From a virus, in the IMG/VR virus record IMGVR_UViG_3300044970_000539, positions 41,136 to 105,135 of that record: DNA of 64,000 nucleotides. One strand, written 5' to 3'. The translations under genes were made by a program, and so were the position numbers. Each line of letters begins with the position of its first letter. Position 1 is the stretch's first letter. Shown here in pieces: positions 1 to 64,000 of the stretch. The notes below the pieces were generated by a model. It saw only the letters and a program-made list of their open reading frames with translations, made no database searches and was not told the origin of the DNA.

Positions 1-2
1 AA

Positions 3-80
3 AAGGTTCAGGAAGTCATAATTCCAGTAATTATAGTATCAAACATTATTAGTTCTGTTATGTCAACAAGGAGGTTATAA
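3..80 (+). CDS. 3' end of a gene truncated by the window start (hydrophobic C-terminus KVQEVIIPVIIVSNIISSVMSTRRL)
   Basis: Open frame from position 3 to TAA at 78-80. Confidence 0.6.
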   Translation, partial: KVQEVIIPVIIVSNIISSVMSTRRL

Positions 81-84
81 TAGG

Positions 85-555
85 ATGGTTATGAATAAAG
101 TTAAAGAAAGTATAAGGGTGATTTTAGGCAAAATAAAGATGCCTAAAATTGCAATCCCTAAAATAAAAATACCAAGCATTAAAATCCCAAGCATCAAAAT
201 GCCAAAGTTTAAGATGCCAAAAATGTATATGCCAAAGGTAAATATTCCAAAAATATCTATTCCAAAGATTAAAATGCCAAAAATAGATATGGAAAAACTA
301 AAAGCATATGCTGCAAAGTATTTTCCCATTATTAAAAAAGTATTTGAAATTTTGGTAAAGATCGTTAAAGGATTTATCTCATGGCTTTGGAAAGCAGTTA
401 AAGAAAGTATTGCTCAGGTTTGGACACTGCTTGGATTCTTTATTGCATGGCTTACGCTTACGGGAACAGCACAACAGGTAGTTGGAGTGGCAACATTAAT
501 TGCTACTGCTATCTGGCTTATAACAATTCCATTGCGTGAAGAAAAAGAAGACTAA
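85..555 (+). CDS. Membrane protein with N-terminal Lys/Pro pentapeptide repeats
   Basis: ~10 P-[KS]-[IMFV]-x-[IM] repeats followed by two hydrophobic helices. Confidence 0.75.
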   Translation: MVMNKVKESIRVILGKIKMPKIAIPKIKIPSIKIPSIKMPKFKMPKMYMPKVNIPKISIPKIKMPKIDMEKLKAYAAKYFPIIKKVFEILVKIVKGFISWLWKAVKESIAQVWTLLGFFIAWLTLTGTAQQVVGVATLIATAIWLITIPLREEKED

Positions 556-568
556 GATAGTTACTGAT

Positions 569-778
569 ATGAAAAAAATAGCAGCCCTTTTATCAGCAAC
601 AGTATTATCATTAATGTTAACATCTTGTGGTTTACTAGAAAATAGATATCGTTATGATTGCCATGACCCTGAAAACTGGTATAATAAAGAGTGTAATCCA
701 CCAATCTGCCAAGCAGATGGATTATGCACTAAAGACATACTTGGTTTTGATCCTACGGAGGGTAGCGTAAATGAGTAA
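569..778 (+). CDS. Small Cys-rich lipoprotein
   Basis: MKKIAALLSATVLSLMLTSC signal peptide with lipobox; four further Cys. Confidence 0.75.
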   Translation: MKKIAALLSATVLSLMLTSCGLLENRYRYDCHDPENWYNKECNPPICQADGLCTKDILGFDPTEGSVNE

Positions 779-1103
779 AAAAAGATATACATCAGATGAA
801 CTAGATGCACGACTAAAGTTTTTTCTTGGTATGACACTAGGAACAATCTTGTTGTTTACAACAATGGGTATCTTGTATGCCCTTGTTTTTGTAACACAGC
901 CAATTGGAGAGCAGTCAGAAAATGACAAGATGTTCTTCAATGTATTATCATCTGTTGCAACATTTATTACTGGCACACTTGCTGGTATTTTAATTGGCAA
1001 AAATGGCGGGGGTTCAGATAACTCACAGCCTAATCAAGTATCTGAGCCTATGACTAATAGTGTTGTAGATGATCTTGATGACATTGATGATTTTATTGAA
1101 TAA
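771..1103 (+). CDS. Two-TM membrane protein
   Basis: Two hydrophobic segments, acidic tail; overlaps upstream stop. Confidence 0.7.
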   Translation: MSKKRYTSDELDARLKFFLGMTLGTILLFTTMGILYALVFVTQPIGEQSENDKMFFNVLSSVATFITGTLAGILIGKNGGGSDNSQPNQVSEPMTNSVVDDLDDIDDFIE

Positions 1104-1178
1104 ATAATACATTACTTGACGGCCCTCTTTGGGCAATGGTATACTTGATTATAACCTATCTGGAGAGGGCCTACAATT

Positions 1179-1895
1179 TTGTATAATCCGAATTCTGTTC
1201 CAAGTTTTTTTATTAAAGAAGCATCTTCTGGAACTGTAAAAATTGAAAAATATATGAATAGTTTTGGTCTTTATAATAATAACAAGCAATGGATGTGTTA
1301 TCTTAACCATGACTCTGTTATTAAAGAAATGTATTCTTCTTATGATCTAGCACATGGAGACGTTATTGTTTCTGGTTTAGGGTTTGGAATACTTGCTTTA
1401 TGGCTTTGCAGTAAGGAAGAAGTAGATAGCGTTACAGTTATAGAATTTTCATCAGATGTTATAAAATTATTTAAAGATTCAAACATTGTTCCAGATAAAT
1501 TAAACATTGTTAATGCTGATATAAGAAGTTATAATACAGATATAAAGTATGACGTAATGTTGTTAGATCACCATGAACTGGAAGACTTTGATTTTAGGTT
1601 ATTTGACATTGAAGAAATTTCTAACAGAATTAAACATAAGTATATGTGGTCTTGGTCTTTAGAATTAATGTACATATTTAAAATGTATGCAAATGAAGAT
1701 CATAAAGTCCAAGAGAGCCTATGGTACGATCTAACAATTAAATGCGAAAAAGACTTTAGTACACTCTGGAATGATTTTGTAGATAATTTTTTTCCTAAAG
1801 AAGAAATGCTAAAAAATATAAGCAATCAAAAAATAAATGAGTATGTGTATACATACTATAGCCCGAAATTTACCAAGTTTGACTTTTTAAAGTGA
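1179..1895 (+). CDS. SAM-dependent methyltransferase-like protein (spermidine-synthase-like fold)
   Basis: VIVSGLGFG motif I, VTVIE, NADI, YDVMLLD; TTG start uncertain. Confidence 0.6.
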   Translation: MYNPNSVPSFFIKEASSGTVKIEKYMNSFGLYNNNKQWMCYLNHDSVIKEMYSSYDLAHGDVIVSGLGFGILALWLCSKEEVDSVTVIEFSSDVIKLFKDSNIVPDKLNIVNADIRSYNTDIKYDVMLLDHHELEDFDFRLFDIEEISNRIKHKYMWSWSLELMYIFKMYANEDHKVQESLWYDLTIKCEKDFSTLWNDFVDNFFPKEEMLKNISNQKINEYVYTYYSPKFTKFDFLK

Positions 1896-1938
1896 GAACG
1901 GTATACTTAAATATACCTAATCTGGGAGGGGTTTTGTC

Positions 1939-2463
1939 ATGACTTGCATTGTCGCTCTGCGCCATGAAGAAAAAGTTTATATGGCAGGAGATCGTGGAGC
2001 ATCAGATGATGGAGTTATCCTTTCACTTGAATCGCCAAAGGTTTGGAAAGTTGGACCCTATCTAATTGGATATGCTGGCTCAATGGACGGGGATAGAATA
2101 AGACACAACTTCAGACCATCAGCACCTAACATTAAAGACACAGATAGGTTTATGCACACAAAGTTTATTAAAGAACTTCGTGAATTCTATAATGAGTTCT
2201 GGATTGACACATCTAAAGAAGGTGAACTTAGTTTAATTATTGGTATTCGTGGAGAAATCTATGAGCATAGTTCTGGAGATATGTCTTTATCTAAATACTC
2301 TTTGCCATATATGTCTATTGGTTCTGGAGCAGAGTACGCTTATGGGGTTTTGTATGCAACAGATAAACAAAAAAATGCAAGGAACAGAGTAATTCAAGCA
2401 GTATCAGCAGCAATTAAATTTAACCCATCATGCATGGGTCCAATTGACATCATAAGTGCCTAG
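1939..2463 (+). CDS. Ntn-hydrolase, HslV/proteasome beta-subunit-like peptidase
   Basis: N-terminal MTCIVA (Thr nucleophile), MAGD, IGYAGS, SIGSGAEYAYG. Confidence 0.85.
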   Translation: MTCIVALRHEEKVYMAGDRGASDDGVILSLESPKVWKVGPYLIGYAGSMDGDRIRHNFRPSAPNIKDTDRFMHTKFIKELREFYNEFWIDTSKEGELSLIIGIRGEIYEHSSGDMSLSKYSLPYMSIGSGAEYAYGVLYATDKQKNARNRVIQAVSAAIKFNPSCMGPIDIISA

Positions 2464-2478
2464 GAGTATACTTAGTAT

Positions 2479-2700
2479 ATGAACGAAGAATTTGAAGAGA
2501 TCCTAAAGGACATTCAGAATATAGAGTCAAATTTTGATGAGTTTGAAATTTGGCTTGAAAACGGAATTGAACGGGGATGGGTAACTGAACCGTTCTGTAA
2601 TACTCATGAGGGTGATCCCTATATGAATGAAGAAGAACAGAAGGAATGGGAAGAGGGCGGAGACCCTTGCCAAGTAGTAATTAAAATCAAAGAAAACTAA
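2479..2700 (+). CDS. Hypothetical acidic protein
   Basis: ORF; leaderless TATACT-N6-ATG start. Confidence 0.7.
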   Translation: MNEEFEEILKDIQNIESNFDEFEIWLENGIERGWVTEPFCNTHEGDPYMNEEEQKEWEEGGDPCQVVIKIKEN

Positions 2701-2712
2701 CAAGGAGAAACA

Positions 2713-3591
2713 ATGAAGAAAATCGCAGTGGGAATTATTGCAGTACTTAGTTTAGTATTGCTACAACCAGTACAAGCACAACCAAATAAATCAATTGTTA
2801 TTATTGATACAGCAATTGATTCATCTATTCCACAACTAAAGGCAAAACTTGTACAGGAAGTTTGTATTCTTGGAAGCATGGTTTGTCCAAATGGTCAAAA
2901 ATTCCAAGAAGGTACTGGAGCAGCAACTCTTCCATCAGCACAAGCACTAAAGGGTGGATTTGAACATGGAACGATTATGGCACTTATTGCTAATAAGGTT
3001 AATCCAGATGTTGATCTTATCTTTATCAGAATTGCTGGTATGACAAAGCGTGGAACAATGGATACATATAGTATTACTGAAGTGGAAAAGGCTCTTACAT
3101 GGGTAGTCAACAACAAGCAAAAGTACAATATTGTTTCAGTTTCTGCTTCACAAGGAAACCATAATATAAGAACTGGACTAAATTATTGCCCAATTAGAGC
3201 AACTCATTCACAACTTATTGGAAACATTGATAAGTTGTCTTCCGTTGGAGTTGCAACCATGTTTGCTGCTGGAAACCAAAGAGACTATTCAAGAATTAAC
3301 TTTCCAGCATGTATTACACAGGCTGTAGCAGTAGGTGGAGCAACAGAAGATAATGCAATGGCTCCATACTCAAATGCTGCACCAGAGGTAGACTTTTACG
3401 CTCTTGGAGCATTTGACACACAGGTTGGTAGGTCAGTTGGAACATCTGCAGCAACTGCAGCATTTTCTGCACACTGGGCTAAAAATTACAAGGGTACATA
3501 TCAATCAACTTATGATTACTTTGTATCAGTATCTAAGTCAGCAGTAGGAAGATCAACTACAACTAATAGGCTTGTAAGTCTTTTAGGTTAA
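2713..3591 (+). CDS. Secreted subtilisin-like (S8) serine protease
   Basis: Signal peptide; IIDT, HGT, AAGN, GTS catalytic motifs; AGGAG RBS. Confidence 0.85.
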   Translation: MKKIAVGIIAVLSLVLLQPVQAQPNKSIVIIDTAIDSSIPQLKAKLVQEVCILGSMVCPNGQKFQEGTGAATLPSAQALKGGFEHGTIMALIANKVNPDVDLIFIRIAGMTKRGTMDTYSITEVEKALTWVVNNKQKYNIVSVSASQGNHNIRTGLNYCPIRATHSQLIGNIDKLSSVGVATMFAAGNQRDYSRINFPACITQAVAVGGATEDNAMAPYSNAAPEVDFYALGAFDTQVGRSVGTSAATAAFSAHWAKNYKGTYQSTYDYFVSVSKSAVGRSTTTNRLVSLLG

Positions 3592-3598
3592 TTGGTTT

Positions 3599-3671
3599 TG
3601 GTCTGTAACTCAGATGGTAGAGTGCCGAACTGTTAATTCGGATGTCGCAGGATCGATACCTGCCAGACCAG
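3599..3671 (+). tRNA. tRNA-Asn(GTT)
   Basis: Acceptor TGGTCTG/CAGACCA; anticodon arm CCGAA-CTGTTAA-TTCGG; T-arm GCAGG/CCTGC. Confidence 0.9.
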
Positions 3672-3676
3672 CAAAA

Positions 3677-3750
3677 GCGAGTGTTGCATAATGGTAGTGC
3701 TTCTGCCTTCCAAGCAGATGGTGCCAGTTCAATTCTGGTCACTCGCTCCA
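3677..3750 (+). tRNA. tRNA-Gly(TCC)
   Basis: GCGAGTG/CACTCGC; TCTGC-CTTCCAA-GCAGA; encoded CCA. Confidence 0.92.
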
Positions 3751-3751
3751 G

Positions 3752-3823
3752 GGCCCTATCTTCTAGTGGTTAGGATACCAGGCTTTCATCTTGGTGAGCA
3801 GAGTTCAATTCTCTGTAGGGCTA
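3752..3823 (+). tRNA. tRNA-Glu(TTC)
   Basis: GGCCCTA/TAGGGCT; CCAGG-CTTTCAT-CTTGG; TTCAATT T-loop. Confidence 0.9.
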
Positions 3824-3897
3824 CAAAAGTTTGATATAATATATATGTACCTGCCAAATGGGGGTACATTAACTTATTCGCTTGAAAGGGGAATAAA

Positions 3898-4326
3898 ATG
3901 GTAGTAACACATGCAATGGATCTATTCAATGATCCTTTTTTTATTGGGTTTAACAGAGAGTTAGCCCGTTTGAATACAGCACATAAAACAAATTCACAAT
4001 CATACCCTCCGTATGATCTTCTTAAACTAGATGAAGATACATATAGAATCTCTTTGGCTGTTGCTGGATTTTCCAGGGAAAATATTGATATCTCAGTAGA
4101 CAATGGAACTCTTATTATTAAGGGTGAGATTGTAGAGGTAGTAGACGCTGAAGTGGTTCATAAGGGCATTGCTGGTCGTAAATTTGTACGATCATTTGCT
4201 CTTGGAGAATATATGGAAGTAACTGGTGCAGAAATGAAGGATGGTATGCTGCATATTAATGTAGATCGTATTATTCCTGAAGATAAAAAGCCAAAAACTA
4301 TTGAAATCAAACTTGCTAAAAAGTAG
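3898..4326 (+). CDS. hsp20: Small heat-shock protein (Hsp20/IbpA family)
   Basis: YPPYDL, LAVAGF, HKGIAGRKFVRSF, DGMLHI, KPKTIEI. Confidence 0.93.
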   Translation: MVVTHAMDLFNDPFFIGFNRELARLNTAHKTNSQSYPPYDLLKLDEDTYRISLAVAGFSRENIDISVDNGTLIIKGEIVEVVDAEVVHKGIAGRKFVRSFALGEYMEVTGAEMKDGMLHINVDRIIPEDKKPKTIEIKLAKK

Positions 4327-4347
4327 TATATAGGCTATAATTGTATA

Positions 4348-4378
4348 AGAGACCTAGGCATGTCTTTATAAACTGCCC
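4348..4378 (+). ncRNA. Conserved H-type pseudoknot element, copy 1
   Basis: AGAGAC-CTAGGCAT-GTCTTT-ATAAAC-TGCCC. Confidence 0.6.
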
Positions 4379-4399
4379 CTTAATATTAGGAGATAAAAA

Positions 4400-5203
4400 A
4401 TGGCAGCAAAGGGTAGTCTAGAAGCAATCATTGAGGTTGCAAAGAAAGAAGTAGGAACTATTGAAGGTCCTAAAGATAACGAGACAAAGTATGGTAAATG
4501 GACTGGAATGAACTTCCAACCGTGGTGCCAATCATTTGTTTCGTGGTGTGCATTCACATCTGGTTTAGATGCAAAGAAGTATCCAAAGTCTGCATCAACA
4601 GTAGCAGCATCAGATTGGTTTAAAAAGAATGATCGCTGGGCAGATGCTCGTAATGATGATCCAACTCCAGGAGACTGGATTTATTTTGATTTTCCAGAAG
4701 ATGGTGTAAACCGTATTTCACATGTTGGTATTTGTATTAAAAATAATGGAAACGGAACTATCCAAGTTATTGAAGGCAACACTTCAGGAACTGCAAAGGG
4801 AGACCAAAGAAATGGCGGAATGTGCGTAGAAAAGACTCGTGCATACGTTAAGGAAAATAAGTTAAAACTTATCAATGGAATTGTTGGTTGGGGTCGTCCA
4901 GTTTATGCTGGTGAAGAAAACCTTCCACTTCTTTCTAAGGTTGGATCATCTGATGCTCCAGTTAAAAAATCTGCTCCAGCCTCTTCAACACCTTCAGCAC
5001 CTGCAGTTAAGAAAGAGTTTAAGCAGTTTAAAGAAGGAGCAAAAGGTTCACCTGTTAAAAAGATTCAAGAAGCACTTGGCTTAAAGGCTGATGGAGTTTT
5101 TGGTCCAGGAACATCTAAAGCAGTTAAAGATTTTCAATCTAAGTCTAAACTTCCAGCAACTGGAATTGTAGATTTAAAAACATATAAGGCTATTTTGAAG
5201 TAA
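4400..5203 (+). CDS. Endolysin: CHAP amidase plus C-terminal peptidoglycan-binding domain
   Basis: PWCQSFVSW, HVGI, IEGNT; ADGVFGPGTSKAVKDFQ...TGIVD. Confidence 0.9.
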   Translation: MAAKGSLEAIIEVAKKEVGTIEGPKDNETKYGKWTGMNFQPWCQSFVSWCAFTSGLDAKKYPKSASTVAASDWFKKNDRWADARNDDPTPGDWIYFDFPEDGVNRISHVGICIKNNGNGTIQVIEGNTSGTAKGDQRNGGMCVEKTRAYVKENKLKLINGIVGWGRPVYAGEENLPLLSKVGSSDAPVKKSAPASSTPSAPAVKKEFKQFKEGAKGSPVKKIQEALGLKADGVFGPGTSKAVKDFQSKSKLPATGIVDLKTYKAILK

Positions 5204-5388
5204 TGCCAGTATATGAATACAAATGCACAGGACAATGTTCTGAAATTGTAATCAAACAAAGATCTATTAAGGATAGCGATCCAGGGTATGAGTGTGAAAC
5301 TTGCACTCTACCACTGGAACGTGTATACTCTAATGTAACAGCAGTATTCAACGGTAGTGGATTTTATTCCACTGATAACAGAAAGTAG
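5203..5388 (+). CDS. FmdB-family zinc-ribbon protein
   Basis: MPVYEYKC...CETC...FNGSGFYSTD. Confidence 0.85.
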   Translation: MPVYEYKCTGQCSEIVIKQRSIKDSDPGYECETCTLPLERVYSNVTAVFNGSGFYSTDNRK

Positions 5389-5397
5389 CGGTATACT

Positions 5398-5652
5398 ATG
5401 AACATGACAATGACAAAAGAAGTTGTTCAAGAAGAGTGGATTTTAAATGCAACAGACAGATGTGATGCTTGTGCAGCAGAAGCCCTTGTAAAGGTAACTG
5501 GATTATCTGGAGACTTAATGTTTTGTGGACATCACTACAACAAGATTATGGATAATAAAGAAGGGTATAAGAAGATGATTTCTTTTGCACTTTCAGTTGT
5601 TGATGAACGACATAAACTTATTGAAAACAAGTCAAAGGGGCAAGATTACTAA
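5398..5652 (+). CDS. Small Zn-binding hypothetical protein (actinobacterial type)
   Basis: DRCDAC...LMFCGHH. Confidence 0.7.
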   Translation: MNMTMTKEVVQEEWILNATDRCDACAAEALVKVTGLSGDLMFCGHHYNKIMDNKEGYKKMISFALSVVDERHKLIENKSKGQDY

Positions 5653-6059
5653 TGTATGAATACTATGTAAGAAAAGTAGAGAACGTAGTAGATGGAGACA
5701 CTATTGACGTTATTATTGATTTAGGGTTTGATATCTTGTTTGCATCTCGTGTAAGGTTGGCTGGGATCGATACCCCAGAGTCTCGCACAAAAGATCTTGC
5801 TGAAAAGGCTCTTGGACTTGAAGCCAAGGAGTACTTAAAGAAGTCTTTAAAGGACGCTAAGTCTGTTGTTATTAAGACTGAGAAGATGGACTCATCTGAA
5901 AAGTATGGTCGTATTTTAGGTTGGGTATATGTAGATGACAACACTGTTTCACTTAACGACATGATGATTAATGATGGCTATGCCTGGGGATATCTTGGAG
6001 ATACAAAGGTTAAAGATTTTACAGCCCTTGCAAAAGCCAGAAAAAAGTCTGGAAAATGA
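5652..6059 (+). CDS. Thermonuclease (SNase-like)
   Basis: VVDGDTID, RVRLAGIDTPE, KYGRILG. Confidence 0.92.
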   Translation: MYEYYVRKVENVVDGDTIDVIIDLGFDILFASRVRLAGIDTPESRTKDLAEKALGLEAKEYLKKSLKDAKSVVIKTEKMDSSEKYGRILGWVYVDDNTVSLNDMMINDGYAWGYLGDTKVKDFTALAKARKKSGK

Positions 6060-6913
6060 AAAAAAATTTAACTTTGGCAAAAATAATAAAAGAAAATAGT
6101 TTTTCTAATTTTACAGAATTTGAAAAAATAATATCAATGAAATACACTAATTTTTTTAACGCCAAAATAAAAGAAAAAGAACTTAATAAAAATTTTATAG
6201 AACCAAATAATTTAATTTTTATGAATGATGGATATGCAGAAATAGACGAAAATGGTTATCCTTACGATTCACAAAAAATAAAAAATATTTTATTAAATCC
6301 AAAATTTATTCAATTTAAATATCAAATAAATTTATACAAAAGATTATTAAATTTTGCTGATATTCAAAACAATAAAAATGTAAAAGTTTTAATAGATGTA
6401 GGTTGCGGTAAAGGTGGAGGAATTTCTTTTTATAAACAGTTTTATAATTTTGATAAATGTATTGGAATTGATTTAACTAAAATAAATATAGAGTTAGCAA
6501 AACAACACGAAAAAAATGTTTCTTTTTATGTTGCTTCTGCAACTAATCTTCCTATAAATGATAAAACAGTAGATGTAATCACATCTGTTGAATCTTTGAT
6601 GTATTACGACCCACTTATCAAATTTATTGAAGAGGCTAGGCGAGTTCTAAAAAACAATGGGAAATTTTTAATATCAATGCCATTGACCGAACAAGAAGAA
6701 AATAACTTAGAAGAGTCATTTACTAACAATGGGTTTATATTAAGTAAAAAAGAAGATATAACAGAAAATGTAAGAATGGCTTGTGCAATATCAAAAAATA
6801 GGTTTAGAAATTCTTCATTTCAAGAATCAGAAATTATGAGAAATGATGAAGAGAGATATTTCAACAAAACCGTATTTTACAAAAATTTTGTATTTATTAA
6901 AAAGGGCGATTAA
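6056..6913 (+). CDS. Class I SAM-dependent methyltransferase (very AT-rich, moron-like)
   Basis: LIDVGCGKGG, IGIDL, ATNLP, RVLKNNGKF. Confidence 0.85.
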   Translation: MKKNLTLAKIIKENSFSNFTEFEKIISMKYTNFFNAKIKEKELNKNFIEPNNLIFMNDGYAEIDENGYPYDSQKIKNILLNPKFIQFKYQINLYKRLLNFADIQNNKNVKVLIDVGCGKGGGISFYKQFYNFDKCIGIDLTKINIELAKQHEKNVSFYVASATNLPINDKTVDVITSVESLMYYDPLIKFIEEARRVLKNNGKFLISMPLTEQEENNLEESFTNNGFILSKKEDITENVRMACAISKNRFRNSSFQESEIMRNDEERYFNKTVFYKNFVFIKKGD

Positions 6914-6915
6914 AA

Positions 6916-7143
6916 TTGATGGATATAAAAAGTCAAGCCTTATTAGAGCATTTAATTATTCAAGGTGCAATTGAGATATCTGGTATTGATCAATCTGGTG
7001 AGATGACATACTCAATTACTGATAAGTTACAAGAGGTTCATCCAGAACTATACATGCAACTTAAAGATGAGTTTGAACATAACATGTTTGAAATGATAGA
7101 TCAAGGACCAAAGGTTATGACGTGGAAGATTAGGACAAGATAA
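6916..7143 (+). CDS. Hypothetical protein (paralogue of 7394..7723)
   Basis: Shared LI.GA.E..G.D...GE..Y.IT.K.QEV.P..Y motif. Confidence 0.7.
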   Translation: MMDIKSQALLEHLIIQGAIEISGIDQSGEMTYSITDKLQEVHPELYMQLKDEFEHNMFEMIDQGPKVMTWKIRTR

Positions 7144-7401
7144 ATGAATATGATTCTTTATTTTACTGCTGATTGGTGTAACCCTTGTAAAAAAACAAAG
7201 CCAATTGTTGAAGAGTTAAATCGTGAACAAATTATGGCTAAATTCTTTATAGTTGACGTTGATTCAGAGATTGAGATGACTAAAGATTTTGAGATTAGAT
7301 CTGTTCCTACTTTTGTAGTAATGAAGGATAATACTGAGATTTATCGTGTAACTGGTGCACAAACAAGGCAACAGTTAGAGGAGTTAATTAGATATGAATA
7401 A
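7144..7401 (+). CDS. Thioredoxin
   Basis: FTADWCNPCK, IRSVPTF. Confidence 0.92.
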   Translation: MNMILYFTADWCNPCKKTKPIVEELNREQIMAKFFIVDVDSEIEMTKDFEIRSVPTFVVMKDNTEIYRVTGAQTRQQLEELIRYE

Positions 7402-7723
7402 CAATGAAGATGAACTAATCAAAAATCTTATACTTGAAGGTGCCCTAGAAGTGGCTGGAGTAGATTCAGAAACAAATGAACTTTTGTATACTATTACTCC
7501 AAAAATGCAAGAGGTCATGCCAGATATGTATGAAGACCACCTAACTCAAGTAAATAGGGATCTTTTAAATTTATGGGAAAAGGGTTATGTTAATATTGAT
7601 TTTTTACTAGCAGATCCAGTAGTTACAATATCTGAAAAAGGTCTTGATAAGGCTGAGGTTGCTAAATTAACCAAGCCAGAAATCTGGGCACTAGAAGAGG
7701 TAAAGAGATTACTAAAAAGGTAA
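7394..7723 (+). CDS. Hypothetical protein
   Basis: ORF; paralogue of 6916..7143. Confidence 0.75.
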   Translation: MNNNEDELIKNLILEGALEVAGVDSETNELLYTITPKMQEVMPDMYEDHLTQVNRDLLNLWEKGYVNIDFLLADPVVTISEKGLDKAEVAKLTKPEIWALEEVKRLLKR

Positions 7724-7761
7724 AGTCTGATATAATCAGTATATAAACTAGGAGGATTGTT

Positions 7762-8511
7762 ATGCCATACAGAGTTGGAGCCAAAGGTTCTTTTGGGTGT
7801 TCTGGATACCCTGCACTAAAAGAAGGCACAAATGAAGTTATGGGTTGCCACACAACCCGTGCTGAGGCTGCTGCACAGATTTATGCAATCAATCGCTCTG
7901 AAGGCAACATAGGGAAAAGTATGAATGAAATTAAAGAGGGTGATTTCGTTATGGGAATGACCTCTGAAGGAATGGTTCACGGAATTGTTGAGCACATTAT
8001 GATAGAAGGCGGAGTCTATGGGGTTCCTGGAACAGAATATGCAATTCAGTCTATGCCACCAGAAAATCCAGCAATGGCTGTTAGAATTTATGAAGAAGAA
8101 GATGGTAAGTGGGAGCCAACCGCATATAGTATTGGAATGATGTACAAGGATGCACAGGTTGTAGATATAAACAACCACACTATGGAAGATGATAAAGAAG
8201 AAATGGATTCAGAAGTTGCAATGGCAATGTATGATTCATCAATTGGAAAATCAGAAGAAAAGGAAGATGAAATGGAAAAAGCAAAAAAGCCTAACTATGG
8301 TGAAATGATTCAACCACGTCGTGGTGGATCAACACCTTCTAATCCAAGACTTTATGCAAGAGTTGTGCAGGCAGCAAAAGATAAATTTGATGTGTATCCA
8401 TCTGCAGTTGCAAACTCTTGGGTTGTTCAAGAATACAAGCGTCGTGGTGGAACATATAAGTCTGAAAAATCAGCAGAGTTGGATAATTTTTGGAATGGAT
8501 TTTTAAAATAA
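7762..8511 (+). CDS. Hypothetical protein, possible internal head protein
   Basis: GGAGG RBS; C-terminal YPSA.AN.WVVQEYKRRGGTY domain; KS/KA motifs. Confidence 0.7.
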   Translation: MPYRVGAKGSFGCSGYPALKEGTNEVMGCHTTRAEAAAQIYAINRSEGNIGKSMNEIKEGDFVMGMTSEGMVHGIVEHIMIEGGVYGVPGTEYAIQSMPPENPAMAVRIYEEEDGKWEPTAYSIGMMYKDAQVVDINNHTMEDDKEEMDSEVAMAMYDSSIGKSEEKEDEMEKAKKPNYGEMIQPRRGGSTPSNPRLYARVVQAAKDKFDVYPSAVANSWVVQEYKRRGGTYKSEKSAELDNFWNGFLK

Positions 8512-8645
8512 TGCCAAAGAAAAAAGCACAATCATTTAATGCAACACAAATCAAAGATGGAAAGATTGTACGCATGAATAAAAACGGTACAGTTAAATCT
8601 ATTATTGGTCCTTATGAAGTGAAGCATCCAAAGAAGGGTAAGTAA
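8511..8645 (+). CDS. Small basic hypothetical protein (44 aa)
   Basis: TAATG overlaps with both neighbours. Confidence 0.6.
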   Translation: MPKKKAQSFNATQIKDGKIVRMNKNGTVKSIIGPYEVKHPKKGK

Positions 8646-9016
8646 TGGCAGATACATATTCACCTAATGCAGGCATGAAGGCTGCTGCAAGACGTGCTTT
8701 GAAGTGGAAAGAAGATGGAAAGGCAACAGGGGCTGGAACTCCAGTAGGTTGGGGCAGAGCAACAGATATTGTTAGCGGTGCATCTATGTCTCTTGATACT
8801 GTCAAAAGAATGTACTCTTTCTTTTCACGTCATGAAGTAGATAAAAAAGGTAAAGGTTTCTTTGATGGACCAGAGTTTCCATCAAATGGAAGAATAATGT
8901 GGGACGCATGGGGCGGAGATGCAGGTTTTGCATGGAGTCGTGCTATCGTTGAACGTGAAAAAAATAAAACAGAAAAGGTTTGGCAAGGAAGTCCATTTAG
9001 TTTTAAGGGGGAATAA
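8645..9016 (+). CDS. Hypothetical protein, possible head-associated protein
   Basis: TVKRMYSFFSRH...WDAWGGDAG domain typical of phage head-region proteins. Confidence 0.7.
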   Translation: MADTYSPNAGMKAAARRALKWKEDGKATGAGTPVGWGRATDIVSGASMSLDTVKRMYSFFSRHEVDKKGKGFFDGPEFPSNGRIMWDAWGGDAGFAWSRAIVEREKNKTEKVWQGSPFSFKGE

Positions 9017-9018
9017 AT

Positions 9019-9198
9019 ATGGAAGATTTAACGATTGATGAATTAAGACAACTTCTGACATTCTACAAGCAAAGAGCGTCAGACGTAGAGTTTACATTCT
9101 TACAGACACAGATAAAACTAAATAAGTTTATATCTGATCAATTAATTTCAGATCAAAATGTTTCAAAAAAAGAAACACCAGAAAAAACAACTAAATAA
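9019..9198 (+). CDS. Small coiled-coil hypothetical protein
   Basis: GGGGGA RBS; 59-aa ORF. Confidence 0.6.
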   Translation: MEDLTIDELRQLLTFYKQRASDVEFTFLQTQIKLNKFISDQLISDQNVSKKETPEKTTK

Positions 9199-9210
9199 TT
9201 AGGAGAAAAG

Positions 9211-9627
9211 ATGCAGGCTATTTTGATTATCGGCTTGACATTGATCTCTTTTTCGTCTATAATTATAGTAATGAACAAAAAAAGAAAAAACTCTTTTAAT
9301 AAAATACTATATCGTCAAAGCGATATGCATAATATATTAAAGGATTTTTTCTTTAAAGATATTTTTGATGACAAGGTTGTTACATCTCAGTCTAAAATTT
9401 GGAAAGAGAAACAGACAACCAAGGTAGTCATAATAGATCAAAAGGCATATTGGGTATCAAATAACATGTTCTATGTTGGAGATACAGTAGATGGAAAGGT
9501 CAGACCAGAAACTGGAAGACCTTTAGATACAACCAAGATGTCAAAAAAAGAAGTAGATAAGATGTTATTCATCCTGGATAACTTAAAGAATGGGAAACTA
9601 AATGATAGTGGCAGTGCAGGGAACTAA
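9211..9627 (+). CDS. Hypothetical protein with N-terminal hydrophobic segment
   Basis: AGGAG RBS; ORF. Confidence 0.7.
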   Translation: MQAILIIGLTLISFSSIIIVMNKKRKNSFNKILYRQSDMHNILKDFFFKDIFDDKVVTSQSKIWKEKQTTKVVIIDQKAYWVSNNMFYVGDTVDGKVRPETGRPLDTTKMSKKEVDKMLFILDNLKNGKLNDSGSAGN

Positions 9628-9952
9628 TGAGTTTGATGACTATAATCTATTCCTTCGTGCTATAAGCGTTGCTTTATCTGGAATGAAAGAAGAAGAAAAA
9701 GATTTTATAATTTATTCTGTTGGTCCAACAAGGGTCAACTCTTTTGTTTCAGAGTTTTCAAACCTTTCAGAAAGAGGAATGAAAGCAAGGGGTCGTAAGA
9801 TAAAGTTTTATAAAGTTCCAGAAAGTTGGGTACATGACAACATGGACAGCGTAAACTATTTTGCATTTCTTAGCAAACCAAAAGAGCCAGTATCCAAACT
9901 AACTACTTTTGCAGAATCAAAAAATGTAGAAGTAGGAATATTCCGTTACTAA
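9602..9952 (+). CDS. Hypothetical protein, possibly SLOG/YspA-like
   Basis: N-terminal IVAVQGTNEFDDY resembles SLOG-family starts. Confidence 0.5.
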   Translation: MIVAVQGTNEFDDYNLFLRAISVALSGMKEEEKDFIIYSVGPTRVNSFVSEFSNLSERGMKARGRKIKFYKVPESWVHDNMDSVNYFAFLSKPKEPVSKLTTFAESKNVEVGIFRY

Positions 9953-9965
9953 AAGAAAGAATACA

Positions 9966-10175
9966 ATGATAATTAATTCGTTAGCACAAATGGAAAAGAT
10001 TGTTTCAAAGAACAAAGAACTTGAATGGGTTGGCTGGGATGTTGTTGAACGCAAGCGATCAGACCTTGCAAGAACATCACCAAGCGGAGTTCGTGTAAAA
10101 AATGCATGGTACCTACAAAAAACTTTTAACCTTAATCGTAATGGTTGGGATATTCCAAACAAATACGGTCAGTAA
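9966..10175 (+). CDS. Hypothetical protein
   Basis: ORF in operon. Confidence 0.7.
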   Translation: MIINSLAQMEKIVSKNKELEWVGWDVVERKRSDLARTSPSGVRVKNAWYLQKTFNLNRNGWDIPNKYGQ

Positions 10176-10460
10176 ATGAAGCAACATTTATGGAAAGATC
10201 AAGCAGCGTGTCTTGGTCTTGATACTAATATCTTTTTTGATAAGTATGAAGACAATGTAGATGTGCGCCCAATTGTAGATTCAATGTGCCAAAGGTGTCC
10301 AGTATCAAAGGTTTGCTTTGCTAACGGTGTTTCTGGTAAAGAGTACGGTGTATGGGGTGGGGTGTTCCTTGAACTTGGAAATATATCTAGAGAGTTTAAT
10401 AAACACAAAACCAAACAAGACTGGGCTAATACTTGGCAAGCATTGACAATGGAGAAATAA
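10176..10460 (+). CDS. whiB: WhiB-family Fe-S transcription factor
   Basis: W..QAAC...FF...C.RCPV..VC...EYGVWGG. Confidence 0.92.
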   Translation: MKQHLWKDQAACLGLDTNIFFDKYEDNVDVRPIVDSMCQRCPVSKVCFANGVSGKEYGVWGGVFLELGNISREFNKHKTKQDWANTWQALTMEK

Positions 10461-10691
10461 TTGTACACTGATCAAATGCGTAGAGCCTTTCACTCTGTAG
10501 TACCTCCAAAGGGTTTTGCTATAGAGTTAATTGATAATGAACACTTTTTAACTATTAAGTTAAATGAACTTAAGTTTGCAAACATGGTTCATGACGATAA
10601 AATACAGGCTCTTCAATATGTTTTAAATTTAAAGAAAGCATTGGAAATGGAAGGGGCTATCGTCCTAGTAACAAGAGAGGCAATAAAGTGA
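10461..10691 (+). CDS. Hypothetical protein
   Basis: TTG start after GGAG; operon context. Confidence 0.7.
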   Translation: MYTDQMRRAFHSVVPPKGFAIELIDNEHFLTIKLNELKFANMVHDDKIQALQYVLNLKKALEMEGAIVLVTREAIK

Positions 10692-11602
10692 AAATCTTTG
10701 TATCTATTGCATCTTATCGTGATCCAGAACTTCAATGGACAATTAAAAGTGCTATTACAAATGCAAATAATCCAGACAATCTATATTTTGGTGTTGTTCA
10801 TCAGGGAGTTGATTCAGAACTGTTTGATATTCAGGAAATTAAAAACATATCTATAACTAAAATGCATCCAAAAGAAGCAAGAGGTGCAGGATATGCAAGA
10901 GCAAAAGCAATGGAGTTATACTCTGGACAAGAGTATTTTCTTCAAATTGATTCACATACTAGATTTGTTCCTGGTTGGGACTCTATATCTATTGATCAGT
11001 TGAATAGGGCTAAGAATATATCTGGCCATAGTCGTGTATTGTTATCATACTTTCCTGCCCCGTTTGAGCCAGAAAGAAATGGCGGTATGTATTTAATTAC
11101 AAACAACCCAAAAGTAAAGCCATATCCAACTAGACAAAAGATATCATTAAATAAAAGAAAACAGTGGACAGCAGAAAGACTTGAGTTTAATAACAAACTA
11201 AAAGAAGATCCAGAACTTTCTGAAACAGTTCTTGGTGGCTTTATGTTTTCAGATGGTTCAATAGTTAGTGAAGTTCCTTATGATTCAGAAATTAGTTTCT
11301 TTGGTGAAGAGATTTGTTTTGCTATGAGATCATGGACAAGAGGATGGGATATATATTCTCCTTCAAAAAATATTGTATACCACTTTTATTCTCGTGGAGG
11401 ATACAGTAAGATATGGAAAGATAGAAATCTACGTGGAATATCTTGGAAAGAGTTAGAAGAAATATCATACAACAAACAAAAAAGAATTCTTTGTGGTGAA
11501 GAAGAAGGTGTGTTTGGTGCTGGAAACGTTAGAACCCTTGCCGAGTATGAGATCTTTACTAATACTAACTTTAAAGATTTTTATAGTTTGACAAAACCTT
11601 AG
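10688..11602 (+). CDS. GlcNAc-transferase (GT60 / Skp1-hydroxyproline GlcNAc-transferase-like)
   Basis: IFVSIASYRDPEL, ARG.GYAR, YFLQIDSHTRF..GWD, F.GEE...R.WT.GWDIY.P. Confidence 0.85.
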   Translation: MKIFVSIASYRDPELQWTIKSAITNANNPDNLYFGVVHQGVDSELFDIQEIKNISITKMHPKEARGAGYARAKAMELYSGQEYFLQIDSHTRFVPGWDSISIDQLNRAKNISGHSRVLLSYFPAPFEPERNGGMYLITNNPKVKPYPTRQKISLNKRKQWTAERLEFNNKLKEDPELSETVLGGFMFSDGSIVSEVPYDSEISFFGEEICFAMRSWTRGWDIYSPSKNIVYHFYSRGGYSKIWKDRNLRGISWKELEEISYNKQKRILCGEEEGVFGAGNVRTLAEYEIFTNTNFKDFYSLTKP

Positions 11603-11622
11603 TGTTAGGATATAATTAAAAC

Positions 11623-12069
11623 ATGTGGAGTGGTGATATGAAAGATATTTTTATTGTTGTTTTTGCAACATTGTCAGTTTGCTTTGCAGCATCATATATT
11701 TTAGTCTTAGGACAGTCCATTAAACTTAAAAGAGATGTTTCAAAACTTTTTATTGAAAAGACTTTGCTTCAAGAATATGTTGATATAACTAAGTCTACAA
11801 AAATAAAAGAAGATTCAGATGACTCAATACACAAAGAAAACTTTATTAAGTTTCTTTCTGATTCTAGACTATGGGCATTTGAATATATTGAGAATGTACA
11901 AAAAGGTTTAACTAAATTTGTTAATGATGTTGATGCAGACATATCATACTTTGATGAATATGGAGAAGCCTTATCTATGTCAAGACCAGACTATCCATCT
12001 ATGAAGAATATTTCAAAAGCATATAAAGAATTAAAAACACTATTACCAGAAGATGAAATAAAACAATGA
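11623..12069 (+). CDS. Hypothetical membrane-anchored protein
   Basis: N-terminal TM; TTGACA/TATAAT promoter upstream. Confidence 0.7.
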   Translation: MWSGDMKDIFIVVFATLSVCFAASYILVLGQSIKLKRDVSKLFIEKTLLQEYVDITKSTKIKEDSDDSIHKENFIKFLSDSRLWAFEYIENVQKGLTKFVNDVDADISYFDEYGEALSMSRPDYPSMKNISKAYKELKTLLPEDEIKQ

Positions 12070-12224
12070 GAGATATATTGTTGTCAACACTAACAGGTTT
12101 TGGATGTGGTGTAGTATTTGCTGCATTCAAATTGCCAGTTCCAGCACCGCCAGTTTTTGCGGGAGTCGCAGGAATTGTAGGGCTGTGGGCTGGATATGCT
12201 ATACTAATAAAGGTTCTATCCTAG
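12066..12224 (+). CDS. XapX/DUF1427-like small membrane protein
   Basis: GFGCGVVFAAFKLPVPAPPVFAGVAGIVGLWAG. Confidence 0.75.
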   Translation: MRDILLSTLTGFGCGVVFAAFKLPVPAPPVFAGVAGIVGLWAGYAILIKVLS

Positions 12225-12232
12225 GAGGAAAA

Positions 12233-12502
12233 ATGAACACAGAACAACTAAAGGCAGTACTTGCATCATACGGACGTTCAGTCCTTGCATCAGGCCTTGC
12301 ACTATACATGGCAGGCGTAACAGATCCAAAGGATCTATGGACTGCACTTGTTGCTGCAGTTGCGCCAGTTGCAATTAGAGCAATCAACCCTAATGACAAG
12401 GCGTTTGGCGTATTGCCAGATGCTAAGGAAGTAGAGAAGGCTCTTAAGGGTGCAAAGGCACCCGTAAAGAAGGCTGCTAAGAAGGCTGCTCCAAAGAAGT
12501 AA
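12233..12502 (+). CDS. Holin-like membrane protein
   Basis: AGGAGG RBS; two hydrophobic segments, NP.D..FG motif, basic tail. Confidence 0.6.
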   Translation: MNTEQLKAVLASYGRSVLASGLALYMAGVTDPKDLWTALVAAVAPVAIRAINPNDKAFGVLPDAKEVEKALKGAKAPVKKAAKKAAPKK

Positions 12503-12519
12503 TATTTACTTACAGAATT

Positions 12520-12547
12520 GCCAGTCTAGAAATAGGCTGGCTTTTTT
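12520..12547 (+). terminator. Intrinsic terminator
   Basis: GCCAGTCTA-GAAA-TAGGCTGGC followed by T6, between convergent genes. Confidence 0.85.
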
Positions 12548-12550
12548 GTT

Positions 12551-13585
12551 TTATGAATTAATTAAATCAATATACTTTTGTTTTAGTGAGTCTATTGAAA
12601 AGTTATTGTTGCCAAGATCAAATGCTTTATCTTTTAACTTGGGAATATCTAAGCCATAATAATCATCAACTAATTTACCAAGCATTTTAGCATTTCCATC
12701 ATAAACATCAAGCATTGTTCTTGTCTGTAGTTCGTCAATCTTATTAGATTCAAATAACCACTCCTCTGGTAAAACCTTATTGTTTGGAGATATGTTAGTC
12801 ATAAAAACAGGCAGGGAACTGATTAAAGCCTCATTCATAGGAAGACATAGGCCAGCATACCTTCTAGGCAATATCATAGCGTCAAAGCCCTCATACAGGC
12901 TCTGATGGCTATCTGGGTTTGATTTGTCAATGGTTAATCTTGGATCATTGCATTTTATGTCTAAATTGCTCTGGGTTCTTATTACTAACTCATAATCACC
13001 GATAGAATAATTAAGCATTTCAATTACTGTGTCAGTACCGTTTCTATCTTTGGCTGCAGCCTTCCCAGCAATGTGTAATAATCTTTTATGTGTTTTGCTT
13101 GTATTTATTTCTCTTGCATTAGAAAATAAGTTAATGTCAGTCGGCGGCGGTATATGAACAACCCTTGTTTTATCTCCAAATTTACTAACAACATCTTCAA
13201 AGTTCCATAGACTAGGAGCAACAAGAACATCAGGCAATGTTTGATTAGGGTTTGCTAAATAATCTAAAAACTCATAGTTATACTGCAATATTGTTTTTAT
13301 TCCACGACTTTTTGCAAGATCAACAAACTTTGGATTATAAAATAATTCACAACTAAGAACTACGTCAATGTCTTTTAAAAATTCTAAGATTTCATTTGTA
13401 TTTGGAAAACCTTTGATTGTGGTTTGACAGTTGTATCCTTCGTACCATTCAGGATGCTGCTTGTTTTGATTAAAAAATCTTGAGTTAATAAGCATAATCT
13501 TATCAGGATTAAGCATGTTTACTAACTCTCTTGTTTGATTACCAAGACCTGTGTTGTCTGATCTTGCAATTATTCCTAGTCTCAT
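12551..13585 (-). CDS. Glycosyltransferase (GT-B/GT4-like)
   Basis: LPRRYAGLCLPMNEAL...PV motif. Confidence 0.8.
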   Translation of the reverse strand: MRLGIIARSDNTGLGNQTRELVNMLNPDKIMLINSRFFNQNKQHPEWYEGYNCQTTIKGFPNTNEILEFLKDIDVVLSCELFYNPKFVDLAKSRGIKTILQYNYEFLDYLANPNQTLPDVLVAPSLWNFEDVVSKFGDKTRVVHIPPPTDINLFSNAREINTSKTHKRLLHIAGKAAAKDRNGTDTVIEMLNYSIGDYELVIRTQSNLDIKCNDPRLTIDKSNPDSHQSLYEGFDAMILPRRYAGLCLPMNEALISSLPVFMTNISPNNKVLPEEWLFESNKIDELQTRTMLDVYDGNAKMLGKLVDDYYGLDIPKLKDKAFDLGNNNFSIDSLKQKYIDLINS

Positions 13586-14244
13586 GAGTCCATATCTTTA
13601 TATAGTTGTTTTAATCCATTAAGCGTTCCTATGTCCATATACTTACCGCCAGGACTTACAGATCTAATATTAAGACTCATATCTATCCAATCCTGTATTT
13701 GTTTTCCTGGATGCTCTAGTAATGGATCAATATATCTAATAAGGTTTTTACGAAACAACATTGTCCCCCACATATCTGGGTAATCACAGTCAGATACTTT
13801 GTCTCTAGATGACATAACCTTGCCTTCAGATATTGATACTTGTCCAACTCTACCCTTAAGTTCTGGATCACAACTCCAGGTTCCAAGAACCAGATCTCCA
13901 GAAGTATCCATCATATCTTTATAAATATTGGTTTTGCATCCAAGAATATATGTGTCTGGCATTCCAATTAAAACGGTATCGTTATAATCTCCAACCATAA
14001 ACTTAACAGCATCAGACATAGTTGAAGGTTCACGAACAACTAACTTTATATCCATATTCATATTTTGAATAATAGGAACCCATTCAGCCCTTGTTGAAAC
14101 TCTAACTTCATCACATACCTCTAGCATTTGATTAACGTGCCATTGAAGTATAGATTCTTTTTCTGAAACTGGAAGACAAAACTTTGGAATACCACCTATT
14201 CTAGATGCTTTTCCTGATGCTGGTAGGATTCCTATTGTAGCCAT
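13582..14244 (-). CDS. Sugar-phosphate nucleotidyltransferase
   Basis: GILPASGKASRIGGIPKFCLPV; YMDIGT. Confidence 0.85.
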   Translation of the reverse strand: MATIGILPASGKASRIGGIPKFCLPVSEKESILQWHVNQMLEVCDEVRVSTRAEWVPIIQNMNMDIKLVVREPSTMSDAVKFMVGDYNDTVLIGMPDTYILGCKTNIYKDMMDTSGDLVLGTWSCDPELKGRVGQVSISEGKVMSSRDKVSDCDYPDMWGTMLFRKNLIRYIDPLLEHPGKQIQDWIDMSLNIRSVSPGGKYMDIGTLNGLKQLYKDMDS

Positions 14245-15032
14245 TACCTTAACCCATATTTTTTCTTTAATGTTGCTATATCATTTACTGGCCAATAGTC
14301 TAAAGATTTTGTTGGATCATTAAATGGGTTCTTATATTCTCCCCAACCTTCCCTTGTTCTATCCCCGCCCCACTTGGCCTTAAAGTAATCGTGAAGAGGT
14401 TCAATGTTAATTCTTAGTCCGTCTATTGTTGCGCCTCCGTCTATTTGACATGTTACATCAACTTCTGCAGCAGGTGCGTTTATTCTCATTACATAACTTA
14501 TAGGTGCATTAGGATGTACAAACTGACTACGCCAAGAAACTGCAACATCTGAATCAGGATTATTTATAACTTGTTCTTCAAGTATTCTGCACCTTTGATC
14601 CCAGTCACAATCATCAAAATTATATGGATAAAAATTTTCATCAAAATATCCAATTGCTTCAACCAATTTTTTGTTTATTCCAGCCAAATGCCATCCATGC
14701 TGTGTTCTAAACATTAAACCATTAAAGCCATTAAGCATATCAACTATATGAGAAAAGGGTTGATTAAACAACATTGAAGACGAAACAAAAAAGGTCCAGT
14801 CGTGATTCTTTTTTAATCCTATGTTCCATGCTCTGGCTAAACCAATATTTTCTGATTGATACTCTACCTGAAAGCCATACTTCTTCTCAAATACTTCACA
14901 CTCTCTGTTGCCACTATTGTCTATAAGTAAAACATTTTTATCTTTTATAGACTCCATGCATTTGTAGATTCTTTCTGTTACCCTGTAAACAGGTATACAA
15001 ATTAAATAATCAATCTCAGTATCTATTTGCAT
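14244..15032 (-). CDS. Glycosyltransferase family 2
   Basis: ICIPVY, LLIDNS, NIGLARAWN.G, IGYFDENF..Y.FDDCDW. Confidence 0.85.
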   Translation of the reverse strand: MQIDTEIDYLICIPVYRVTERIYKCMESIKDKNVLLIDNSGNRECEVFEKKYGFQVEYQSENIGLARAWNIGLKKNHDWTFFVSSSMLFNQPFSHIVDMLNGFNGLMFRTQHGWHLAGINKKLVEAIGYFDENFYPYNFDDCDWDQRCRILEEQVINNPDSDVAVSWRSQFVHPNAPISYVMRINAPAAEVDVTCQIDGGATIDGLRINIEPLHDYFKAKWGGDRTREGWGEYKNPFNDPTKSLDYWPVNDIATLKKKYGLR

Positions 15033-15711
15033 AAATATATCCTCCTCTTTCAGGGCTACCCAAAATATCAATTCCAAACTGTTTTGAAAGTTTTTCAATC
15101 ATTTGGCCAAATCTTCCATCAAAAGATTTATCAAATTCAAGAACTAATCTGTTTATCTTTGCTAAAGTTTCTGCGGGGGTATTTATAATAAGATCAAACT
15201 CTGCACCCTCTATATCAATCTTCATGACATCAACCTCTTTGATATCATAAGTTGAAAATAAGGTTTCTAAAGTTATTGCTAAGACTTCTGAATTATCTTC
15301 TTCTATGTCTACAATACTACTGTTGCCACCACGATTACTGATTGAAACCATCTTTTCTTCATACCAGATAGCATTATTTACTATAGTAATGTTTTCAGTA
15401 GGGTTATTTTCTATATTTTGACTAAGTAGATATAGGTTATTTGGCTCTGGTTCTACAGCGTATACTTTGATTTTACTATCATCTGGTCTATCTTTATTAA
15501 AACTATCTACAAAAAGGCTAACTGCTCCAATATTTGCACCAACATCAACAAAAACACCACCACCAAAGAATTGGCCTTGATGTATTCTATATACATTTTC
15601 TATCCATGTTTCGTTAACTACTTTAAAGTCAAGGTTATGATCATAACTAGGATCTTCTGTATACTCTCTTATTTGAAAATTATAGTTTTCGTGGTTTAAG
15701 ATAGATGTCAT
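15016..15711 (-). CDS. FkbM-family methyltransferase
   Basis: FVDVGANIG, AVEPEP.N, MKIDIEGAE. Confidence 0.9.
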   Translation of the reverse strand: MTSILNHENYNFQIREYTEDPSYDHNLDFKVVNETWIENVYRIHQGQFFGGGVFVDVGANIGAVSLFVDSFNKDRPDDSKIKVYAVEPEPNNLYLLSQNIENNPTENITIVNNAIWYEEKMVSISNRGGNSSIVDIEEDNSEVLAITLETLFSTYDIKEVDVMKIDIEGAEFDLIINTPAETLAKINRLVLEFDKSFDGRFGQMIEKLSKQFGIDILGSPERGGYIYANRY

Positions 15712-16649
15712 AGGTTTAATTCTTTCAATATGTTTTGCCATCTATTTTTATAAGTATAATTAGACTTAACTAATTCATGACCTGCTTTTCTAATTGCTTC
15801 ACGCTCTTCATCATGTTCTATATAGTAATCAATTAGTTCTTTTAGTTGATTGAAGTTGCCGTACTCATAAAATACCAAATGTTTTTTGTCTTCAAACTCT
15901 CTTTCCATACCTTGGACATATGGGTGAATCATAAAGCCACCACGACCCAAGGTTTCATAAACACGATCAGACCAGTAATCTGGGTAATCAAAGTTTATAC
16001 AAAGAGTATCACCAACAACAACTTTTGTAGACCAATAAAGTTTATTAAGTTTTAGTCCACGAATTGATGGCAATCCACCACTTCCATAATGCTTAAAGTT
16101 ATTTCTATATTTATCTTCAAGCCAATTAATAAGTTCAGTTCTGTAGTTCCACTCTGGATGATACTTCTTGCTACCGACAAATATAACTTGGTTGTTTAAT
16201 TCTGACTCTTTATATATACACTCTTGATCATAAACTCCAGCAGGTACATAATGACCAATTACATTTGTTTTTGCATTAAACCATTCAGACATTTTTTTGT
16301 CTACCGTAAAGAAGTGCCCAATGTGTTTATATACTGGGTGAGTATCTAGATCTTTTTGTCTTTGTAGTCCAAACCAAAGATCAAGGTGATATGTCATTGT
16401 TGGGATATTATAATCTCTAAGTGTTAGCAACACCTTGTCCATTTCAAACTTTCCAGGAGTCTTCCAACCGTGTGTGTGAATCCATATGAAAAGATCTGAG
16501 TCAACAGAAGACTTTAATATGTCTTCGCTCTTAGCCTCTGTTTCTTGTAATCTTATTACTTTGTGTCCCAAAGATTCCAGGGTATTGGCATGGTGACTTT
16601 CACTAGTATAATCAACACGAAAGTTACCAAGAAAAACTATTTTTGCCAC
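15708..16649 (-). CDS. Glycosyltransferase (CgeB/GT1-like)
   Basis: YWSDRVYETLGRGGF...YY.EHDEERE.IR..G...TYKNRW. Confidence 0.85.
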   Translation of the reverse strand: MAKIVFLGNFRVDYTSESHHANTLESLGHKVIRLQETEAKSEDILKSSVDSDLFIWIHTHGWKTPGKFEMDKVLLTLRDYNIPTMTYHLDLWFGLQRQKDLDTHPVYKHIGHFFTVDKKMSEWFNAKTNVIGHYVPAGVYDQECIYKESELNNQVIFVGSKKYHPEWNYRTELINWLEDKYRNNFKHYGSGGLPSIRGLKLNKLYWSTKVVVGDTLCINFDYPDYWSDRVYETLGRGGFMIHPYVQGMEREFEDKKHLVFYEYGNFNQLKELIDYYIEHDEEREAIRKAGHELVKSNYTYKNRWQNILKELNL

Positions 16650-16678
16650 AAATACCCCTTTGTTTTCATCTATTATAG

Positions 16679-16750
16679 CATCTCTGGTAGGATTTGAACC
16701 TACGACCTACACCTTAGAAGGGTGTCACTCTTCCGCTGAGTTACAGAGAT
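16679..16750 (-). tRNA. tRNA-Arg(TCT)
   Basis: ATCTCTG/CAGAGAT; ACACC-CTTCTAA-GGTGT; GGTTCAAATCC. Confidence 0.9.
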
Positions 16751-16754
16751 TTAG

Positions 16755-16825
16755 TAGACCTAGAAGGTAATGCTCCTTCTTCTCAGGATTAAAAGTCCTG
16801 AGCATCACTTTAATGCTTTAGGTCC
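16755..16825 (-). tRNA. tRNA-Lys(TTT), non-canonical D and T loops
   Basis: GGACCTA/TAGGTCT; CAGGA-CTTTTAA-TCCTG; T-arm GAAGG-AGCATTA-CCTTC. Confidence 0.7.
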
Positions 16826-16829
16826 ATAG

Positions 16830-16903
16830 TACATCTGGAAGGACTTGAACCTTCGGCTCTCTGCATATAAGGCAGGTACTCTAACCAACTGAGTTACAGA
16901 TGC
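16830..16903 (-). tRNA. tRNA-Ile(TAT)
   Basis: GCATCTG/CAGATGT; CCTGC-CTTATAT-GCAGA; GGTTCAAGTCC. Confidence 0.85.
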
Positions 16904-16907
16904 TTAG

Positions 16908-16982
16908 TACACCAGGTAGGACTTGAACCTACGAATAGCCGAATTATGAGTTCGGTGCCTTAACCAACTTGGCTACTGGTGC
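16908..16982 (-). tRNA. tRNA with CAT anticodon (elongator Met or Ile2)
   Basis: GCACCAG/CTGGTGT; CCGAA-CTCATAA-TTCGG; lacks the initiator GGG/CCC anticodon stem. Confidence 0.88.
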
Positions 16983-16998
16983 TTGCTTTATAAGTATA

Positions 16999-17439
16999 TT
17001 AAAATTCTTTATCAAAGTCAAGCCAGTACTGTTTAAAGTTATCTCTTGGTTCAAGATATCTAACCTCATCAATAATTTTATGTTTTAATGCAGTCTTAAT
17101 CATGTTATCAGAATAACTTCCTGGTTCTGGTTTGGCAGAAAAATAAACAACATAGTATAAAACATTAGAAGTTTTTATTAATGCACCATTAGCAATTGCT
17201 TTTTTAACATTGTCAGTTCTTTGTGCTCCTGGTCTTTTACCCTCACCAGAAAGGCCACCCTTTGCTTCAATATACTCAAAGGTTGTTTTAGAGTGTGCAC
17301 GAAAGTCTACTTCACAACCAACATTCTCAAAGCAATAATTTCTATCAATAGGACCAAAACCCCTACTAACCAAATCTGCGTATACAAGTTCTTCAAAAGC
17401 GTCTCCTGACTTTTTAGATTGTGATTGAAAGTTTTCCAT
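16999..17439 (-). CDS. PD-(D/E)XK-family endonuclease
   Basis: G..FEE, EVDF...IEAKG motifs. Confidence 0.7.
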   Translation of the reverse strand: MENFQSQSKKSGDAFEELVYADLVSRGFGPIDRNYCFENVGCEVDFRAHSKTTFEYIEAKGGLSGEGKRPGAQRTDNVKKAIANGALIKTSNVLYYVVYFSAKPEPGSYSDNMIKTALKHKIIDEVRYLEPRDNFKQYWLDFDKEF

Positions 17440-17451
17440 ATGTTTATTGTA

Positions 17452-17673
17452 TCAGTTTACTGTTTCTTTAGACCAACGTAAAAATGACTTAATGTAAACG
17501 GCAGTGTATGCAAGAGCAGCAAATATAAATCCGTACTGCTCAGTGGCAAGTGCAAAAATGATCCATAGACACTCATTAAATATAAGCCATAGCCAGGCCC
17601 ATTTCTTTTTACGACCAACAAAGTAAATTCCAGACACACCTATCACTGCAAGAACCCATGAGTACCACTCCAT
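17452..17673 (-). CDS. PnuC-like small membrane protein
   Basis: Three hydrophobic helices; W..W...E.LW...A....QYG pattern. Confidence 0.55.
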   Translation of the reverse strand: MEWYSWVLAVIGVSGIYFVGRKKKWAWLWLIFNECLWIIFALATEQYGFIFAALAYTAVYIKSFLRWSKETVN

Positions 17674-18006
17674 ATTAGTCCTGCTTAACTTTATATGTCA
17701 TAACAAGATAGCAAATTGAATACCCAGCAACAAATGTAGGGATCAAAAATAAAATATTAATCATCTTCTTCCTCAAATTCTCTAAGGGCGTTGCTATTAT
17801 CATTACAATAATTACAATCGCCATATTCTACTCTATTACCACAGTAGTTACAAAACATTTATTATTCTACCAAATTTTCTTTTATTTCTTTTAAAACATT
17901 ATTTTTAATTTTAAACATGTTGTAATACTCATCAAGACTTCTTATTTTAACCCTTCTATTAGATTTTGAATTAATAACTAAGTCTTTATAATAATATAAT
18001 TTATCA

Positions 18007-18699
18007 TTATTCATATGTTTTTTTAAACCACTTATTATTCTTATAGTTTCCATAAAAAACATTCATAGATCTTGCTCTTTCATCATTATCCTCTTGTTGC
18101 ATACTTAAATCTTTTTCTGCTTTCCAGTTTTCTCTTTTAAATGGAAGAATTTGTAAAATTGGAGTTCCCTTTTCTATTAAACCAGAAAACCCAGTTTTTA
18201 AGAAAAATGGAACTTGACCACCAAACATAATTTTTTCTGCATCAACAATTCCAGTGGAACTTAAAAATGGAAGTTCATATCTATTAAATGGATGAGAAAT
18301 AAGCAAGGAGTATCCTGGAGGAGTTTTCATTGCATATGGCAATCTCCACATATAATGCATTGTTTCATCATATCCAGCAGGTGTTGGAACGTTTGTTGTT
18401 TCAGATTTTCTTTGTTGAAATGGTGGAACATTTCCAGCCCACTTAATTGACTTATCTTTTTCATCAAAAAATATATCACACCAAAGTTCAATTGTGTATC
18501 CAGATAGAAGAGTATCAAAAAATGGAATACAAGATTTTAGATTTTTTGCTGCATTATTATTTTTATCAAAAACCATGTTTGATTTATTATATGCTTTTAT
18601 GGATTTAAACCAGTCTGGAATATAATTTTTTGATGGACCTATATCATCAATTCCAGTATCTAATGGTGTATATTTAAAAATATTTTTGTTTTTCCACAT
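18007..18699 (-). CDS. Hypothetical protein (dUTPase-like/DUF6065-like family)
   Basis: IPDWFK, C.PF.D, KTPPGYS, GIVD, KGTPI.Q..PFKRE; related to 34248, 35225, 37463. Confidence 0.65.
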   Translation of the reverse strand: MWKNKNIFKYTPLDTGIDDIGPSKNYIPDWFKSIKAYNKSNMVFDKNNNAAKNLKSCIPFFDTLLSGYTIELWCDIFFDEKDKSIKWAGNVPPFQQRKSETTNVPTPAGYDETMHYMWRLPYAMKTPPGYSLLISHPFNRYELPFLSSTGIVDAEKIMFGGQVPFFLKTGFSGLIEKGTPILQILPFKRENWKAEKDLSMQQEDNDERARSMNVFYGNYKNNKWFKKTYE

Positions 18700-18793
18700 A
18701 GTTAAACCCTTCTTTATTGTTGACATTTTGTTTAGAATACCTTTTAATTGTATCATATTGAAAAAATTTTTGCAAGTATGGTAGAATTATAAT

Positions 18794-19000
18794 ATGTGCA
18801 CATTTTGCAAGGGTATATTAACCCCAATTGTATATTCACGGGTAGTTGACGATGTGCTTCTTGGTATGCATAAAACGGGACAAATAATCTTATCAGGTCC
18901 ATCAGAAAGATATTCAGACCACCCTAGATCATATTGTAGAGCCTGTCAAGAGCCAAGCACTATAGAAGTTTCCATTGATAACGCATTAGTTCTAGACTAA
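18794..19000 (+). CDS. Small zinc-ribbon protein
   Basis: CTFC...PIVY...CRAC; leaderless start. Confidence 0.6.
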   Translation: MCTFCKGILTPIVYSRVVDDVLLGMHKTGQIILSGPSERYSDHPRSYCRACQEPSTIEVSIDNALVLD

Positions 19001-19387
19001 TCTTTATCTGGTATCTCATCAAACCTACGATAGCCTTTTCTAACCAGAACCTTTGCTATTTGAAATGTAGCAAGTAGATATCCAAATAGCATTCCGTATA
19101 ATATATGTAAAAGCATCAATCAATCCTATCTAAATCTTCAAGACTATATACTCCATATAGATTTATCATTTCTTCAACACTAAACTCTAAATCAAACTCT
19201 TCTTCAGTATCCACCTGTGCACTCATTTCTTGTATGATATAGTCTAATCTTTGTCATAATTTTGCGGGATGGAGCATAAAGATCTTCCTTACAAGTTAAA
19301 CACTTATAAGACCATTCCCCAGTAAAGAAGTCATGAACATAACCTTTGGCATTAGCATACTTCTTGGCTACAAAGGTTTGAAAGGGA

Positions 19388-19555
19388 TCAGGAATCTCTA
19401 GTGACTGGATCAAGTCTATCCCAAAACCCCATAGAATTCCCAACGAATACCTGACCAGTTTCTCTATCTACAAGAAGATATTTTTCTGGACATCTAGTTT
19501 TAACTGTAAGACCAATTGGTTGTTCTAATTTTTCAAACTTTTTTGACTGTATCAT
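19388..19555 (-). CDS. Hypothetical protein
   Basis: VKTRCPEKYLLVDRETGQVF motif; operon context. Confidence 0.6.
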   Translation of the reverse strand: MIQSKKFEKLEQPIGLTVKTRCPEKYLLVDRETGQVFVGNSMGFWDRLDPVTRDS

Positions 19556-19902
19556 TTTCTTCCTTTTCCCATATTTTTTTACCATCTTTGTAGACTGGCC
19601 AATAGCCCAAGGCTCTCCAGTCCATCTTCGTAATCTTAGGTTCTTTTGGCATACGCACACCAAATTCTACCATCTGTCATTGTTTGATGTGTTTCCCAAA
19701 ACAATGGATCTTTGTGTGACATCTTACACTTTACGCATTCATTCTTATTCAAAGTCTACCTGGCTTTCAAAGATGCTGTTCTCTCCTCTTGCTATTTTTG
19801 CAGCAGCAATACGCATACCAAGTGCATTTGTTACTCCTGTTTCAATTGGAATCAACTCAATAGCCTTGGCAATTTCTTCTCGCAAAATCATATCATCTAT
19901 GC

Positions 19903-20349
19903 TCATTTAACACCGTCCCAAGTTCCTATCTTTGTTGTAGGAATCTTATTGTCTTCCCACAATCTTATCACATTTGGGTTATCATCTACTGCATGTGTTA
20001 CATCCCAGAGTTTAGTAATCTTATCAAGCATATCTTTCTTTGCTTCATAGTCTGGTCGGTTATCATCGTCTGCTCTCATAAACAAGCCATGCGATCTAAT
20101 ATTGTTCTTTGCAAGCCACATGGATGTAAGACCACGGTATTTTTCTTTGCGTGATGTAACAACTAAAATAGAGTGTCCATCGCTAACAGAATTATTAAGC
20201 ATTTCTAATACCTCAATATTTGGCAGGGCATCAATAGAGGCAGAATGAAAGGCATCGTAATCCCTATCAGAGCCACGGACAAAATGTAAGTATGGGTCAA
20301 CATTGGCAAGAGTGCCGTCTACGTCATATATATGTGCTGTTGGTTTCAT
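19903..20349 (-). CDS. HAD-family phosphatase (polynucleotide kinase-phosphatase-type domain)
   Basis: IYDVDGTL, VTSR, LFMR..D.RPD, AVDDNP. Confidence 0.88.
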   Translation of the reverse strand: MKPTAHIYDVDGTLANVDPYLHFVRGSDRDYDAFHSASIDALPNIEVLEMLNNSVSDGHSILVVTSRKEKYRGLTSMWLAKNNIRSHGLFMRADDDNRPDYEAKKDMLDKITKLWDVTHAVDDNPNVIRLWEDNKIPTTKIGTWDGVK

Positions 20350-20433
20350 ATATCAAGTATACAGTTCGGCGAAAAGTATGTCAAGTTCGGCGCAAAAATA
20401 GGAGTTAACAAACCTTCCCTTGAGTCTAACGAC

Positions 20434-21006
20434 TCACCCTTGGTTAGCAGGCTTCAACTTGCTCAAATAGTATTTATACTCTGAGACTAATCTAGATTTC
20501 TTACTGGAGTTACATTTCCTACAAAGAGGCTGAAGGTTTCCAATTGAATGGTTTCCCGACCTAGATATGGGAATAATATGATCCATCGTAATCTTTTCTG
20601 TTGCCCCGCAGAAGGCACAGGGAGAGTTATAGAGACGTTTATACTCTTTATCTAATATCTTATAACTCTTGGCATCTTTGGCTATCTTACGCTTGATATG
20701 GGAGTTGGCTACATGAAGGGTAAATCTTTCACGGTTTGCTTGATTCCAAGCCTTAGCAGTTGCTACACGCCTTGCACTATTTTCTTGACGATAGATAGCC
20801 TTCTTAGTCATATAAACTTGATCTTGCTTTTGTTTTACCCAACGCTCTTTATTTTTCTTTTGCCATTGCTTTTTATATTTCTCTGGATTAGCCTTTTGCC
20901 AAGCCTTAGAATACTCTTTGGCACATGGCTTACATTGTGACTGACCTTTATAAAAGTCTGTGACAAGGCAGGTCTTTTGACATTTTCTGCAAACCTTTGT
21001 ATCCAT
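20434..21006 (-). CDS. HNH endonuclease
   Basis: CAFC...MDHIIPISRSG.H...NLQPLCRKCNSSK. Confidence 0.92.
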   Translation of the reverse strand: MDTKVCRKCQKTCLVTDFYKGQSQCKPCAKEYSKAWQKANPEKYKKQWQKKNKERWVKQKQDQVYMTKKAIYRQENSARRVATAKAWNQANRERFTLHVANSHIKRKIAKDAKSYKILDKEYKRLYNSPCAFCGATEKITMDHIIPISRSGNHSIGNLQPLCRKCNSSKKSRLVSEYKYYLSKLKPANQG

Positions 21007-21232
21007 ATACCTATTCTACCAATTTTGCCAGGGTATGTCAAGAATGCTCTTTACACACAGGCATAGGAATATCTTCTACTGGTATAAACATATGTCTAGG
21101 TTTGCGACATATATAGCATAGGCTCCAGGGGACTATGTTCTTGAATTTAATGTCATTAAAGTACTTTTGCTGTAGAGACTTTCGTTCATCATTAGATAGT
21201 CCCATATGCTGATTATAGCCTATAATGTATGC

Positions 21233-21550
21233 ATGGAGCAAGCCATACTATACCTACTATACAGTCCAGAGCATAAGGCTATTAAGATAGGCATATCAGA
21301 TATCTCAGGTAAAAGGTTTGCAAGCCACAGGACCAAAGGTTGGATCTTGATTAAGTATTGGCATTTTTTTGAACGGTATAGGGCAAAAGAAGTAGAAACT
21401 ACAGTACTAAGAACACTAAGGGATAGATACGGACACTATCTAACTAAAGAACAAATGCCTCATGGGGGATATACGGAGACATTTGATGCAAATAAAGTAA
21501 CCAGGAGGATGTTGATCCGTATGGTTAATAAGGCGATTAAAGAGGTTTGA
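21233..21550 (+). CDS. GIY-YIG/T5orf172-like nuclease domain protein
   Basis: LYLLY...IKIGIS...RF..H...GYTETF. Confidence 0.7.
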   Translation: MEQAILYLLYSPEHKAIKIGISDISGKRFASHRTKGWILIKYWHFFERYRAKEVETTVLRTLRDRYGHYLTKEQMPHGGYTETFDANKVTRRMLIRMVNKAIKEV

Positions 21551-21689
21551 GACTATTGCTTTAATGGCATAACAGCATCACATATACAGATGATTGACTC
21601 TGGCAATGTATGGACTTTAGTATTGATTGCAATAGTTGTTGCACACTCTGGACACTTGTATGTATTCTTCATATACCCATCATATCATA

Positions 21690-22415
21690 GAGTTATCCAC
21701 AGGTTTTATGTTAGAAATGTCATAGTTATCCACAAGTTATCCACAATTAAATGTTACTGATATTTTTTAGATTTATCCCAAAGTGGAGGAAAGTGGAGGA
21801 TAGTGGTTTATGGAGCACTTTTATAGAGGGCGTTCGTAATGTCGCAGAGCGCCAAACCTCCTACCATAAAACCTTTACATTGTCAAACCTTCATATTTGG
21901 ATAGCGGATTATACTCCCAAACCTCTATATTGTCAAGTATATTTGATAACAATTTGATAACAAACCCCTATATAAAACCTCTCAAAATGTGAGAAAAATG
22001 TAGAAAAACCTCTATAAAAATATATAAAGGTTTGATAAATATTCTAAAATCCAGGGAAAAATATATGTCCTTCGTAATGTCTTTTATACTATAGGGTTTG
22101 GTATATCTTTTGATCCCCCGCTGCAGAATGTCTGATAATCCTGGGTTTCATTGCAGGGCGGGGGATAAATAAAGAGAGTTCGTAATACCCCTATAGTAAT
22201 AACAAACCATACATTCTGGTTTTTGGATATAGAGGTTTGAAAGATATGAGTTTATATGATATAAGGTTTGACAAACAAGGTTTGATATGCTAGAATCCTG
22301 GGAAATTTATAGGTCGTTCGTAATCTTTTTTATTGGGATATAAGGTTTGATCGAAAACCCTGCGAATTTTTTAGAAGGTTCGTAATAAGGTTTGGTGTGT
22401 AAAAGGTTTTTCGAA
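21690..22415. repeat. Non-coding repeat-rich region (origin-like or terminus-like)
   Basis: Three TTATCCACA, five TTCGTAAT, >12 AGGTTT/AAACCT, GC hairpin 22113-22166. Confidence 0.65.
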
Positions 22416-22419
22416 AATC

Positions 22420-22698
22420 TCAGTCTTCAGCAGCAGAGATTTCCAAAACCTCATCAAGGGTCATGCCTTCAATGATGTCATCTTCAGTAAGTTTAATAGA
22501 CTCAAGAAACATTTCAAATGTGTCAGCAATGTATCTGCGACCATCATCTGAAACCTCAACAACCAAACCCTGTGATGTTAGATATGCCAATGGCAATCCG
22601 AGATCGTTGTATTCTATAAAGGCTCTGAAGTCTTTCTCTTCTTTATAGTTTTCATACAACTCCCCCAGGATTACACACTGTGTTACAAAATCTGTCAC
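22420..22698 (-). CDS. Hypothetical acidic protein
   Basis: ORF; ATGA overlap with the upstream gene. Confidence 0.75.
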   Translation of the reverse strand: MTDFVTQCVILGELYENYKEEKDFRAFIEYNDLGLPLAYLTSQGLVVEVSDDGRRYIADTFEMFLESIKLTEDDIIEGMTLDEVLEISAAED

Positions 22699-22973
22699 TC
22701 TTTAACTTCCTGTGCCCTGAAAAAGTCTAGAGCCGTGTCATACATAACTTCTGGGTCAAGGTCACGCATCTCGCAAAGTTCTCTCCATGCATACTCTAAC
22801 TCAAACTCACCAAGAGATGTAAGTGTTACCCACTCTGCTGCGACATACTCTGCTAACTTTAGTTCATCTACAAGCCCTGCCCAAAAATCAATTGGTAGGT
22901 AAGACACCTCTACAAGGCTTTCAGCCTCAATACTAATGTAAGCCAAAATGTCTGCTATCTTGTTATAATCCAT
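22695..22973 (-). CDS. Hypothetical acidic protein
   Basis: ORF in operon. Confidence 0.7.
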   Translation of the reverse strand: MDYNKIADILAYISIEAESLVEVSYLPIDFWAGLVDELKLAEYVAAEWVTLTSLGEFELEYAWRELCEMRDLDPEVMYDTALDFFRAQEVKE

Positions 22974-23190
22974 GTCTCCACCGTTCCATTTGTAGTTTAG
23001 GGTCTAGAATACCTTCTTTTTCATACTCTGCACTTTCAATTATAGCAATTAAACGAGTGTATGTCAAGTGTGGCAATACCCTAGCAAGCATTATGCCTGT
23101 CTGTTCAAGGTCTAGATTTAAGTCCTCAATAATAGGTTTAATTCGCATAGCCACACGCTCTTCTGGCGTGATACCTCTACTAATTCTCAA
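22963..23190 (-). CDS. Hypothetical protein
   Basis: TTG start after GAAGGGG. Confidence 0.65.
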   Translation of the reverse strand: MRISRGITPEERVAMRIKPIIEDLNLDLEQTGIMLARVLPHLTYTRLIAIIESAEYEKEGILDPKLQMERWRHGL

Positions 23191-23303
23191 AGCGTCCCCC
23201 TTCTATCCATTATACCAAAAGTATAGGGGGAGGGCAACCCACCACAGATGCCCTCCACCCTTTGGCATAGTCTGACCCTAGATCTATGCCTGCTCATTGT
23301 AAA

Positions 23304-23660
23304 CTAAACTAATGCTGGCAGATAGGCATTAATAAATAACTGCCAGTCAACCTGTAGGTCTTTGCCTGCTTCATAGATAGTTTCTTTAGCAATATCAATA
23401 ACGACGGTGGTCTCGCCTAGTTCAAAGTTGGTACCCTTGATAGCATAAATGCCAAACCCTGTTTCTTCTAGCACGGAGTCTTGAATAAGATAACTAATCA
23501 TCATACGGGTAAAGTAAGCATAGTCTTTCCACCTAGGCTTTGAATGCTGCAGAGCCATTGCTAGGTCCCGCTGCCATTCTGTCTCACCCCAGTGGCTATA
23601 GAGCACTACGTGTGCTTCATCCTCAACGTCTTTAAATACAAAATTAATACGGGCTCCCAT
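23304..23660 (-). CDS. Hypothetical protein (MGAR...LYSHWG family)
   Basis: ORF with RBS-like GGAAGGAAG. Confidence 0.75.
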   Translation of the reverse strand: MGARINFVFKDVEDEAHVVLYSHWGETEWQRDLAMALQHSKPRWKDYAYFTRMMISYLIQDSVLEETGFGIYAIKGTNFELGETTVVIDIAKETIYEAGKDLQVDWQLFINAYLPALV

Positions 23661-23802
23661 TACTCTTCTTCCTTCCAAGATACAATTGATAGTTGGTTTA
23701 ATATTTCATTGACAAGGTCTGCTTCATTATCTGATTCAGCCTCGTATCTAAATGTCATGTAATCACCTGTGGGTTCAAAGATGATTTCTACTTTATATTC
23801 GT

Positions 23803-24165
23803 TCATAGGTCTATTCCTTCGCAGTCGTGGGTTTCTTCTTCAAGTGTATCACCGCAGAAATCACATGTCAAGTCTGGTTCTCCTACCATGATTTGAATAA
23901 TAGTATTATCAGGCACAGGCTTCTCACTAAGGAAATAGCCAATGCGATTAACAAATCCCCAGCCGCTCCAGATATAGGTACCGCCATCGTCTCCGTCGCC
24001 ATACATCCAGATGCGGTTTTGTGGCTGGGACTTAATAAACTCTACCTCATCACCATAGGTCTCATACATCAAACCATCAAAGGAGGCATCTATGTCATAT
24101 GAGTTAAGTATAAACTTAAACTGCTCATCTGCTTCTTCAAAGGTCATTTCAATAAGTTTATCCAT
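23803..24165 (-). CDS. Hypothetical protein
   Basis: MYETYG.E...SGW.FVNRIGY motif; C-terminal CxxC. Confidence 0.75.
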   Translation of the reverse strand: MDKLIEMTFEEADEQFKFILNSYDIDASFDGLMYETYGDEVEFIKSQPQNRIWMYGDGDDGGTYIWSGWGFVNRIGYFLSEKPVPDNTIIQIMVGEPDLTCDFCGDTLEEETHDCEGIDL

Positions 24166-24403
24166 TGGCCTTGGTCCTATCTGCTATAGCAAATGCTAGT
24201 TGGTATGTTAGTTGGTATACATTAGCATATGCGTCAAGTACACCTTCTAAGTAATCTCTTGCAGGTCCGTCCTCAATACCAGAAAGACGTGTCTGTGTGT
24301 CATACATAAGGTTTTTAAGTTCACCGTGTAGGATATCAGTTCCTGACTCTCCCATATCAATTAGTTTCTGTAGGTTTGGTGCTAGTTTGTCTCCATTTGT
24401 CAT
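24158..24403 (-). CDS. Hypothetical protein (leaderless)
   Basis: ATG follows TATACT after 6 nt. Confidence 0.75.
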   Translation of the reverse strand: MTNGDKLAPNLQKLIDMGESGTDILHGELKNLMYDTQTRLSGIEDGPARDYLEGVLDAYANVYQLTYQLAFAIADRTKANG

Positions 24404-24573
24404 TTATTAAGTATATCCTCTGCTACTGACAAAAGGTGGCGGGTAGCCTCAATTGCTCCAACATTATAATGCCAGTCAATTGAATCCTCTCCTAACGATG
24501 ACTGTTCAATTAGTTCCTTGTCTTGTTCAAGACTGATTAAATGAATCTTCATATACTCAATAAACTGGGTCAT
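24400..24573 (-). CDS. Hypothetical protein (57 aa)
   Basis: AAGGA RBS; overlaps both neighbours. Confidence 0.6.
   Translation of the reverse strand: MTQFIEYMKIHLISLEQDKELIEQSSLGEDSIDWHYNVGAIEATRHLLSVAEDILNK
24410..24432 (-). promoter_or_regulatory. TGTCAG-N10-TANNNT promoter (PafBC/RecA-NDp-like)
   Basis: TTGTCAG TAGCAGAGGA TATACT. Confidence 0.75.
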
Positions 24574-24743
24574 TATCTATCCTTTCGTAAAGAGGTTTCT
24601 CGCAGGGCAGGGTCAAAGATTTCGCAGTAGCAGACATGGCATAGCATGAAGTTATCAGCCTCATCAACATTAAGTTTATTCTTGCATACTGTGCAGTCGT
24701 ATTCAGTAAAGGTGGCAAATCGGGTGTAAATTACATTGGTCAT
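24573..24743 (-). CDS. Zinc-finger microprotein (56 aa)
   Basis: CTVC...CHVC; leaderless after TATAAT. Confidence 0.6.
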   Translation of the reverse strand: MTNVIYTRFATFTEYDCTVCKNKLNVDEADNFMLCHVCYCEIFDPALRETSLRKDR

Positions 24744-24747
24744 AATA

Positions 24748-24963
24748 CTAATTATACGGGTTGGTGTTGATTTTCACAAGCCCACGGGGTGTGACCTTGC
24801 TCACATCTGTAATGATAGGGGCATTTCCATCTTCTTCTGATATTAGGACAACTATTCCATACCCTCCACAAATACAGGCAGGATCAAGAACCTTATCAGC
24901 ACAAGCAGTGATTTGAATCAGCGCATCACAATCAGTACATAGATAATCATACTTAGTCCACAT
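24748..24963 (-). CDS. Zinc-ribbon microprotein
   Basis: YDYLCTDC...CIC; GGAG RBS. Confidence 0.65.
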   Translation of the reverse strand: MWTKYDYLCTDCDALIQITACADKVLDPACICGGYGIVVLISEEDGNAPIITDVSKVTPRGLVKINTNPYN

Positions 24964-25495
24964 TGATTACTCCCCAGCACTTATCGCAGGTAAAGCCATT
25001 AGGTAGGGAAACATCATCAACTCTATCTCCTTCTACCCCATCCCAGCAGGGTACACAAATAACACAATCATCTAAGTAAACACCAATAGTATTCATTAGT
25101 CAAAATACCCTTCTGCCCATAAGCCCTGGAGAAACTGTTGTGCCATTAAGATACCCTCTTTATCATCAGGGTCAGTTATATACTTATATGAATTGTGTAC
25201 AGCATTGCTCATCTTATCTAAATCATCAATGGTATAACCTAACATTATTCTCCCCAATATTCTACTATAAGGTTTAATGCACTACAGATACGGCAATCAC
25301 AAGGGTCTCCCCCCATGTTTTCCATAAATTCAATGTGAGAGAAATTATCCTCACAGATTTGTTCAACAAGGTCTTTTACTGTGTAAGGTTTGAATGTGGT
25401 AGTCATATATTAATTATAGCCGAAATCCTAGAAAAATACAAATCCTTACGTAATCGTAAAGTGTGTTTAATATCACATTGTCGAAAAATTTCTTG

Positions 25496-25569
25496 CGATC
25501 CGTACGGGACTTGAACCCGTGACCTCCACCGTGACAGGGTGGCGAACTAACCAACTATTCTAACGGACC
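25496..25569 (-). tRNA. tRNA-Asp(GTC)
   Basis: GGTCCGT/ACGGATC; CCACC-CTGTCAC-GGTGG; GGTTCAAGTCC. Confidence 0.92.
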
Positions 25570-25573
25570 GTGT

Positions 25574-25601
25574 GAGCAGTTTTAATTCTTACTCAGGAAT
25601 T
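25574..25601 (-). ncRNA. H-type pseudoknot element, copy 2
   Basis: AATTC-CTGAGTAA-GAATT-AAAAC-TGCTC. Confidence 0.7.
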
Positions 25602-25608
25602 TTTTTAA

Positions 25609-26625
25609 TTATGCAATTTGCAAAGTGCTTTGCACAATCTTTAGCAAACGATTTTTTTCTGCATTAATAGCAGGGTCAAAACCACTTGCAGATGCAAGGA
25701 TAGATTCGTTAGAACCACCACGAGCAGAACGGTACCAATCAAGGCGTTCAGTTAGTGCATTGAAAGCACCCCAAGCATTACCAGCAATCATGCCGTTAAA
25801 CTCGCCTGTGTAGATGTCATTGATAACATCAACCTTGTTTTCCCACTTCTTGAAAGCACCCTTAGAATCTTTTTCTGGCTTAGGGTATGCAGCAAGAATG
25901 ATGTCGTTAAATTGCTTAGCAGAAACTTCCTTCTCAATCATAGCCTTAGCCATGAGGTCAAAAGAATCCATGTACTTGTGAGCCATGCCAAGAGTCTCAC
26001 GAGCAACGGCAACCTTACCAGAAGCGGTCTGAGTGTGGCGAATCTTGAAAGATTGCTTGACACCATTCTTTTTCTTAGTAGTGTTTAGTGCAAGATTAAG
26101 AGTGTTAGCGCACACAACACGAACAGGTGTAATGCTTGCTTGAATAGCGATTGAGCCGTCATGTGATGTGTTGATAAGTAAATAAGTCTTTACCTTATCT
26201 GCAACACCGTTAGGGTCTAGGACAGTTTCACGCTCTAGTGCTAATGCACCGAATACGACACGACCACCCTTGATTGAGCCAGCCGTTTCCCAACGACCTC
26301 CACCGTCAAGAATGTTGTCACCGAATGAGAATAAATCTTCATTCTGCATAACATGATAACGCTCACCAACGACACCAAGAATGTCGGTCTGTGAGTTATC
26401 AGTAGGGTTAGTACGCAAAACATACTGGTATGCCTTGTCGCTTGTTAAGTGTGATGGGGTTTCCAAATCTTCCAGACGAACATTCCAATTATTTAGATTG
26501 GCAGCAGCAAGCATTTCGCTTGTTGTTTTTTCTTCTGTAAATACGGTACCCAATCCATGCCAAGCAGGTTCACGAAATGATGCAAAACTTGCTACGCCAT
26601 TTTGTGATTCTAGTTCATGTGCCAT
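25609..26625 (-). CDS. DUF932 / phage-plasmid protein (TIGR03299-like)
   Basis: MAHELE...PAWHGLG, ETAGSIKGG, SHDGS, TPVRVVCANTL, IRHT; AGGAG RBS. Confidence 0.9.
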   Translation of the reverse strand: MAHELESQNGVASFASFREPAWHGLGTVFTEEKTTSEMLAAANLNNWNVRLEDLETPSHLTSDKAYQYVLRTNPTDNSQTDILGVVGERYHVMQNEDLFSFGDNILDGGGRWETAGSIKGGRVVFGALALERETVLDPNGVADKVKTYLLINTSHDGSIAIQASITPVRVVCANTLNLALNTTKKKNGVKQSFKIRHTQTASGKVAVARETLGMAHKYMDSFDLMAKAMIEKEVSAKQFNDIILAAYPKPEKDSKGAFKKWENKVDVINDIYTGEFNGMIAGNAWGAFNALTERLDWYRSARGGSNESILASASGFDPAINAEKNRLLKIVQSTLQIA

Positions 26626-26656
26626 GAGTTTTCTCCTTTTTGTTGTTGTTAATTTA

Positions 26657-26679
26657 AGTATACACGGACGGTCTGACAA
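26657..26679 (-). promoter_or_regulatory. TGTCAG-N10-TANNNT promoter
   Basis: TTGCAT-TTGTCAG ACCGTCCGTG TATACT. Confidence 0.75.
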
Positions 26680-26801
26680 ATGCAAATCGGGATAGTTAAA
26701 CATAGGGCAATTCGGACATTTTTCTTGTGATCTTAAACACATGCTCGTAACTTGACATTGACTGGTCAGCCGTGTCGAAAAATTTTTCAAGGGATTGAGC
26801 G

Positions 26802-26829
26802 GAGCAGTTTTAAAACATGCTCAGGTTTT
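26802..26829 (-). ncRNA. H-type pseudoknot element, copy 3
   Basis: AAAAC-CTGAGCAT-GTTTT-AAAAC-TGCTC. Confidence 0.7.
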
Positions 26830-26844
26830 GTTAGTAGCCCCCTA

Positions 26845-27261
26845 CTAAATATCTACTCTGTCAACACTGGATGACAAATAAGTTACCTCTTCACCATATG
26901 AAACAGAATCAAAATCAATTTCATGAATTGCATTAATTGCTTCTTCTTCATTACGTGCATTGACTGTAATTGAATACTGAACTGAAACTTCCAATTCAAA
27001 TTCTTTTGCTAATTCAAAACCACAGATGTCTGCAATTTCTTGTGCAGTGCTCTCATCAATGGTACCGTTTTCCATTGTTTCCAAGGTCCACTCTTGCATT
27101 TCATTACGCATACGGGAGCGCTCTGCAGCCTCGCCGTATGAGCGCTGAGTTACTTCTTGAATGTGCTTTTCTAATTGCTCAATGCGTGTTTTGTTTTGTA
27201 CTAGTTGTGACTCAAGAAACTCTCGTGTCATGTAGTGATTGTCTATTACTGGTTGGTCCAT
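26845..27261 (-). CDS. Hypothetical coiled-coil protein
   Basis: ORF with own promoter and RBS. Confidence 0.8.
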   Translation of the reverse strand: MDQPVIDNHYMTREFLESQLVQNKTRIEQLEKHIQEVTQRSYGEAAERSRMRNEMQEWTLETMENGTIDESTAQEIADICGFELAKEFELEVSVQYSITVNARNEEEAINAIHEIDFDSVSYGEEVTYLSSSVDRVDI

Positions 27262-27293
27262 GGGGGCCCTCTTTCTGTTAGTTGTTTAATTTA

Positions 27294-27323
27294 ATTATAC
27301 TGGGCACCACTGACAAATGTCAA
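27294..27323 (-). promoter_or_regulatory. TGTCAG-N10-TANNNT promoter with a perfect -35
   Basis: TTGACA-TT-TGTCAG TGGTGCCCAG TATAAT. Confidence 0.85.
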
Positions 27324-27337
27324 GATCCCCTTACGGG

Positions 27338-27364
27338 GAGTAGTTTATACACATACTCAGGTGT
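27338..27364 (-). ncRNA. H-type pseudoknot element, copy 4
   Basis: ACAC-CTGAGTAT-GTGT-ATAAAC-TACTC. Confidence 0.65.
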
Positions 27365-27419
27365 CTCATCTCAGGCATACCTACGCATCATGGCATAGGG
27401 CTTAGCAGAGATAAATTAT

Positions 27420-27845
27420 TTAGAGATAACGAGCAATAGCGTTGTATGTAGAAGTATTAACTACTTCCTCATCTGTCATCTTGAGAATACGAATAGCGTT
27501 CTCAATTTCCTGCTTTTGCTCTAGGTATGAGTGACGACCCATTTGCTCAAACTCACGCTCAGGCTCTACTGGCAGACCTTCTTTAGATACTGTCAGGTCA
27601 AAGTCAATGTTGAGTTGGTTGTTCCATGAGCGATAGTTAGTGCGGAAGTTTTCTGCCTTCTTGATGTTTGCTACTGCATACTCAACAAGTTCCTTCTGCC
27701 ACTTCTCATAAGCCTTCTTATACTTTGCTTCGTTTGCTTCTTGTGAGGTGTAAGACTTTTCTAGTTCTGCTAAACGAGTTTCTAGTGCCTTAATTACCTT
27801 TGGTGTTGCGATTTTTACTGAGATTGATTTTCCGTTTCTTGCCAT
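27420..27845 (-). CDS. Hypothetical protein
   Basis: 141-aa ORF. Confidence 0.8.
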   Translation of the reverse strand: MARNGKSISVKIATPKVIKALETRLAELEKSYTSQEANEAKYKKAYEKWQKELVEYAVANIKKAENFRTNYRSWNNQLNIDFDLTVSKEGLPVEPEREFEQMGRHSYLEQKQEIENAIRILKMTDEEVVNTSTYNAIARYL

Positions 27846-27891
27846 GTGTTTTCTCTTTTCTTTGGTGGTTTAATTGTTAGGGGGTTGTGTT

Positions 27892-27919
27892 GAGCAGTTT
27901 GTATTCATGCTCAGGAATA
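27892..27919 (-). ncRNA. H-type pseudoknot element, copy 5
   Basis: TATTC-CTGAGCAT-GAATA-CAAAC-TGCTC. Confidence 0.7.
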
Positions 27920-27929
27920 AGCAATTAGA

Positions 27930-28094
27930 TTACTTAGCCGTCCAAGTTGTGTATCGGTGTGAGCCATTGACATCTAACTTTACACGAACATTACCATTTG
28001 GTTGTGGGTTAATCTCTACGATTGTTCCTGTTACCTTTGACTTCTGTGTTGTGTATGTGTCGCCTACCTTGTAGGTTGCTGTTGCTACTGACAT
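27930..28094 (-). CDS. Small SH3/KOW-like beta protein
   Basis: YKVGDTY...GTIVEI...VRVKL; AGGAG RBS. Confidence 0.7.
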   Translation of the reverse strand: MSVATATYKVGDTYTTQKSKVTGTIVEINPQPNGNVRVKLDVNGSHRYTTWTAK

Positions 28095-28135
28095 TGTGTT
28101 TCTCCTTTTGTTTAGTGTGTTTTGCTTATGTATTA

Positions 28136-28157
28136 AGTGTAACATTTCCTACTGACA
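28136..28157 (-). promoter_or_regulatory. TGTCAG-N10-TANNNT promoter
   Basis: TGTCAG TAGGAAATGT TACACT. Confidence 0.7.
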
Positions 28158-28309
28158 TTATCAACATTTTTCTGAGATTTCTCACTATTTGAGACGCTCA
28201 GGGGGTGTGAGTTGAGTCACATTAGACAGATTGAGGGCTATTGTCCACCTGCCACGATTAGCATGATTAGTAGCCCTATTCCTGTTGCTATTACTATTTC
28301 CATTTTTCC

Positions 28310-29032
28310 TCATTTCTTTGTTGCTGAGAATACTATGTCACTCTTTGAGTATACACAAAGTGAGCAAGAAACGCAAGCCGAACCCTTAGTGCTAATTAGT
28401 GGTATCTGCTTATTATTCTCAGGACACTTAGCGCCAGGTTTATTTGTTAGGGCTTTCATGTCTGCTTGTCCAATTAGAAAGTTTTTAGCAAGGTATGCTA
28501 ATTTAACTCCATGATCTGTTTTTAATTCCACACCTGTATCTTTATTCTCGCTATCTGTGGAATAGTATAGTGAGAGATTATCAATACCCTTCAACATTAG
28601 GGCGGCACTTTTAACTCTAGTGTAAACCCAGAATTGAATATCAGGATTATTAAGGATGACATGCTTCCATGCGAATGTATAAGTATCGTTAAAGAAGTCT
28701 CCGTCCCAATGGATACGGAATAGCATAGGGGCTTCACGCTTTACACAATCAGCCTTGAAGTCTTTTATCATATCTTCAAGCAATGCTTCAATAGTATCGT
28801 GATCAGCGTCTTTAACTAATTCCCAATTGTGCAATAGGTTTTTCTTTACTGTTGGGAATACTTTTTCCAATTTGCCAGCATAACAAACACTCTCGCATAC
28901 GCTAGTCGCTCCAGGGCATGAATAAGCCTTTCCTGCGGGTAATCCGAAAGTGTTGGCGATACTTGCTTGTTTTCCATTTGGTGTAACTGCATTTGCTACT
29001 TTCCTATCTTTGCTTCTTAGTAGTTTAGTCAT
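28310..29032 (-). CDS. GP88-family (radical-SAM-like, Cys-cluster) protein
   Basis: FGLPA...CPGA...C...CYA, FRIHWDGDF, FWVYTR, C-terminal CxxCxxC. Confidence 0.8.
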   Translation of the reverse strand: MTKLLRSKDRKVANAVTPNGKQASIANTFGLPAGKAYSCPGATSVCESVCYAGKLEKVFPTVKKNLLHNWELVKDADHDTIEALLEDMIKDFKADCVKREAPMLFRIHWDGDFFNDTYTFAWKHVILNNPDIQFWVYTRVKSAALMLKGIDNLSLYYSTDSENKDTGVELKTDHGVKLAYLAKNFLIGQADMKALTNKPGAKCPENNKQIPLISTKGSACVSCSLCVYSKSDIVFSATKK

Positions 29033-29037
29033 GGTGG

Positions 29038-29178
29038 CTACTCTCTTTCTTTCTTTAATTCTAACATAAGGGACTGACATTTTTTTCTATCGTATTTTTT
29101 CTTATTGGGTACGGCAGAGGCAGCGTTAGACCTACGTAATTCCATAAGCCTACGTAATTCCTCTTTGCTTTTCTTCAT
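29038..29178 (-). CDS. Small basic protein (46 aa)
   Basis: ELRRSNAA...NKKKYDRKK; leaderless after TTGACA-17-TAAGAT. Confidence 0.6.
   Translation of the reverse strand: MKKSKEELRRLMELRRSNAASAVPNKKKYDRKKCQSLMLELKKERE
29058..29079 (-). promoter_or_regulatory. TGTCAG-N10-TANNNT promoter
   Basis: TGTCAG TCCCTTATGT TAGAAT. Confidence 0.7.
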
Positions 29179-29286
29179 ACTTAATCTTAGCAGAATCGTG
29201 GAAAAATGTCAAATCTTACGTAAACACGACACGCCCGACTGCGTTCGAAAATTTTGTGCGGGGAAGCACACAAAATCTTTTTTTAA

Positions 29287-29529
29287 TTATTCGTCAGCGT
29301 CTACGTAAACGTAAAGAGAAACTGATTCATCATACTTAAATTGCACAATGTCTTTGTCACCAAAATCGGTTTTATAAGCAACCGCATAGACATCGCCTGT
29401 TTCATCGGATGCAATTCCAAGTACTTCAACAACCTCACCATCAACCATGATTAGATCTTCAATCATTAGTTGATCTGGTGTTAGGCTATCTGCAAATTTT
29501 AATTCCATATTAGATATTGTAACAGTCAT
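29287..29529 (-). CDS. Hypothetical protein
   Basis: ORF. Confidence 0.65.
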   Translation of the reverse strand: MTVTISNMELKFADSLTPDQLMIEDLIMVDGEVVEVLGIASDETGDVYAVAYKTDFGDKDIVQFKYDESVSLYVYVDADE

Positions 29530-29592
29530 TTTAACGAGCCCCCGCAATCATTAGTAGGAATAAAAAGCAGCCTGCAACAAATAAGAATTCTA

Positions 29593-29913
29593 TCACTCAA
29601 GCCCCAATCCTAACTCATAGCCTGCATCCTCTTCGCCATAGTATTCATCTTGTGGCAACCAAAAATCCAAGTGGTGTTGTTCAATGATAGCCCACGCTGG
29701 TGCATGACTCATGCCTTTATAGAATACGCCTTCTGGCATAGCAATAAATCGCATAGCGTCATTCTCATAGTATGCATCAATAGCATCAATGCAAGGTTGC
29801 ACCATGCTTAGCGGTACTGGTGGATAGTGATTACCTTGCAAGTGATAACCAATAGCCTGTTCAAGTGGTAGATCTAAGTTTGTTGCTAGGTCAATTCCTG
29901 TCATGCTTCCCAT
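29593..29913 (-). CDS. Hypothetical protein (HLQGNHYPPVP family)
   Basis: ORF; TAATG overlap. Confidence 0.75.
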   Translation of the reverse strand: MGSMTGIDLATNLDLPLEQAIGYHLQGNHYPPVPLSMVQPCIDAIDAYYENDAMRFIAMPEGVFYKGMSHAPAWAIIEQHHLDFWLPQDEYYGEEDAGYELGLGLE

Positions 29914-30134
29914 TATCGTGTTGTTACCTTTCCCATGCGGTCAATAATTTTTGTGTGCATTTTGCCTGACGGCTCTGATAAATTAATTGTTGAGTACTCA
30001 TTAGCAAACCCGACATCAACAAAGCGTTGGTATGCTTCCACGGCAGTTAAAGCATCTGAGTAACGACCAACCCAATTAGGCTTAGTGCCTGAGTCATAGG
30101 TTACTGTTATTGAGTATAGGTATTCATTATTCAT
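29913..30134 (-). CDS. Hypothetical protein
   Basis: ORF in operon. Confidence 0.7.
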   Translation of the reverse strand: MNNEYLYSITVTYDSGTKPNWVGRYSDALTAVEAYQRFVDVGFANEYSTINLSEPSGKMHTKIIDRMGKVTTR

Positions 30135-30313
30135 TATGCATTCTCCAATGTGTATTCGTTTAATTCATTACTAGCGTACCATTCGCAATACTCATTTTCA
30201 AGTGTCATGCCTTTAACGCACTCACAAAACTCTGAGTCAAACTCCTCATGACCATTACCAAAAAAGAGGACACCCTCATCATAGCAATCATAGCAATCCC
30301 AATTATTCATTTA

Positions 30314-30523
30314 TTAGTCTCCAATCTTTACTGCAAGTATGCGGTATGTATCTTTTAAGTTAAGTGGTGCTGAGTAGTGGGGGCGTACCTGAACACGATA
30401 AGACTCGCAATCTTGATACCATACATCAGACTTTTCTGCTGAGATAATTTCTCCCGTAAGTGTGCGGGACTTATAAGTTTTTCCTACAAGTAGGTTTTCT
30501 ATTGTATAGACATTTGCTGACAT
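30314..30523 (-). CDS. Hypothetical protein
   Basis: GAGG RBS downstream of promoter. Confidence 0.7.
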   Translation of the reverse strand: MSANVYTIENLLVGKTYKSRTLTGEIISAEKSDVWYQDCESYRVQVRPHYSAPLNLKDTYRILAVKIGD

Positions 30524-30555
30524 TTGCCAACCTCTTTCTTTTTGTTGATAATTCT

Positions 30556-30577
30556 ATCCTACCATAGGGGTCTGACA
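30556..30577 (-). promoter_or_regulatory. TGTCAG-N10-TANNNT promoter
   Basis: TGTCAG ACCCCTATGG TAGGAT. Confidence 0.7.
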
Positions 30578-30781
30578 TTTTCTGTTAGACACGCCCAAAG
30601 GTAATAGACTTTCTTTTATTTATTTTTTCTTACTATGTAAGTCTAGCCTATTAGACAAAAAATCTCAAGTTACTTATGAGTAATCTTAAATAGTGAGACG
30701 CTCAAGCCATGTGACAAATCTCACAAATCTAGCCTGTGGATAACTCTGTGGAAGACACGCCCGAACGGGTCGAAAAAATTT

Positions 30782-30809
30782 AAGCAGTTTGAAATCATGC
30801 TTAGGATTT
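30782..30809 (-). ncRNA. H-type pseudoknot element, copy 6
   Basis: AAATC-CTAAGCAT-GATTT-CAAAC-TGCTT. Confidence 0.7.
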
Positions 30810-30814
30810 TGATT

Positions 30815-30967
30815 TTACTTTTTAAGTCGCTCAGTTCGCAACGCAACCTGCAATCTGCGAATTTCTTTATGTTGCTCAACGTTTTGTTTCCAAAACGCAA
30901 TCATCATTCCAACAGATCCAGCAAGTGCAATTACAATTGCGATAAGTGTTCCAGTGTCTAGAATCAT
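30815..30967 (-). CDS. Single-TM microprotein (50 aa)
   Basis: MILDTGTLIAIVIALAGSVGMMIAFWKQ... Confidence 0.65.
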   Translation of the reverse strand: MILDTGTLIAIVIALAGSVGMMIAFWKQNVEQHKEIRRLQVALRTERLKK

Positions 30968-31149
30968 GCTTTCACCTCAACACCATCAACGCAAGCATCA
31001 TAGAATTTATTTTCATCAAATCTAGGATTATCAGAAGCAAACCATTCGCTAAATTCAAAAACTAATTGGTCAAAATCATTTGAGTCAATGTCATCAACGA
31101 ATTTGTTTAGAATTTTTGCAGTTTCTACATAGTCTTTACGAGTCATCAT
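30964..31149 (-). CDS. Hypothetical protein (MTRKDY...DNPRFD family)
   Basis: ORF in operon. Confidence 0.75.
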   Translation of the reverse strand: MMTRKDYVETAKILNKFVDDIDSNDFDQLVFEFSEWFASDNPRFDENKFYDACVDGVEVKA

Positions 31150-31355
31150 TATTCGGCCACCTTTAGAATTGCATAAGAGCCACCTTCATTGATGTGGTCC
31201 AAGATTGGTTGAAGTTTAGAACCGACTAGGTCCTTGAGCATTGACTCAAGCATTGCAATTTGCATTTCTTTTTCTAGTGCAAGAAGTTGCATTCCTACTG
31301 GATGAGTCTCGTCTACCTCTGTGACGAACTTTAGATTGTGTTCAATTTTTACCAT
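31149..31355 (-). CDS. Hypothetical protein
   Basis: AGGA RBS. Confidence 0.65.
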   Translation of the reverse strand: MVKIEHNLKFVTEVDETHPVGMQLLALEKEMQIAMLESMLKDLVGSKLQPILDHINEGGSYAILKVAE

Positions 31356-31374
31356 GTTTAGTTTTCCTATTCTT

Positions 31375-31572
31375 TTAGTTTGAGTTAGTAAGTGTACGAG
31401 TGCCACGAAGTACGCCACGAACGCCAAGGGCATCACATGACATTTTTACGGATACGCCAACAGGTAATTGTGTTGGGTAAGTTGATACGAATTGAGCAAC
31501 CGCACCACGAGAGGCAAGGTTGATTTTTTTAGTTGAACCTGAAAAGGTTTCTAGTGTAACAGTGTAAGTCAT
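31375..31572 (-). CDS. Hypothetical protein
   Basis: AAGGAAG RBS after promoter. Confidence 0.7.
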   Translation of the reverse strand: MTYTVTLETFSGSTKKINLASRGAVAQFVSTYPTQLPVGVSVKMSCDALGVRGVLRGTRTLTNSN

Positions 31573-31604
31573 TGAGTGACTTCCTTTCTTTAAGTGATAA
31601 GACT

Positions 31605-31627
31605 ATCCTATCATGGGGCACTGACAA
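31605..31627 (-). promoter_or_regulatory. TGTCAG-N10-TANNNT promoter
   Basis: TTGTCAG TGCCCCATGA TAGGAT. Confidence 0.75.
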
Positions 31628-32428
31628 ATTGGGGCACTTATTCGCTAGGCTCACTGTGATACTGGTCACATTTATTTGCTAGGCTCATTGCCTTGTCTGT
31701 CCTTATTTAATTGTTATACTAGAAGTATAGCAAGGAAATGTCAAAAAGTCAAGTCCTGCATGGGCGTGTCGTGTGTGATTTACACCACACCTACCCTGTG
31801 GATAAGCCTGTGGATAACTTTTGTCGAAAATTTTTCAGGGGATCAATCCTGAAAAACTTTTCTATTAACTATGAATTGCAATAACAAAAGCAAAACAAGT
31901 AATTGCGATTAGAATAACTAACATTAGTTTTCCTCAATTTCATTTAGTAGTTCCCATAGCACGGGTTCTAGTGCAAGGGCTGCTTCATCTAACTTTTCTT
32001 GTAAGGTTTTCATTTACTTACCTTCATTCTTTCTAATTATTGCAATGCATTCTCTAATTGCAGTAACGCCATTCTGGTCGCCACGATACTCAATGATTAG
32101 GTTTTCTAATTCACGAATTGTTTTTTCCATTTATGCAATCTCCAATTCGTTATAGTCAATAACCTGAAAGTCATGTCTTTCTAGTGGCATAGCCTTTAGC
32201 CATGATAGTGCAGACTCAAAGTCCTCAGCCTCAATAGTAACCATTAGGTCAAAGTTAAATAGTGTCATTACTTTACCTCCTTGTATAAAAAGTCCCAAGC
32301 CTTACGGCATAACACAATTGATTTGCAATTGTCACAACAGATAACCCCATGAGGGTTAAGGTCTAGGTCATAGACATCTACGCTGGCAGATGTCGCCCCA
32401 CATACTGAGGGGAGATTAACAAAGGTAC

Positions 32429-32629
32429 TCATCTTGTAAGTCCTTCCTTTCCATAAGTGTTAATAAAATCAGGGAGAGCCATTACGCCCTTGTAGTCTTT
32501 ACATCTAGGGCAAAATCTATTCCACCCGTCAAATAGTGTTATGCAAAAAGCGCAAATGTTATCCATAGCGCATAAGCCTTGCTCATCTATAAATTGCATA
32601 GTGTCTAAGAATTGATTAGTCTGGTTCAT
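32429..32629 (-). CDS. Zinc-finger microprotein
   Basis: CAFC...CPRC. Confidence 0.65.
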   Translation of the reverse strand: MNQTNQFLDTMQFIDEQGLCAMDNICAFCITLFDGWNRFCPRCKDYKGVMALPDFINTYGKEGLTR

Positions 32630-32854
32630 TTAGTCACATACCAATCTGTCCACATAGGGAATTGCTCAGGGTCACTATCATAGTAGTAACGCTCAATGTT
32701 TTGTTCACAATCTACGCAGAAAGTGAATTGGTTATCCCCTACCTCGGAGATAGCGGAATACTGAGGATTATGCTCAGTGCATTTTGTTAGTGTAGTCATT
32801 TTGACCTACCTTTCGTTAAGGGATTTCTTTACCCTTGTTTTTCTTTATACTGTA

Positions 32855-32877
32855 AGTGTAGCATGGGGGTCTGACAA
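32855..32877 (-). promoter_or_regulatory. TGTCAG-N10-TANNNT promoter (leftward of a divergent pair)
   Basis: TTGTCAG ACCCCCATGC TACACT. Confidence 0.75.
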
Positions 32878-33094
32878 ATTGCAAACCCAAAATGGTATCA
32901 AAACGGACATTGTGAGGCGTATCACATGAGACATAGGTCACATTTGAATGGTCAAAGATAAAAATGACCATTTTCTACGGCGTGTCGCCTTGACAAAATC
33001 GGGTCGAAAAAAAGTTATCCACAACCCCTGTGTATAAACTATGTGACGGGTATCACAAAAATACTTTCCCGACACGCCCGAAAAACAGGCTAAT

Positions 33095-33117
33095 TTGTCA
33101 GTGGTAGGTGCTAGAAT
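33095..33117 (+). promoter_or_regulatory. TGTCAG-N10-TANNNT promoter (rightward of a divergent pair)
   Basis: TTGTCAG TGGTAGGTGC TAGAAT. Confidence 0.8.
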
Positions 33118-33153
33118 ACTATGTATAAAGATTAACAAAGAAAGGTGTTCCCA

Positions 33154-33559
33154 ATGAATACACTAGAAAGACTAAGAGCAGAACAACAGGCTCGTTACGC
33201 TATTGAGCGTGAAAAGAATAAGGCTAAGATTGAGGCTATGTTTGCCAATAACTCTCGCCCCCTAAACAATGCCCACCTATTAGAAAAGGAGGAAAACTAA
33301 TGAAAACCAATTTTGAGATTACACAAGAGATTAACACTCTTGCTAAGAAACACTATGGTGAGCAAGACCTTGCCTATGTATGGGGTTGCGCTCAAGCGTT
33401 GCTTTCAGTAAGTCAATTAGATTTGATTTTAGGAATACTAAAAGAAAAGGAAACTAATTAATGAACGCTATGTATGCACACACTTGCGAATTCTGCGGTG
33501 ATACGGGTATCATCATTTTCTCTGAAAAAGAGACACGCATAGACCCTTGCAAATGTTAG
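33154..33559 (+). other. Operon of three microproteins (33154-33300, 33300-33461, 33461-33559; the last has CxxC...CxC)
   Basis: TAATG overlaps, RBSs, upstream promoter. Confidence 0.65.
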
Positions 33560-33753
33560 GATAAATCGGTGGCACTAGTGTTAGAATTATTGACGGCACT
33601 AGTGCTAAGATCTTTGCACCCACCACACTAGTGTGCTCACTAATTAAATTATTTATTCTACACAAATGTATGTATCATACACTTATAAAAAATATTCAGA
33701 TTTTGGGGGAAACCCCTTTTATAAAATTTTTCAGATTATGCTATAATTAAAAT

Positions 33754-34083
33754 ATGATTCTTACAGAAAAAGCAAAACAAAAAGTTTCGGAACTCATAGG
33801 AGACTCTCGCATATCTATCCCAGATAGAGAGATCTTCCTAAGAATCTCTGTTCAGCCTGGTGGATGTTCTGGACTTAGATATCAAACCTTCTTTGACTAT
33901 GAAAAGTTAGACGGAGATACGGATTATAACTTTGAAGACTTTACATTAAAGTTAGATAGAATGTCTGTTCCTTATTTACAAGGGGCTACGCTTGATTTCG
34001 TTGACACAATTGAAAAACAAGGTTTTGTACTTGACAATCCCAATGCTCAAGGATCTTGTGCATGCGGAGACAGTTTTAACTAA
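33754..34083 (+). CDS. iscA: Fe-S cluster assembly A-type carrier (IscA/HesB/ErpA)
   Basis: LRISVQPGGCSGLRY, LDF..., NPNAQGSCACGDSF. Confidence 0.93.
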   Translation: MILTEKAKQKVSELIGDSRISIPDREIFLRISVQPGGCSGLRYQTFFDYEKLDGDTDYNFEDFTLKLDRMSVPYLQGATLDFVDTIEKQGFVLDNPNAQGSCACGDSFN

Positions 34084-34247
34084 TTTCGAGGGGAATCAAA
34101 TGGCCATACTAGATAACGTAGACAACAATACATATCCTTTATTTGAGACAGAATCCACATCTCTGGCTGTAAAAATATTTTCAGAAACCTGTTGCAATGG
34201 ATGTTCTTGCAAATCAGAGTCTGATCATATAAAAGAATAACGTTTTG

Positions 34248-35000
34248 TTACTCTTCTAACCTATCTCTAAGGTTTTCTAAAAATCCTTTTTTAGGTTTAT
34301 CACGATCTCTTTGGTTTTTTCTGTAAATTCCAGTTGGTGTAAATCTTGCAAATGTATCGAGCATCTGTAAGTTAAACTTTTTTAATTCTTTTTCATTAGC
34401 ATCTCCTACTTCTAGTTTATGCTTTTCTCTTTTAAACGGGATGTATAAAACAAAAGCCTCTCCAGCCTTTATAACAACCCTTTCTTTGTCGCTATGGAAT
34501 AGTAGTTGCTGATTTAATTCGTGGTGTATATCTGTATCAACAATTCCAGGTAGCACTGTCCAATTTTTATTAAAGTTATAAAATATAGGCAACTGCAATA
34601 CAGACCAACCAGGTTCAGTAATTGCATACCAAGGACATACAGACTTAAATATAAACTCAGATTTAACTCCAAGGTTTGAAGCATCTGTATAATCTAAGAA
34701 TTGTGAGTTTGGATGAATTGACCATTTATCAAAACCAGGAGATGATTTTGCAGAAAAAGAACGAGTCTCTTTATCATAAGCAAGATCTGAGTCCATCCAC
34801 ATGGGCAGAATATATCCTTGTGAAAAATAATCTGGCAATGCAGGACATACCCTAGCAGTACTAACTGGACCGTCCTCTGTATTTACACTTGCAGGCATAG
34901 ATTTAAACCATTCAGGTATAAACGCCTTTGCAGGTTTTGGCCTTGCCCATTCAAGTTCTGATAAACCTGGAACCCTGCTAACAAATCTTATTTTACTCAT
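34248..35000 (-). CDS. Hypothetical protein (family of 18007..18699)
   Basis: IPEWFK, CPALPDYFSQGY, PGIVDTD, YIPFKRE. Confidence 0.7.
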   Translation of the reverse strand: MSKIRFVSRVPGLSELEWARPKPAKAFIPEWFKSMPASVNTEDGPVSTARVCPALPDYFSQGYILPMWMDSDLAYDKETRSFSAKSSPGFDKWSIHPNSQFLDYTDASNLGVKSEFIFKSVCPWYAITEPGWSVLQLPIFYNFNKNWTVLPGIVDTDIHHELNQQLLFHSDKERVVIKAGEAFVLYIPFKREKHKLEVGDANEKELKKFNLQMLDTFARFTPTGIYRKNQRDRDKPKKGFLENLRDRLEE

Positions 35001-35001
35001 C

Positions 35002-35199
35002 TTACCACTTTCCTATAGGACACCTAGCATTAGCCAACATTGATTTAGCAGCCATAAAACAACCACACTTCTTGCATGTTTGGGTTTTTGGTCTAAAGAA
35101 ATCACAACCTTTGCAAATCTCTAATCTATGTGCTGCTACCTCTTCAGGACTTCTAGGAGATCCATTGAATAGATCCCAAGGCTTTACATCATCACTCAT
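35002..35199 (-). CDS. Small Cys-rich protein (paralogue of 53119..53361)
   Basis: RLEICKGC...CKKCGCFM..K......CPIGKW. Confidence 0.75.
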   Translation of the reverse strand: MSDDVKPWDLFNGSPRSPEEVAAHRLEICKGCDFFRPKTQTCKKCGCFMAAKSMLANARCPIGKW

Positions 35200-35224
35200 A
35201 TATCTAGTATATCCTATCTTGCAA

Positions 35225-35965
35225 CTAATCTAGAAGGTTATTTTTTATTTCAAACAAGACTTTTTTATCTAAATCAACATCTTTAAATCGGTTGTACCTA
35301 GAAAACAAAGACTGCCCTCTGCCAAAAAGATGGGTTGAATCAACGCACTTTCTTGAATACTCATACAGTTGCTCATTAATTTTAAACCTTTTTAATACAA
35401 CCTTTTTGTTTGTTTTAAACTCAACATAGAATAAAGGCTCATTATCTTCAAACTTTATCTCTCCCTTATTTTTCCATGTTTGAATTTCAAAAAGATAGGG
35501 TCTAAACCACTTTCCAATATTGAACTCTCCTGGAATTACAGATCCATAGTTTGTATATGTTGGTTTATGAAAATATGGCGGAGTAAAAAATGCATCAACA
35601 GACTCTTCTGAAAAAAAATGATATTGCAGATCAAACAAAAATGTAGGGCCATAAGATAACATCGGGCTCCTATCATTTTTAAAATTATAATAGTTGCCAT
35701 TAACGCTAGAAATAAGTCTTTTTCCATCTGAGAAATCATACCTATATTCGCAATCCATTGTTCCTTTAAATACAAATGTATTTTTTGCTTTGTTAGATAT
35801 TGCAGGGCATGTAAAATAAGAGCCTGTATTTTCTCTTTGTACCTTATTTTCACGCATGTCATCAAATAATGATTTTGGTTTTGGATAGAACAAAGGATTG
35901 TCATTTATTCCTTTACTTGTTGAACTATCGGACCAGTATATGACTATTTCATCTTTTTTTGACAT
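35225..35965 (-). CDS. Hypothetical protein (paralogue of 37463..38236)
   Basis: IYWS, CPA, FFSEE, PG.FNIGKWFRP. Confidence 0.7.
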   Translation of the reverse strand: MSKKDEIVIYWSDSSTSKGINDNPLFYPKPKSLFDDMRENKVQRENTGSYFTCPAISNKAKNTFVFKGTMDCEYRYDFSDGKRLISSVNGNYYNFKNDRSPMLSYGPTFLFDLQYHFFSEESVDAFFTPPYFHKPTYTNYGSVIPGEFNIGKWFRPYLFEIQTWKNKGEIKFEDNEPLFYVEFKTNKKVVLKRFKINEQLYEYSRKCVDSTHLFGRGQSLFSRYNRFKDVDLDKKVLFEIKNNLLD

Positions 35966-36139
35966 TTTACCCTTTCTTTATTTTTAAAGCATACTACAAT
36001 CCATTATAGCCCATATCCAGATATAAGTCCAATGTTTGACACTGTTAGGCATTGTATGCCTTATGTTGTCAAAGAGAGGTTTGTATACTCTATTTTCGGC
36101 TTAACTCGTATCCCGCCGAAATAATGCTATAATGACTAT

Positions 36140-36424
36140 ATGGCTGAACATTCATTAATAGCAGTTAGCAACTCCGCTGCGACTCGTTTAACACCTGGTG
36201 GAATCCATTCTGGTATGGATGTTACTATTCAAAATGTAAACGCATCTGGGTATATATATCTTGGCGTTGACGACACTGTTACCAGTTCAAATTACGGCTT
36301 TAGAATTATGCCAAACCACGCTATTTCTTTTGAACTTGCTGGCGGAGATATACTTTACGCAATTGCATCTGCCTCAGACATGAATGCTGCCGTTATTAAA
36401 ATTAATTTAGAATCTGGATCATAA
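36140..36424 (+). CDS. Hypothetical virion-type beta protein
   Basis: IQN...IYLG...V.SSNYGFRI motif; leaderless. Confidence 0.7.
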   Translation: MAEHSLIAVSNSAATRLTPGGIHSGMDVTIQNVNASGYIYLGVDDTVTSSNYGFRIMPNHAISFELAGGDILYAIASASDMNAAVIKINLESGS

Positions 36425-36882
36425 TGGCACGGTTTACACACCCAGGAACAGATATATACGGAAACACTGTTGGATCAGTTGTTGACTTTACTGTTCAAGG
36501 TGGAGTAGTAAGCGGAACACAGCCAACATTTAACGGTGCACCACTATTTACAGGATCATACTCTAGAATTGGTGATTTAGTACACTTTCAAATTCAGGTA
36601 GACTTTGATAATATTACAAATTTTGGAGACGGTCAATATTATATAAACCTCCCATTCCCAGCAAGATATGGCTATCAAATAAGAGAAGGCTGTGTTCACG
36701 ACATTTCCACATCAAGACAATACTCTATTGGTGGACATGTTTTTGCTGGACAATCACAACTTGCATTAAATTTTATAGACACAAATGGAAGAGATTCAGC
36801 ATTTACACATAACACTCCATTTGCTTTAGCGGTACAAGATAATTTTCATACTTCAGGAACATACATAGCACAGCCAATTTAA
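36424..36882 (+). CDS. Tail-fibre-tip-like beta protein
   Basis: GSYSRIGDLVHFQI...LPF...SGTYI. Confidence 0.6.
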   Translation: MARFTHPGTDIYGNTVGSVVDFTVQGGVVSGTQPTFNGAPLFTGSYSRIGDLVHFQIQVDFDNITNFGDGQYYINLPFPARYGYQIREGCVHDISTSRQYSIGGHVFAGQSQLALNFIDTNGRDSAFTHNTPFALAVQDNFHTSGTYIAQPI

Positions 36883-36910
36883 TCTTAAATAATGATATAA
36901 TAATCTCATT

Positions 36911-37165
36911 ATGACAATTCAAGACTGGGCTTCACTAATCGTAGCAATTCTCACAATTGTGTCTTCAATAGCATTTGGAATCAAGTGGCTCGTAAAGCAT
37001 TATCTCATTGAACTTAAACCAAATTCTGGCTCGTCGCTAAAAGACCAAGTTTCAAGATTAGAAAGTCGCCTTAACGAAGCAGATGTAAAAAGAAAAGATA
37101 TGGATCGCAAACTAGATCATATGTATGATATTCTATTACAGTATATTTCTAAAAATACTAAATAA
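36911..37165 (+). CDS. Single-TM coiled-coil protein (holin-like)
   Basis: TM, ELKPNSGSSLKD, coiled coil. Confidence 0.65.
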   Translation: MTIQDWASLIVAILTIVSSIAFGIKWLVKHYLIELKPNSGSSLKDQVSRLESRLNEADVKRKDMDRKLDHMYDILLQYISKNTK

Positions 37166-37390
37166 CTACTATATATAATATATAAGATATCTTTTAAAAA
37201 CTTAACTATAGTATATTCTTTTCTTATATATATTTAAGTATACACCAAAAGTTCTTTGTTTTAACCTTTAATACCCTGGCTGATTGTAACTCTTTGATAA
37301 CAATTTAATATATAACTTTTTGTTACCATATATGTAACGTTTTGTTATACTTCTATGTATGCTGGTATAAATTAATGTTATAATGTGAGT

Positions 37391-37447
37391 GCTGACACCC
37401 TAAGTTCTACCCCCACCCCACTGCGCTTAGGGTGTCCAGCCTTTTTA
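37391..37447 (+). ncRNA. Candidate small RNA hairpin with C-rich loop
   Basis: TGTTATAAT promoter directly upstream; GCTG-ACACCCTAAG/CTTAGGGTGT-CCAGC stem; T-tract. Confidence 0.45.
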
Positions 37448-37462
37448 TGATACAATCATTAG

Positions 37463-38236
37463 GTGAAAATAAAAAATAAAAAAGAATCTAAAGACTATGT
37501 TGACATTTATTGGTCTTCATATGGGGAAAAAAATCAAAACTTTCACAGAATGTTGATGGATGTTGCTCCAGAAAAAATGACAGCCGATCTAATAAAAAAC
37601 AAGGCTATCTCTCCAAAAATACCAAAAGTTGAAACATTTCAGGCAAACGGATATCAACAATGTTCTGCTCTACATACACTTTCAAAAAATATGTTTGTTA
37701 TAAAGTCTCCAATTTCTGCAAAAATACAATTTAATGAAAATGGAGAAATAATAAAAAACACTAAAGACTCTATCTTCTTTAATGAAAGAGCATCTTCACT
37801 AAAAGATTCTTTTTCATTTGATTTTAATTTTGGATATTTATTTTTTACAGATGAAGAAAATGTCAATATTACACTAACGCCAGCATATATACATAAAACT
37901 TCATACAGAAATGATGCCTTTCTTGCCCCTGCAAAATTTAGCATATCTTCATGGTTAAGGCCAGTTACTTTTATTTTTCAGATGTGGGAAGAATCAAAAA
38001 CGTTTGAGTTAAATCAAGGAGATGCCATAGGATATATTTCTTTTGATACAGAAAAACCTATCAGATTTCATCAATTTATGGTAACTGACGATATTGTAGA
38101 TCAGGTGTCTGCCTGTATAAACTATAAATATTTTAAAAAGTTTGTTCCAATGAAGGACCTATATGATTTATTTAAAAGAACATCTTTAAAAAATGTAGTT
38201 TTAAAGGAAATAAAGAAAAATGTTATATCTGATTAA
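37463..38236 (+). CDS. Hypothetical protein
   Basis: Paralogue of 35225..35965. Confidence 0.7.
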   Translation: MKIKNKKESKDYVDIYWSSYGEKNQNFHRMLMDVAPEKMTADLIKNKAISPKIPKVETFQANGYQQCSALHTLSKNMFVIKSPISAKIQFNENGEIIKNTKDSIFFNERASSLKDSFSFDFNFGYLFFTDEENVNITLTPAYIHKTSYRNDAFLAPAKFSISSWLRPVTFIFQMWEESKTFELNQGDAIGYISFDTEKPIRFHQFMVTDDIVDQVSACINYKYFKKFVPMKDLYDLFKRTSLKNVVLKEIKKNVISD

Positions 38237-38261
38237 AGACTTTGTGGTATAATCTAGTATT

Positions 38262-38678
38262 ATGTGCTCTCCTTTAATTGAAAAACTCGGTGCCTCACCA
38301 GCCAATATCCAATGGACAGTGGTCCGTGGAGACACTGCAAACCTTAGAGTAGATTTTCTTGAAGATGATGAAGTAACAGCCTACGATACAAGTGGATGGA
38401 CATTTTCTGCTTCAGCCTATGATCCAGCAGGAGATTTTGTAGATGAACTAGTCGTTGAATCATATGACGATGGAACAGTTTTTATTATTGCTAGTCAAGA
38501 TATAACTGCTAACTGGGGTATTGCTAAGTATAAGCCTATTGTTGCAGAGTTGAGATTTGACCTTACCGCCACAATTCCTGGAGATGGAGTATCTGGCGGT
38601 GGAGGAGATCTTGAAACAGTTTGGACTCCAGTTGTTGGAACAATCTGTGTTCTTGGAGATGTTAGTGGCACATTATGA
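38262..38678 (+). CDS. Virion structural protein (BppU-like N-terminal fold)
   Basis: W.VVRGDT...G.I.V.GDV; related to 39527 and 46653. Confidence 0.6.
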   Translation: MCSPLIEKLGASPANIQWTVVRGDTANLRVDFLEDDEVTAYDTSGWTFSASAYDPAGDFVDELVVESYDDGTVFIIASQDITANWGIAKYKPIVAELRFDLTATIPGDGVSGGGGDLETVWTPVVGTICVLGDVSGTL

Positions 38679-38764
38679 TTGTTAAAGTAACTTCAAATAA
38701 AGTAAACCTTCCACCTGCAATTAAAGTTGGAACAAAGATCTATAAAGTAAAGTAAAATAGATCC

Positions 38765-39502
38765 ATGGCAACTAGCATGGAACCACCTCAACCTTTAAAG
38801 AAAAAAAACTATTTAGACGCAGTTAAATCTTCAAACCCACAAGAACTAGATAAACAATATATTGCAGTTCCTGGACTACAAGGAGAAACTGGATTAACAG
38901 GTCCCAAAGGAGATAAGGGTGATAAGGGTGATACAGGCCCTCAAGGACCACAAGGAGAACGTGGTAGGCCTGGACCGCAGGGAGAGCGTGGCGAGCCTGG
39001 TAGAGGAGGAGAAGGATATGATTCACTTTCAGGACAATATCCAGGTTGGGTATATTATAAAAATAAACTAGACACTGCCAGCCTTTTAGGACCACAAAGA
39101 GGAGATGACGGATGGGTATCTCTTAATTTTTATCCAAACCTTGAATTATCAAATAAAGACTACAATGTAAAAAATAATCCAGAACTTTGGTTATCAGATA
39201 ACAACATGTTTAATTTTAAATCATTAAAACTAGGTGCTAAAGTTGACATAAGGTATGACTTTACAATAACTACTGAATCAAACTACACAGAGTTATGGAT
39301 TAGAACCTTTAATGAAAAATATTTAAATTCTCCTACCTCTTATGTAGCAAACCTTAAATACCAGTATTCTTACGATATGTCATTTTTTCAAACCCTGTAT
39401 ATTGACGATCAAAGAATTAAGGGGTATGGGGCAAAAGCACAAGCAAGAACTGATTCAGAAAGTGCCTTATTATTAAATGGCATCTATATATCAGTCTGTT
39501 AA
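38765..39502 (+). CDS. Collagen-like repeat virion protein
   Basis: ~15 Gly-X-Y triplets. Confidence 0.85.
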   Translation: MATSMEPPQPLKKKNYLDAVKSSNPQELDKQYIAVPGLQGETGLTGPKGDKGDKGDTGPQGPQGERGRPGPQGERGEPGRGGEGYDSLSGQYPGWVYYKNKLDTASLLGPQRGDDGWVSLNFYPNLELSNKDYNVKNNPELWLSDNNMFNFKSLKLGAKVDIRYDFTITTESNYTELWIRTFNEKYLNSPTSYVANLKYQYSYDMSFFQTLYIDDQRIKGYGAKAQARTDSESALLLNGIYISVC

Positions 39503-39526
39503 TGGTATAATAAAGCAGGAGGAATA

Positions 39527-39880
39527 ATGGCATTTCCAGGTACATATAATTTTAGTTACTATCGTGGGGACACGTATCAATTTGTAATCCGTCCAAAAAA
39601 TGCAAATGGAACAACCTTTGCACTTGATGCTTATGCAGGCAATGCAGACTTTACTATAGCAAATGTCCGTGGAAGCACTGGAACTCAGATTGCTGCAACT
39701 GCAACGGTAGATACAGCAAATGACATTATTACATGCACTATTACGGGCAGTCAAGGAAGACAACTAGTTGGCGGAACTACATATGTTTATGACGTTCAAA
39801 TTGATAACGGTGCAGGTATTATTTATACACTTCTAACTGGTTCTATTTCAGTAACAAACGATATCACTGGAGCCGTATAG
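39527..39880 (+). CDS. Virion structural protein (BppU-like)
   Basis: YNFSYYRGDT, YVYDVQI, LLTGSISV..DIT. Confidence 0.65.
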   Translation: MAFPGTYNFSYYRGDTYQFVIRPKNANGTTFALDAYAGNADFTIANVRGSTGTQIAATATVDTANDIITCTITGSQGRQLVGGTTYVYDVQIDNGAGIIYTLLTGSISVTNDITGAV

Positions 39881-40443
39881 TGGCAGATGTTGTTTTATCA
39901 AATGATGATTTAACTGTTTTATCTGGACCATCAACAGTAGAATTGCTTGTGGACATTGGTCCAACAGGAACTCGTGGCAGTAAGTTTTTTGTGGGTATTG
40001 GAAATCCAAATTTAATTTCTGGACTAGGCCAAATACTAAATGACATGTATATTAATACAGCACCTGGAGAAGACTATGGATACCTATATCAATATGTATC
40101 TGAGCCTGGAGGAAACTCTTGGGTTGAGGTTTTAAAGATTAATCCAACAATTTATTCTAAACTTCATACAGTAACTTTTGCTTCAGGAACAAGTGCATAT
40201 GCTGGAAATGGATCTATACTTATTCCAATAACAGATATATCAACTGCTGCAGGACTTACGGCTGAAAACTTTAATGTGCAATATTCAATTCAAAATGCAA
40301 ACCCATTAGCATCTTCTATTTCATCTATTCAGATATCTGGAACAGATTTAATTATAAATCTTGAGGCTTCTGAATATGATGGAACTTGGGGTCCACTTGA
40401 TGCAGAGGTTTCTGTTAATATTTTTGTATCGGTCATGATATAA
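39880..40443 (+). CDS. Virion structural protein
   Basis: GP.G.RGS..F.G.G.P...DMYIN motif. Confidence 0.65.
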   Translation: MADVVLSNDDLTVLSGPSTVELLVDIGPTGTRGSKFFVGIGNPNLISGLGQILNDMYINTAPGEDYGYLYQYVSEPGGNSWVEVLKINPTIYSKLHTVTFASGTSAYAGNGSILIPITDISTAAGLTAENFNVQYSIQNANPLASSISSIQISGTDLIINLEASEYDGTWGPLDAEVSVNIFVSVMI

Positions 40444-40461
40444 TGAATGAGGTGAAATGAC

Positions 40462-41490
40462 ATGGCAGCAGAATCAATAGGAGCAATATACTCCACAAAA
40501 ATTCCAGGGTATGCAGACAATGCTGATATTCAGGCTGCCTTTAAATTATATCATTACGGATCAGCAGAATACAATAGTGCTAATGCTAATACCGCAAACC
40601 TAGTAAACCCATCTATTGCATATACCTTAAATGACATTCAATCACAAATTACAGCACTTGATCCAGCAGGTGGAATATCAAAATCTATAATTGATGCCAA
40701 GGGTGATTTGTTAGTAGGCTCTGCAAATGATACAGTAGATAATCTTACAGTAGGAAGTAATAACTTTATATTAACTGCAGACTCTTCACAAACACTTGGA
40801 ATTAAGTGGGCTGCGCCAGAAATTACTGCTACCAATACGGTTACTTTTACAAATAAGTCAGTTTCTCTTGCAACTAACACATTGACAGGTACAATTGCAC
40901 AATTTAACACAGCAGTATCTGATGCTGACTTTGCAACACTAGCAGGTACTGAGACCCTCACAAACAAGTCAATTTCTCTTACAAATAACACATTAACAGG
41001 AACTAAGGCACAATTTAATACTGCAATGTCAGATGCAGATTTTGCAACAATTGCAGGAGCAGAAACTTTAACAAACAAGACTTTAACTAGCCCAATAATC
41101 AATACAGCAACAATAAGTTTAGGAGCACAGATAGATGGTGGTGGATATACTTACAAGAATCTTCATCCATCTACAACTGTTGCCACAGCATCTGCAACTC
41201 CATCAATTGCAGTAAATACAGATTCATATTATGTTTTAAATAACTCTGCAAACACTGTCTCAGCAATGACAATTACCTTTACGGGTTTTGCAACAAGCGG
41301 AACAGCACATGCTTGGCAAGTAGAAGTAGACCGTGGATCTGGAACTTTGGCATTAACATGGCCAGCAGCAGTGGTTTGGGATGGTGGAACTGCACCATCA
41401 ACAACGGCAAGCAAAAAAACAGTCTTTACATTTTTAACTCGTGACGGTGGAACAACTATTTATGGTGGAACAGCATTTGGAGCAATCTAA
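40462..41490 (+). CDS. Tail fibre protein
   Basis: AKGDLLVG, repeated ETLTNK...LTGT.AQFNTA.SDADFAT, LTWP..V.WDGGTAP. Confidence 0.8.
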   Translation: MAAESIGAIYSTKIPGYADNADIQAAFKLYHYGSAEYNSANANTANLVNPSIAYTLNDIQSQITALDPAGGISKSIIDAKGDLLVGSANDTVDNLTVGSNNFILTADSSQTLGIKWAAPEITATNTVTFTNKSVSLATNTLTGTIAQFNTAVSDADFATLAGTETLTNKSISLTNNTLTGTKAQFNTAMSDADFATIAGAETLTNKTLTSPIINTATISLGAQIDGGGYTYKNLHPSTTVATASATPSIAVNTDSYYVLNNSANTVSAMTITFTGFATSGTAHAWQVEVDRGSGTLALTWPAAVVWDGGTAPSTTASKKTVFTFLTRDGGTTIYGGTAFGAI

Positions 41491-42401
41491 TGCTTCCACA
41501 CATTATTCTATTAACTAGAAAACAAAAATCACTACCACTGAGTGCAACATGGTCTACTGGATTTGTAGGTGGATCAAGCCAGTATTGGACAAACGCATAT
41601 GGAGTAGTTTCTGTTACAGATGGAACAAATCTACTTTCTGGATTAGACTATAATGGTTCAACATTAAGTGGAACCAATATGTTTTATTTATCACCATCGA
41701 CTGGCTATGCTTGGACCGCTGGTACAACCTATCCATTAGCAGCAGATGTTCAAGTCGCTGAATTTTTAACTCCATATTTTTATTTTATTGGAGGGGGAAC
41801 TGCTTCAGCAACTTCATATATAACAAATGGAACTGCAAGTAGTTGGACAGCAATTGCAAGCACAAATAAAGGAAGAAGGCAAGGTGGATTAGCAAAAATT
41901 GGATCAACTTTATATGCTTTTGGTGGCCTTGGTAATGGCTCCAATGAAGGGGGTACTAACTGGGAATCATATAACGGATCTTCATGGATAAATGGAGGAA
42001 ATACTCCAGCATTCATTGCAAATACATCAAATGCGGCAAAAACAATTGGAAGCAATATTTATTTATTGAGTTTTCTTGCATTTTATAAATTTGATGGAGT
42101 CAATTTTACTGCATTAACAAGTCCTCCAGTAACTGCTAGATATTCAGCAAATACTGTTCTTAATGGTAGGTTTTATATTATGGGCGGACAAGGTGTTTCA
42201 GATTTTTTTCCACACGCTTTAGTTCATTCAACAGATGCAAATGGAGCAACTTGGCAAGTAGAAACACCTCTTCCATACGGAAGATATTTTGGATCTGCAG
42301 TAACATATCTTAATCAAATTTTTAATTTTGCAGGACAAGGTACTGGTCCAGATACAGGAGTAAGTTACCAAAGAACAATTTATAGAAACAACCAAACATA
42401 A
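41490..42401 (+). CDS. Kelch/beta-propeller-like receptor-binding protein
   Basis: Repeated LY.FGG/FYIMGG/IFNFAG and W..ETPLP. Confidence 0.65.
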   Translation: MLPHIILLTRKQKSLPLSATWSTGFVGGSSQYWTNAYGVVSVTDGTNLLSGLDYNGSTLSGTNMFYLSPSTGYAWTAGTTYPLAADVQVAEFLTPYFYFIGGGTASATSYITNGTASSWTAIASTNKGRRQGGLAKIGSTLYAFGGLGNGSNEGGTNWESYNGSSWINGGNTPAFIANTSNAAKTIGSNIYLLSFLAFYKFDGVNFTALTSPPVTARYSANTVLNGRFYIMGGQGVSDFFPHALVHSTDANGATWQVETPLPYGRYFGSAVTYLNQIFNFAGQGTGPDTGVSYQRTIYRNNQT

Positions 42402-42410
42402 GGAGAAAAA

Positions 42411-42710
42411 ATGAGAGAATATACAGTAAGAGTAACTCAAGAAGAAGGAAAGCATGTAGCCTGGATTGACATTGATGGAAGTCCAGTTATCAAACAACTT
42501 TCTAGACCTGGGTCACAAGAAGGTGAATTCTTTGAAAGTTCTGCAGATGCTAATTCATGGGCAGATTCACATGTGCTAGAAATTCAGGCATCAGAACAAG
42601 CACAACTAGAAGAAGTTGCTAGACAAGAAGCCTTAGTTGCACAAGCACAGGCAGATTCAGAGAGACTTTTAAGAATTGAAGAAAAGTTAGATCAGTTATT
42701 AAATCCTTAA
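42411..42710 (+). CDS. Hypothetical protein (possible fibre chaperone)
   Basis: AGGAG RBS; follows fibre genes. Confidence 0.65.
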   Translation: MREYTVRVTQEEGKHVAWIDIDGSPVIKQLSRPGSQEGEFFESSADANSWADSHVLEIQASEQAQLEEVARQEALVAQAQADSERLLRIEEKLDQLLNP

Positions 42711-42754
42711 ACAAAATAATGTTATAATGAAAACAACATAAGGAGTTTTATAAA

Positions 42755-43663
42755 ATGCCATTGCTGGGTGCTCGTGGAGGTGGATCTGTAAGAGGGTTTG
42801 GTCGTTTTGGCAAAGCCTTGCTTTTATCCTTTATAGACAACCTTAATAGATCAACCTCTGGAACTTTGGGAACATCAAGTGATGGCAAGGGAATATGGTC
42901 AAATATAAGAGGAGCCTGGATTGGAAATGGCTCTTCTGCAATTAACGCAGATGCAGCATCTAATAATAGTATTACAACAATAACTCTTGATGGATCAACA
43001 ATTACAAATGCACAAGTTGATGTTAATGCAAGCGGAGGAGTAGGGTTATCTTTCTGGGTAACAGATGCTAATAACTACTATGCTATTTTTCCATCTTATA
43101 ATTTAACAACTTCTTCATCTACAACATGCTCTTTAGCATCAACAAATTCTGGACAGAATAATTATTCTGGATTTTGTGCAAATGGAAATTCTTACAGTGT
43201 TCCAGAGTGGGAATGCTACGGACCAGGCTTTGGTCAATATGCATATTGCTCGGGCAATAACTGTTGTTATAATTTTGGATCAGGCTGGAATCCAGGAGTA
43301 CAATGGAGCACCTCCTTTTACACAAATGGTACTAGAAATCAAACAATTGTTACATCAAACTATACATCAAGAGTAAATTTAAAAAAAGTTGAATCTGGAT
43401 CAGAAACTGAATTAATAAGTTCAAACTATAACTCTAGCAGTTCAGCCTATTCTAAGACTAACTCAATTGCAATTAGTACATCAGGTGACACAATATCTTA
43501 TAGTTTTTACAGCGGTACAGGAAAAAGTGGATCCCTACTCGCATCTGGATCAAATACTCCATCTAGTCCAATAAAAGGAAATAAGATAGGTCTATTTAAA
43601 GGAACATCTATAACAGAACAAGGCAGCACATTAAATAATATTGAAGTAACCGTAACCGCATAA
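42755..43663 (+). CDS. Virion fibre-associated protein, variable Cys-rich cassette copy A
   Basis: MPLLGARGGGSVRGFG N-terminus; paralogues at 44110 and 52184. Confidence 0.75.
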   Translation: MPLLGARGGGSVRGFGRFGKALLLSFIDNLNRSTSGTLGTSSDGKGIWSNIRGAWIGNGSSAINADAASNNSITTITLDGSTITNAQVDVNASGGVGLSFWVTDANNYYAIFPSYNLTTSSSTTCSLASTNSGQNNYSGFCANGNSYSVPEWECYGPGFGQYAYCSGNNCCYNFGSGWNPGVQWSTSFYTNGTRNQTIVTSNYTSRVNLKKVESGSETELISSNYNSSSSAYSKTNSIAISTSGDTISYSFYSGTGKSGSLLASGSNTPSSPIKGNKIGLFKGTSITEQGSTLNNIEVTVTA

Positions 43664-43711
43664 AACTTTAATGATAGAACTTAACTACTAGGAAATATAG
43701 GGAGAATACAT

Positions 43712-44056
43712 ATGAGTGAGATGACAGAAGAAGAAATAAATCAACTAACACCAAAAAAGGTAGCATTTATAATTGATGGTGAGGTTGTTGACATTGTAGG
43801 TACAGATGAAAGGCTTGCTGCAATATTTTTAAGCCAACCAACTATGGTTGATGTTACTGGACCAGATGGAAGTTCAACAACGGACATAGGTTACAGTTAT
43901 GATCAAATAACTGGAGAATTTAGAGAACCAAAACCATATGAGTCTTGGATTTTTGATCAAGAAAGAAGTCGCTGGAGAGCACCAGTAGAGTTTCCAATAG
44001 ATGGAAGAAGTTATACTTGGGATGAGGAAACAATTTCTTGGAATTTACAGTCCTAG
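43712..44056 (+). CDS. Small partner protein (AFIID..VVD..TDERLAAIFLSQP family)
   Basis: Paralogues at 45061, 51913, 53354. Confidence 0.75.
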   Translation: MSEMTEEEINQLTPKKVAFIIDGEVVDIVGTDERLAAIFLSQPTMVDVTGPDGSSTTDIGYSYDQITGEFREPKPYESWIFDQERSRWRAPVEFPIDGRSYTWDEETISWNLQS

Positions 44057-44109
44057 TTTATTTTAAAATAAATTATGATATAATAAAAACAACATAAGGA
44101 GATTTATAA

Positions 44110-45048
44110 ATGCCAATGATGGGTTCTCGTGGTGGGGGTTCCATAAGAGGTTTTGGCCGTTTTGGCAAGAACATATTACTTGCTTTTCTTGATTCTTTAA
44201 ATAGAACAACCTCTGGCTCCCTTGGAACATCAAGCGATGGTAAGGCTGTGTGGAAAAATGTTAGAGGAACCTGGCAAGGAAATGGAAGTGCTGGTTCTTC
44301 AAACGCCGCAGCATCAGGAAACAATATTGCTGTTGTAGACTTAGATGCAACAGTTATTTCAAATCTTCAGGTTGATACAGGAAACACTTCAGGAGTTGGA
44401 CTAGCATTTTGGGTAACAGATGCTAACAACTGGTGGGCATCAACAACATCAAACTCAACTAGTTCTTATAACTATTCAACTTGCACTGGAGGAGGATCTG
44501 GCCTACAGGCAGGTGGTTGTCCAGGAAGTTGTTTTGGAGCATGTGGTGGTTGTAACCAATCATCAAGTTACTACGTTTGGTATGTTTATTGCAATTATGG
44601 TCGTGGCTATCAGACATGGACTACAACATCAAATACATTTCAGGTTGCTGAAATTGGACAGGGTGCTTGCCAATACTATGGTGGGCAGCCTAATTACAGA
44701 GACTCAGTTACTGCATATGGATGTTCGTCAACTACCCAGTCATTTTCAGGAACTAACTACCTTTCTAACTTTAAGTTACTAAATAATTCAGGAACGGTAG
44801 TAAATACAGAGTACAATACAAACACATCTGCATTTGCTTCTGCAGGATCAATAGCAATTTCAACTGTAGGAAACGTAATTACATACTCAGTATATTCTGC
44901 AGCAAATAAAGGTGGCAGTTTATTACATACTGGAGCATATACAGCAACAACCCCAACTAAGGGTCCTGGAGTTGGAATCTTTCATAGTGATGGTGGATCA
45001 AACCAAGGCTCTTCTGTAAGTAATTTTAGTGTAACGACAGTACTATAG
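44110..45048 (+). CDS. Variable Cys-rich cassette copy B
   Basis: Paralogue of 42755 and 52184. Confidence 0.75.
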   Translation: MPMMGSRGGGSIRGFGRFGKNILLAFLDSLNRTTSGSLGTSSDGKAVWKNVRGTWQGNGSAGSSNAAASGNNIAVVDLDATVISNLQVDTGNTSGVGLAFWVTDANNWWASTTSNSTSSYNYSTCTGGGSGLQAGGCPGSCFGACGGCNQSSSYYVWYVYCNYGRGYQTWTTTSNTFQVAEIGQGACQYYGGQPNYRDSVTAYGCSSTTQSFSGTNYLSNFKLLNNSGTVVNTEYNTNTSAFASAGSIAISTVGNVITYSVYSAANKGGSLLHTGAYTATTPTKGPGVGIFHSDGGSNQGSSVSNFSVTTVL

Positions 45049-45060
45049 GAGATAAAACAA

Positions 45061-45348
45061 GTGTCAGAAAATAATAATAATCTTACACCAAACAAGTTAG
45101 CAGTTATTACAGATAACGTTGTAATGGATGTTTTACATACAGATGAAAGATTGGCTGCAATATTGTTAAGTCAGCCCACAGTCCTAGAGTTAACAGAAGA
45201 ATATGAAGAAGTAAATTCAAGAATTGGAAATGTTTATGATGAATCTACTCAAAAATTTATGCCACCATCTCCAGGGCCATCACATGTTTGGAATGAAGAC
45301 ATTAAAGGTTGGGTTATCCGAGAAATTTTTGATACTCTTGAGCCTTAA
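45061..45348 (+). CDS. Small partner protein
   Basis: DVLHTDERLAAILLSQP. Confidence 0.75.
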   Translation: MSENNNNLTPNKLAVITDNVVMDVLHTDERLAAILLSQPTVLELTEEYEEVNSRIGNVYDESTQKFMPPSPGPSHVWNEDIKGWVIREIFDTLEP

Positions 45349-45387
45349 GTAAATTTCAATAAAAAATAAAACAAAATATAAATAATA

Positions 45388-45421
45388 AAAACCCCCAAGG
45401 ATTTCTCCAAGGGGGTATTTT
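45388..45421. terminator. Bidirectional intrinsic terminator
   Basis: ACCCCC-AAGGA-TTTC-TCCAA-GGGGGT flanked by A/T tracts, between convergent genes. Confidence 0.65.
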
Positions 45422-45433
45422 ATTTGTATAAAA

Positions 45434-45979
45434 CTATTTAGGAAATTTATTCATCCACATTCTAGTTTTAGGTGTTATGCCTTTCCAAGAAGACCAATCT
45501 TCTCCACCCCTAGACATATAGTATGCAATCTCAGCATTTTTTACTGGATTAAATAATTCAGCGTTAGAGTCAAGATCAAACTTATCTCGTCTGTCTGGAC
45601 CCAAGTTATCAATCATATTAATTTGAAACACCCCGTAGGATGAGTCCCCAGTCTTATGGTTTCCGTTAAATGCTAAAGGACGACCATTAGATTCTTTCTT
45701 GGCAATAGCCCAAGCCACTACTAAATCATTACCTCTAAACCCAACAAGGTGAAGAAGGTCTTTTAATTCAACATCTGTAAGATGTGTTTTGTTTTCATAA
45801 CGTTCTAACATTTTTGCTTTAGAAACAACAAAAGCCACCTTGTGGGTGGCAGCAGGGTTTTCAGCCTGTTTAATTAGTAAGTTATTTTCCGTACTTGACG
45901 CATTGGCAAAGTTGCTAAATGGTGCAACAACCCCTACCAATGCTAGGATTCCAATCCAAGCCTTTAAATCTCTTCTCAT
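45434..45979 (-). CDS. Secreted lytic transglycosylase (SLT/lysozyme-like)
   Basis: Signal/TM; AIAKKESNG, SYGVFQIN, LFNP.KNA.IAY, W.SW. Confidence 0.85.
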   Translation of the reverse strand: MRRDLKAWIGILALVGVVAPFSNFANASSTENNLLIKQAENPAATHKVAFVVSKAKMLERYENKTHLTDVELKDLLHLVGFRGNDLVVAWAIAKKESNGRPLAFNGNHKTGDSSYGVFQINMIDNLGPDRRDKFDLDSNAELFNPVKNAEIAYYMSRGGEDWSSWKGITPKTRMWMNKFPK

Positions 45980-46125
45980 AATAAAAACCTCCTAGAGACT
46001 AAAAATGCTACTTGTTAGTAGCATGTATTAATTATAACATGAATTTGGCTTTAAAGTCAAACTTTGGATAACATTTTAATAACTTTTTAATTTTTATGCG
46101 GGGAAGTGGTATAATAATAAGTACT

Positions 46126-46653
46126 ATGGCTACTGGTGCAACTACAACTTATGATCTTCCTTACCCCCTTTTAACTGACCCTGTAAATGTCCATGAGGAT
46201 ATTCAGTCATTAGCAGAAAAAATAGAAGATGTTATTTCAAACGTTGGTCTTCCTTTTATTTCACTTGAAGTTAGAAATACAACAGGTGCAACAATTGCAA
46301 AAGGAACTCCTGTATATATTTCAGGGTATTCAACAAAACCATTAATTGCAAAATCTGACTCAGATGATCTAGCAACATTTCCAGTGGTAGGAATAACACA
46401 AGCATCAATTGCAAATAACGCAAATGGAGTAATTATTATCTCTGGAGTGTTTGAGGACATTGACACTTCTTCTTATACCGCTGGAGAAATATTATATGTT
46501 GCAAATGGTGGAGGACTTACAGATACGATCCCAGCAGGTGGATCAGGTGCGGTAGCAGTAGTTGCTAAATCAAATGCATCAACTGGAATAATTATTGTTG
46601 GACAACCAAAAGGCAATGGAACGTGGGGATCAATGAAAGCAGGTTTGGCATAA
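46126..46653 (+). CDS. Virion structural protein
   Basis: LPYP...D.VNV..DIQ.LA; N.TG.TIAKGTPVYISG. Confidence 0.7.
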   Translation: MATGATTTYDLPYPLLTDPVNVHEDIQSLAEKIEDVISNVGLPFISLEVRNTTGATIAKGTPVYISGYSTKPLIAKSDSDDLATFPVVGITQASIANNANGVIIISGVFEDIDTSSYTAGEILYVANGGGLTDTIPAGGSGAVAVVAKSNASTGIIIVGQPKGNGTWGSMKAGLA

Positions 46654-47066
46654 TGGCAACTTTAAGAGGTCAAGGCGCATCTACATACGACATTGGTGAA
46701 AAGCCACCATTTGTTAACTGGACTATCGTAAAAGGCGATACAGCATCATTTAAGATCTACCTAACAGATGATACAAAGCAGCCTTTAACTATTTCTGATT
46801 GGACAATAGAGGCAGAGTTTAAGAGACCAACCACAATAGTTGATCCTCAAATAATTACGGACACTGCAACATTAATTTTTACAATTAATCCAGCACAAGA
46901 CCAAGATGATGAAGACGGAGAGTTTAAGGTTAATCTAACTGCAGCACAAACTGCACAGTTAAGAACAGATGACATATTTGACATTGAACTACGTCTTCCA
47001 CAAAATACCCTTGTATGGACAGTTGCTCAAGGCAAGATTACCCTGATTGAGGATGTTACAAACTAA
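46653..47066 (+). CDS. Virion structural protein (BppU-like)
   Basis: WTIVKGDTA...FDIEL...VWTVAQG.I...EDVT. Confidence 0.7.
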   Translation: MATLRGQGASTYDIGEKPPFVNWTIVKGDTASFKIYLTDDTKQPLTISDWTIEAEFKRPTTIVDPQIITDTATLIFTINPAQDQDDEDGEFKVNLTAAQTAQLRTDDIFDIELRLPQNTLVWTVAQGKITLIEDVTN

Positions 47067-47287
47067 TGGCAACGGTTACTATAAATAGTAACAATCCCGT
47101 TGCTACAAAAATTATTGAAAGAGTTTCTTTTCCAAAAGCAGAGATTGTTGATTTAAATCGTGGTATAAGTATAAACTCAGTATTGCCATTTAGAATAAGA
47201 TTCACGGCAATACAGATACCCAACAGTATTGGAAATGTACCAGCAATTCCTTTGCAGGTCATTGGTTTCTCTAACTATATACTTTAA
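47066..47287 (+). CDS. Hypothetical protein
   Basis: TAATG overlap. Confidence 0.65.
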   Translation: MATVTINSNNPVATKIIERVSFPKAEIVDLNRGISINSVLPFRIRFTAIQIPNSIGNVPAIPLQVIGFSNYIL

Positions 47288-47308
47288 AATATATGATATA
47301 ATTCAGAC

Positions 47309-47749
47309 ATGGCGAAAATATCATTAGCAAACGTAAAGGCCCTGTTTCAGACAGGTGATAGACCAACCGAAGCAAACTATGTTGACTTAATTGACACCTC
47401 TGCAGCCCAGGCAACAGATCTGGGTACTGCTGGTAACAACGAAGTAACAATCACTGGTATTGAGAACAGCACAATCTTTGATAATTTTACTGCCTCAGAA
47501 TGGAGATCCGTTAAGTACGTGGTCACATTAAAGAAGAGCACTGGAGACAAGTTCTTCACAACAGAGTTAACCATAGTCCCTGATGGTACAAATGATAACG
47601 TCAGTGAATATGGAACAGTAGACAATGATGGGAATATTGGCACCATTAGCGTCTCTAGGGCAGGAGGCACAGTTAACCTAACTGTAGTTCCCGTGGTGGG
47701 TCAGACCCCGATTACCTTACGCTACATGCGTACTGGTTTGAAGGCTTAA
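47309..47749 (+). CDS. Virion structural protein
   Basis: FQTGDRPT..NYVDLID; C-terminal domain similar to that of 47765. Confidence 0.7.
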   Translation: MAKISLANVKALFQTGDRPTEANYVDLIDTSAAQATDLGTAGNNEVTITGIENSTIFDNFTASEWRSVKYVVTLKKSTGDKFFTTELTIVPDGTNDNVSEYGTVDNDGNIGTISVSRAGGTVNLTVVPVVGQTPITLRYMRTGLKA

Positions 47750-47764
47750 CCAAGGAGATAATAA

Positions 47765-49888
47765 ATGGCAACAATAACAAAAGACTTTAGAGTAAAGGCT
47801 GGATTAGTAGTTGAGGGAGCAACCGCAACCGTTGAAGGCCACGATATTCTTACAAAGAAGATTGCAGATGCAAAAGGTGATTTGCTAGTTGGTACTGCAG
47901 ATAATGCAATATCTAAATTAAGCGTTGGAACAAACGGACACGTCCTTACAGCAGATTCTGCTGAAGCAAGCGGAGTCAAGTGGGCAGCCCCTGCAGCAGT
48001 TGGAGTATTTGATACATCAATTACTTTTGAAGGTGCAACAGCAGATGATTATGAGACAACTCTTACAGTAGTAGATCCAACAGCAGACCGCACAATTACA
48101 CTTCCTAACGTATCAGGTACTGTAGTTACATCTGGTGATACTGGTACAGTTACAGCAACAATGCTTGCTTCAGATTCAGTAACTACAGTAAAGATTGCAG
48201 ATGCAAACGTGACTGCAGCAAAACTTGCTACAGACTCTGTAGAAACAGCAAAGATTAAAGATGCTAACGTAACTGCTGCTAAACTTGCTGCAGATTCTGT
48301 AGAAACAGCAAAGATTGTTGACTCAAATGTTACAGCAGCAAAGTTGGCTGCAGACTCAGTTACAACTTCAAAAATTCTTGATGCAAATGTTACAGATGCA
48401 AAACTTGCTTCAAACTCAGTTACAAACGCTAAAATTGCAGATTCAGCAGTAAATACAGCCGAAATTGCAGACAATGCAGTTACAGCAGCAAAACTTGGTA
48501 CAGATGCAGTTGAAACATTAAAGATTAAAGATGCAAACGTAACTGCTGCTAAACTTGCTTCAGACTCTGTAGAAACAGTAAAGATTCTAAATGGAGCAGT
48601 AACAGAAGCAAAGATTGCAGACGGAGCAGTAACTTCAGCAAAGATTCTAGATGGAACCATTGTTAATGGGGACATTAATGCAGCAGCAGCAATTGATCAA
48701 TCAAAGATTTCAGGATTGACAACAGACCTTTCTAATAAACTAGCACTTGCTGGTGGAACAATGACTGGCGCAATTGCAATGGGTACAAACAAGATCACAG
48801 GTCTTGGAACACCAACTGATGGAACAGATGCAGCAACAAAGTCTTATGTAGACACAACAGTTCAAGGAATTGACTGGAAAGCGTCTGTAAAGGCAGCAAC
48901 AACTGCAAACCTAACACTAGCATCTGATCTTGAAAATGGAGACACACTTGACGGTGTAACTCTTGCTACTGGAGATCGTGTTCTTGTTAAGGATCAGTCA
49001 ACTGGTTCACAAAATGGTATCTATGTAGTTAAGGAATCTGGTGCTCCAGATCGTTCTACAGATGCAGATGAGGGTGCAGAAGTAACTGCAAACTTTGCGG
49101 TATTCGTAGAGCAAGGAACAGTAAACGCTGACTCAGGATTTACATTAACAAATAACGGTTCAGTTACAATTGGAACTACAGCACTTGCTTTCACACAGTT
49201 TACTGGCCTTGGACAAATTATTGCTGGTACAGGATTAGACAAGACTGGAAACACTCTTGATATTGATTCAACTGTAACAACAAACGATGGAGTTCAAACC
49301 CTTACTAACAAAACTATCAATGGTTCAAGTAATACTATTACAAATGTTTCTTTAACTACTGGAGTTACAGGAACACTTCCTGTTGCTAACGGAGGTACTG
49401 GAATAACATCACTTGGAACAGGTATTGCAACATTCCTTGAAACTCCATCTTCTGCAAATCTTGCAGCAGCATTAACCGATGAAGCAGGAACTGGAACAGT
49501 AGCATTTACTGATAGTCCAACCTTTACTACACCAACACTTGGTGCAGCAGCAGCGACAAGCATTGCTTTTGCAGATGCTCTTGTTGGTTCTGCTCTAGCA
49601 ACTGCTGGAACATCAGCAACTACAATTGATACATGGTCAGCAACAACATACTCTGCTGCTAAGTACATTGTTCAAATGAAAAAGGGCAATGACATTGAAG
49701 TAATTGAAGTTCTTGTTGCAGTCAACGGAAGCAATGATGTTTACTTAACAGAGTACGCAAATGTACAAAGTAATACAGAACTTGGAACAACAAATGCTGT
49801 CTACTCAGGTGGTAATGTTCTTCTACAGGTAACTGGAGCAGCAGCAGATACTGTTGTTAAGGTTCACAAGACTTATATCGAAGCATAA
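47765..49888 (+). CDS. Long tail fibre protein with 10-aa repeats
   Basis: ~17 repeats V[TE][TA]AK[IL]A[DA]DS; DAATKSYVD; GDRVLVKDQ...QNGIYV. Confidence 0.85.
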   Translation: MATITKDFRVKAGLVVEGATATVEGHDILTKKIADAKGDLLVGTADNAISKLSVGTNGHVLTADSAEASGVKWAAPAAVGVFDTSITFEGATADDYETTLTVVDPTADRTITLPNVSGTVVTSGDTGTVTATMLASDSVTTVKIADANVTAAKLATDSVETAKIKDANVTAAKLAADSVETAKIVDSNVTAAKLAADSVTTSKILDANVTDAKLASNSVTNAKIADSAVNTAEIADNAVTAAKLGTDAVETLKIKDANVTAAKLASDSVETVKILNGAVTEAKIADGAVTSAKILDGTIVNGDINAAAAIDQSKISGLTTDLSNKLALAGGTMTGAIAMGTNKITGLGTPTDGTDAATKSYVDTTVQGIDWKASVKAATTANLTLASDLENGDTLDGVTLATGDRVLVKDQSTGSQNGIYVVKESGAPDRSTDADEGAEVTANFAVFVEQGTVNADSGFTLTNNGSVTIGTTALAFTQFTGLGQIIAGTGLDKTGNTLDIDSTVTTNDGVQTLTNKTINGSSNTITNVSLTTGVTGTLPVANGGTGITSLGTGIATFLETPSSANLAAALTDEAGTGTVAFTDSPTFTTPTLGAAAATSIAFADALVGSALATAGTSATTIDTWSATTYSAAKYIVQMKKGNDIEVIEVLVAVNGSNDVYLTEYANVQSNTELGTTNAVYSGGNVLLQVTGAAADTVVKVHKTYIEA

Positions 49889-49908
49889 TTTAGGGACGGG
49901 AGTCAACT

Positions 49909-50367
49909 ATGGCAACAGTAAATAAAGACTTTAAGGTAAAACATGGGCTTAATGTAGCCGAAGGTGGTACTTTTGGTCAAGCAGTCGTAGTTGGCACCCC
50001 AACCGAAAATACACATGCCGCTACTAAGGCATATGTAGACGGTAGAGAACTTCTTGTAGCGCAAGGCTCTACACCACCAAGCGATCAAAATTCATCAAAT
50101 GGTGAACTTTTTATTGATACTGCTGAAAATAGACTTTTGTTTTATTACAATGGTCAGTGGAACACTCTTGCACTATTAAATGACACAATTGAAATAGCGC
50201 AACACATCCACGATACATCAATTGGTGGAACTGGTTTGATTGTTTCAACATTTAAAGATGCAGGATTCTATAACGAGGCTGGCGCAGAAGAAGATGCTGG
50301 TTTTTATAATACTAACAGTTGGTCTGCCACATATGATGGTGGAATTGCAACAGAAGTATATAATTAA
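49909..50367 (+). CDS. Tail fibre-related protein
   Basis: MAT..KDFKVK.GL, HAATKAYVD. Confidence 0.7.
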   Translation: MATVNKDFKVKHGLNVAEGGTFGQAVVVGTPTENTHAATKAYVDGRELLVAQGSTPPSDQNSSNGELFIDTAENRLLFYYNGQWNTLALLNDTIEIAQHIHDTSIGGTGLIVSTFKDAGFYNEAGAEEDAGFYNTNSWSATYDGGIATEVYN

Positions 50368-50409
50368 AAACTGATATAATATGATCATACACCAATGGAG
50401 GAGTAAATA

Positions 50410-51861
50410 ATGGCAACAAGAATGCAACAGCGTAGAGGTACCGCATCACAGTGGACATCTTCTAACGATGGCGATGGTCCAATCCTAAATGCTGGAGAAA
50501 TCGGCTGGGAATCAGACACAAATAAATTTAAGATTGGCGATGGAGTAACTTATTGGGTTGACCTTAAGTATTTCGTAGACGCAGAAGATGTTATTGCAGC
50601 ATCTCTTGGATCATACCTCCAGGATTCAGACGTTGGAGCAATCTCTGGTGTAGCAGGACTTGATGCAAGCAAGAATCTAGTGGTTCCTGGAACATCTATC
50701 CACATAGAGGGCGCAACAGATAATGCAAACGAAACAACTTTAACTGTAGTAGACCCAACTGCTGACAGAACAATCACTTTCCCTGACGCAACAGGAACTG
50801 TTCAACTTAGAGTTACAGATGTTGATGATACAGAAATTGGATACCTAAATGGTGTTACTTCTGCAATCCAGACACAGATGGATGCAAAGGCTCCACTAGC
50901 AGGCCCAGCACTTACTGGAGATGCAACAGCAGTTAACTTGACAATTTCTGGCAACCTAACAGTTAATGGAACGACAACAAATATTAACTCAACCAACCTT
51001 GTAGTAGAAGATAAGAATATCGTTCTTGGAGATACAGCATCACCTACTGACACAACAGCAGATGGTGGCGGTATCACAATCAAGGGTGCAACAGATAAGA
51101 CTTTTAACTGGGTAGACGCTACAGATGCATTTACGTCTTCTGAGCATATCAACCTTGCTTCAGGTAAGTCTTATTATGTAAACGGAACACTTCTAAAGGA
51201 TGTTTCAGAGACTCTTACCAACAAAACTCTTACTAGCCCAACTTTGACAACACCAGCACTTGGTACTCCAGCATCTGGAACTCTTACAAATGCAACTGGG
51301 TTGCCAGTAGACACAGGTATATCAGGTCTTGGTACAGGAGTAGCAACATTCCTTGCAACTCCATCATCTTCAAACCTTGCCTCAGCAGTTACAGATGAAA
51401 CAGGTTCAGGAGCACTTGTATTTGGAACATCTCCAAGCATTGCCTCACCAACTGTTACAGGTACTACAAAGATTGCACAAATTCTTGAAACTACAACGGT
51501 ATCAGCAACTGCAGCAACAGGTACAATTAACTATAACGTACTAACAAACGGAGCAGTAACATACTACACATCAAATTCAAGCGGTAACTGGACATTAAAC
51601 CTACGTGGAGATGGTTCTACAACGCTTAACTCAATCATGGCAACTGGACAGTCTCTAACTATAGCATTTTTAGTTACAAACTCTACAGCCTACTATCAGA
51701 GTGGATTCCAGATTGACGGATCATCAGTTACTCCAAAGTGGCAAGGTGGAACAGCCCCTTCTGCAGGAAATGCTTCATCAATTGATATTTATACAATAAC
51801 TGTAATTAAAACAGGAGATGCAGCATTTACTGCATTTGCTGCTCAAACAAAGTTTGCATAA
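50410..51861 (+). CDS. Tail fibre protein (Mtd/hyaluronidase-type N-terminus)
   Basis: [11 protein letters not shown]...[17 protein letters not shown]; PKWQGGTAP. Confidence 0.85.
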
Positions 51862-51912
51862 ATAGTATATAATGAAGTAGTAGTAAAACATTATATAGAA
51901 TAGAGGAGAAGC

Positions 51913-52128
51913 ATGACCACAGAACCAGAGACTATAGAGATGCCACCAATCAAGGTAGCATTTGTTATAGACAATACAATTGTTGATATCTTGCATACAG
52001 ATCGTCGCCTGGCTGATATATTTTTAAGTAATGGCGTTGTAGTAGATATAACCTCAAATACCGAAAGCATTCAGTTTGGCTGGATCTATAACCCAGAAAC
52101 TGGACAGTTTTCAGAACCAGCATTATAA
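51913..52128 (+). CDS. Small partner protein
   Basis: KVAFVIDNTIVDILHTDRRLA. Confidence 0.7.
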   Translation: MTTEPETIEMPPIKVAFVIDNTIVDILHTDRRLADIFLSNGVVVDITSNTESIQFGWIYNPETGQFSEPAL

Positions 52129-52183
52129 GTAAATACTTATATCATTTCATGCTATAATGAAAACAACATAAGGAGATTTATAA

Positions 52184-53107
52184 ATGCCATTGCTAGGTGC
52201 TCGTGGAGGCGGATCTGTAAGAGGGTTTGGTCGTTTCGGCAAGAACTTGCTTTTAGCATTAATTGACTCATTTAACAGAACAACATCTGGAAATCTTGGA
52301 ACATCAAGTGATGGTAAGGGTCTTTGGAAAAACGTTGTAGGAACTTGGCAAGCAAATGGAAGTTCTAGTGTTTCTAACGCTCTAGCATCAGGAAATAACG
52401 TTGCTGTTGTTGATTTAGATGGAACAAACATCACCAATCTTCAGGTAGATACTGGCTCAAATGGTGGTTCTGGGCTATCCTTTTGGGTAACAGATGCTAA
52501 TAACTACTATGCTTTCTATCCATCATACACATCCTCTTCAGCAACAAACACAACATGTTCATTACAACAAACAAGACAGGGTGTTGGTTGTGCAGGCTTA
52601 GGGTTTTGTGGTGGATGTAGTAGCCCATTTACTATTACTTATTATGAGTGTATTGAAAATCGAAACTCACCTAATGATCCAGTTGTCGGCTATCAGGTGT
52701 GCTGCAGCCCTAACAACTGTGCACCTAGAGGGTATTCTTCAGGTGCCTCTGAGACTCTATATTATGTTACAGGAAATATAAATCAAACTATAACAACTAC
52801 CACTTATAATTCTATAGCCAATTTAAGAAAAGTTGAAAGTGGATCTGCTACCGATTTAGTTACCAATACATACAATACAAACAATTCTGGATTTTCAAAA
52901 GCCCAATCTATTGCAATCAGCACTTCAGGAAGTACAATTTCTTATACTCTTTACAGTGCTGCAAATAAGGGTGGATCTACTATAGGCAGTGGTTCAAATA
53001 CTCCATCTAGCCCAGTAAAGGGCCAAGGGGTTGGACTATTCCACGGTACATCAATTGTTGATCAAGGTTCAACATTATCAAACTTTAGTGTTACAGTTAC
53101 GCCTTAA
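52184..53107 (+). CDS. Variable Cys-rich cassette copy C
   Basis: Paralogue of 42755 and 44110. Confidence 0.75.
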   Translation: MPLLGARGGGSVRGFGRFGKNLLLALIDSFNRTTSGNLGTSSDGKGLWKNVVGTWQANGSSSVSNALASGNNVAVVDLDGTNITNLQVDTGSNGGSGLSFWVTDANNYYAFYPSYTSSSATNTTCSLQQTRQGVGCAGLGFCGGCSSPFTITYYECIENRNSPNDPVVGYQVCCSPNNCAPRGYSSGASETLYYVTGNINQTITTTTYNSIANLRKVESGSATDLVTNTYNTNNSGFSKAQSIAISTSGSTISYTLYSAANKGGSTIGSGSNTPSSPVKGQGVGLFHGTSIVDQGSTLSNFSVTVTP

Positions 53108-53118
53108 AGGGGGAAAGA

Positions 53119-53361
53119 GTGTCAGAAACAAAAAAAGCAAGACCTTGGGATATTTTTAATAAAAATATAAAAAAAGTAGAAGATGTTGTATCAGAAGAAA
53201 GAATGAAAATTTGCAAGTCCTGTCCAGAACTACTTCCTACAGGAAATTGCAAGAAGTGTGGATGTTTTATGTCTTTAAAAACAAAACTTCCACATGCATT
53301 TTGTCCTTTACATAAGTGGGGGGTTGTGGAAGTAGGATACAAGGAGGAAACTAATGAGTGA
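53119..53361 (+). CDS. Small Cys-rich protein
   Basis: ICKSC...CKKCGCFM.LK......CPLHKW. Confidence 0.75.
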   Translation: MSETKKARPWDIFNKNIKKVEDVVSEERMKICKSCPELLPTGNCKKCGCFMSLKTKLPHAFCPLHKWGVVEVGYKEETNE

Positions 53362-53647
53362 AGATATACAAGAAGAGATGTTAAACTTAGTACCAAAAAA
53401 AATAGCATTTGTTGTTGATAATATGGTAGTAGACGTTTTACATACAGATGAAAGATTGGCTGTTATTTTTTTAAGCCAACCTTTAGTTCTGGACGTGACA
53501 GAAACATATGAAGAATCACAGCCAATGCCTGGGTATGTTTATTACGAAGATACTCAAACATTTTTACCACAATCTCCAGATCCATCCTATGTTTGGAATG
53601 AAGAGTATAAGTCTTGGCTTCCACCAATAGATGTTATTCCTGAATAA
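53354..53647 (+). CDS. Small partner protein
   Basis: KIAFVVDNMVVDVLHTDERLAVIFLSQP. Confidence 0.75.
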   Translation: MSEDIQEEMLNLVPKKIAFVVDNMVVDVLHTDERLAVIFLSQPLVLDVTETYEESQPMPGYVYYEDTQTFLPQSPDPSYVWNEEYKSWLPPIDVIPE

Positions 53648-53675
53648 AAATACATAACTTTATTAAACTTAAAGT

Positions 53676-53706
53676 GCTATACCTTAACATTAGGTATAGC
53701 CTTTTT
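53676..53706 (+). terminator. Intrinsic terminator
   Basis: GCTATACCT-TAACATT-AGGTATAGC followed by a T-tract. Confidence 0.8.
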
Positions 53707-53802
53707 GTTTTACGCTTAAAATAGTTAAATATTTGTGATATACTTAAGACCACTTTGGAAAACTCAAAGCACTCATCTAAATTTGCTTAGAAAGGTAAAT
53801 AA

Positions 53803-55833
53803 ATGTCAGAAGTTTTTTCATTTCGTCTATCAGAAGAATTTGTAAATAAATATAATAATGTTCCAGCGCCATTTGGATTTTCAGATGCTGGATCTAACTC
53901 ATTAGGAGAGATTACATTTATTCGTACATATTCTCGTGTTAAGGAAGACGGTACAAAAGAACGTTGGCATGAAGTTTGTCGTCGTGTAATTGAGGGCATG
54001 TATTCAGTTCAAAAAAACCATGCTAAGGATAATCGTTTACCATGGAATGATAACAAAGCACAAAAGTCTGCACAAGAAGCATTCCAAAGAATGTTTGAAT
54101 TAAAGTGGACACCACCAGGTCGTGGGCTATGGGCATTTGGAACTCCTATGACTATGGAAAAGCGTAACTCAGCATCTCTTCAAAATTGTGCAATGGTTTC
54201 AACAAGAGACATTGATCGTAATGATCCTGGTGCTTTATTTGCTTGGGTAATGGATGCATTAATGCTGGGTATTGGAGTTGGATTTGACACCCTTGGACAA
54301 GACAAGCAAATGTCTATTTATGCTCCTACTGAACCAGCATCTATTTATGAAATCCCAGATACCCGTGAAGGCTGGGTTGAATCAGTTCGTCTTTTGATCA
54401 ACTCTTTTCTTCGTCAAAACCAGTCTATTCAAGAGTTTAACTATGACCTTATCCGTCCTCTAGGGGCACCCATTAAGGGCTTTGGAGGGGTAGCAAGCGG
54501 TCCAGCACCACTTATTGATCTGCATACTCGTATCAAAAATGTAATTGGCTCTAGGGCTGGAGAAATACTAGATAGCCGTGCTATTGTTGATATTGTTAAT
54601 CTTATTGGCACCTGCGTAGTATCAGGAAATGTTCGTCGTTCTGCAACTCTTGCACTTGGAACACCAGAAGATGAAGGCTTTATTAATCTTAAAAATCCAG
54701 AAGTATTTCCAGATCGTAACTCATATGATCCAGAAAAACCAGGATGGGCTTGGATGTCAAACAACTCTATTTCAGCAACTGTTGGAACAAAATATGAAGA
54801 CTATGTAGATTTAATTGCAGATAATGGAGAGCCAGGTTTTATTTGGCTTGATGTTGCTCGTAATTATGGCCGTCTTGCGGATGCTCCTGATTATAAGGAC
54901 ACTCGCATTATGGGCTTCAATCCTTGTGCGGAGCAGCCATTAGAATCATACGAACTTTGTACACTTGTAGAAGTGCACTTAAACCGTCATGAATCTAAGG
55001 AGGACTTCCTCAAGACATTGAAGTTTGCATACCTTTATGGAAAGACTGTAACATTAATGCCAACACATTGGCAACAGACAAATGGAATTATGCAACGTAA
55101 TCGTCGCATTGGAACATCACTTACAGGTATTGCTTCTTTTGCTGACAACAGTGGACTTCCAGCATTGCGTGAGTGGATGGATGAAGGATATCAAAAGATT
55201 CGTCATTATGACCATAAATATTCTGAGTGGCTATGTGTTCGTGAATCAGTTCGTGTAACTACAGTTAAGCCTTCAGGATCTGTATCACTTCTTTCTGGAG
55301 CAACCCCTGGAGTTCACTGGGGTCCTGGTGGAGAGTTTTATCTTCGTGCTATTCGTTTTGGAAATACAGATCCAATGCTTCATTTATTTAAAGCAGCGGG
55401 GTATAAGATTGAAGACGACCTTGTATCAGCAAATACCTCAGTAGTATATTTCCCAGTAGCATCTGGACATAAACGTGCTGAAAAGCAGGTAAGTTTATTT
55501 GAGAAGATTGGTTTGGCAGCAACTGCTCAAAAATACTGGTCAGATAATGGTGTTTCTGTAACTCTATCATTTGACAAGGAAACAGAAAGGCAGTTTGTGG
55601 CTCCAGCATTAAATATGTATGAGGGTCAATTAAAGGCTGTTTCATTCTTGCCAATGGGCAATAAAACTTATCCACAGCAACCATATAGCGAGATTTCAAG
55701 AGAAGAATATAATGCCTATGTTGGAACAATTGGAAAAATTGATTGGTCTGCAATTTATGACGGTAAAGATAACTTAGATGCTGAGTCTGAGAAATACTGT
55801 TCAACTGATGCTTGCGAGATTAAATTATATTAA
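53803..55833 (+). CDS. nrdJ: Class II (adenosylcobalamin-dependent) ribonucleotide reductase, monomeric RTPR type
   Basis: PPGRGLW, LQNC, GNVRRSA, NPCAEQ.L...ELC, TTVKPSG, C-terminal CxxDxC. Confidence 0.93.
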   Translation: MSEVFSFRLSEEFVNKYNNVPAPFGFSDAGSNSLGEITFIRTYSRVKEDGTKERWHEVCRRVIEGMYSVQKNHAKDNRLPWNDNKAQKSAQEAFQRMFELKWTPPGRGLWAFGTPMTMEKRNSASLQNCAMVSTRDIDRNDPGALFAWVMDALMLGIGVGFDTLGQDKQMSIYAPTEPASIYEIPDTREGWVESVRLLINSFLRQNQSIQEFNYDLIRPLGAPIKGFGGVASGPAPLIDLHTRIKNVIGSRAGEILDSRAIVDIVNLIGTCVVSGNVRRSATLALGTPEDEGFINLKNPEVFPDRNSYDPEKPGWAWMSNNSISATVGTKYEDYVDLIADNGEPGFIWLDVARNYGRLADAPDYKDTRIMGFNPCAEQPLESYELCTLVEVHLNRHESKEDFLKTLKFAYLYGKTVTLMPTHWQQTNGIMQRNRRIGTSLTGIASFADNSGLPALREWMDEGYQKIRHYDHKYSEWLCVRESVRVTTVKPSGSVSLLSGATPGVHWGPGGEFYLRAIRFGNTDPMLHLFKAAGYKIEDDLVSANTSVVYFPVASGHKRAEKQVSLFEKIGLAATAQKYWSDNGVSVTLSFDKETERQFVAPALNMYEGQLKAVSFLPMGNKTYPQQPYSEISREEYNAYVGTIGKIDWSAIYDGKDNLDAESEKYCSTDACEIKLY

Positions 55834-55868
55834 CTCCTATCCTGCTATAATAAGGGTATAGGAGAATA

Positions 55869-58800
55869 ATGTCTAGCCCATCAAATCTATATGCAGAAAA
55901 GGTGTTTAGTGAACACCCAATGGCTCTTTGGGCACTAGACGATAAACTTGATTACGTTAGCCTTATTTCAGAAGCACAAAGAAATATATTGACTTTATGG
56001 GAAGCCACACGCTGTAGTTTTTCTGCTGGGACTGGAATAACTGGAGAACCATTTCCAGATAGTTACACTACAAAGGTTAGTTCTAGCATCCCAGTTGGGG
56101 CTACAAATGAGGCAATCTTAAAGAGTCCAGAGTTAACTAACTTTCAAGATCTAGACTTATCTCTTGGAACATTTTGTGTTGGAACACATTTTTATTCTGC
56201 AAGCGTTTATCTGGAGTCAGTATCTATTGGGTACGAATATACAGATACTACAACCTCTCAGGTAATACAAAAATTAAAAACATTTAATACATCAATATCA
56301 AATCAATGGTTGTTTATATCAGAAACATTTGAGATTCCAAATGAAAGTACAAACTTTAGGGTAGTTCTAAAGGTAGTCACAGCCACTGGTGGAGATAACA
56401 TAAACGACTATGAATTTTACTTTAATGGAATATCTGTAGGGCAATGGTCTGAAGAGTTTAACGTAGTTTCTTTAGGCGTATCTCCAGAAGTATTTCCAGT
56501 AGATATTGAACTAACTACAACTAGCAAAGTAATTCCAGCACCAGCATACGGAATATCTTCTGATACTGGATATTATCTTGTAAATAACAATTCTTTATCT
56601 GCAAAAAATACTGGAGTTCCATTGGTTTTTGGTGCATCAAATGTTACAAAACTGTCTCCAAACATTGGTGGAGATCCTTCCTTTATATTTCCTGGTAAAG
56701 GTTTCTTACATGAAAATGGAAGACATAGTGATTACACATTAGAATTTTGGGCAAGAATAAATTCTGATTCGTATGAGGCTAAAAGAATCTTTGGACCAAT
56801 AGGAAGTGAAGATGGTCTGTATGTAGAGGGTGGATTCTTAACTCTTTTGATCGGTGGCAAGTTTAGTTCTCACTTTGTTGGTGAGTGGTTTAGACCAATG
56901 CTAATTCACATTAGGTTAATTACCGATAATGCCACAGTGCTAATCAATGGAGAACAGGTTATTTCATTAGATTTTGTTACATCAAGCATACCTTTGCCAT
57001 CAATAACTGGAGAAGACTGGCTTGGGTTTTATGCTTATGCTGATGTAAATCCAGTAGAAATTGATTGTGTAGCAATATACTCTTACCAGGTTGCAAACGT
57101 TGTAGCAAAAAGAAGATATGTTTATGGACAGGGTGTTGGTTCATCAGAAAGCATTGACTCTGCATATAGTGGAACTTCTGCCTTTTTAGATTATTCTTTT
57201 GCAGACTATACAGCAAATTATAATTACCCAGATTTTGCACAATGGCAACAGGGAACATTTGATAATCTGTCAACAACTTCAACAGCATTAACAACACCTC
57301 AGTACTCACTGCCAACAATATTTACTGGAACAAAAACACTTCAAGAACTTTATGATGACTCAGATACCTTATATCAAAATCTTGCTAGTGGAGAATTAGG
57401 AACAGATGCTCACTTTATATCCTTGAATCCAGACTCAACTTGGAACAACGATGGTGCATATATTAACTTTGCTAACTTTAATATTTTAAATTCACAGGTT
57501 GCATCTTTGTATGGAGTATTTCAAGTAAATAACCAGGGTAGTGGGACAGACGAAGCAGAAGAGGTATTATTTAAGATATACAATCAAAGTACAGGAAACT
57601 ACTTTTCTATTAATGTAGATGGGTTAGAAATTGTGTACTCATTATATTACTCAGGAGTATCTCAAGAAATATATCGTACAGATGAGTTTGAAGTTGAAGA
57701 ACTTTTTGCAGCAGGAATTAATATCCAGACACTTGTAAATACCTTTGGTGGCAACGTTGCAACATTCTTTGGCAATCAAAACTCTCTAAGCCTTTATGTA
57801 GGTGGAGACAACTCTGGATCTAAAACATTTAAGGGATATATATTTTCTATAGGATTTTCAACAAGCCTAAATGCAAACTCTATCTCTAGTCATTTTGATG
57901 AAAATGGAATTGCGATTATTGACACATATACGGGTAGCGGAATTGAGTCATCAGAAAACGCAATAGCCCTACTAGCACATACAGCAAGTTATACGCTTTT
58001 ACCAACATACTCTTATGGAAGTCTATTCCTAGACATCGGTGTTTCTGGATACTGGGAAGACTATATGCCACTATCTTATTTTGCACAATATGTTCAAAAT
58101 GATGTTGGAAACTCATTCTATGATTTAGACTTCTTACAGTTTAATCTAGGATATCCATCACCCTCAAGTTTGCTTCAATCAGAAACTACTGGATCTTGGA
58201 CATATGAAGAATTGTCTAATTCTTATTCATTGCCAACACAAAGAACCTATCAGCAGTTAGACAACTCCTTGCTTACTGGTTGGAATAACTACCAAGATCT
58301 TAAAGAAAAGGCTTTAAAGTATTACGAATATAATACAGAAAATGCAGCAATTAGAAGTTATGTTACTTTTCAGTATGTTGCAGACGGCGCAAATCTTTCA
58401 CAAGACAATTTTACAACAACCCTATCTGCAAAAGAAAATTCCATAGTAGATGTATCTGAATACTCTTCTTGGGCAACTACAAAGTTTGAGGTTGTTGATA
58501 ATACTATAATATATCCAAGAAAAGATATTGACTTTAATGAAATTGCAATCGTCTATCATCTTGAGTTTAATGTTCGTGGAATATTAACAAAGCCTATACT
58601 TCTAAGAAAACTTGAAATTGCATCACAAGCATTTAACGACAACTCCTTTAATCCAGTAGGAACACGATTTGGAACAGATCTATTTCCTTACAAGCGCTCT
58701 GGACTATACTACGACTATAAGTCAAAAAATCCTTTTAGTATTTATAAGGGAAGCACTCCATACTTATACATGAATAGAACTTCTGGAATACAAGTTCGTG

Positions 58801-59513
58801 GAGACTTTGACTCAAACTTTGATCGTGGAATTTCAATGCCAATTAATCAGTCTCTTGCAGAAAATTATAGAGTAAGTGCTATGCAGTCTTGGATAAGATA
58901 TGATCAAGAATCATTTCCAGGAACACCAATTCCTTTGTTTGAGATAAGACATAAAGCAGATACAATTACTTTCTTTATTGTGGCAAATGACGAAACTGGT
59001 CAACGTGGTAAGATTTATGCTAAGAATAAGTCAGACAACTCTGATTTCCAAGGAATATCATATTATATTAATGGAATTCTTGTAAGAGATCCAGTCCTAA
59101 CCATCAAAGAGTGGTCAGCAGTAGGAGTTAACTTTGGAGAAGCGGTAAACTTTGACTTATTTATAGGATCAATTAACTTAAATAGTCCAGCATTGTTTAA
59201 TAATGTTGCGTATTACCAAGCAAATAACCTTCAGCAGTTACAGTCTAAGATTAATAGGCCATGGCTTAAGGTTAAGCAGGATGGGCTAACAGAAAGAGAT
59301 TGGTCATATTGGCTAAATAACTTTACTTGGGATGGCGTTCTTGTTATCTCTGCTTCAGCATTATATGGAGTAAACGCTCAAGATGTGTATAAGACCTATA
59401 TTGGAACTAATAAGATTATCATTGATGATCAAGAAGGTATGATTTTTGATGCAGATAAGATGAAAATATACAATGACACTACATGGTCAATATCTGTAGC
59501 CTCACCAGTGTAA
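55869..59513 (+). CDS. Large virion structural protein (LamG/concanavalin-like domains)
   Basis: 1214 aa; HP.ALWALDD, YTLEFW; position next to the head module. Confidence 0.65.
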   Translation: MSSPSNLYAEKVFSEHPMALWALDDKLDYVSLISEAQRNILTLWEATRCSFSAGTGITGEPFPDSYTTKVSSSIPVGATNEAILKSPELTNFQDLDLSLGTFCVGTHFYSASVYLESVSIGYEYTDTTTSQVIQKLKTFNTSISNQWLFISETFEIPNESTNFRVVLKVVTATGGDNINDYEFYFNGISVGQWSEEFNVVSLGVSPEVFPVDIELTTTSKVIPAPAYGISSDTGYYLVNNNSLSAKNTGVPLVFGASNVTKLSPNIGGDPSFIFPGKGFLHENGRHSDYTLEFWARINSDSYEAKRIFGPIGSEDGLYVEGGFLTLLIGGKFSSHFVGEWFRPMLIHIRLITDNATVLINGEQVISLDFVTSSIPLPSITGEDWLGFYAYADVNPVEIDCVAIYSYQVANVVAKRRYVYGQGVGSSESIDSAYSGTSAFLDYSFADYTANYNYPDFAQWQQGTFDNLSTTSTALTTPQYSLPTIFTGTKTLQELYDDSDTLYQNLASGELGTDAHFISLNPDSTWNNDGAYINFANFNILNSQVASLYGVFQVNNQGSGTDEAEEVLFKIYNQSTGNYFSINVDGLEIVYSLYYSGVSQEIYRTDEFEVEELFAAGINIQTLVNTFGGNVATFFGNQNSLSLYVGGDNSGSKTFKGYIFSIGFSTSLNANSISSHFDENGIAIIDTYTGSGIESSENAIALLAHTASYTLLPTYSYGSLFLDIGVSGYWEDYMPLSYFAQYVQNDVGNSFYDLDFLQFNLGYPSPSSLLQSETTGSWTYEELSNSYSLPTQRTYQQLDNSLLTGWNNYQDLKEKALKYYEYNTENAAIRSYVTFQYVADGANLSQDNFTTTLSAKENSIVDVSEYSSWATTKFEVVDNTIIYPRKDIDFNEIAIVYHLEFNVRGILTKPILLRKLEIASQAFNDNSFNPVGTRFGTDLFPYKRSGLYYDYKSKNPFSIYKGSTPYLYMNRTSGIQVRGDFDSNFDRGISMPINQSLAENYRVSAMQSWIRYDQESFPGTPIPLFEIRHKADTITFFIVANDETGQRGKIYAKNKSDNSDFQGISYYINGILVRDPVLTIKEWSAVGVNFGEAVNFDLFIGSINLNSPALFNNVAYYQANNLQQLQSKINRPWLKVKQDGLTERDWSYWLNNFTWDGVLVISASALYGVNAQDVYKTYIGTNKIIIDDQEGMIFDADKMKIYNDTTWSISVASPV

Positions 59514-59525
59514 TCTGGTATACTT

Positions 59526-59930
59526 ATGGTTATGGATTCTTTATTTAGCCCAAAAACTGGCAAACCAATTGTTGAAAATGTACGACGTAAGGTCATTGAT
59601 AAGCATTATGACTGGGGTCTATATGTATATAAGAAATCAAACGGAAAATGGTTTACTGACGGAACTGGTTCTGTATTAAACATTCCCTCTCAAAAAGGTG
59701 ACATATCAAAGATTGCAGAACTTAAGAGGGCTGCAATATTTAATGGTGACGATGGAGAAGGAACAGCCCACTTTGTTGCGGGACTAACAAGAGTATCTGA
59801 AGAAGAGTATTCAGAACAAAAAGATAGAATGAGACAAGGTTTAATTCCAAATGTTAATGACTTAGGCGCTATTGCTGATGCACAGAAAACATTAAAAACA
59901 CATGGAAGGGATGCATACGAAAATGAGTGA
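59526..59930 (+). CDS. Hypothetical protein
   Basis: ORF upstream of portal. Confidence 0.75.
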   Translation: MVMDSLFSPKTGKPIVENVRRKVIDKHYDWGLYVYKKSNGKWFTDGTGSVLNIPSQKGDISKIAELKRAAIFNGDDGEGTAHFVAGLTRVSEEEYSEQKDRMRQGLIPNVNDLGAIADAQKTLKTHGRDAYENE

Positions 59931-61530
59931 TGATGATGATAACTTCCAGTATGTTAGAGCAAGTTTAAATACTCAAGAGCAAGAAGAAAATAAGTTTAAT
60001 TTAAGTGACCCATTTAATAAAAACTGGGAAGAGTTACAAAAATACTCTGGCCTAGATCAAAACTTCCGTCGTCGTGTAGCAAGACAAGTAAGCAAAGCAA
60101 TAACACCAAATGAGGCATATTTAGATTCTGCAAATGCAGTTCCATCTGGAGTAGATGCTGGATCAAAGGCTCTTAATCCTGGAACGGTATATAGAAATGG
60201 ATACGGTCTATTTGACGTAATCACACCACCATATAACATGTATGAACTTGCAAACTTCTACGATACCTCTTTTGCTAACCATGCAGCAATTGATGCAAAG
60301 GTAGAAAATATTGTAGGCCTTGGATATCGTTTTGATATTGCAGATAGAACTGCACTTAGACTAGAAATGTCAGAAGATGCGTTAGCAACCGACAGGGCAA
60401 GAAACAGAATTGAAAGAGCAAAAATTGAATTGCGTGACTGGCTAGAAAACCTTAACGATGATGATAGTTTTACAAAAATTATGGAAAAGGTTTATACAGA
60501 TGTTGAGGCAACTGGCAATGGGTTCATTGAAGTTGGTAGAACAATAAAAGGTGAGATTGGTTACATTGGCCATATTCCAGCAACCACTGTTCGTGTTCGT
60601 AGACTTAATGATGGTTTCCTTCAGATTATTGGTCAGGCAGTTGTTTACTTTAGAAACTTTGGGGCTAACAATCCAAACCCAGTAACAGCGGATAGTCGTG
60701 CAAATGAAATTATTCATATTAAGTCTTATTCTCCACTAAACACCTACTATGGTATTCCAGATATTGTTTCTGCAATGCCATCTCTAATCGGAGATCAACT
60801 AGCCTCAAGATATAACATTGACTACTTTGAAAACAAGGCAGTACCACGATACATTATTACTCTAAAGGGTGCAAAACTATCTGGCGATGCTGAAGATAAA
60901 ATGTTTAGATTCCTTCAGACTGGACTAAAGTCTCAGTCCCACAGAACTCTTTATATCCCACTTCCTGGAGATACAGATGGGAATAAAGTTGAGTTTAACA
61001 TGCAGCCTATTGAAAACGGTATTCAAGATGGATCATTTAAAGAGTATCGTAAACAAAATCGTGATGACATTCTAATTGCTCATCAAGTACCTATCTCAAA
61101 ACTAGGTGGATCAGAGTCTGGTCTTGCAGCAGCACTTTCTCAGGATAGAACATTTAAAGAGCAGGTTGCACGTCCTGCACAGCATCATCTTGAAAAGGTT
61201 GTTAATAAGATCATTAAGGAAAAGACAGATGTTCTTGAACTTAAGTTTAATGAACTAACCCTTACTGATGAGATCGCACAGTCTCAGATTATTGAAAGAT
61301 ACGTTAAGACTCAGGTTATGACTCCAAATGAGGCTCGTACAGCACTTGATTTGCCACAGAGAAAAGATGGAGATGTTCCATTTACAATGACTCCAAGACA
61401 AGCAACAGATGCTAGAGCAAACCTTGCTGGCAACCGTGAACGAGATTCACAAAGAACAAATAGTCAATCAGATGGGGCAGCAACCCTTGATGGACGTAAT
61501 CCACAAGGAGAGGGTAGAGCGTCTCAATAA
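59923..61530 (+). CDS. Portal protein
   Basis: TGNGFIEV, IIHIK.YSP...YYGIPD, YFENKAVP, AHQVP, MTPNEAR..L.LP. Confidence 0.92.
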   Translation: MSDDDDNFQYVRASLNTQEQEENKFNLSDPFNKNWEELQKYSGLDQNFRRRVARQVSKAITPNEAYLDSANAVPSGVDAGSKALNPGTVYRNGYGLFDVITPPYNMYELANFYDTSFANHAAIDAKVENIVGLGYRFDIADRTALRLEMSEDALATDRARNRIERAKIELRDWLENLNDDDSFTKIMEKVYTDVEATGNGFIEVGRTIKGEIGYIGHIPATTVRVRRLNDGFLQIIGQAVVYFRNFGANNPNPVTADSRANEIIHIKSYSPLNTYYGIPDIVSAMPSLIGDQLASRYNIDYFENKAVPRYIITLKGAKLSGDAEDKMFRFLQTGLKSQSHRTLYIPLPGDTDGNKVEFNMQPIENGIQDGSFKEYRKQNRDDILIAHQVPISKLGGSESGLAAALSQDRTFKEQVARPAQHHLEKVVNKIIKEKTDVLELKFNELTLTDEIAQSQIIERYVKTQVMTPNEARTALDLPQRKDGDVPFTMTPRQATDARANLAGNRERDSQRTNSQSDGAATLDGRNPQGEGRASQ

Positions 61531-61571
61531 TTGAGAAATCTCTTAAAACATTTGGTATAATGGATAACGAT

Positions 61572-62870
61572 ATGTTAATCAATAAAGCACACTGGACAAC
61601 AGACAAGGATAGCGTCCGTCTGTCAATGCCTATTGGCAAGGTGGATATAGAACGCAGAATGGTTTCTGGATTTGCAACTCTTGACAATATTGATAAGCAA
61701 GATGATATTGTTACAACTGAGGCAAGTCTTTTGGCATTTAAAAATTTCCGTGGGAATCTAAGAGAAATGCACCAACCATCAGCGGTAGGAAAGATTGTCT
61801 CATTTAAAGAAGATAAGTATTTTGACCCTAATTCAAAGAAGTTTTATAGCGGAGTCTACGTATCTGCATACGTATCAAAGGGTGCACAAGATGCCTGGGA
61901 AAAAGTCCTAGATGGCACATATAGTGGTTTTTCTATTGGTGGAAACATTAAGTCTTGGGATGATGCATACAATGCAGAAATGGACAAGGCAATCCGTATT
62001 ATTAAGGACTACGACCTTTATGAACTATCTCTTGTAGATAGCCCAGCAAACCAGTTTGCAAGCATTATTTCTGTTGAAAAGGTCAATGGCCAGAATGTTA
62101 TTTCTGGAGCATCAGTAGATGCAGTAATTGAAAATGTTTTTTACGATTCTGAAAACGGTATCGTATTAGTATCTGACTCAGAAACAGCAGAAAGCCCAGT
62201 AAGTGGTAAGAACATGGAAAACATTGGTTTCGTAGAAAAAAGTGATAACGAAAAAGCAAACATGATAAAGTTCTTAGTTGATAGTGCTAAAGGCATTAGT
62301 ACAATTAAGATTACAAAGGAGGTAAGTCAAATGACAGAAACAACAGAAACAGCAGTAGATGCTGTAGTTGAGAATGTTGAGATTACTCCAGAGGCACAGC
62401 CAGCAGAAGTAGAAACTCCTGCAATCGCTGACGAAACACCAGCAGATACTGTTGTTGAAAAGTCAGATGATGGTGGTGCAGTTCCTTCTGCTCCAGTAGT
62501 AGAAGAAGAGAGCGTTGCTCCAGCAGTTGAAGCCGAACTTGCTGTAGCAAAGTCAGATGAATCAATTGTAGATGCAGTTGCTGAAATCAAGAACTCTCTT
62601 ACTAATGCCTTTGGCGATCTCGCTGCAACCATTAAGTCTCTTAATGAGCAGGTTGAAGCACTTAGCAAGTCCGTTGACACTGTGTCTACAGAAGTAACAC
62701 AAGTCAAGGGTCAGTTCAATGAGTTTGGAAAGAGAGTAGATGCCGTAGAGCAAGATACCGCTTTCCGCAAGTCTGGCGATCTAGGCGAGATCGTGCAGTT
62801 TGAGCCTGTAAAGGTTCAGAAATCCCTATGGGGCGGACGTTTCCTCAAAAATTCCGACCTATTTAATTAA
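61572..62870 (+). CDS. Prohead protease (XkdF/HK97-like) fused to acidic scaffold
   Basis: REMH, GFSIGG, ELSLVD.PAN; acidic coiled-coil C-terminal half. Confidence 0.88.
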   Translation: MLINKAHWTTDKDSVRLSMPIGKVDIERRMVSGFATLDNIDKQDDIVTTEASLLAFKNFRGNLREMHQPSAVGKIVSFKEDKYFDPNSKKFYSGVYVSAYVSKGAQDAWEKVLDGTYSGFSIGGNIKSWDDAYNAEMDKAIRIIKDYDLYELSLVDSPANQFASIISVEKVNGQNVISGASVDAVIENVFYDSENGIVLVSDSETAESPVSGKNMENIGFVEKSDNEKANMIKFLVDSAKGISTIKITKEVSQMTETTETAVDAVVENVEITPEAQPAEVETPAIADETPADTVVEKSDDGGAVPSAPVVEEESVAPAVEAELAVAKSDESIVDAVAEIKNSLTNAFGDLAATIKSLNEQVEALSKSVDTVSTEVTQVKGQFNEFGKRVDAVEQDTAFRKSGDLGEIVQFEPVKVQKSLWGGRFLKNSDLFN

Positions 62871-62896
62871 CAATATATTCACTAGGAGGTGAAATA

Positions 62897-64000
62897 ATGT
62901 CAGAACAAGATAAAGATATAGCCAAGAACTATCCAGGTTCAGGTGGCTCAGGAGCAGAAATTAACTCCCAGGGATCACTCGTATCAGGTGGTGTTGGTGG
63001 TGCTACAGGTCTAGACTCAGCAGCAGCGTCTGTTGGATCACAACTTGGTAACACAGCAACAGCAAACTTCGGTGTAACATCTGGAGCAAACGCTGTTAAC
63101 CCAACTGGAACTGCAGGTGGTATTCTTGCACCAGAACAGGCTCGTCGCTTCATCGACTACGTGTGGGATGCAACAGTACTCGCCAAGGATGGTCGTAAAG
63201 TTACAATGAGAGCAAACACAATGGAAATCGAAAAGGTTAACGTTGGAGAGCGTGTCATTCGTGCAGCAGCACAGGGTAGCCCAAACTACACTAATGCTGG
63301 AGCAACATTTACAAAGGTAGAACTTACTACAAAGAAGATTCGTCTTGATTGGGAAGTTTCTACAGAATCACTAGAAGACAATATTGAAGGTGGAGCACTT
63401 GAAGATCATCTAGTTCGCTTGATGACAAATGCATTCGCAAACGATATTGAAGATCTTGCTATCAATGGTGATGGCGCAACAGGTGATTTCCTTTCAATCA
63501 TGAATGGTTTCGTAAACCAGACTCGCAATAGCGCAGTTGTTGGAAATACCGATGCACATGAGGCAGTTGTTGCTGTCACTAATGATGCTTGGACTCCAGC
63601 AGTTATGCAGGAGATCGTATTGGCAATGCCACGTAAGTATCGTGCAGTTAAGTCGAACCTAAAGTTCTACGCTGGTACAGATGCTTTCCAGGGTATTGTT
63701 TCAAACAACGGTACACTTGCAGATGCAATTGCATCAGCATTCTCAACATCAGCAGGTCTCAATGGTACAGATGCACGTCGTGAGACATACCTAGAGGGAA
63801 ATGCACAGACAATTGGTGGAGCACGTACAACTCGTGTTCTAGGAATTGATGTAATGGAAGTTCCTTACTACCCAGATGGTTTCGTCGACTTGACATTCCC
63901 ATCAAACCGTGTATGGGGATTCCAGCGTGATATTACTGTAAACCGTGAATACAAGCCAAAGAAGGATACAATTGAATACACAGTATTCGTCCGCTTTGGT
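62897..64000 (+). CDS. Major capsid protein (truncated by window end)
   Basis: GGAGG RBS; GGILAPEQARRFID, LEDNIEG, FANDIEDLAINGD; follows protease. Confidence 0.9.
   Translation, partial: MSEQDKDIAKNYPGSGGSGAEINSQGSLVSGGVGGATGLDSAAASVGSQLGNTATANFGVTSGANAVNPTGTAGGILAPEQARRFIDYVWDATVLAKDGRKVTMRANTMEIEKVNVGERVIRAAAQGSPNYTNAGATFTKVELTTKKIRLDWEVSTESLEDNIEGGALEDHLVRLMTNAFANDIEDLAINGDGATGDFLSIMNGFVNQTRNSAVVGNTDAHEAVVAVTNDAWTPAVMQEIVLAMPRKYRAVKSNLKFYAGTDAFQGIVSNNGTLADAIASAFSTSAGLNGTDARRETYLEGNAQTIGGARTTRVLGIDVMEVPYYPDGFVDLTFPSNRVWGFQRDITVNREYKPKKDTIEYTVFVRFG

Follow-up and report, generated by a model that had tools for sequence, protein, structure and literature searches.

Coremin xrRNAs and BWYV-type pseudoknots resist processive enzymes in experiments (PMC6546385, PMC10321173). 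The coremin motif (xrRNA-C) and its Watson-Crick variant (xrRNA-WCC) are found in beny-, cucumo- and other eukaryotic RNA viruses, and the sole natural example of xrRNA-WCC lies 8 nt past the last ORF (PMC6546385, PMC10520033, PMC10321173). The first coremin hairpin, hp1, has 3–5 bp and a pyrimidine-purine (C-G) loop-closing pair (PMC6546385). Luteovirus and polerovirus -1 frameshift pseudoknots (BWYV, PLRV) are about 28 nt long, with an S1 of 4–5 bp, a 2-nt L1, one unpaired junction base and an A-rich L3 able to form minor-groove triples, and they start 5–9 nt beyond the ribosomal A-site codon. In bacteria, REP in malE-malF, the puf operon hairpins and terminator stems are post-cistron blocks to 3'-to-5' exonucleases that set the differential stability of operon transcript segments.

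Here we analysed a 64,000-nt window (positions 41,136–105,135 of IMG/VR record IMGVR_UViG_3300044970_000539) of a 105,135-bp phage genome and confirmed that six repeats in it are true copies of a 27-nt H-type RNA pseudoknot. Coremin xrRNA and the luteovirus frameshift pseudoknots are its closest known folds, and it qualifies as a member of neither. Like coremin, it is a small BWYV-like knot whose first hairpin (P1, 4 bp) is closed by an invariant C:G pair, whose first loop base, C or U, serves as L1 and whose loop pairs with a segment past a UUAAAC linker (...GAC-G-UUAAAC-UAC in coremin; GNNN-UUAAAC-UACUC or UGCUC in the phage knot). In contrast to coremin, the loop is an 8-nt CUGAGYAU rather than of the YGAD, YGNNAD or GGCG type, L1 has 2 nt, S2 has five canonical pairs instead of three, the hosts are bacteria without Xrn1, and the layout points to protection of upstream rather than downstream RNA. 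The luteovirus and polerovirus features listed above are all shared, but the phage knot lies past stop codons in intergenic spacers and not at slippery heptamers in ORF overlaps (slippery sites and -1 ORFs were inspected by eye for copy 6 and its L003 homologue only), and the stem sequences have no similarity. Whereas the bacterial stabilisers are plain hairpins, usually rich in G+C, whose loops are not conserved, the phage element is a sequence-conserved pseudoknot common to several phyla.

Results

An earlier note had described six covarying copies, all on the coding strand 5–55 nt past a stop codon. The sequences read as written there, and the measured distances are 21, 7, 15, 55, 10 and 5 nt. 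Copy 1 (4348–4378, plus strand; AGAGAC-CT-AGGCA-T-GTCTTT-ATAAAC-TGCCC; 30.4 bits with the covariance model) comprises P1 at 4348–4353/4362–4367, L1 at 4354–4355, a 4-bp P2 at 4357–4360/4374–4377, L2 at 4361 and L3 at 4368–4373. It follows the stop codon of an Hsp20-like gene (4324–4326) and stands 21 nt ahead of the endolysin ATG (4400). The remaining copies are on the minus strand. Copy 2 (25601–25574; AATTC-CT-GAGTA-A-GAATT-AAAAC-TGCTC; 43.9 bits) comes after a phrog_1221 gene (25609–26715), and tRNA-Asp(GTC) (25495–25569, minus strand) starts 4 nt past it, as had been noticed. Copy 3 (26829–26802; AAAAC-CT-GAGCA-T-GTTTT-AAAAC-TGCTC; 43.1 bits) follows the ORF at 26845–27261; a transcript contig of a related strain diverges directly past this copy. 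Copy 4 (27364–27338; ACAC-CT-GAGTA-T-GTGT-ATAAAC-TACTC; 39.7 bits), beyond the ORF at 27420–27845, is followed by a small hairpin, CCCCGUAAGGGG (27337–27326), and then, 15 nt downstream of the copy, by a perfect TTGACA-18-TATAAT promoter-like site (27294–27323, minus strand; 12/12), a consensus match that would put copy 4 where a transcription unit ends. Copy 5 (27919–27892; TATTC-CT-GAGCA-T-GAATA-CAAAC-TGCTC; 41.4 bits) lies past the ORF at 27930–28145, with the next ATG (27845) 46 nt further on. Copy 6 (30809–30782; AAATC-CT-AAGCA-T-GATTT-CAAAC-TGCTT; 40.3 bits) follows the ORF at 30815–30967 and carries a compensated P2 variant, AAGCA/UGCUU. Three scans of the genome, by regular expression, by a pairing-aware search over the whole 105,135 bp and by covariance model, yielded no seventh convincing copy. 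The covariance model, whose construction had been proposed in the note, finds the six copies at 30–44 bits (E = 5e-7 to 4e-11); its next-best match (24098, plus strand; 17.8 bits) lacks CCU and P1.

The consensus unit is NNNC-CU-RRRYA-U-GNNN-NWAAAC-URYYY, with a 4-bp P1 and a 5-bp P2 whose 5' strand is RRRYA. The junction C:G of P1 is present in 145/145 distinct copies of our alignment. P1 had been given as 4–6 nt; it does pair in all six copies, but 4 bp is the rule and a fifth pair occurs in only 50/145 copies. L2 is a single base (U in 138/161 copies), and the consensus 3' of P1' reads U-W-AAAC-URCUC. The alignment shows no variation in CCU, A16-U30 or AAAC, although CCU and AAAC had been demanded by the search pattern; AAAC reappears in the covariance-model matches too. 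According to the predicted fold, P1 and P2 would stack coaxially, with the 2-nt L1 (CU) spanning the deep groove of P2 and the A-rich 6-nt L3 (NWAAAC) lying along the P1 minor groove.

Sequence conservation in the loop and P2 far exceeds the need of pairing alone, and each helix by itself is weak (-0.2 to -4.1 kcal/mol by nearest-neighbour energies). Both features would suit recognition by a phage protein or by a conserved factor of the host, be it ribosomal protein S1 or the ribosome, RNA polymerase, or an Hfq-like or other RNA-binding protein. The element would then regulate rather than act mechanically, and the U-rich, G-poor tail described below could form part of the bound site. However, base triples, as in BWYV or telomerase-type knots, explain the invariant bases equally well, and the flanks show no protein family consistently linked to the pseudoknot. 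Since bacterial mobile elements carry the pseudoknot as well as phages from widely differing phyla, there is room only for a near-universal factor, and we regard this explanation as quite unlikely.

Covariation was assessed with one helix at a time left free. When P1 was unconstrained in the strict pattern, 134/135 IMG/VR matches showed the unrequested G and at least three consecutive P1 pairs. With P2 free, all five P2 pairs formed in 152 of 161 matches, with the new pair types GGACA/UGUCC, AGACA/UGUCU, AAAUA/UAUUU, GAACA/UGUUC, GGGCA/UGCCC and GGGUA/UACCC; about six matches were expected by chance, and these have only 0–2 P2 pairs. Across the 145 distinct copies, 92.8% of cells pair (26–41% with slid partners), both sides change in 8/10 pairs and the covariation score was reached by 0/500 shuffles, an alignment that had itself been selected for pairing, so that the two scans with a free helix are the unbiased tests. 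Both helices covary across more than 280 further distinct copies outside the six. Covariation thus establishes a genuine H-type RNA pseudoknot, a cis element of phage messages, and the structure belongs to the sense strand only, since the G-U pairs would be A-C on the opposite strand.

Copies were found in uncultured viral contigs, cultured phages, bacterial mobile elements and bacterial genomes of many phyla. Cultured carriers include Staphylococcus aureus Phietavirus and Nostoc, Mycobacterium, Arthrobacter, Synechococcus and crAss-like phages, and Proteobacteria are among the hosts named in the records. One strict pattern alone picks out at least 120 loci in IMG/VR and at least 100 in bacterial genomes; the family is very widespread and not, as first supposed, a system of this one phage. 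In line with the earlier note, the pseudoknot is new to Rfam: the six copies match no Rfam 15 family at the gathering score, and a search of 25400–31000 returned none even at E up to 10. A literature search found no published description.

The preQ1-I riboswitch (RF00522) is also an H-type knot of about 30 nt, with a P1 of 4–5 bp and an A-rich L3 ending in C before P2', and this topology together with the invariant loop bases would fit a small-molecule aptamer or a self-cleaving ribozyme. The preQ1-I L2, however, has about 6 nt and carries the ligand-pairing C, while the single base in the phage knot leaves no room for a ligand pocket. The knot also sits past stop codons beside unrelated genes, not in the 5' leaders of queuosine genes, and its P2' has no Shine-Dalgarno sequence. 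Nothing points to self-cleavage either; separate hammerheads are fused downstream instead, and their recruitment argues against a knot that cuts itself. An aptamer or ribozyme is therefore highly improbable. Membership in preQ1-I was rejected, with no RF00522 match at the gathering score or at E up to 10 (25400–31000) and varied flanking genes in place of a queuosine or transport leader. Among the Rfam self-cleaving ribozymes (hammerhead, twister, pistol, hatchet, HDV-like), no family matched over the six copies.

Measured from the same-strand stop codon, P1 starts at a mode of 5–6 nt and a median of 15 nt (151 copies), with a hard floor at 5 nt that only 3/151 copies undercut; opposite-strand ORF ends have no such distance relation to the pseudoknot. 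In a ribosome at termination, the mRNA entry channel extends to about 5 nt past the stop codon. The floor coincides roughly with the end of this channel, so that the knot can stay folded during termination. It is the gene upstream of the knot that recurs (phrog_1221 17 times, Hsp20 seven times, a head-morphogenesis or minor-head gene seven times), and downstream genes are varied. At some loci these are homing-type endonuclease genes. No preference for an in-frame position of the knot's own UGA relative to the upstream ORF was found. One class of bacterial micro-ORFs has its stop codon within the knot, and the knot is followed there by an intrinsic terminator.

A DNA-level boundary for recombination between phage gene modules, with the RNA fold incidental, would accommodate the same 27-mer core in unrelated phages, the divergence past copy 3 and the endonuclease genes. 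Compensatory changes that are strand-specific and include G-U pairs, together with strict co-orientation with genes, instead indicate selection on RNA, and we give this reading hardly any credence.

The sequence 3' of the knot has a single-stranded character, with A at position +1 in 65% of copies and a U-rich stretch containing 4–13% G from +2 to +9. A run of at least four T within 12 nt was found downstream of 62/282 copies and upstream of 11/282. This asymmetry, and the position of copy 4 at the putative unit end just before a perfect promoter-like site, would fit a signal for transcriptional pausing or termination, with P2 formation beside a U tract taking the role of the terminator hairpin. 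The U run is present past only 22% of copies and missing in 78%, though, and the next start codon is most often 20–36 nt past the knot, with a same-strand gene within 20–40 nt in about 40% of copies. Transcription has to continue past those copies that have a tRNA 4–13 nt downstream or a hammerhead fused to them. A general termination function is very unlikely on these grounds. Membership among Rho-independent terminators was likewise rejected, given the weak helices, the T run in only 62/282 and the many copies that are read through.

The pseudoknot is placed asymmetrically around RNA cutting sites. A same-strand tRNA lies 4–28 nt downstream in 15/301 copies (within 13 nt in 14 of them), and 0/301 copies have one within 30 nt upstream. 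These tRNAs are mostly Asp, with Val, Gly and Leu in other phages; the layout is found in related and unrelated phages, but many tRNA-Asp cases come from related phages and are not independent. The pattern pseudoknot-N10-40-CUGAUGA occurs at 14 IMG/VR loci; type III hammerheads with a GUC/GUA cut site 5–21 nt past the knot account for about 10 of them, whereas the reverse pattern, with the hammerhead motif before the knot, gave 25 loci and no hammerheads. Matches to RF00008 abut the knot in L139, L190, L245, L248, L250 and L252 (E = 4e-8 to 8e-3), and L139 and L190 add to the roughly 10 IMG/VR fusions. Hammerhead_3 matches beside the knot overlap it by at most 2–3 nt without covering it. Because tRNA and hammerhead occur only downstream, cleavage leaves the knot at the 3' end of the upstream fragment; with RNase P cutting at the start of tRNA-Asp, the upstream RNA would end in copy 2 and 4 further nt.

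Discussion

We see about an even chance that the pseudoknot is a cap or bulkhead shielding mRNA 3' ends from 3'-to-5' decay, a reading drawn from sequence. The knot would be transcribed within the phage message and fold just past the footprint of the ribosome terminating on the upstream gene. A downstream cut, by RNase P at a tRNA, by a fused hammerhead or possibly by an endonuclease in the G-poor, U-rich flank, would leave it at, or a few nucleotides from, the new 3' end, where as a cap it would keep 3'-to-5' exonucleolytic decay out of the upstream coding region; on uncut polycistronic RNA it could act as a bulkhead against the same decay. Resemblance to coremin xrRNA and BWYV-type knots counts for this reading. 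With helices so weak alone, the blocking of any nuclease would require tertiary contacts or the help of a bound factor. Of the functions listed in the earlier note, an exonuclease-blocking or processing-linked role fits, and aptamer and general termination have found no support. Nor has self-cleavage. Against a cap, ring-type xrRNAs guard topologically against 5'-to-3', not 3'-to-5', enzymes, a tRNA follows the knot in only about 5% of copies, and a cap seems redundant in the micro-ORF class, with its intrinsic terminator past the knot.

The opposite polarity, a 5'-to-3' roadblock like the xrRNAs of eukaryotic viruses, would protect or insulate downstream RNA by halting RNase J, 5'-end-dependent RNase E scanning, Rho, or ribosomes running past the stop. 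The knot and the coremin motif GUCCGAAGACGUUAAACUAC have in common a 4-bp C-G-closed hairpin, the UUAAAC linker and the following U-R-C, and coremin is able to halt both Xrn1 and scanning ribosomes and to stimulate frameshifting, also in E. coli (PMC6546385, PMC10520033, PMC10321173). The knot of S. aureus phages lies ahead of the scaffold and major capsid genes, as a roadblock would suggest, and copy 1 may sit at a transcript start, although the start predicted there in the earlier note depends on a 10/12 promoter-like match (4313–4341) that is not above chance in the region. Taken together, the copies show no promoter signal on their upstream side. The downstream hairpin hp2, on which coremin relies for Xrn1 stalling and resistance, is not enriched past the phage knot (a hairpin 0–3 nt past it in 27/272 copies, against 30–74 at control offsets). 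Cleavage at a downstream hammerhead or tRNA detaches the knot, so that downstream RNA cannot be protected. The hosts, moreover, include Proteobacteria, many of which lack RNase J. A roadblock of this kind is rather unlikely.

More tentatively than the cap itself, the knot might be a prokaryotic counterpart of the coremin-type xrRNA fold that defines and protects phage mRNA 3' ends; this is possible but doubtful. If so, one minimal, mechanically tough pseudoknot architecture would be common to phages of many phyla and eukaryotic RNA viruses, phage mRNA 3' ends would be made by RNase P, hammerheads or endonucleases, and polycistronic messages would have a general means of punctuation that needs no terminators.

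The 3' ends of MALAT1 and MEN-beta carry a triple helix, and a tRNA-like element that is cut by RNase P lies immediately downstream of it. By analogy, the phage layout may likewise use a compact triplex-type structure a few nucleotides before an RNase P site as a protected upstream 3' end, though those are eukaryotic nuclear lncRNAs whose U-A-U triple helix engages an A-rich tail, with a different fold and no sequence relation to the phage knot. A single contig from a lake metatranscriptome starts at 27889, 3 nt past copy 5, and other contigs bridge this copy; the contig start is a weak hint of an RNA end there.

Six copies of a compact pseudoknot in the phage genome

The six pseudoknots described in the earlier note were present at their sites with sequences matching that description exactly. 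A regular-expression scan of the window returned the same six copies and no other convincing one, and extending the search to all 105,135 bp of the genome with a pairing-aware scan added no convincing copy. R1, a covariance model built later, recovered all six at 30–44 bits, again with no further convincing copy. The next-best match, at 24098–24130 (+) with 17.8 bits, was rejected as a seventh copy because CCU and P1 are both absent and the match is antisense to an ORF. An occurrence of CCTGAGCA at 16797 (+) is likewise not a copy, as it is a tRNA-like gene read from the opposite strand.

The unit is 27–31 nt long. P1 is usually 4 bp, with a junction pair that is always C:G; it is followed by L1 (CU), the 5' strand of P2 (RRRYA), L2 (a single base, mostly U) and, after P1', by L3 (N-W-AAAC) and P2' (URYYY). 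Each helix by itself is weak, with a fold energy of −0.2 to −4.1 kcal/mol, and the strength needed to block an enzyme would therefore have to come from base triples or a bound factor. A variant subfamily keeps P1 and the loop unchanged and reads ...AAAA(A)GGCUC rather than ...AAAC-UGCUC across L3 and P2' (contigs L004, 11355–11375 and 12079–12099; L030, 2947–2967; L039, 4529–4549; L081, 6205–6240). One copy on contig L036 (3081–3146, −) has about 30 extra nt inserted at L2, between P2 and P1'; an additional domain is thus tolerated there. Immediately upstream of copy 4 lies a half-motif, CCTGAGATG (27367–27375, −), which resembles a degenerate or incomplete duplication of the pseudoknot's 5' half.

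Covariation of both helices

In A1, an alignment of 145 distinct copies, pairing holds in 92.8% of cells as against 26–41% with slid partners, two-sided changes occur at eight of the ten base pairs, and the covariation score was reached by none of 500 shuffles. Because members of A1 were chosen for pairing, the fair tests are two scans that each left one helix free. With P1 free, the strict pattern CCTGAGYAT-N6-AAACTRCTC was found at at least 120 loci in IMG/VR; among the 135 matches listed, 134 have G as the first free base, followed by two or more further P1 pairs. With CCU, G and AAAC fixed, P1 required and P2 free, 161 matches were obtained, and 152 of these formed all five P2 pairs; the handful of matches expected by chance formed only 0–2. 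Pair types beyond that of the query included GGACA/UGUCC, AGACA/UGUCU, AAAUA/UAUUU, GAACA/UGUUC, GGGCA/UGCCC and GGGUA/UACCC. At pair 15:31, 29 of the 145 A1 copies have U-G, which on the opposite strand would read C-A; the molecule under selection is therefore the sense-strand RNA.

Distribution and relation to known RNA families

The strict pattern also occurred at at least 120 loci in bacterial genomes, with a correct P1 in about 100 among the matches listed. Carriers include Saccharibacteria and other Patescibacteria, Firmicutes, Bacteroidota, Proteobacteria, Actinomycetota, Thermodesulfobacteriota and Anaerolineae, among others. For cultured phages, a blastn search with one 31-nt copy as query retrieved 85 S. 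aureus records (SA13, phiNM4, 88, 29, X2, phiMR11 and more), Nostoc NMeng1, Mycobacterium Labelle, Arthrobacter Molivia, Synechococcus S-EIVl and S-H35, Roseobacter SIO1, the crAss-like phages cr7_1 and cr124_1, Bacillus Edson and the thermophilic phage D6E. The SA13 copy (33.1 bits) lies 9 nt past a head-morphogenesis gene and 57 nt ahead of a scaffold gene. Copies in genomes of Saccharibacteria and other Patescibacteria come after small genes with domains of unknown function, DUF7249 (loci L126, L175 and L181) or DUF3768 (L163 and L184), a context suggesting that it is carried there on mobile elements and not in core genes.

The earlier note had recognised no matching family, and this held: Rfam 15 at the gathering score reported only tRNAs, and no family fell on the elements even at E values up to 10. 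Literature searches by literal sequence gave primer coincidences only, and keyword searches on phage pseudoknots or exonuclease motifs likewise yielded no description. At the least, the pseudoknot is a widespread, strongly covarying RNA family missing from Rfam 15. In fold it comes nearest to the coremin xrRNA and the Watson-Crick variant of that motif: both coremin and the knot have a 4-bp hairpin closed by C-G, a C first in the loop, and a UUAAAC linker followed by U-R-C (PMC6546385, PMC10520033, PMC10321173). The knot differs from coremin in its 8-nt loop and 5-bp S2, in the missing hp2 after it, and in the side of the RNA that would be protected. Frameshift knots of the BWYV type share its size and loop plan but differ in context, and preQ1-I was rejected on every membership test. 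From these likenesses and differences, the structural kind is known, and the family within it is one not yet catalogued.

Placement behind genes

Among 155 copies examined for placement, P1 begins a median of 15 nt past the end of the nearest same-strand ORF, with a floor at 5 nt: 17 copies lie at 5, 13 at 6 and only 3 below 5. The six window copies follow stop codons as had been noted, at 21, 7, 15, 55, 10 and 5 nt. When a ribosome terminates, its mRNA channel reaches about 5 nt beyond the stop, and the element seems to be placed as near the gene as it can be while still folded. The next same-strand start is commonest 20–36 nt beyond the knot; ends of opposite-strand ORFs lie at a median distance of 136–186 nt. 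The upstream gene was phrog_1221 in 17 cases, Hsp20 in 7 and a head-morphogenesis gene in 7; the element's association is stronger with upstream genes than with downstream ones.

On the 3' side, A occupies +1 in 65% of copies, and +2 to +9 are rich in U, with G at only 4–13%. Runs of at least four T within 12 nt occur downstream in 22% of copies versus 4% upstream, and hp2-like hairpins right after the knot showed no enrichment. Three other roles were considered and rejected. Were the knot's own UGA a back-up stop, the in-frame spacings would be 7, 10 and 13 nt, and these are not enriched. The candidate frameshift site before copy 6, CTT AAA AAG TAA, is a non-canonical heptamer and not general. 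P2' resembles boxA (UGCUCUUUAACAA), and the bases after UGCUC lack boxA-type conservation.

Processing sites lie downstream of the knot

In 15 of 301 copies the knot is followed at 4–28 nt by the start of a same-strand tRNA (within 13 nt in 14 of the 15), and none of the 301 has a tRNA within the 30 nt before it. The tRNA is mainly Asp, as at copy 2, with Val, Gly or Leu in other phages. Hammerhead cores directly follow the knot in two contigs from bacterial MAGs, and a directed scan for knot-N10-40-CUGAUGA found 14 IMG/VR loci, about 10 of which are type III hammerheads whose stem III starts at or shortly after the last bases of the knot and whose GUC/GUA cleavage site lies 5–21 nt downstream of it. 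Rfam RF00008 backs the knot-adjoining hammerheads at loci L139 and L190 (two each), L245, L248, L250 and L252. The mirror scan, CUGAUGA-N15-45-knot, gave 25 loci, all coding C-termini, and no hammerhead. Processing sites thus come after the knot, never before it, so that a cut by RNase P or the hammerhead would leave the upstream RNA ending in the knot and just a few nucleotides more.

Beyond the fold, the placement and the asymmetry around processing sites observed here, we propose that the knot could serve as a 3'-end cap against 3'-to-5' exonucleases and, in uncut operon RNA, as a bulkhead against the same enzymes. Here we infer both the blocking of nucleases by the knot and, where tRNA and ribozyme are absent, an endonuclease cut in the U-rich flank. 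The proposed cap would follow the same logic as REP and terminator stabilisers and as the MALAT1 triple helix before its RNase P site; if confirmed, the role would be new for phages. Related sequences are present in lake-water metatranscriptomes, all as assembled contigs of related strains. One begins at 27889, 3 nt past copy 5 (27892–27919, −), others bridge that copy, and one aligned piece ends at 26801, where the record continues unlike the window; as a map of RNA ends, such contig ends are too weak, and uncovered stretches carry no weight either way.

If the proposal is true, a single 27-nt module sets message ends and segment survival in phages throughout the bacterial world, a layer of phage gene control without prior description, and the likeness to coremin xrRNA would connect the ways in which phages and eukaryotic viruses evade RNA decay. 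Its small size opens the element to direct structural and single-molecule study; it offers annotators a simple sign of where genes and transcripts end in uncultured phages, and it could act as a portable mRNA-stabilising part.

A micro-ORF ending in the knot

One class of bacterial copies is not explained by the cap: a micro-ORF ends within the knot and a terminator follows. This conserved ORF of about 20 codons, M-x-(K/R)-F-x-x-P-R-x-A-H-C-x-E-G-C-...-S, was seen in bacterial MAGs at loci L132 (6059–6136), L134, L137, L148, L151, L164, L194 (1149–1208), L197, L218, L234 and L240, from Thermodesulfobacteriota, Aminicenantes, Anaerolineae, Spirochaetota and Actinomycetota. The UGA of the pseudoknot (CC-UGA-GCA) is its stop codon; an SD of its own lies upstream, and the terminator downstream is intrinsic. 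Sequence differences fall at third codon positions, and the peptides matched no family in Pfam or NCBIfam.

The host phage genome

The genome (105 kb, 36.9% G+C) is that of a siphovirus-like phage. It encodes a 3,198-aa tape-measure protein (5224–14820 of the whole-genome contig G000, outside the window; L121), which implies an exceptionally long tail. Also encoded are a DnaB-like helicase, a UvsX-like recombinase, a portal, a protease, an endolysin and 7–8 tRNAs, as well as a DnaE-type polymerase that shares about 55% identity with its Streptomyces phage counterparts. The eighth tRNA-like gene (16755–16825, −), within the Arg-Ile-Met cluster, scored 44 bits with Rfam and was not called by ARAGORN. 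Sigma-70-like promoters are present, and no RNA polymerase gene was found among the scanned proteins. Megablast and blastn searches of INPHARED with a 5.6-kb region gave tRNA and weak gene matches only and no close phage.

Four sites carry the motif (A/T)TTTTTCGAC, where 0.42 would be expected, all on the minus strand (25480–25488, 26774–26782, 30769–30777 and 33003–33011), and the motif may represent a promoter or regulator site of the phage; three of the sites lie shortly downstream of copies 2 (past the tRNA), 3 and 6. Perfect DnaA boxes, TTATCCACA and TGTGGATAA, adjoin two of these motifs (about 30730–30745 and 33014–33023, −) and may mark an origin or a DnaA-controlled promoter. The related contigs L081 and L186 have DnaA boxes at the same place.

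Follow-up and report, generated by a model that had tools for sequence, protein, structure and literature searches.

Which factor switches on the block of small genes between 24.4 and 33.1 kb in this stretch of phage DNA, and is it supplied by the host or by the virus? The stretch, 64 kb long and referred to below as the window, belongs to the 105-kb genome of an uncultured phage with 37% GC. The first-pass annotation had read nine promoters of the block as copies of the actinobacterial PafBC-dependent (RecA-NDp) promoter, and had proposed that they wire phage genes to the host DNA-damage/ssDNA sensor or to the phage's own mimic of it.

The bipartite element and its promoters

The pattern TGTCAG-N10-TANNNT was found 11 times in the 64-kb window (0.96 expected, sd 1.05), a count that none of 100 shuffles reached. 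The hexamer TGTCAG by itself was not enriched (28 occurrences vs 34 expected); the signal is therefore the bipartite element. A scan of the whole 105-kb genome at spacings of 8 to 12 nt gave 0, 2, 11, 1, and 0 matches, so that the exact 10-nt spacing of the first-pass annotation was confirmed as the sole enriched distance between TGTCAG and TAnnnT, and the promoter-like sites were all confined to a single 9-kb block. Nine of the 11 matches, all located between 24.4 and 33.1 kb, each stand in front of a gene or operon, as had been claimed. The eight minus-strand sites were all present as listed, and the plus-strand site is real but its TGTCAG begins at 33096, position 33095 being the T before it. 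The other two matches are attributed to chance. The first (30501..30522, minus) lies over the start codon of a 69-aa ORF (ATG TCA GCA AAT GTC...), is kept in relatives as coding sequence and is probably not a promoter; the second (45062..45083, plus), at the 5' end of ORF 45061-45348, was rejected as it is inside a coding region and has no promoter context.

The nine promoters, which we call class II, differ in what accompanies the box. The promoter at 24410..24431 (minus; TGTCAG, 10 nt, -10 TATACT) heads an 81-aa ORF (24158-24403) with a transcript that is probably leaderless, because the ATG coincides with the start site predicted from the family logo. The promoter at 26657..26678 (minus) has an extended -10 (TGT TATACT) and a -35-like TTTGCA at 18 nt, and is predicted to drive the DUF932 gene (25609..26625, minus; Pfam PF06067, 162.6 bits; phrog_1221). 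In an unbiased alignment of 59 upstream regions orthologous to that of this promoter, TTTGCA-TT-TGTCAG is kept and the spacer is variable. A hybrid promoter with a perfect TTGACA at 18 nt (27294..27315, minus) heads a 138-aa ORF, and one with a -35-like TTGATA at 17 nt (28136..28157, minus) heads a small ORF followed by a 141-aa ORF. Three minus-strand promoters without a -35 follow: the first (29058..29079) heads a GP88 homologue (28310..29032, minus; Pfam PF17338, 173.5 bits), the second (30556..30577) five small ORFs from 30523 down to 29287, and the third (31605..31626) four small ORFs. The last two promoters form a divergent pair. Its leftward half (32855..32876, minus; -35 match 4/6) heads five small ORFs, and its rightward half (33096..33117, plus; without a -35) heads small ORFs, with an IscA-like Fe-S protein encoded downstream (33754-34083). 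The three copies at 27294, 31605, and 33096 have TTGTCAGTG, as previously noted. The earlier statement that several promoters keep a normal -35 holds for 27294 and 28136; the matches at 26657 and 32855 reach 4/6 and the other five promoters have none, so that of the nine promoters one has a perfect -35 and two to four have a good one.

The presence of DUF932 and GP88 genes in the block was borne out by Pfam, while no family match was found for about 30 of the block ORFs. The GP88 family is named for gene 88 of mycobacteriophage L5, which lies in the leftward arm of L5, near the right end. From its gene content the block is presumed to be expressed early. A second class of promoters, absent from the first-pass annotation, has canonical -35 and -10 elements, perfect or near-perfect (TTGACA-17-TATAAT/TATACT/TAGAAT), and no TGTCAG. 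These class I promoters were found at 20356, 21013, 21908, and 23039 (minus) and at 22268 (plus), with further copies at 1116, 1879, 2444, 9235, 11588, 16993, and 46031. Judging from these motifs, the rest of the genome beyond the block uses ordinary -35/-10 promoters.

Conservation in related phages

The same array, with an all-or-none hexamer, was found in 80 related loci. Ten near-complete relatives carry 2 to 15 matches each (at least 8 in nine of the ten), mostly in a single block and on a single strand, and the reversed pattern, used as a control in these ten genomes, gave 0 or 1 match. Over the 80 loci, 600 matches are co-oriented and 49 opposite. In an unbiased count of the hexamers located 10 nt upstream of TGnTAnnnT on the gene strand of the 80 loci, TGTCAG was found in 229 unique contexts and the runner-up in 19. 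Single-mismatch variants of TGTCAG were found 0 to 3 times each, and the GTC triplet is invariant, changes within it being found 0 to 2 times. The spacer between the box and the -10 is free to vary across the family. The TGTCAG hexamer is under strong selection.

These counts bear on the idea that the array arose by common descent of duplicated promoter cassettes, or by chance, and that the hexamer has no reader. Such an origin would fit the fact that the short operons headed by the promoters form a repetitive array in which other motifs recur too. However, the observed number of matches was not reached in any shuffle, the hexamer is identical in the nine copies of the block while their flanks and spacers differ, and the unique contexts in relatives come with almost no single-mismatch variants. 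This explanation is already disfavoured and we find it scarcely credible.

Likeness to host promoters

The PafBC motif defined in vivo is tGTCgg(N10)tA(N3)T; its box spans -23 to -28, it has no -35, and the invariant GTC triplet of the box is read by residues R46 and R50 of PafB (PMC8635444). In the phage family logo, an A located 6 nt past the -10 box is conserved; with this base as the presumed start site, the box falls at -28 to -23. The proposed match to PafBC-dependent promoters is exact in the hexamer, the spacing, and the place relative to the -10 (PMC8635444), and it extends to the flanks. Both sets share a 22-nt bipartite element with the invariant GTC, and the flanks are W-W-W before and W-S-S-C after the box, as in collected recA promoters. 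The phage copies are mixed with regard to the -35: among 422 unique family promoters, the match to TTGACA is at most 3/6 in 57% and at least 5/6, at 18-19 nt, in 18%. The phage copies differ in being carried by a lytic phage, where they head small ORFs of no assigned function and not repair genes, and in their number, nine here and 8 to 15 in most near-complete relatives. Their six bases are invariant, with A at position 5 throughout, whereas the M. smegmatis box is loose at positions 1, 5, and 6. An extended -10 (TGn) is also present in most phage copies, and a -35 in about a fifth.

The flanks, which are outside the search pattern, were compared between 72 promoters of recA and 383 of phages, with the base composition of each set as its background. 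Despite a GC content of 53-74%, the recA set favours W, at 68, 72, and 80% in positions -3 to -1 and at 91% in position +6; the phage set, despite 37% GC, favours S at +7 (90%) and +8 (88%) and C at +9 (51%). The S-S-C pattern of the phage flanks is also present in the host recA set.

A -35 box is dispensable at some promoters with an extended -10. In the family promoters, the G of the extended -10 is present in 72% and the T before it in 66%. These two frequencies would fit sigma-A promoters of the plain extended -10 kind, working without an activator, with the box acting as an array of PafBC decoys or tuning promoter strength through the spacer. As decoys, the 8 to 15 high-quality boxes per genome, multiplied by replication, would soak up PafBC and leave the host unable to raise its DNA-damage and defence genes. 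But a decoy does not need a fixed 10 nt to the -10, gene co-orientation, or a place at every operon head, and five of the nine promoters of the window are without any -35, a context where the box substitutes for it. We consider this explanation highly unlikely.

The phage encodes WhiB, GP88, and DUF932 proteins and its capsid protease is 41% identical to counterparts in Streptomyces and Rhodococcus phages. The WhiB-like gene (10176..10460, plus; PF02467, 45.9 bits vs a 23.6-bit cut-off), WhiB being a marker of actinobacterial hosts, lies beyond the TGTCAG block, with a canonical promoter about 0.9 kb upstream at 9235 and no TGTCAG box upstream of it. Because of these three proteins and a distant relationship to the Streptomyces BE-cluster phages, the host is almost certainly an actinobacterium, in agreement with the first-pass annotation, and probably one of low GC content. 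The search for a host genome gave a sole match in genome collections, a mis-binned 4-kb contig. In more than 120 metagenome contigs, TGTCAG-N10-TAnnnT precedes the Walker-A codons of RecA by 201-261 nt. All 80 of the box-carrying contigs inspected were recA loci, and two of them have 36-40% GC. The gene order in one contig (L169), with pgsA, cinA, an HTH_3 gene, two divergently oriented genes, and then DUF3046 directly upstream of recA, is actinobacterial. The scan of host-type recA promoters that had been suggested thus returned low-GC actinobacterial recA genes with the same box. The presence of PafBC in the phage host is suggested by these recA boxes, on low-GC actinobacterial contigs that are not tied to the phage.

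Candidate readers of the box

The promoters of the block copy the host PafBC sequence and spacing; therefore the phage probably borrows the host switch. We give a probability of about 0.6 to the explanation that PafBC-type sigma adaptation by the host drives the 24.4-33.1 kb block. PafBC levels are unchanged by DNA stress (PMC6789036), and PafBC would therefore be present before infection; it is activated by ssDNA (PMC11804915). In the proposed mechanism, TGTCAG would act as the -26 element at -28 to -23, 10 nt from a sigma-A -10 and in place of the -35. The resident PafB/PafC heterodimer of the host would bridge region 4 of sigma-A and the -26 element ("sigma adaptation") and, bound to ssDNA, would recruit the housekeeping polymerase, so that some 30-35 small phage genes, DUF932 and GP88 included, would be put under a host activator. 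Possible sources of the ssDNA are the infection itself, replication, and the breakdown of host DNA. The extended -10 of most promoters and the -35 of a minority should allow basal firing independent of PafBC. Both the binding of PafBC at these promoters and the ssDNA trigger are inferred. Several points speak against this explanation. The promoters with a -35 (about 18% of the family) or an extended -10 may fire without an activator, unlike model PafBC promoters, and reliance on an activator triggered by DNA damage would be strange in a lytic programme. The strict invariance of the six bases, the want of enrichment in the nearest cultured relative and in mycobacteriophage L5 (see below), and the block ORFs of no known family also count against it.

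Operators are classically found between the -35 and the -10. A protein of no known family, encoded by the phage or delivered with the virion, could read AWWTGTCAGWSS, either as an activator standing in for the -35 contact, like MotA/AsiA at T4 middle promoters, or as a spacer-bound repressor that shuts the block off, and the likeness to the PafBC box would then reflect convergence or purposeful imitation of the host code. Such a protein is possible because about 30 block ORFs have no known family; the separate canonical promoter class could express it first, and the six-base invariance is tighter than the mycobacterial PafBC logo. However, no match to WYL (PF13280), HTH_11 (PF08279), or HTH_PafC (PF19187) and no sigma-70 region 2 was found in the 105-kb phage genome, nor WYL in the ten near-complete relatives. 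It is improbable that the site of an unrelated factor would by chance agree with the host element in the hexamer as well as in the exact 10-nt spacing, and the agreement of the flanks with host recA promoters would not be expected of an unrelated reader. We judge a phage reader unlikely. Of the earlier proposal, the link to the host sensor keeps the support of promoter likeness and an actinobacterial host, while the alternative of a mimic made by the phage is left unsupported by the search for WYL/HTH activators.

Similar to T4 middle promoters, where a MotA box at -30 is combined with a sigma-70 -10, the phage box precedes a normal -10 at a set distance and replaces the -35, and the PafBC model shares with T4 an adaptor between sigma region 4 and the DNA (PMC8635444). 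T4 supplies its own adaptors and remodels sigma (AsiA/MotA sigma appropriation), whereas no adaptor was detected in the present phage, and its box is the same as the host element. The nearest cultured relatives, Samisti12 and its group (BE cluster, Stanwilliamsviridae), also have an arm in which many small ORFs are preceded by separate promoters, as well as HNH genes, tRNAs, glycosyltransferases, and an RNR-portal-protease-capsid arm, but their small-gene promoters are TTGnnn / TAGACT without a TGTCRG box. No enrichment of the motif was seen in Samisti12, whose host has PafBC (3 vs 2 expected), and the motif was not found in mycobacteriophage L5. DriD of Caulobacter is likewise a WYL-family activator that is activated by ssDNA in a non-SOS damage response (PMC9186387); it differs in being a homodimer with another DNA site in a proteobacterial host.

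PafBC-type sigma adaptation is so far known only from host DNA-repair genes, and we found no published description of a PafBC-type promoter array in phages. The block promoters are predicted to be a ready natural set of strong PafBC-type promoters, and the idea is open to test in published M. smegmatis systems without culturing the host. A wider version, which we hold tentatively, is that in an abundant lineage of lytic phages of low-GC actinobacteria the ssDNA made by infection trips PafBC, which would serve by sigma adaptation as an obligate start-up factor for a gene block, with upstream phased CRP-type boxes adding the energy state of the host as a second input. On that version, no earlier example would be known of a virus exploiting a DNA-damage sensor of the WYL type, or of sigma adaptation beyond the stress genes of hosts. 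The finding would also bear on the interplay of phages with WYL regulators, a family in which many members protect defence islands. If it is true of a widespread group of lake phages, the actinobacterial DNA-damage sensor would also be an infection sensor that phages exploit.

The TGTCAG promoter array in the phage and its relatives

The first-pass annotation had described an array of promoters in which TGTCAG (the box) lies 10 nt upstream of a -10 element TAnnnT, and this array proved to be real. The 64-kb window contains eleven matches to TGTCAG-N10-TANNNT where 0.96 are expected, and none of 100 shuffles reached eleven; TGTCAG by itself was not enriched (28 against 34 expected in the window). 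Over the whole 105,135-bp record, of which the window covers bases 41136-105135, spacings of 8, 9, 10, 11 and 12 nt gave 0, 2, 11, 1 and 0 matches, respectively. Nine of the eleven matches have the surroundings of a promoter and stand at the head of a gene or operon; of these, eight are leftward (24410, 26657, 27294, 28136, 29058, 30556, 31605, and 32855, minus strand) and one is rightward (33096, plus strand), 32855 and 33096 forming a divergent promoter pair. The match at 30501, which overlaps a start codon, and the match at 45062, which lies within a gene, were rejected as promoters, and a one-mismatch scan of the window gave no further convincing promoter-like site.

A DUF932 search returned 406 related IMG/VR stretches; 80 were kept, each at least 90% identical in the DUF932 protein. 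These 80 family loci contain 600 co-oriented box matches versus 49 in the opposite orientation. The family logo reads A-W-W-TGTCAG-W-S-S-c-n-n-a-T-G-n-TAnAAT followed by an A-rich stretch, in which a conserved A 6 nt past the -10 box was taken as the start site, therefore placing the box at -28 to -23. In an unbiased count of the hexamers found 10 nt upstream of any gene-strand TGnTAnnnT, TGTCAG occurred in 229 unique contexts, the runner-up in 19, and single-mismatch variants of TGTCAG in 0-3 each. When 59 distinct DUF932 upstream regions were aligned without using the pattern, TTTGCA-TT-TGTCAG was conserved and the spacer was variable. The ten near-complete relatives harbor 2-15 matches each (at least 8 in nine of the ten), mostly in one block and on one strand, versus 0-1 for a reversed-pattern control. 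The motif was not enriched and formed no array in Samisti12, a cultured Streptomyces BE-cluster relative, or in mycobacteriophage L5; the array is therefore a trait of this lineage and not of actinophages generally.

Other features were observed in the block, the run of small genes at 24.4-33.1 kb. ATG TCA G is the start of two of its genes (28091 and 30523, minus), so the hexamer recurs within start codons; at 30523 (minus) a TAnnnT also lies 10 nt beyond, and this is conserved in relatives. At 24403-24431, the ATG of the first ORF sits exactly on the predicted start site of promoter 24410, 6 nt past the -10 box, and the message from this promoter would be leaderless. Leaderless messages are common in actinobacteria. 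Palindromes of the CRP/GlxR-type consensus TGTGA-N6-TCACA (six perfect and four with one mismatch) are present within 24790-33057, for a chance expectation of 3.5 in the whole window, and several have their centre about 64-87 nt in front of the start sites predicted for TGTCAG promoters. This set is a second host-regulator look-alike. Five exact copies of GACACGCCC (29228, 30588, 30754, and 33071, plus; 31762, minus) all fall within 29.2-33.1 kb, in either orientation and near TGTCAG promoters; with at most one mismatch, the whole window contains nine matches where 2.7 are expected.

Likeness to PafBC promoters and the box upstream of recA

In M. smegmatis, the in vivo motif of PafBC, a WYL-type regulator of actinobacteria, is tGTCgg(N10)tA(N3)T, with its 5' part at -23 to -28 and no -35 consensus; the GTC triplet is conserved across actinobacteria, and PafBC inserts between sigma-A region 4 and the 5' element (PMC8635444). 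The phage element equals this motif in its hexamer (with A at the R position), its spacing, and its position. Among 422 unique family promoters, 57% match TTGACA at three or fewer of the six positions and 18% at five or more, at 18-19 nt; in the nine box promoters of the window, the -35 box is absent from five and perfect in one. With their extended -10, and in some cases a -35 box, the phage promoters could fire without an activator. Among the papers searched, we found none tying PafBC boxes to phage promoters.

The first-pass annotation had also likened the box to host DNA-damage promoters, and host-type recA promoters were found to carry it. A metagenome collection was searched for contigs in which RecA Walker-A codons follow the box at 201-261 nt, and more than 120 contigs were recovered (fewer than one is expected by chance according to our own estimate); all 80 of the matching contigs that were read encode RecA. 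Most have a GC content of 53-74%. Two contigs, L169 (36% GC) and L122 (40% GC), encode an actinobacterial-type RecA behind near-identical promoters, ACAAA-TGTCAG-TGC. Low-GC actinobacteria thus have this very box in front of recA. The gene order in L169 is ftsK, an HTH_25/RodZ_C gene, a MiaB-type radical-SAM gene, pgsA, cinA, an HTH_3 gene, two divergent genes (a CrtO-like acyltransferase and a family-2 glycosyltransferase), and DUF3046 directly upstream of recA. In a distinct high-GC recA group, with a RecA carrying VFGPEGSGKTT (L102, L114, L118, L129, L135, L138, L145, L156, L158, L163, L166, and L177), GGGTGTAAnTTA is strongly conserved directly before TGTCAGAC, an extended form of the box specific to this lineage.

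Positions -3 to -1 and +6 to +9 around the hexamer, which were not part of the search pattern, were compared between 72 host recA promoters (53-74% GC) and 383 phage promoters (37% GC). W was found at -3, -2, and -1 in 68, 72, and 80% of the host promoters and in 94, 95, and 99% of the phage promoters; at +6, W was found in 91% and 78%, respectively, with G never present in the phage set. S at +7 and +8 reached 95 and 88% in the host and 90 and 88% in the phage promoters, and C at +9 reached 64% and 51%. Each set shifts from its own base composition toward the preferences of the other, a result that favours a shared type of reader at host recA and phage promoters.

Phage record and host type

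The phage record has a GC content of 36.9%. The ends of this record show a 127-bp direct terminal repeat, which may be a mark of circular assembly only and not of the true genome ends; BE-cluster phages have a long terminal repeat. The phage encodes a WhiB-like protein (45.9 bits versus a cut-off of 23.6), DUF932, GP88, 7 tRNAs, RNR, portal, an HslV-like peptidase (1939-2463, plus), and an IscA-like Fe-S assembly protein (PF01521; 33754-34083, plus) driven by the rightward TGTCAG promoter. Its capsid protease shares 41% identity with its counterparts in Streptomyces BE-cluster phages, Rhodococcus phages coming next. Samisti12 is alike in gene content and general layout but differs in the order of the leftward arm. 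Because of this gene content and these relatives, and of whiB being treated as an actinophage marker (PMC10202952; PMC10914622), the host is taken to be an actinobacterium, probably one of low GC.

No cultured phage matched the block by megablast, the tail-fibre query gave collagen-repeat matches only, and a homologue search with the phage WhiB returned phage-family proteins only. When the genome collection was scanned with the same protein, the sole match was a 4-kb contig (L091, CAYZIG010000046.1; WhiB 68% identical) in a 0.7-Mb MAG labelled "Saccharibacteria". WhiB was found in 2 of 61 genomes of this phylum; neither of the genomes checked for WYL had it. Saccharibacteria were rejected as the host, WhiB being otherwise rare in the phylum and the contig being probably a piece of phage DNA placed in the wrong bin. 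In G011, another genome of the phylum, WhiB matched strongly twice (95.7 and 53.4 bits), which points to contamination or unusual gene transfer. In the papers searched, no statement on the presence or absence of pafBC in Nanopelagicales was found.

Possible readers of the box and implied tiers of phage transcription

The phage proteins gave no match to WYL, HTH_11, HTH_PafC, or sigma-70 region 2, and WYL was not found in the ten near-complete relatives, so that the earlier suggestion of a PafBC mimic of the phage's own found no support. It is possible that another phage-encoded protein, among the roughly 30 ORFans of the block, reads the box AWWTGTCAGWSS, as the block proteins scanned are mostly without known family. 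Pfam and PHROGs searches of 21 proteins (leftward arm at 12.5-33 kb and the plus-strand operon at 33.1-34.1 kb) gave no regulator, the sole families being DUF932, GP88, IscA-like, HNH, glycosyltransferases, and phrog_1392 and phrog_31860, two PHROGs of unknown function of which the first is the PHROG of the GP88 protein itself; among ten more proteins, at 34-41 kb, the sole match was to a collagen repeat. The best explanation of the box promoters is sigma adaptation by a PafBC-type protein of the host, to which we give a probability of about 0.6. The PafBC reading of the first-pass annotation is thus partly supported, by the hexamer, the spacing, the position, and the recA flanks.

PafBC levels are steady under DNA stress (PMC6789036) and ssDNA activates the protein (PMC11804915); PafBC would therefore be available at the moment of infection. 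We infer that the block is early from its many tiny ORFs and from GP88, a family that takes its name from gene 88 of L5, located in that phage's leftward arm. Promoters that lack the box and match TTGACA-17-TATAAT/TATACT perfectly or nearly so were found at 20356, 21013, 21908, and 23039 (minus) and at 22268 (plus), and more promoters of this class at 1116, 1879, 2444, 9235, 11588, 16993, and 46031. Judged by its sequences, this canonical class implies two tiers of phage transcription, and the box-dependent block would thus be kept apart from genes read by plain sigma-A.
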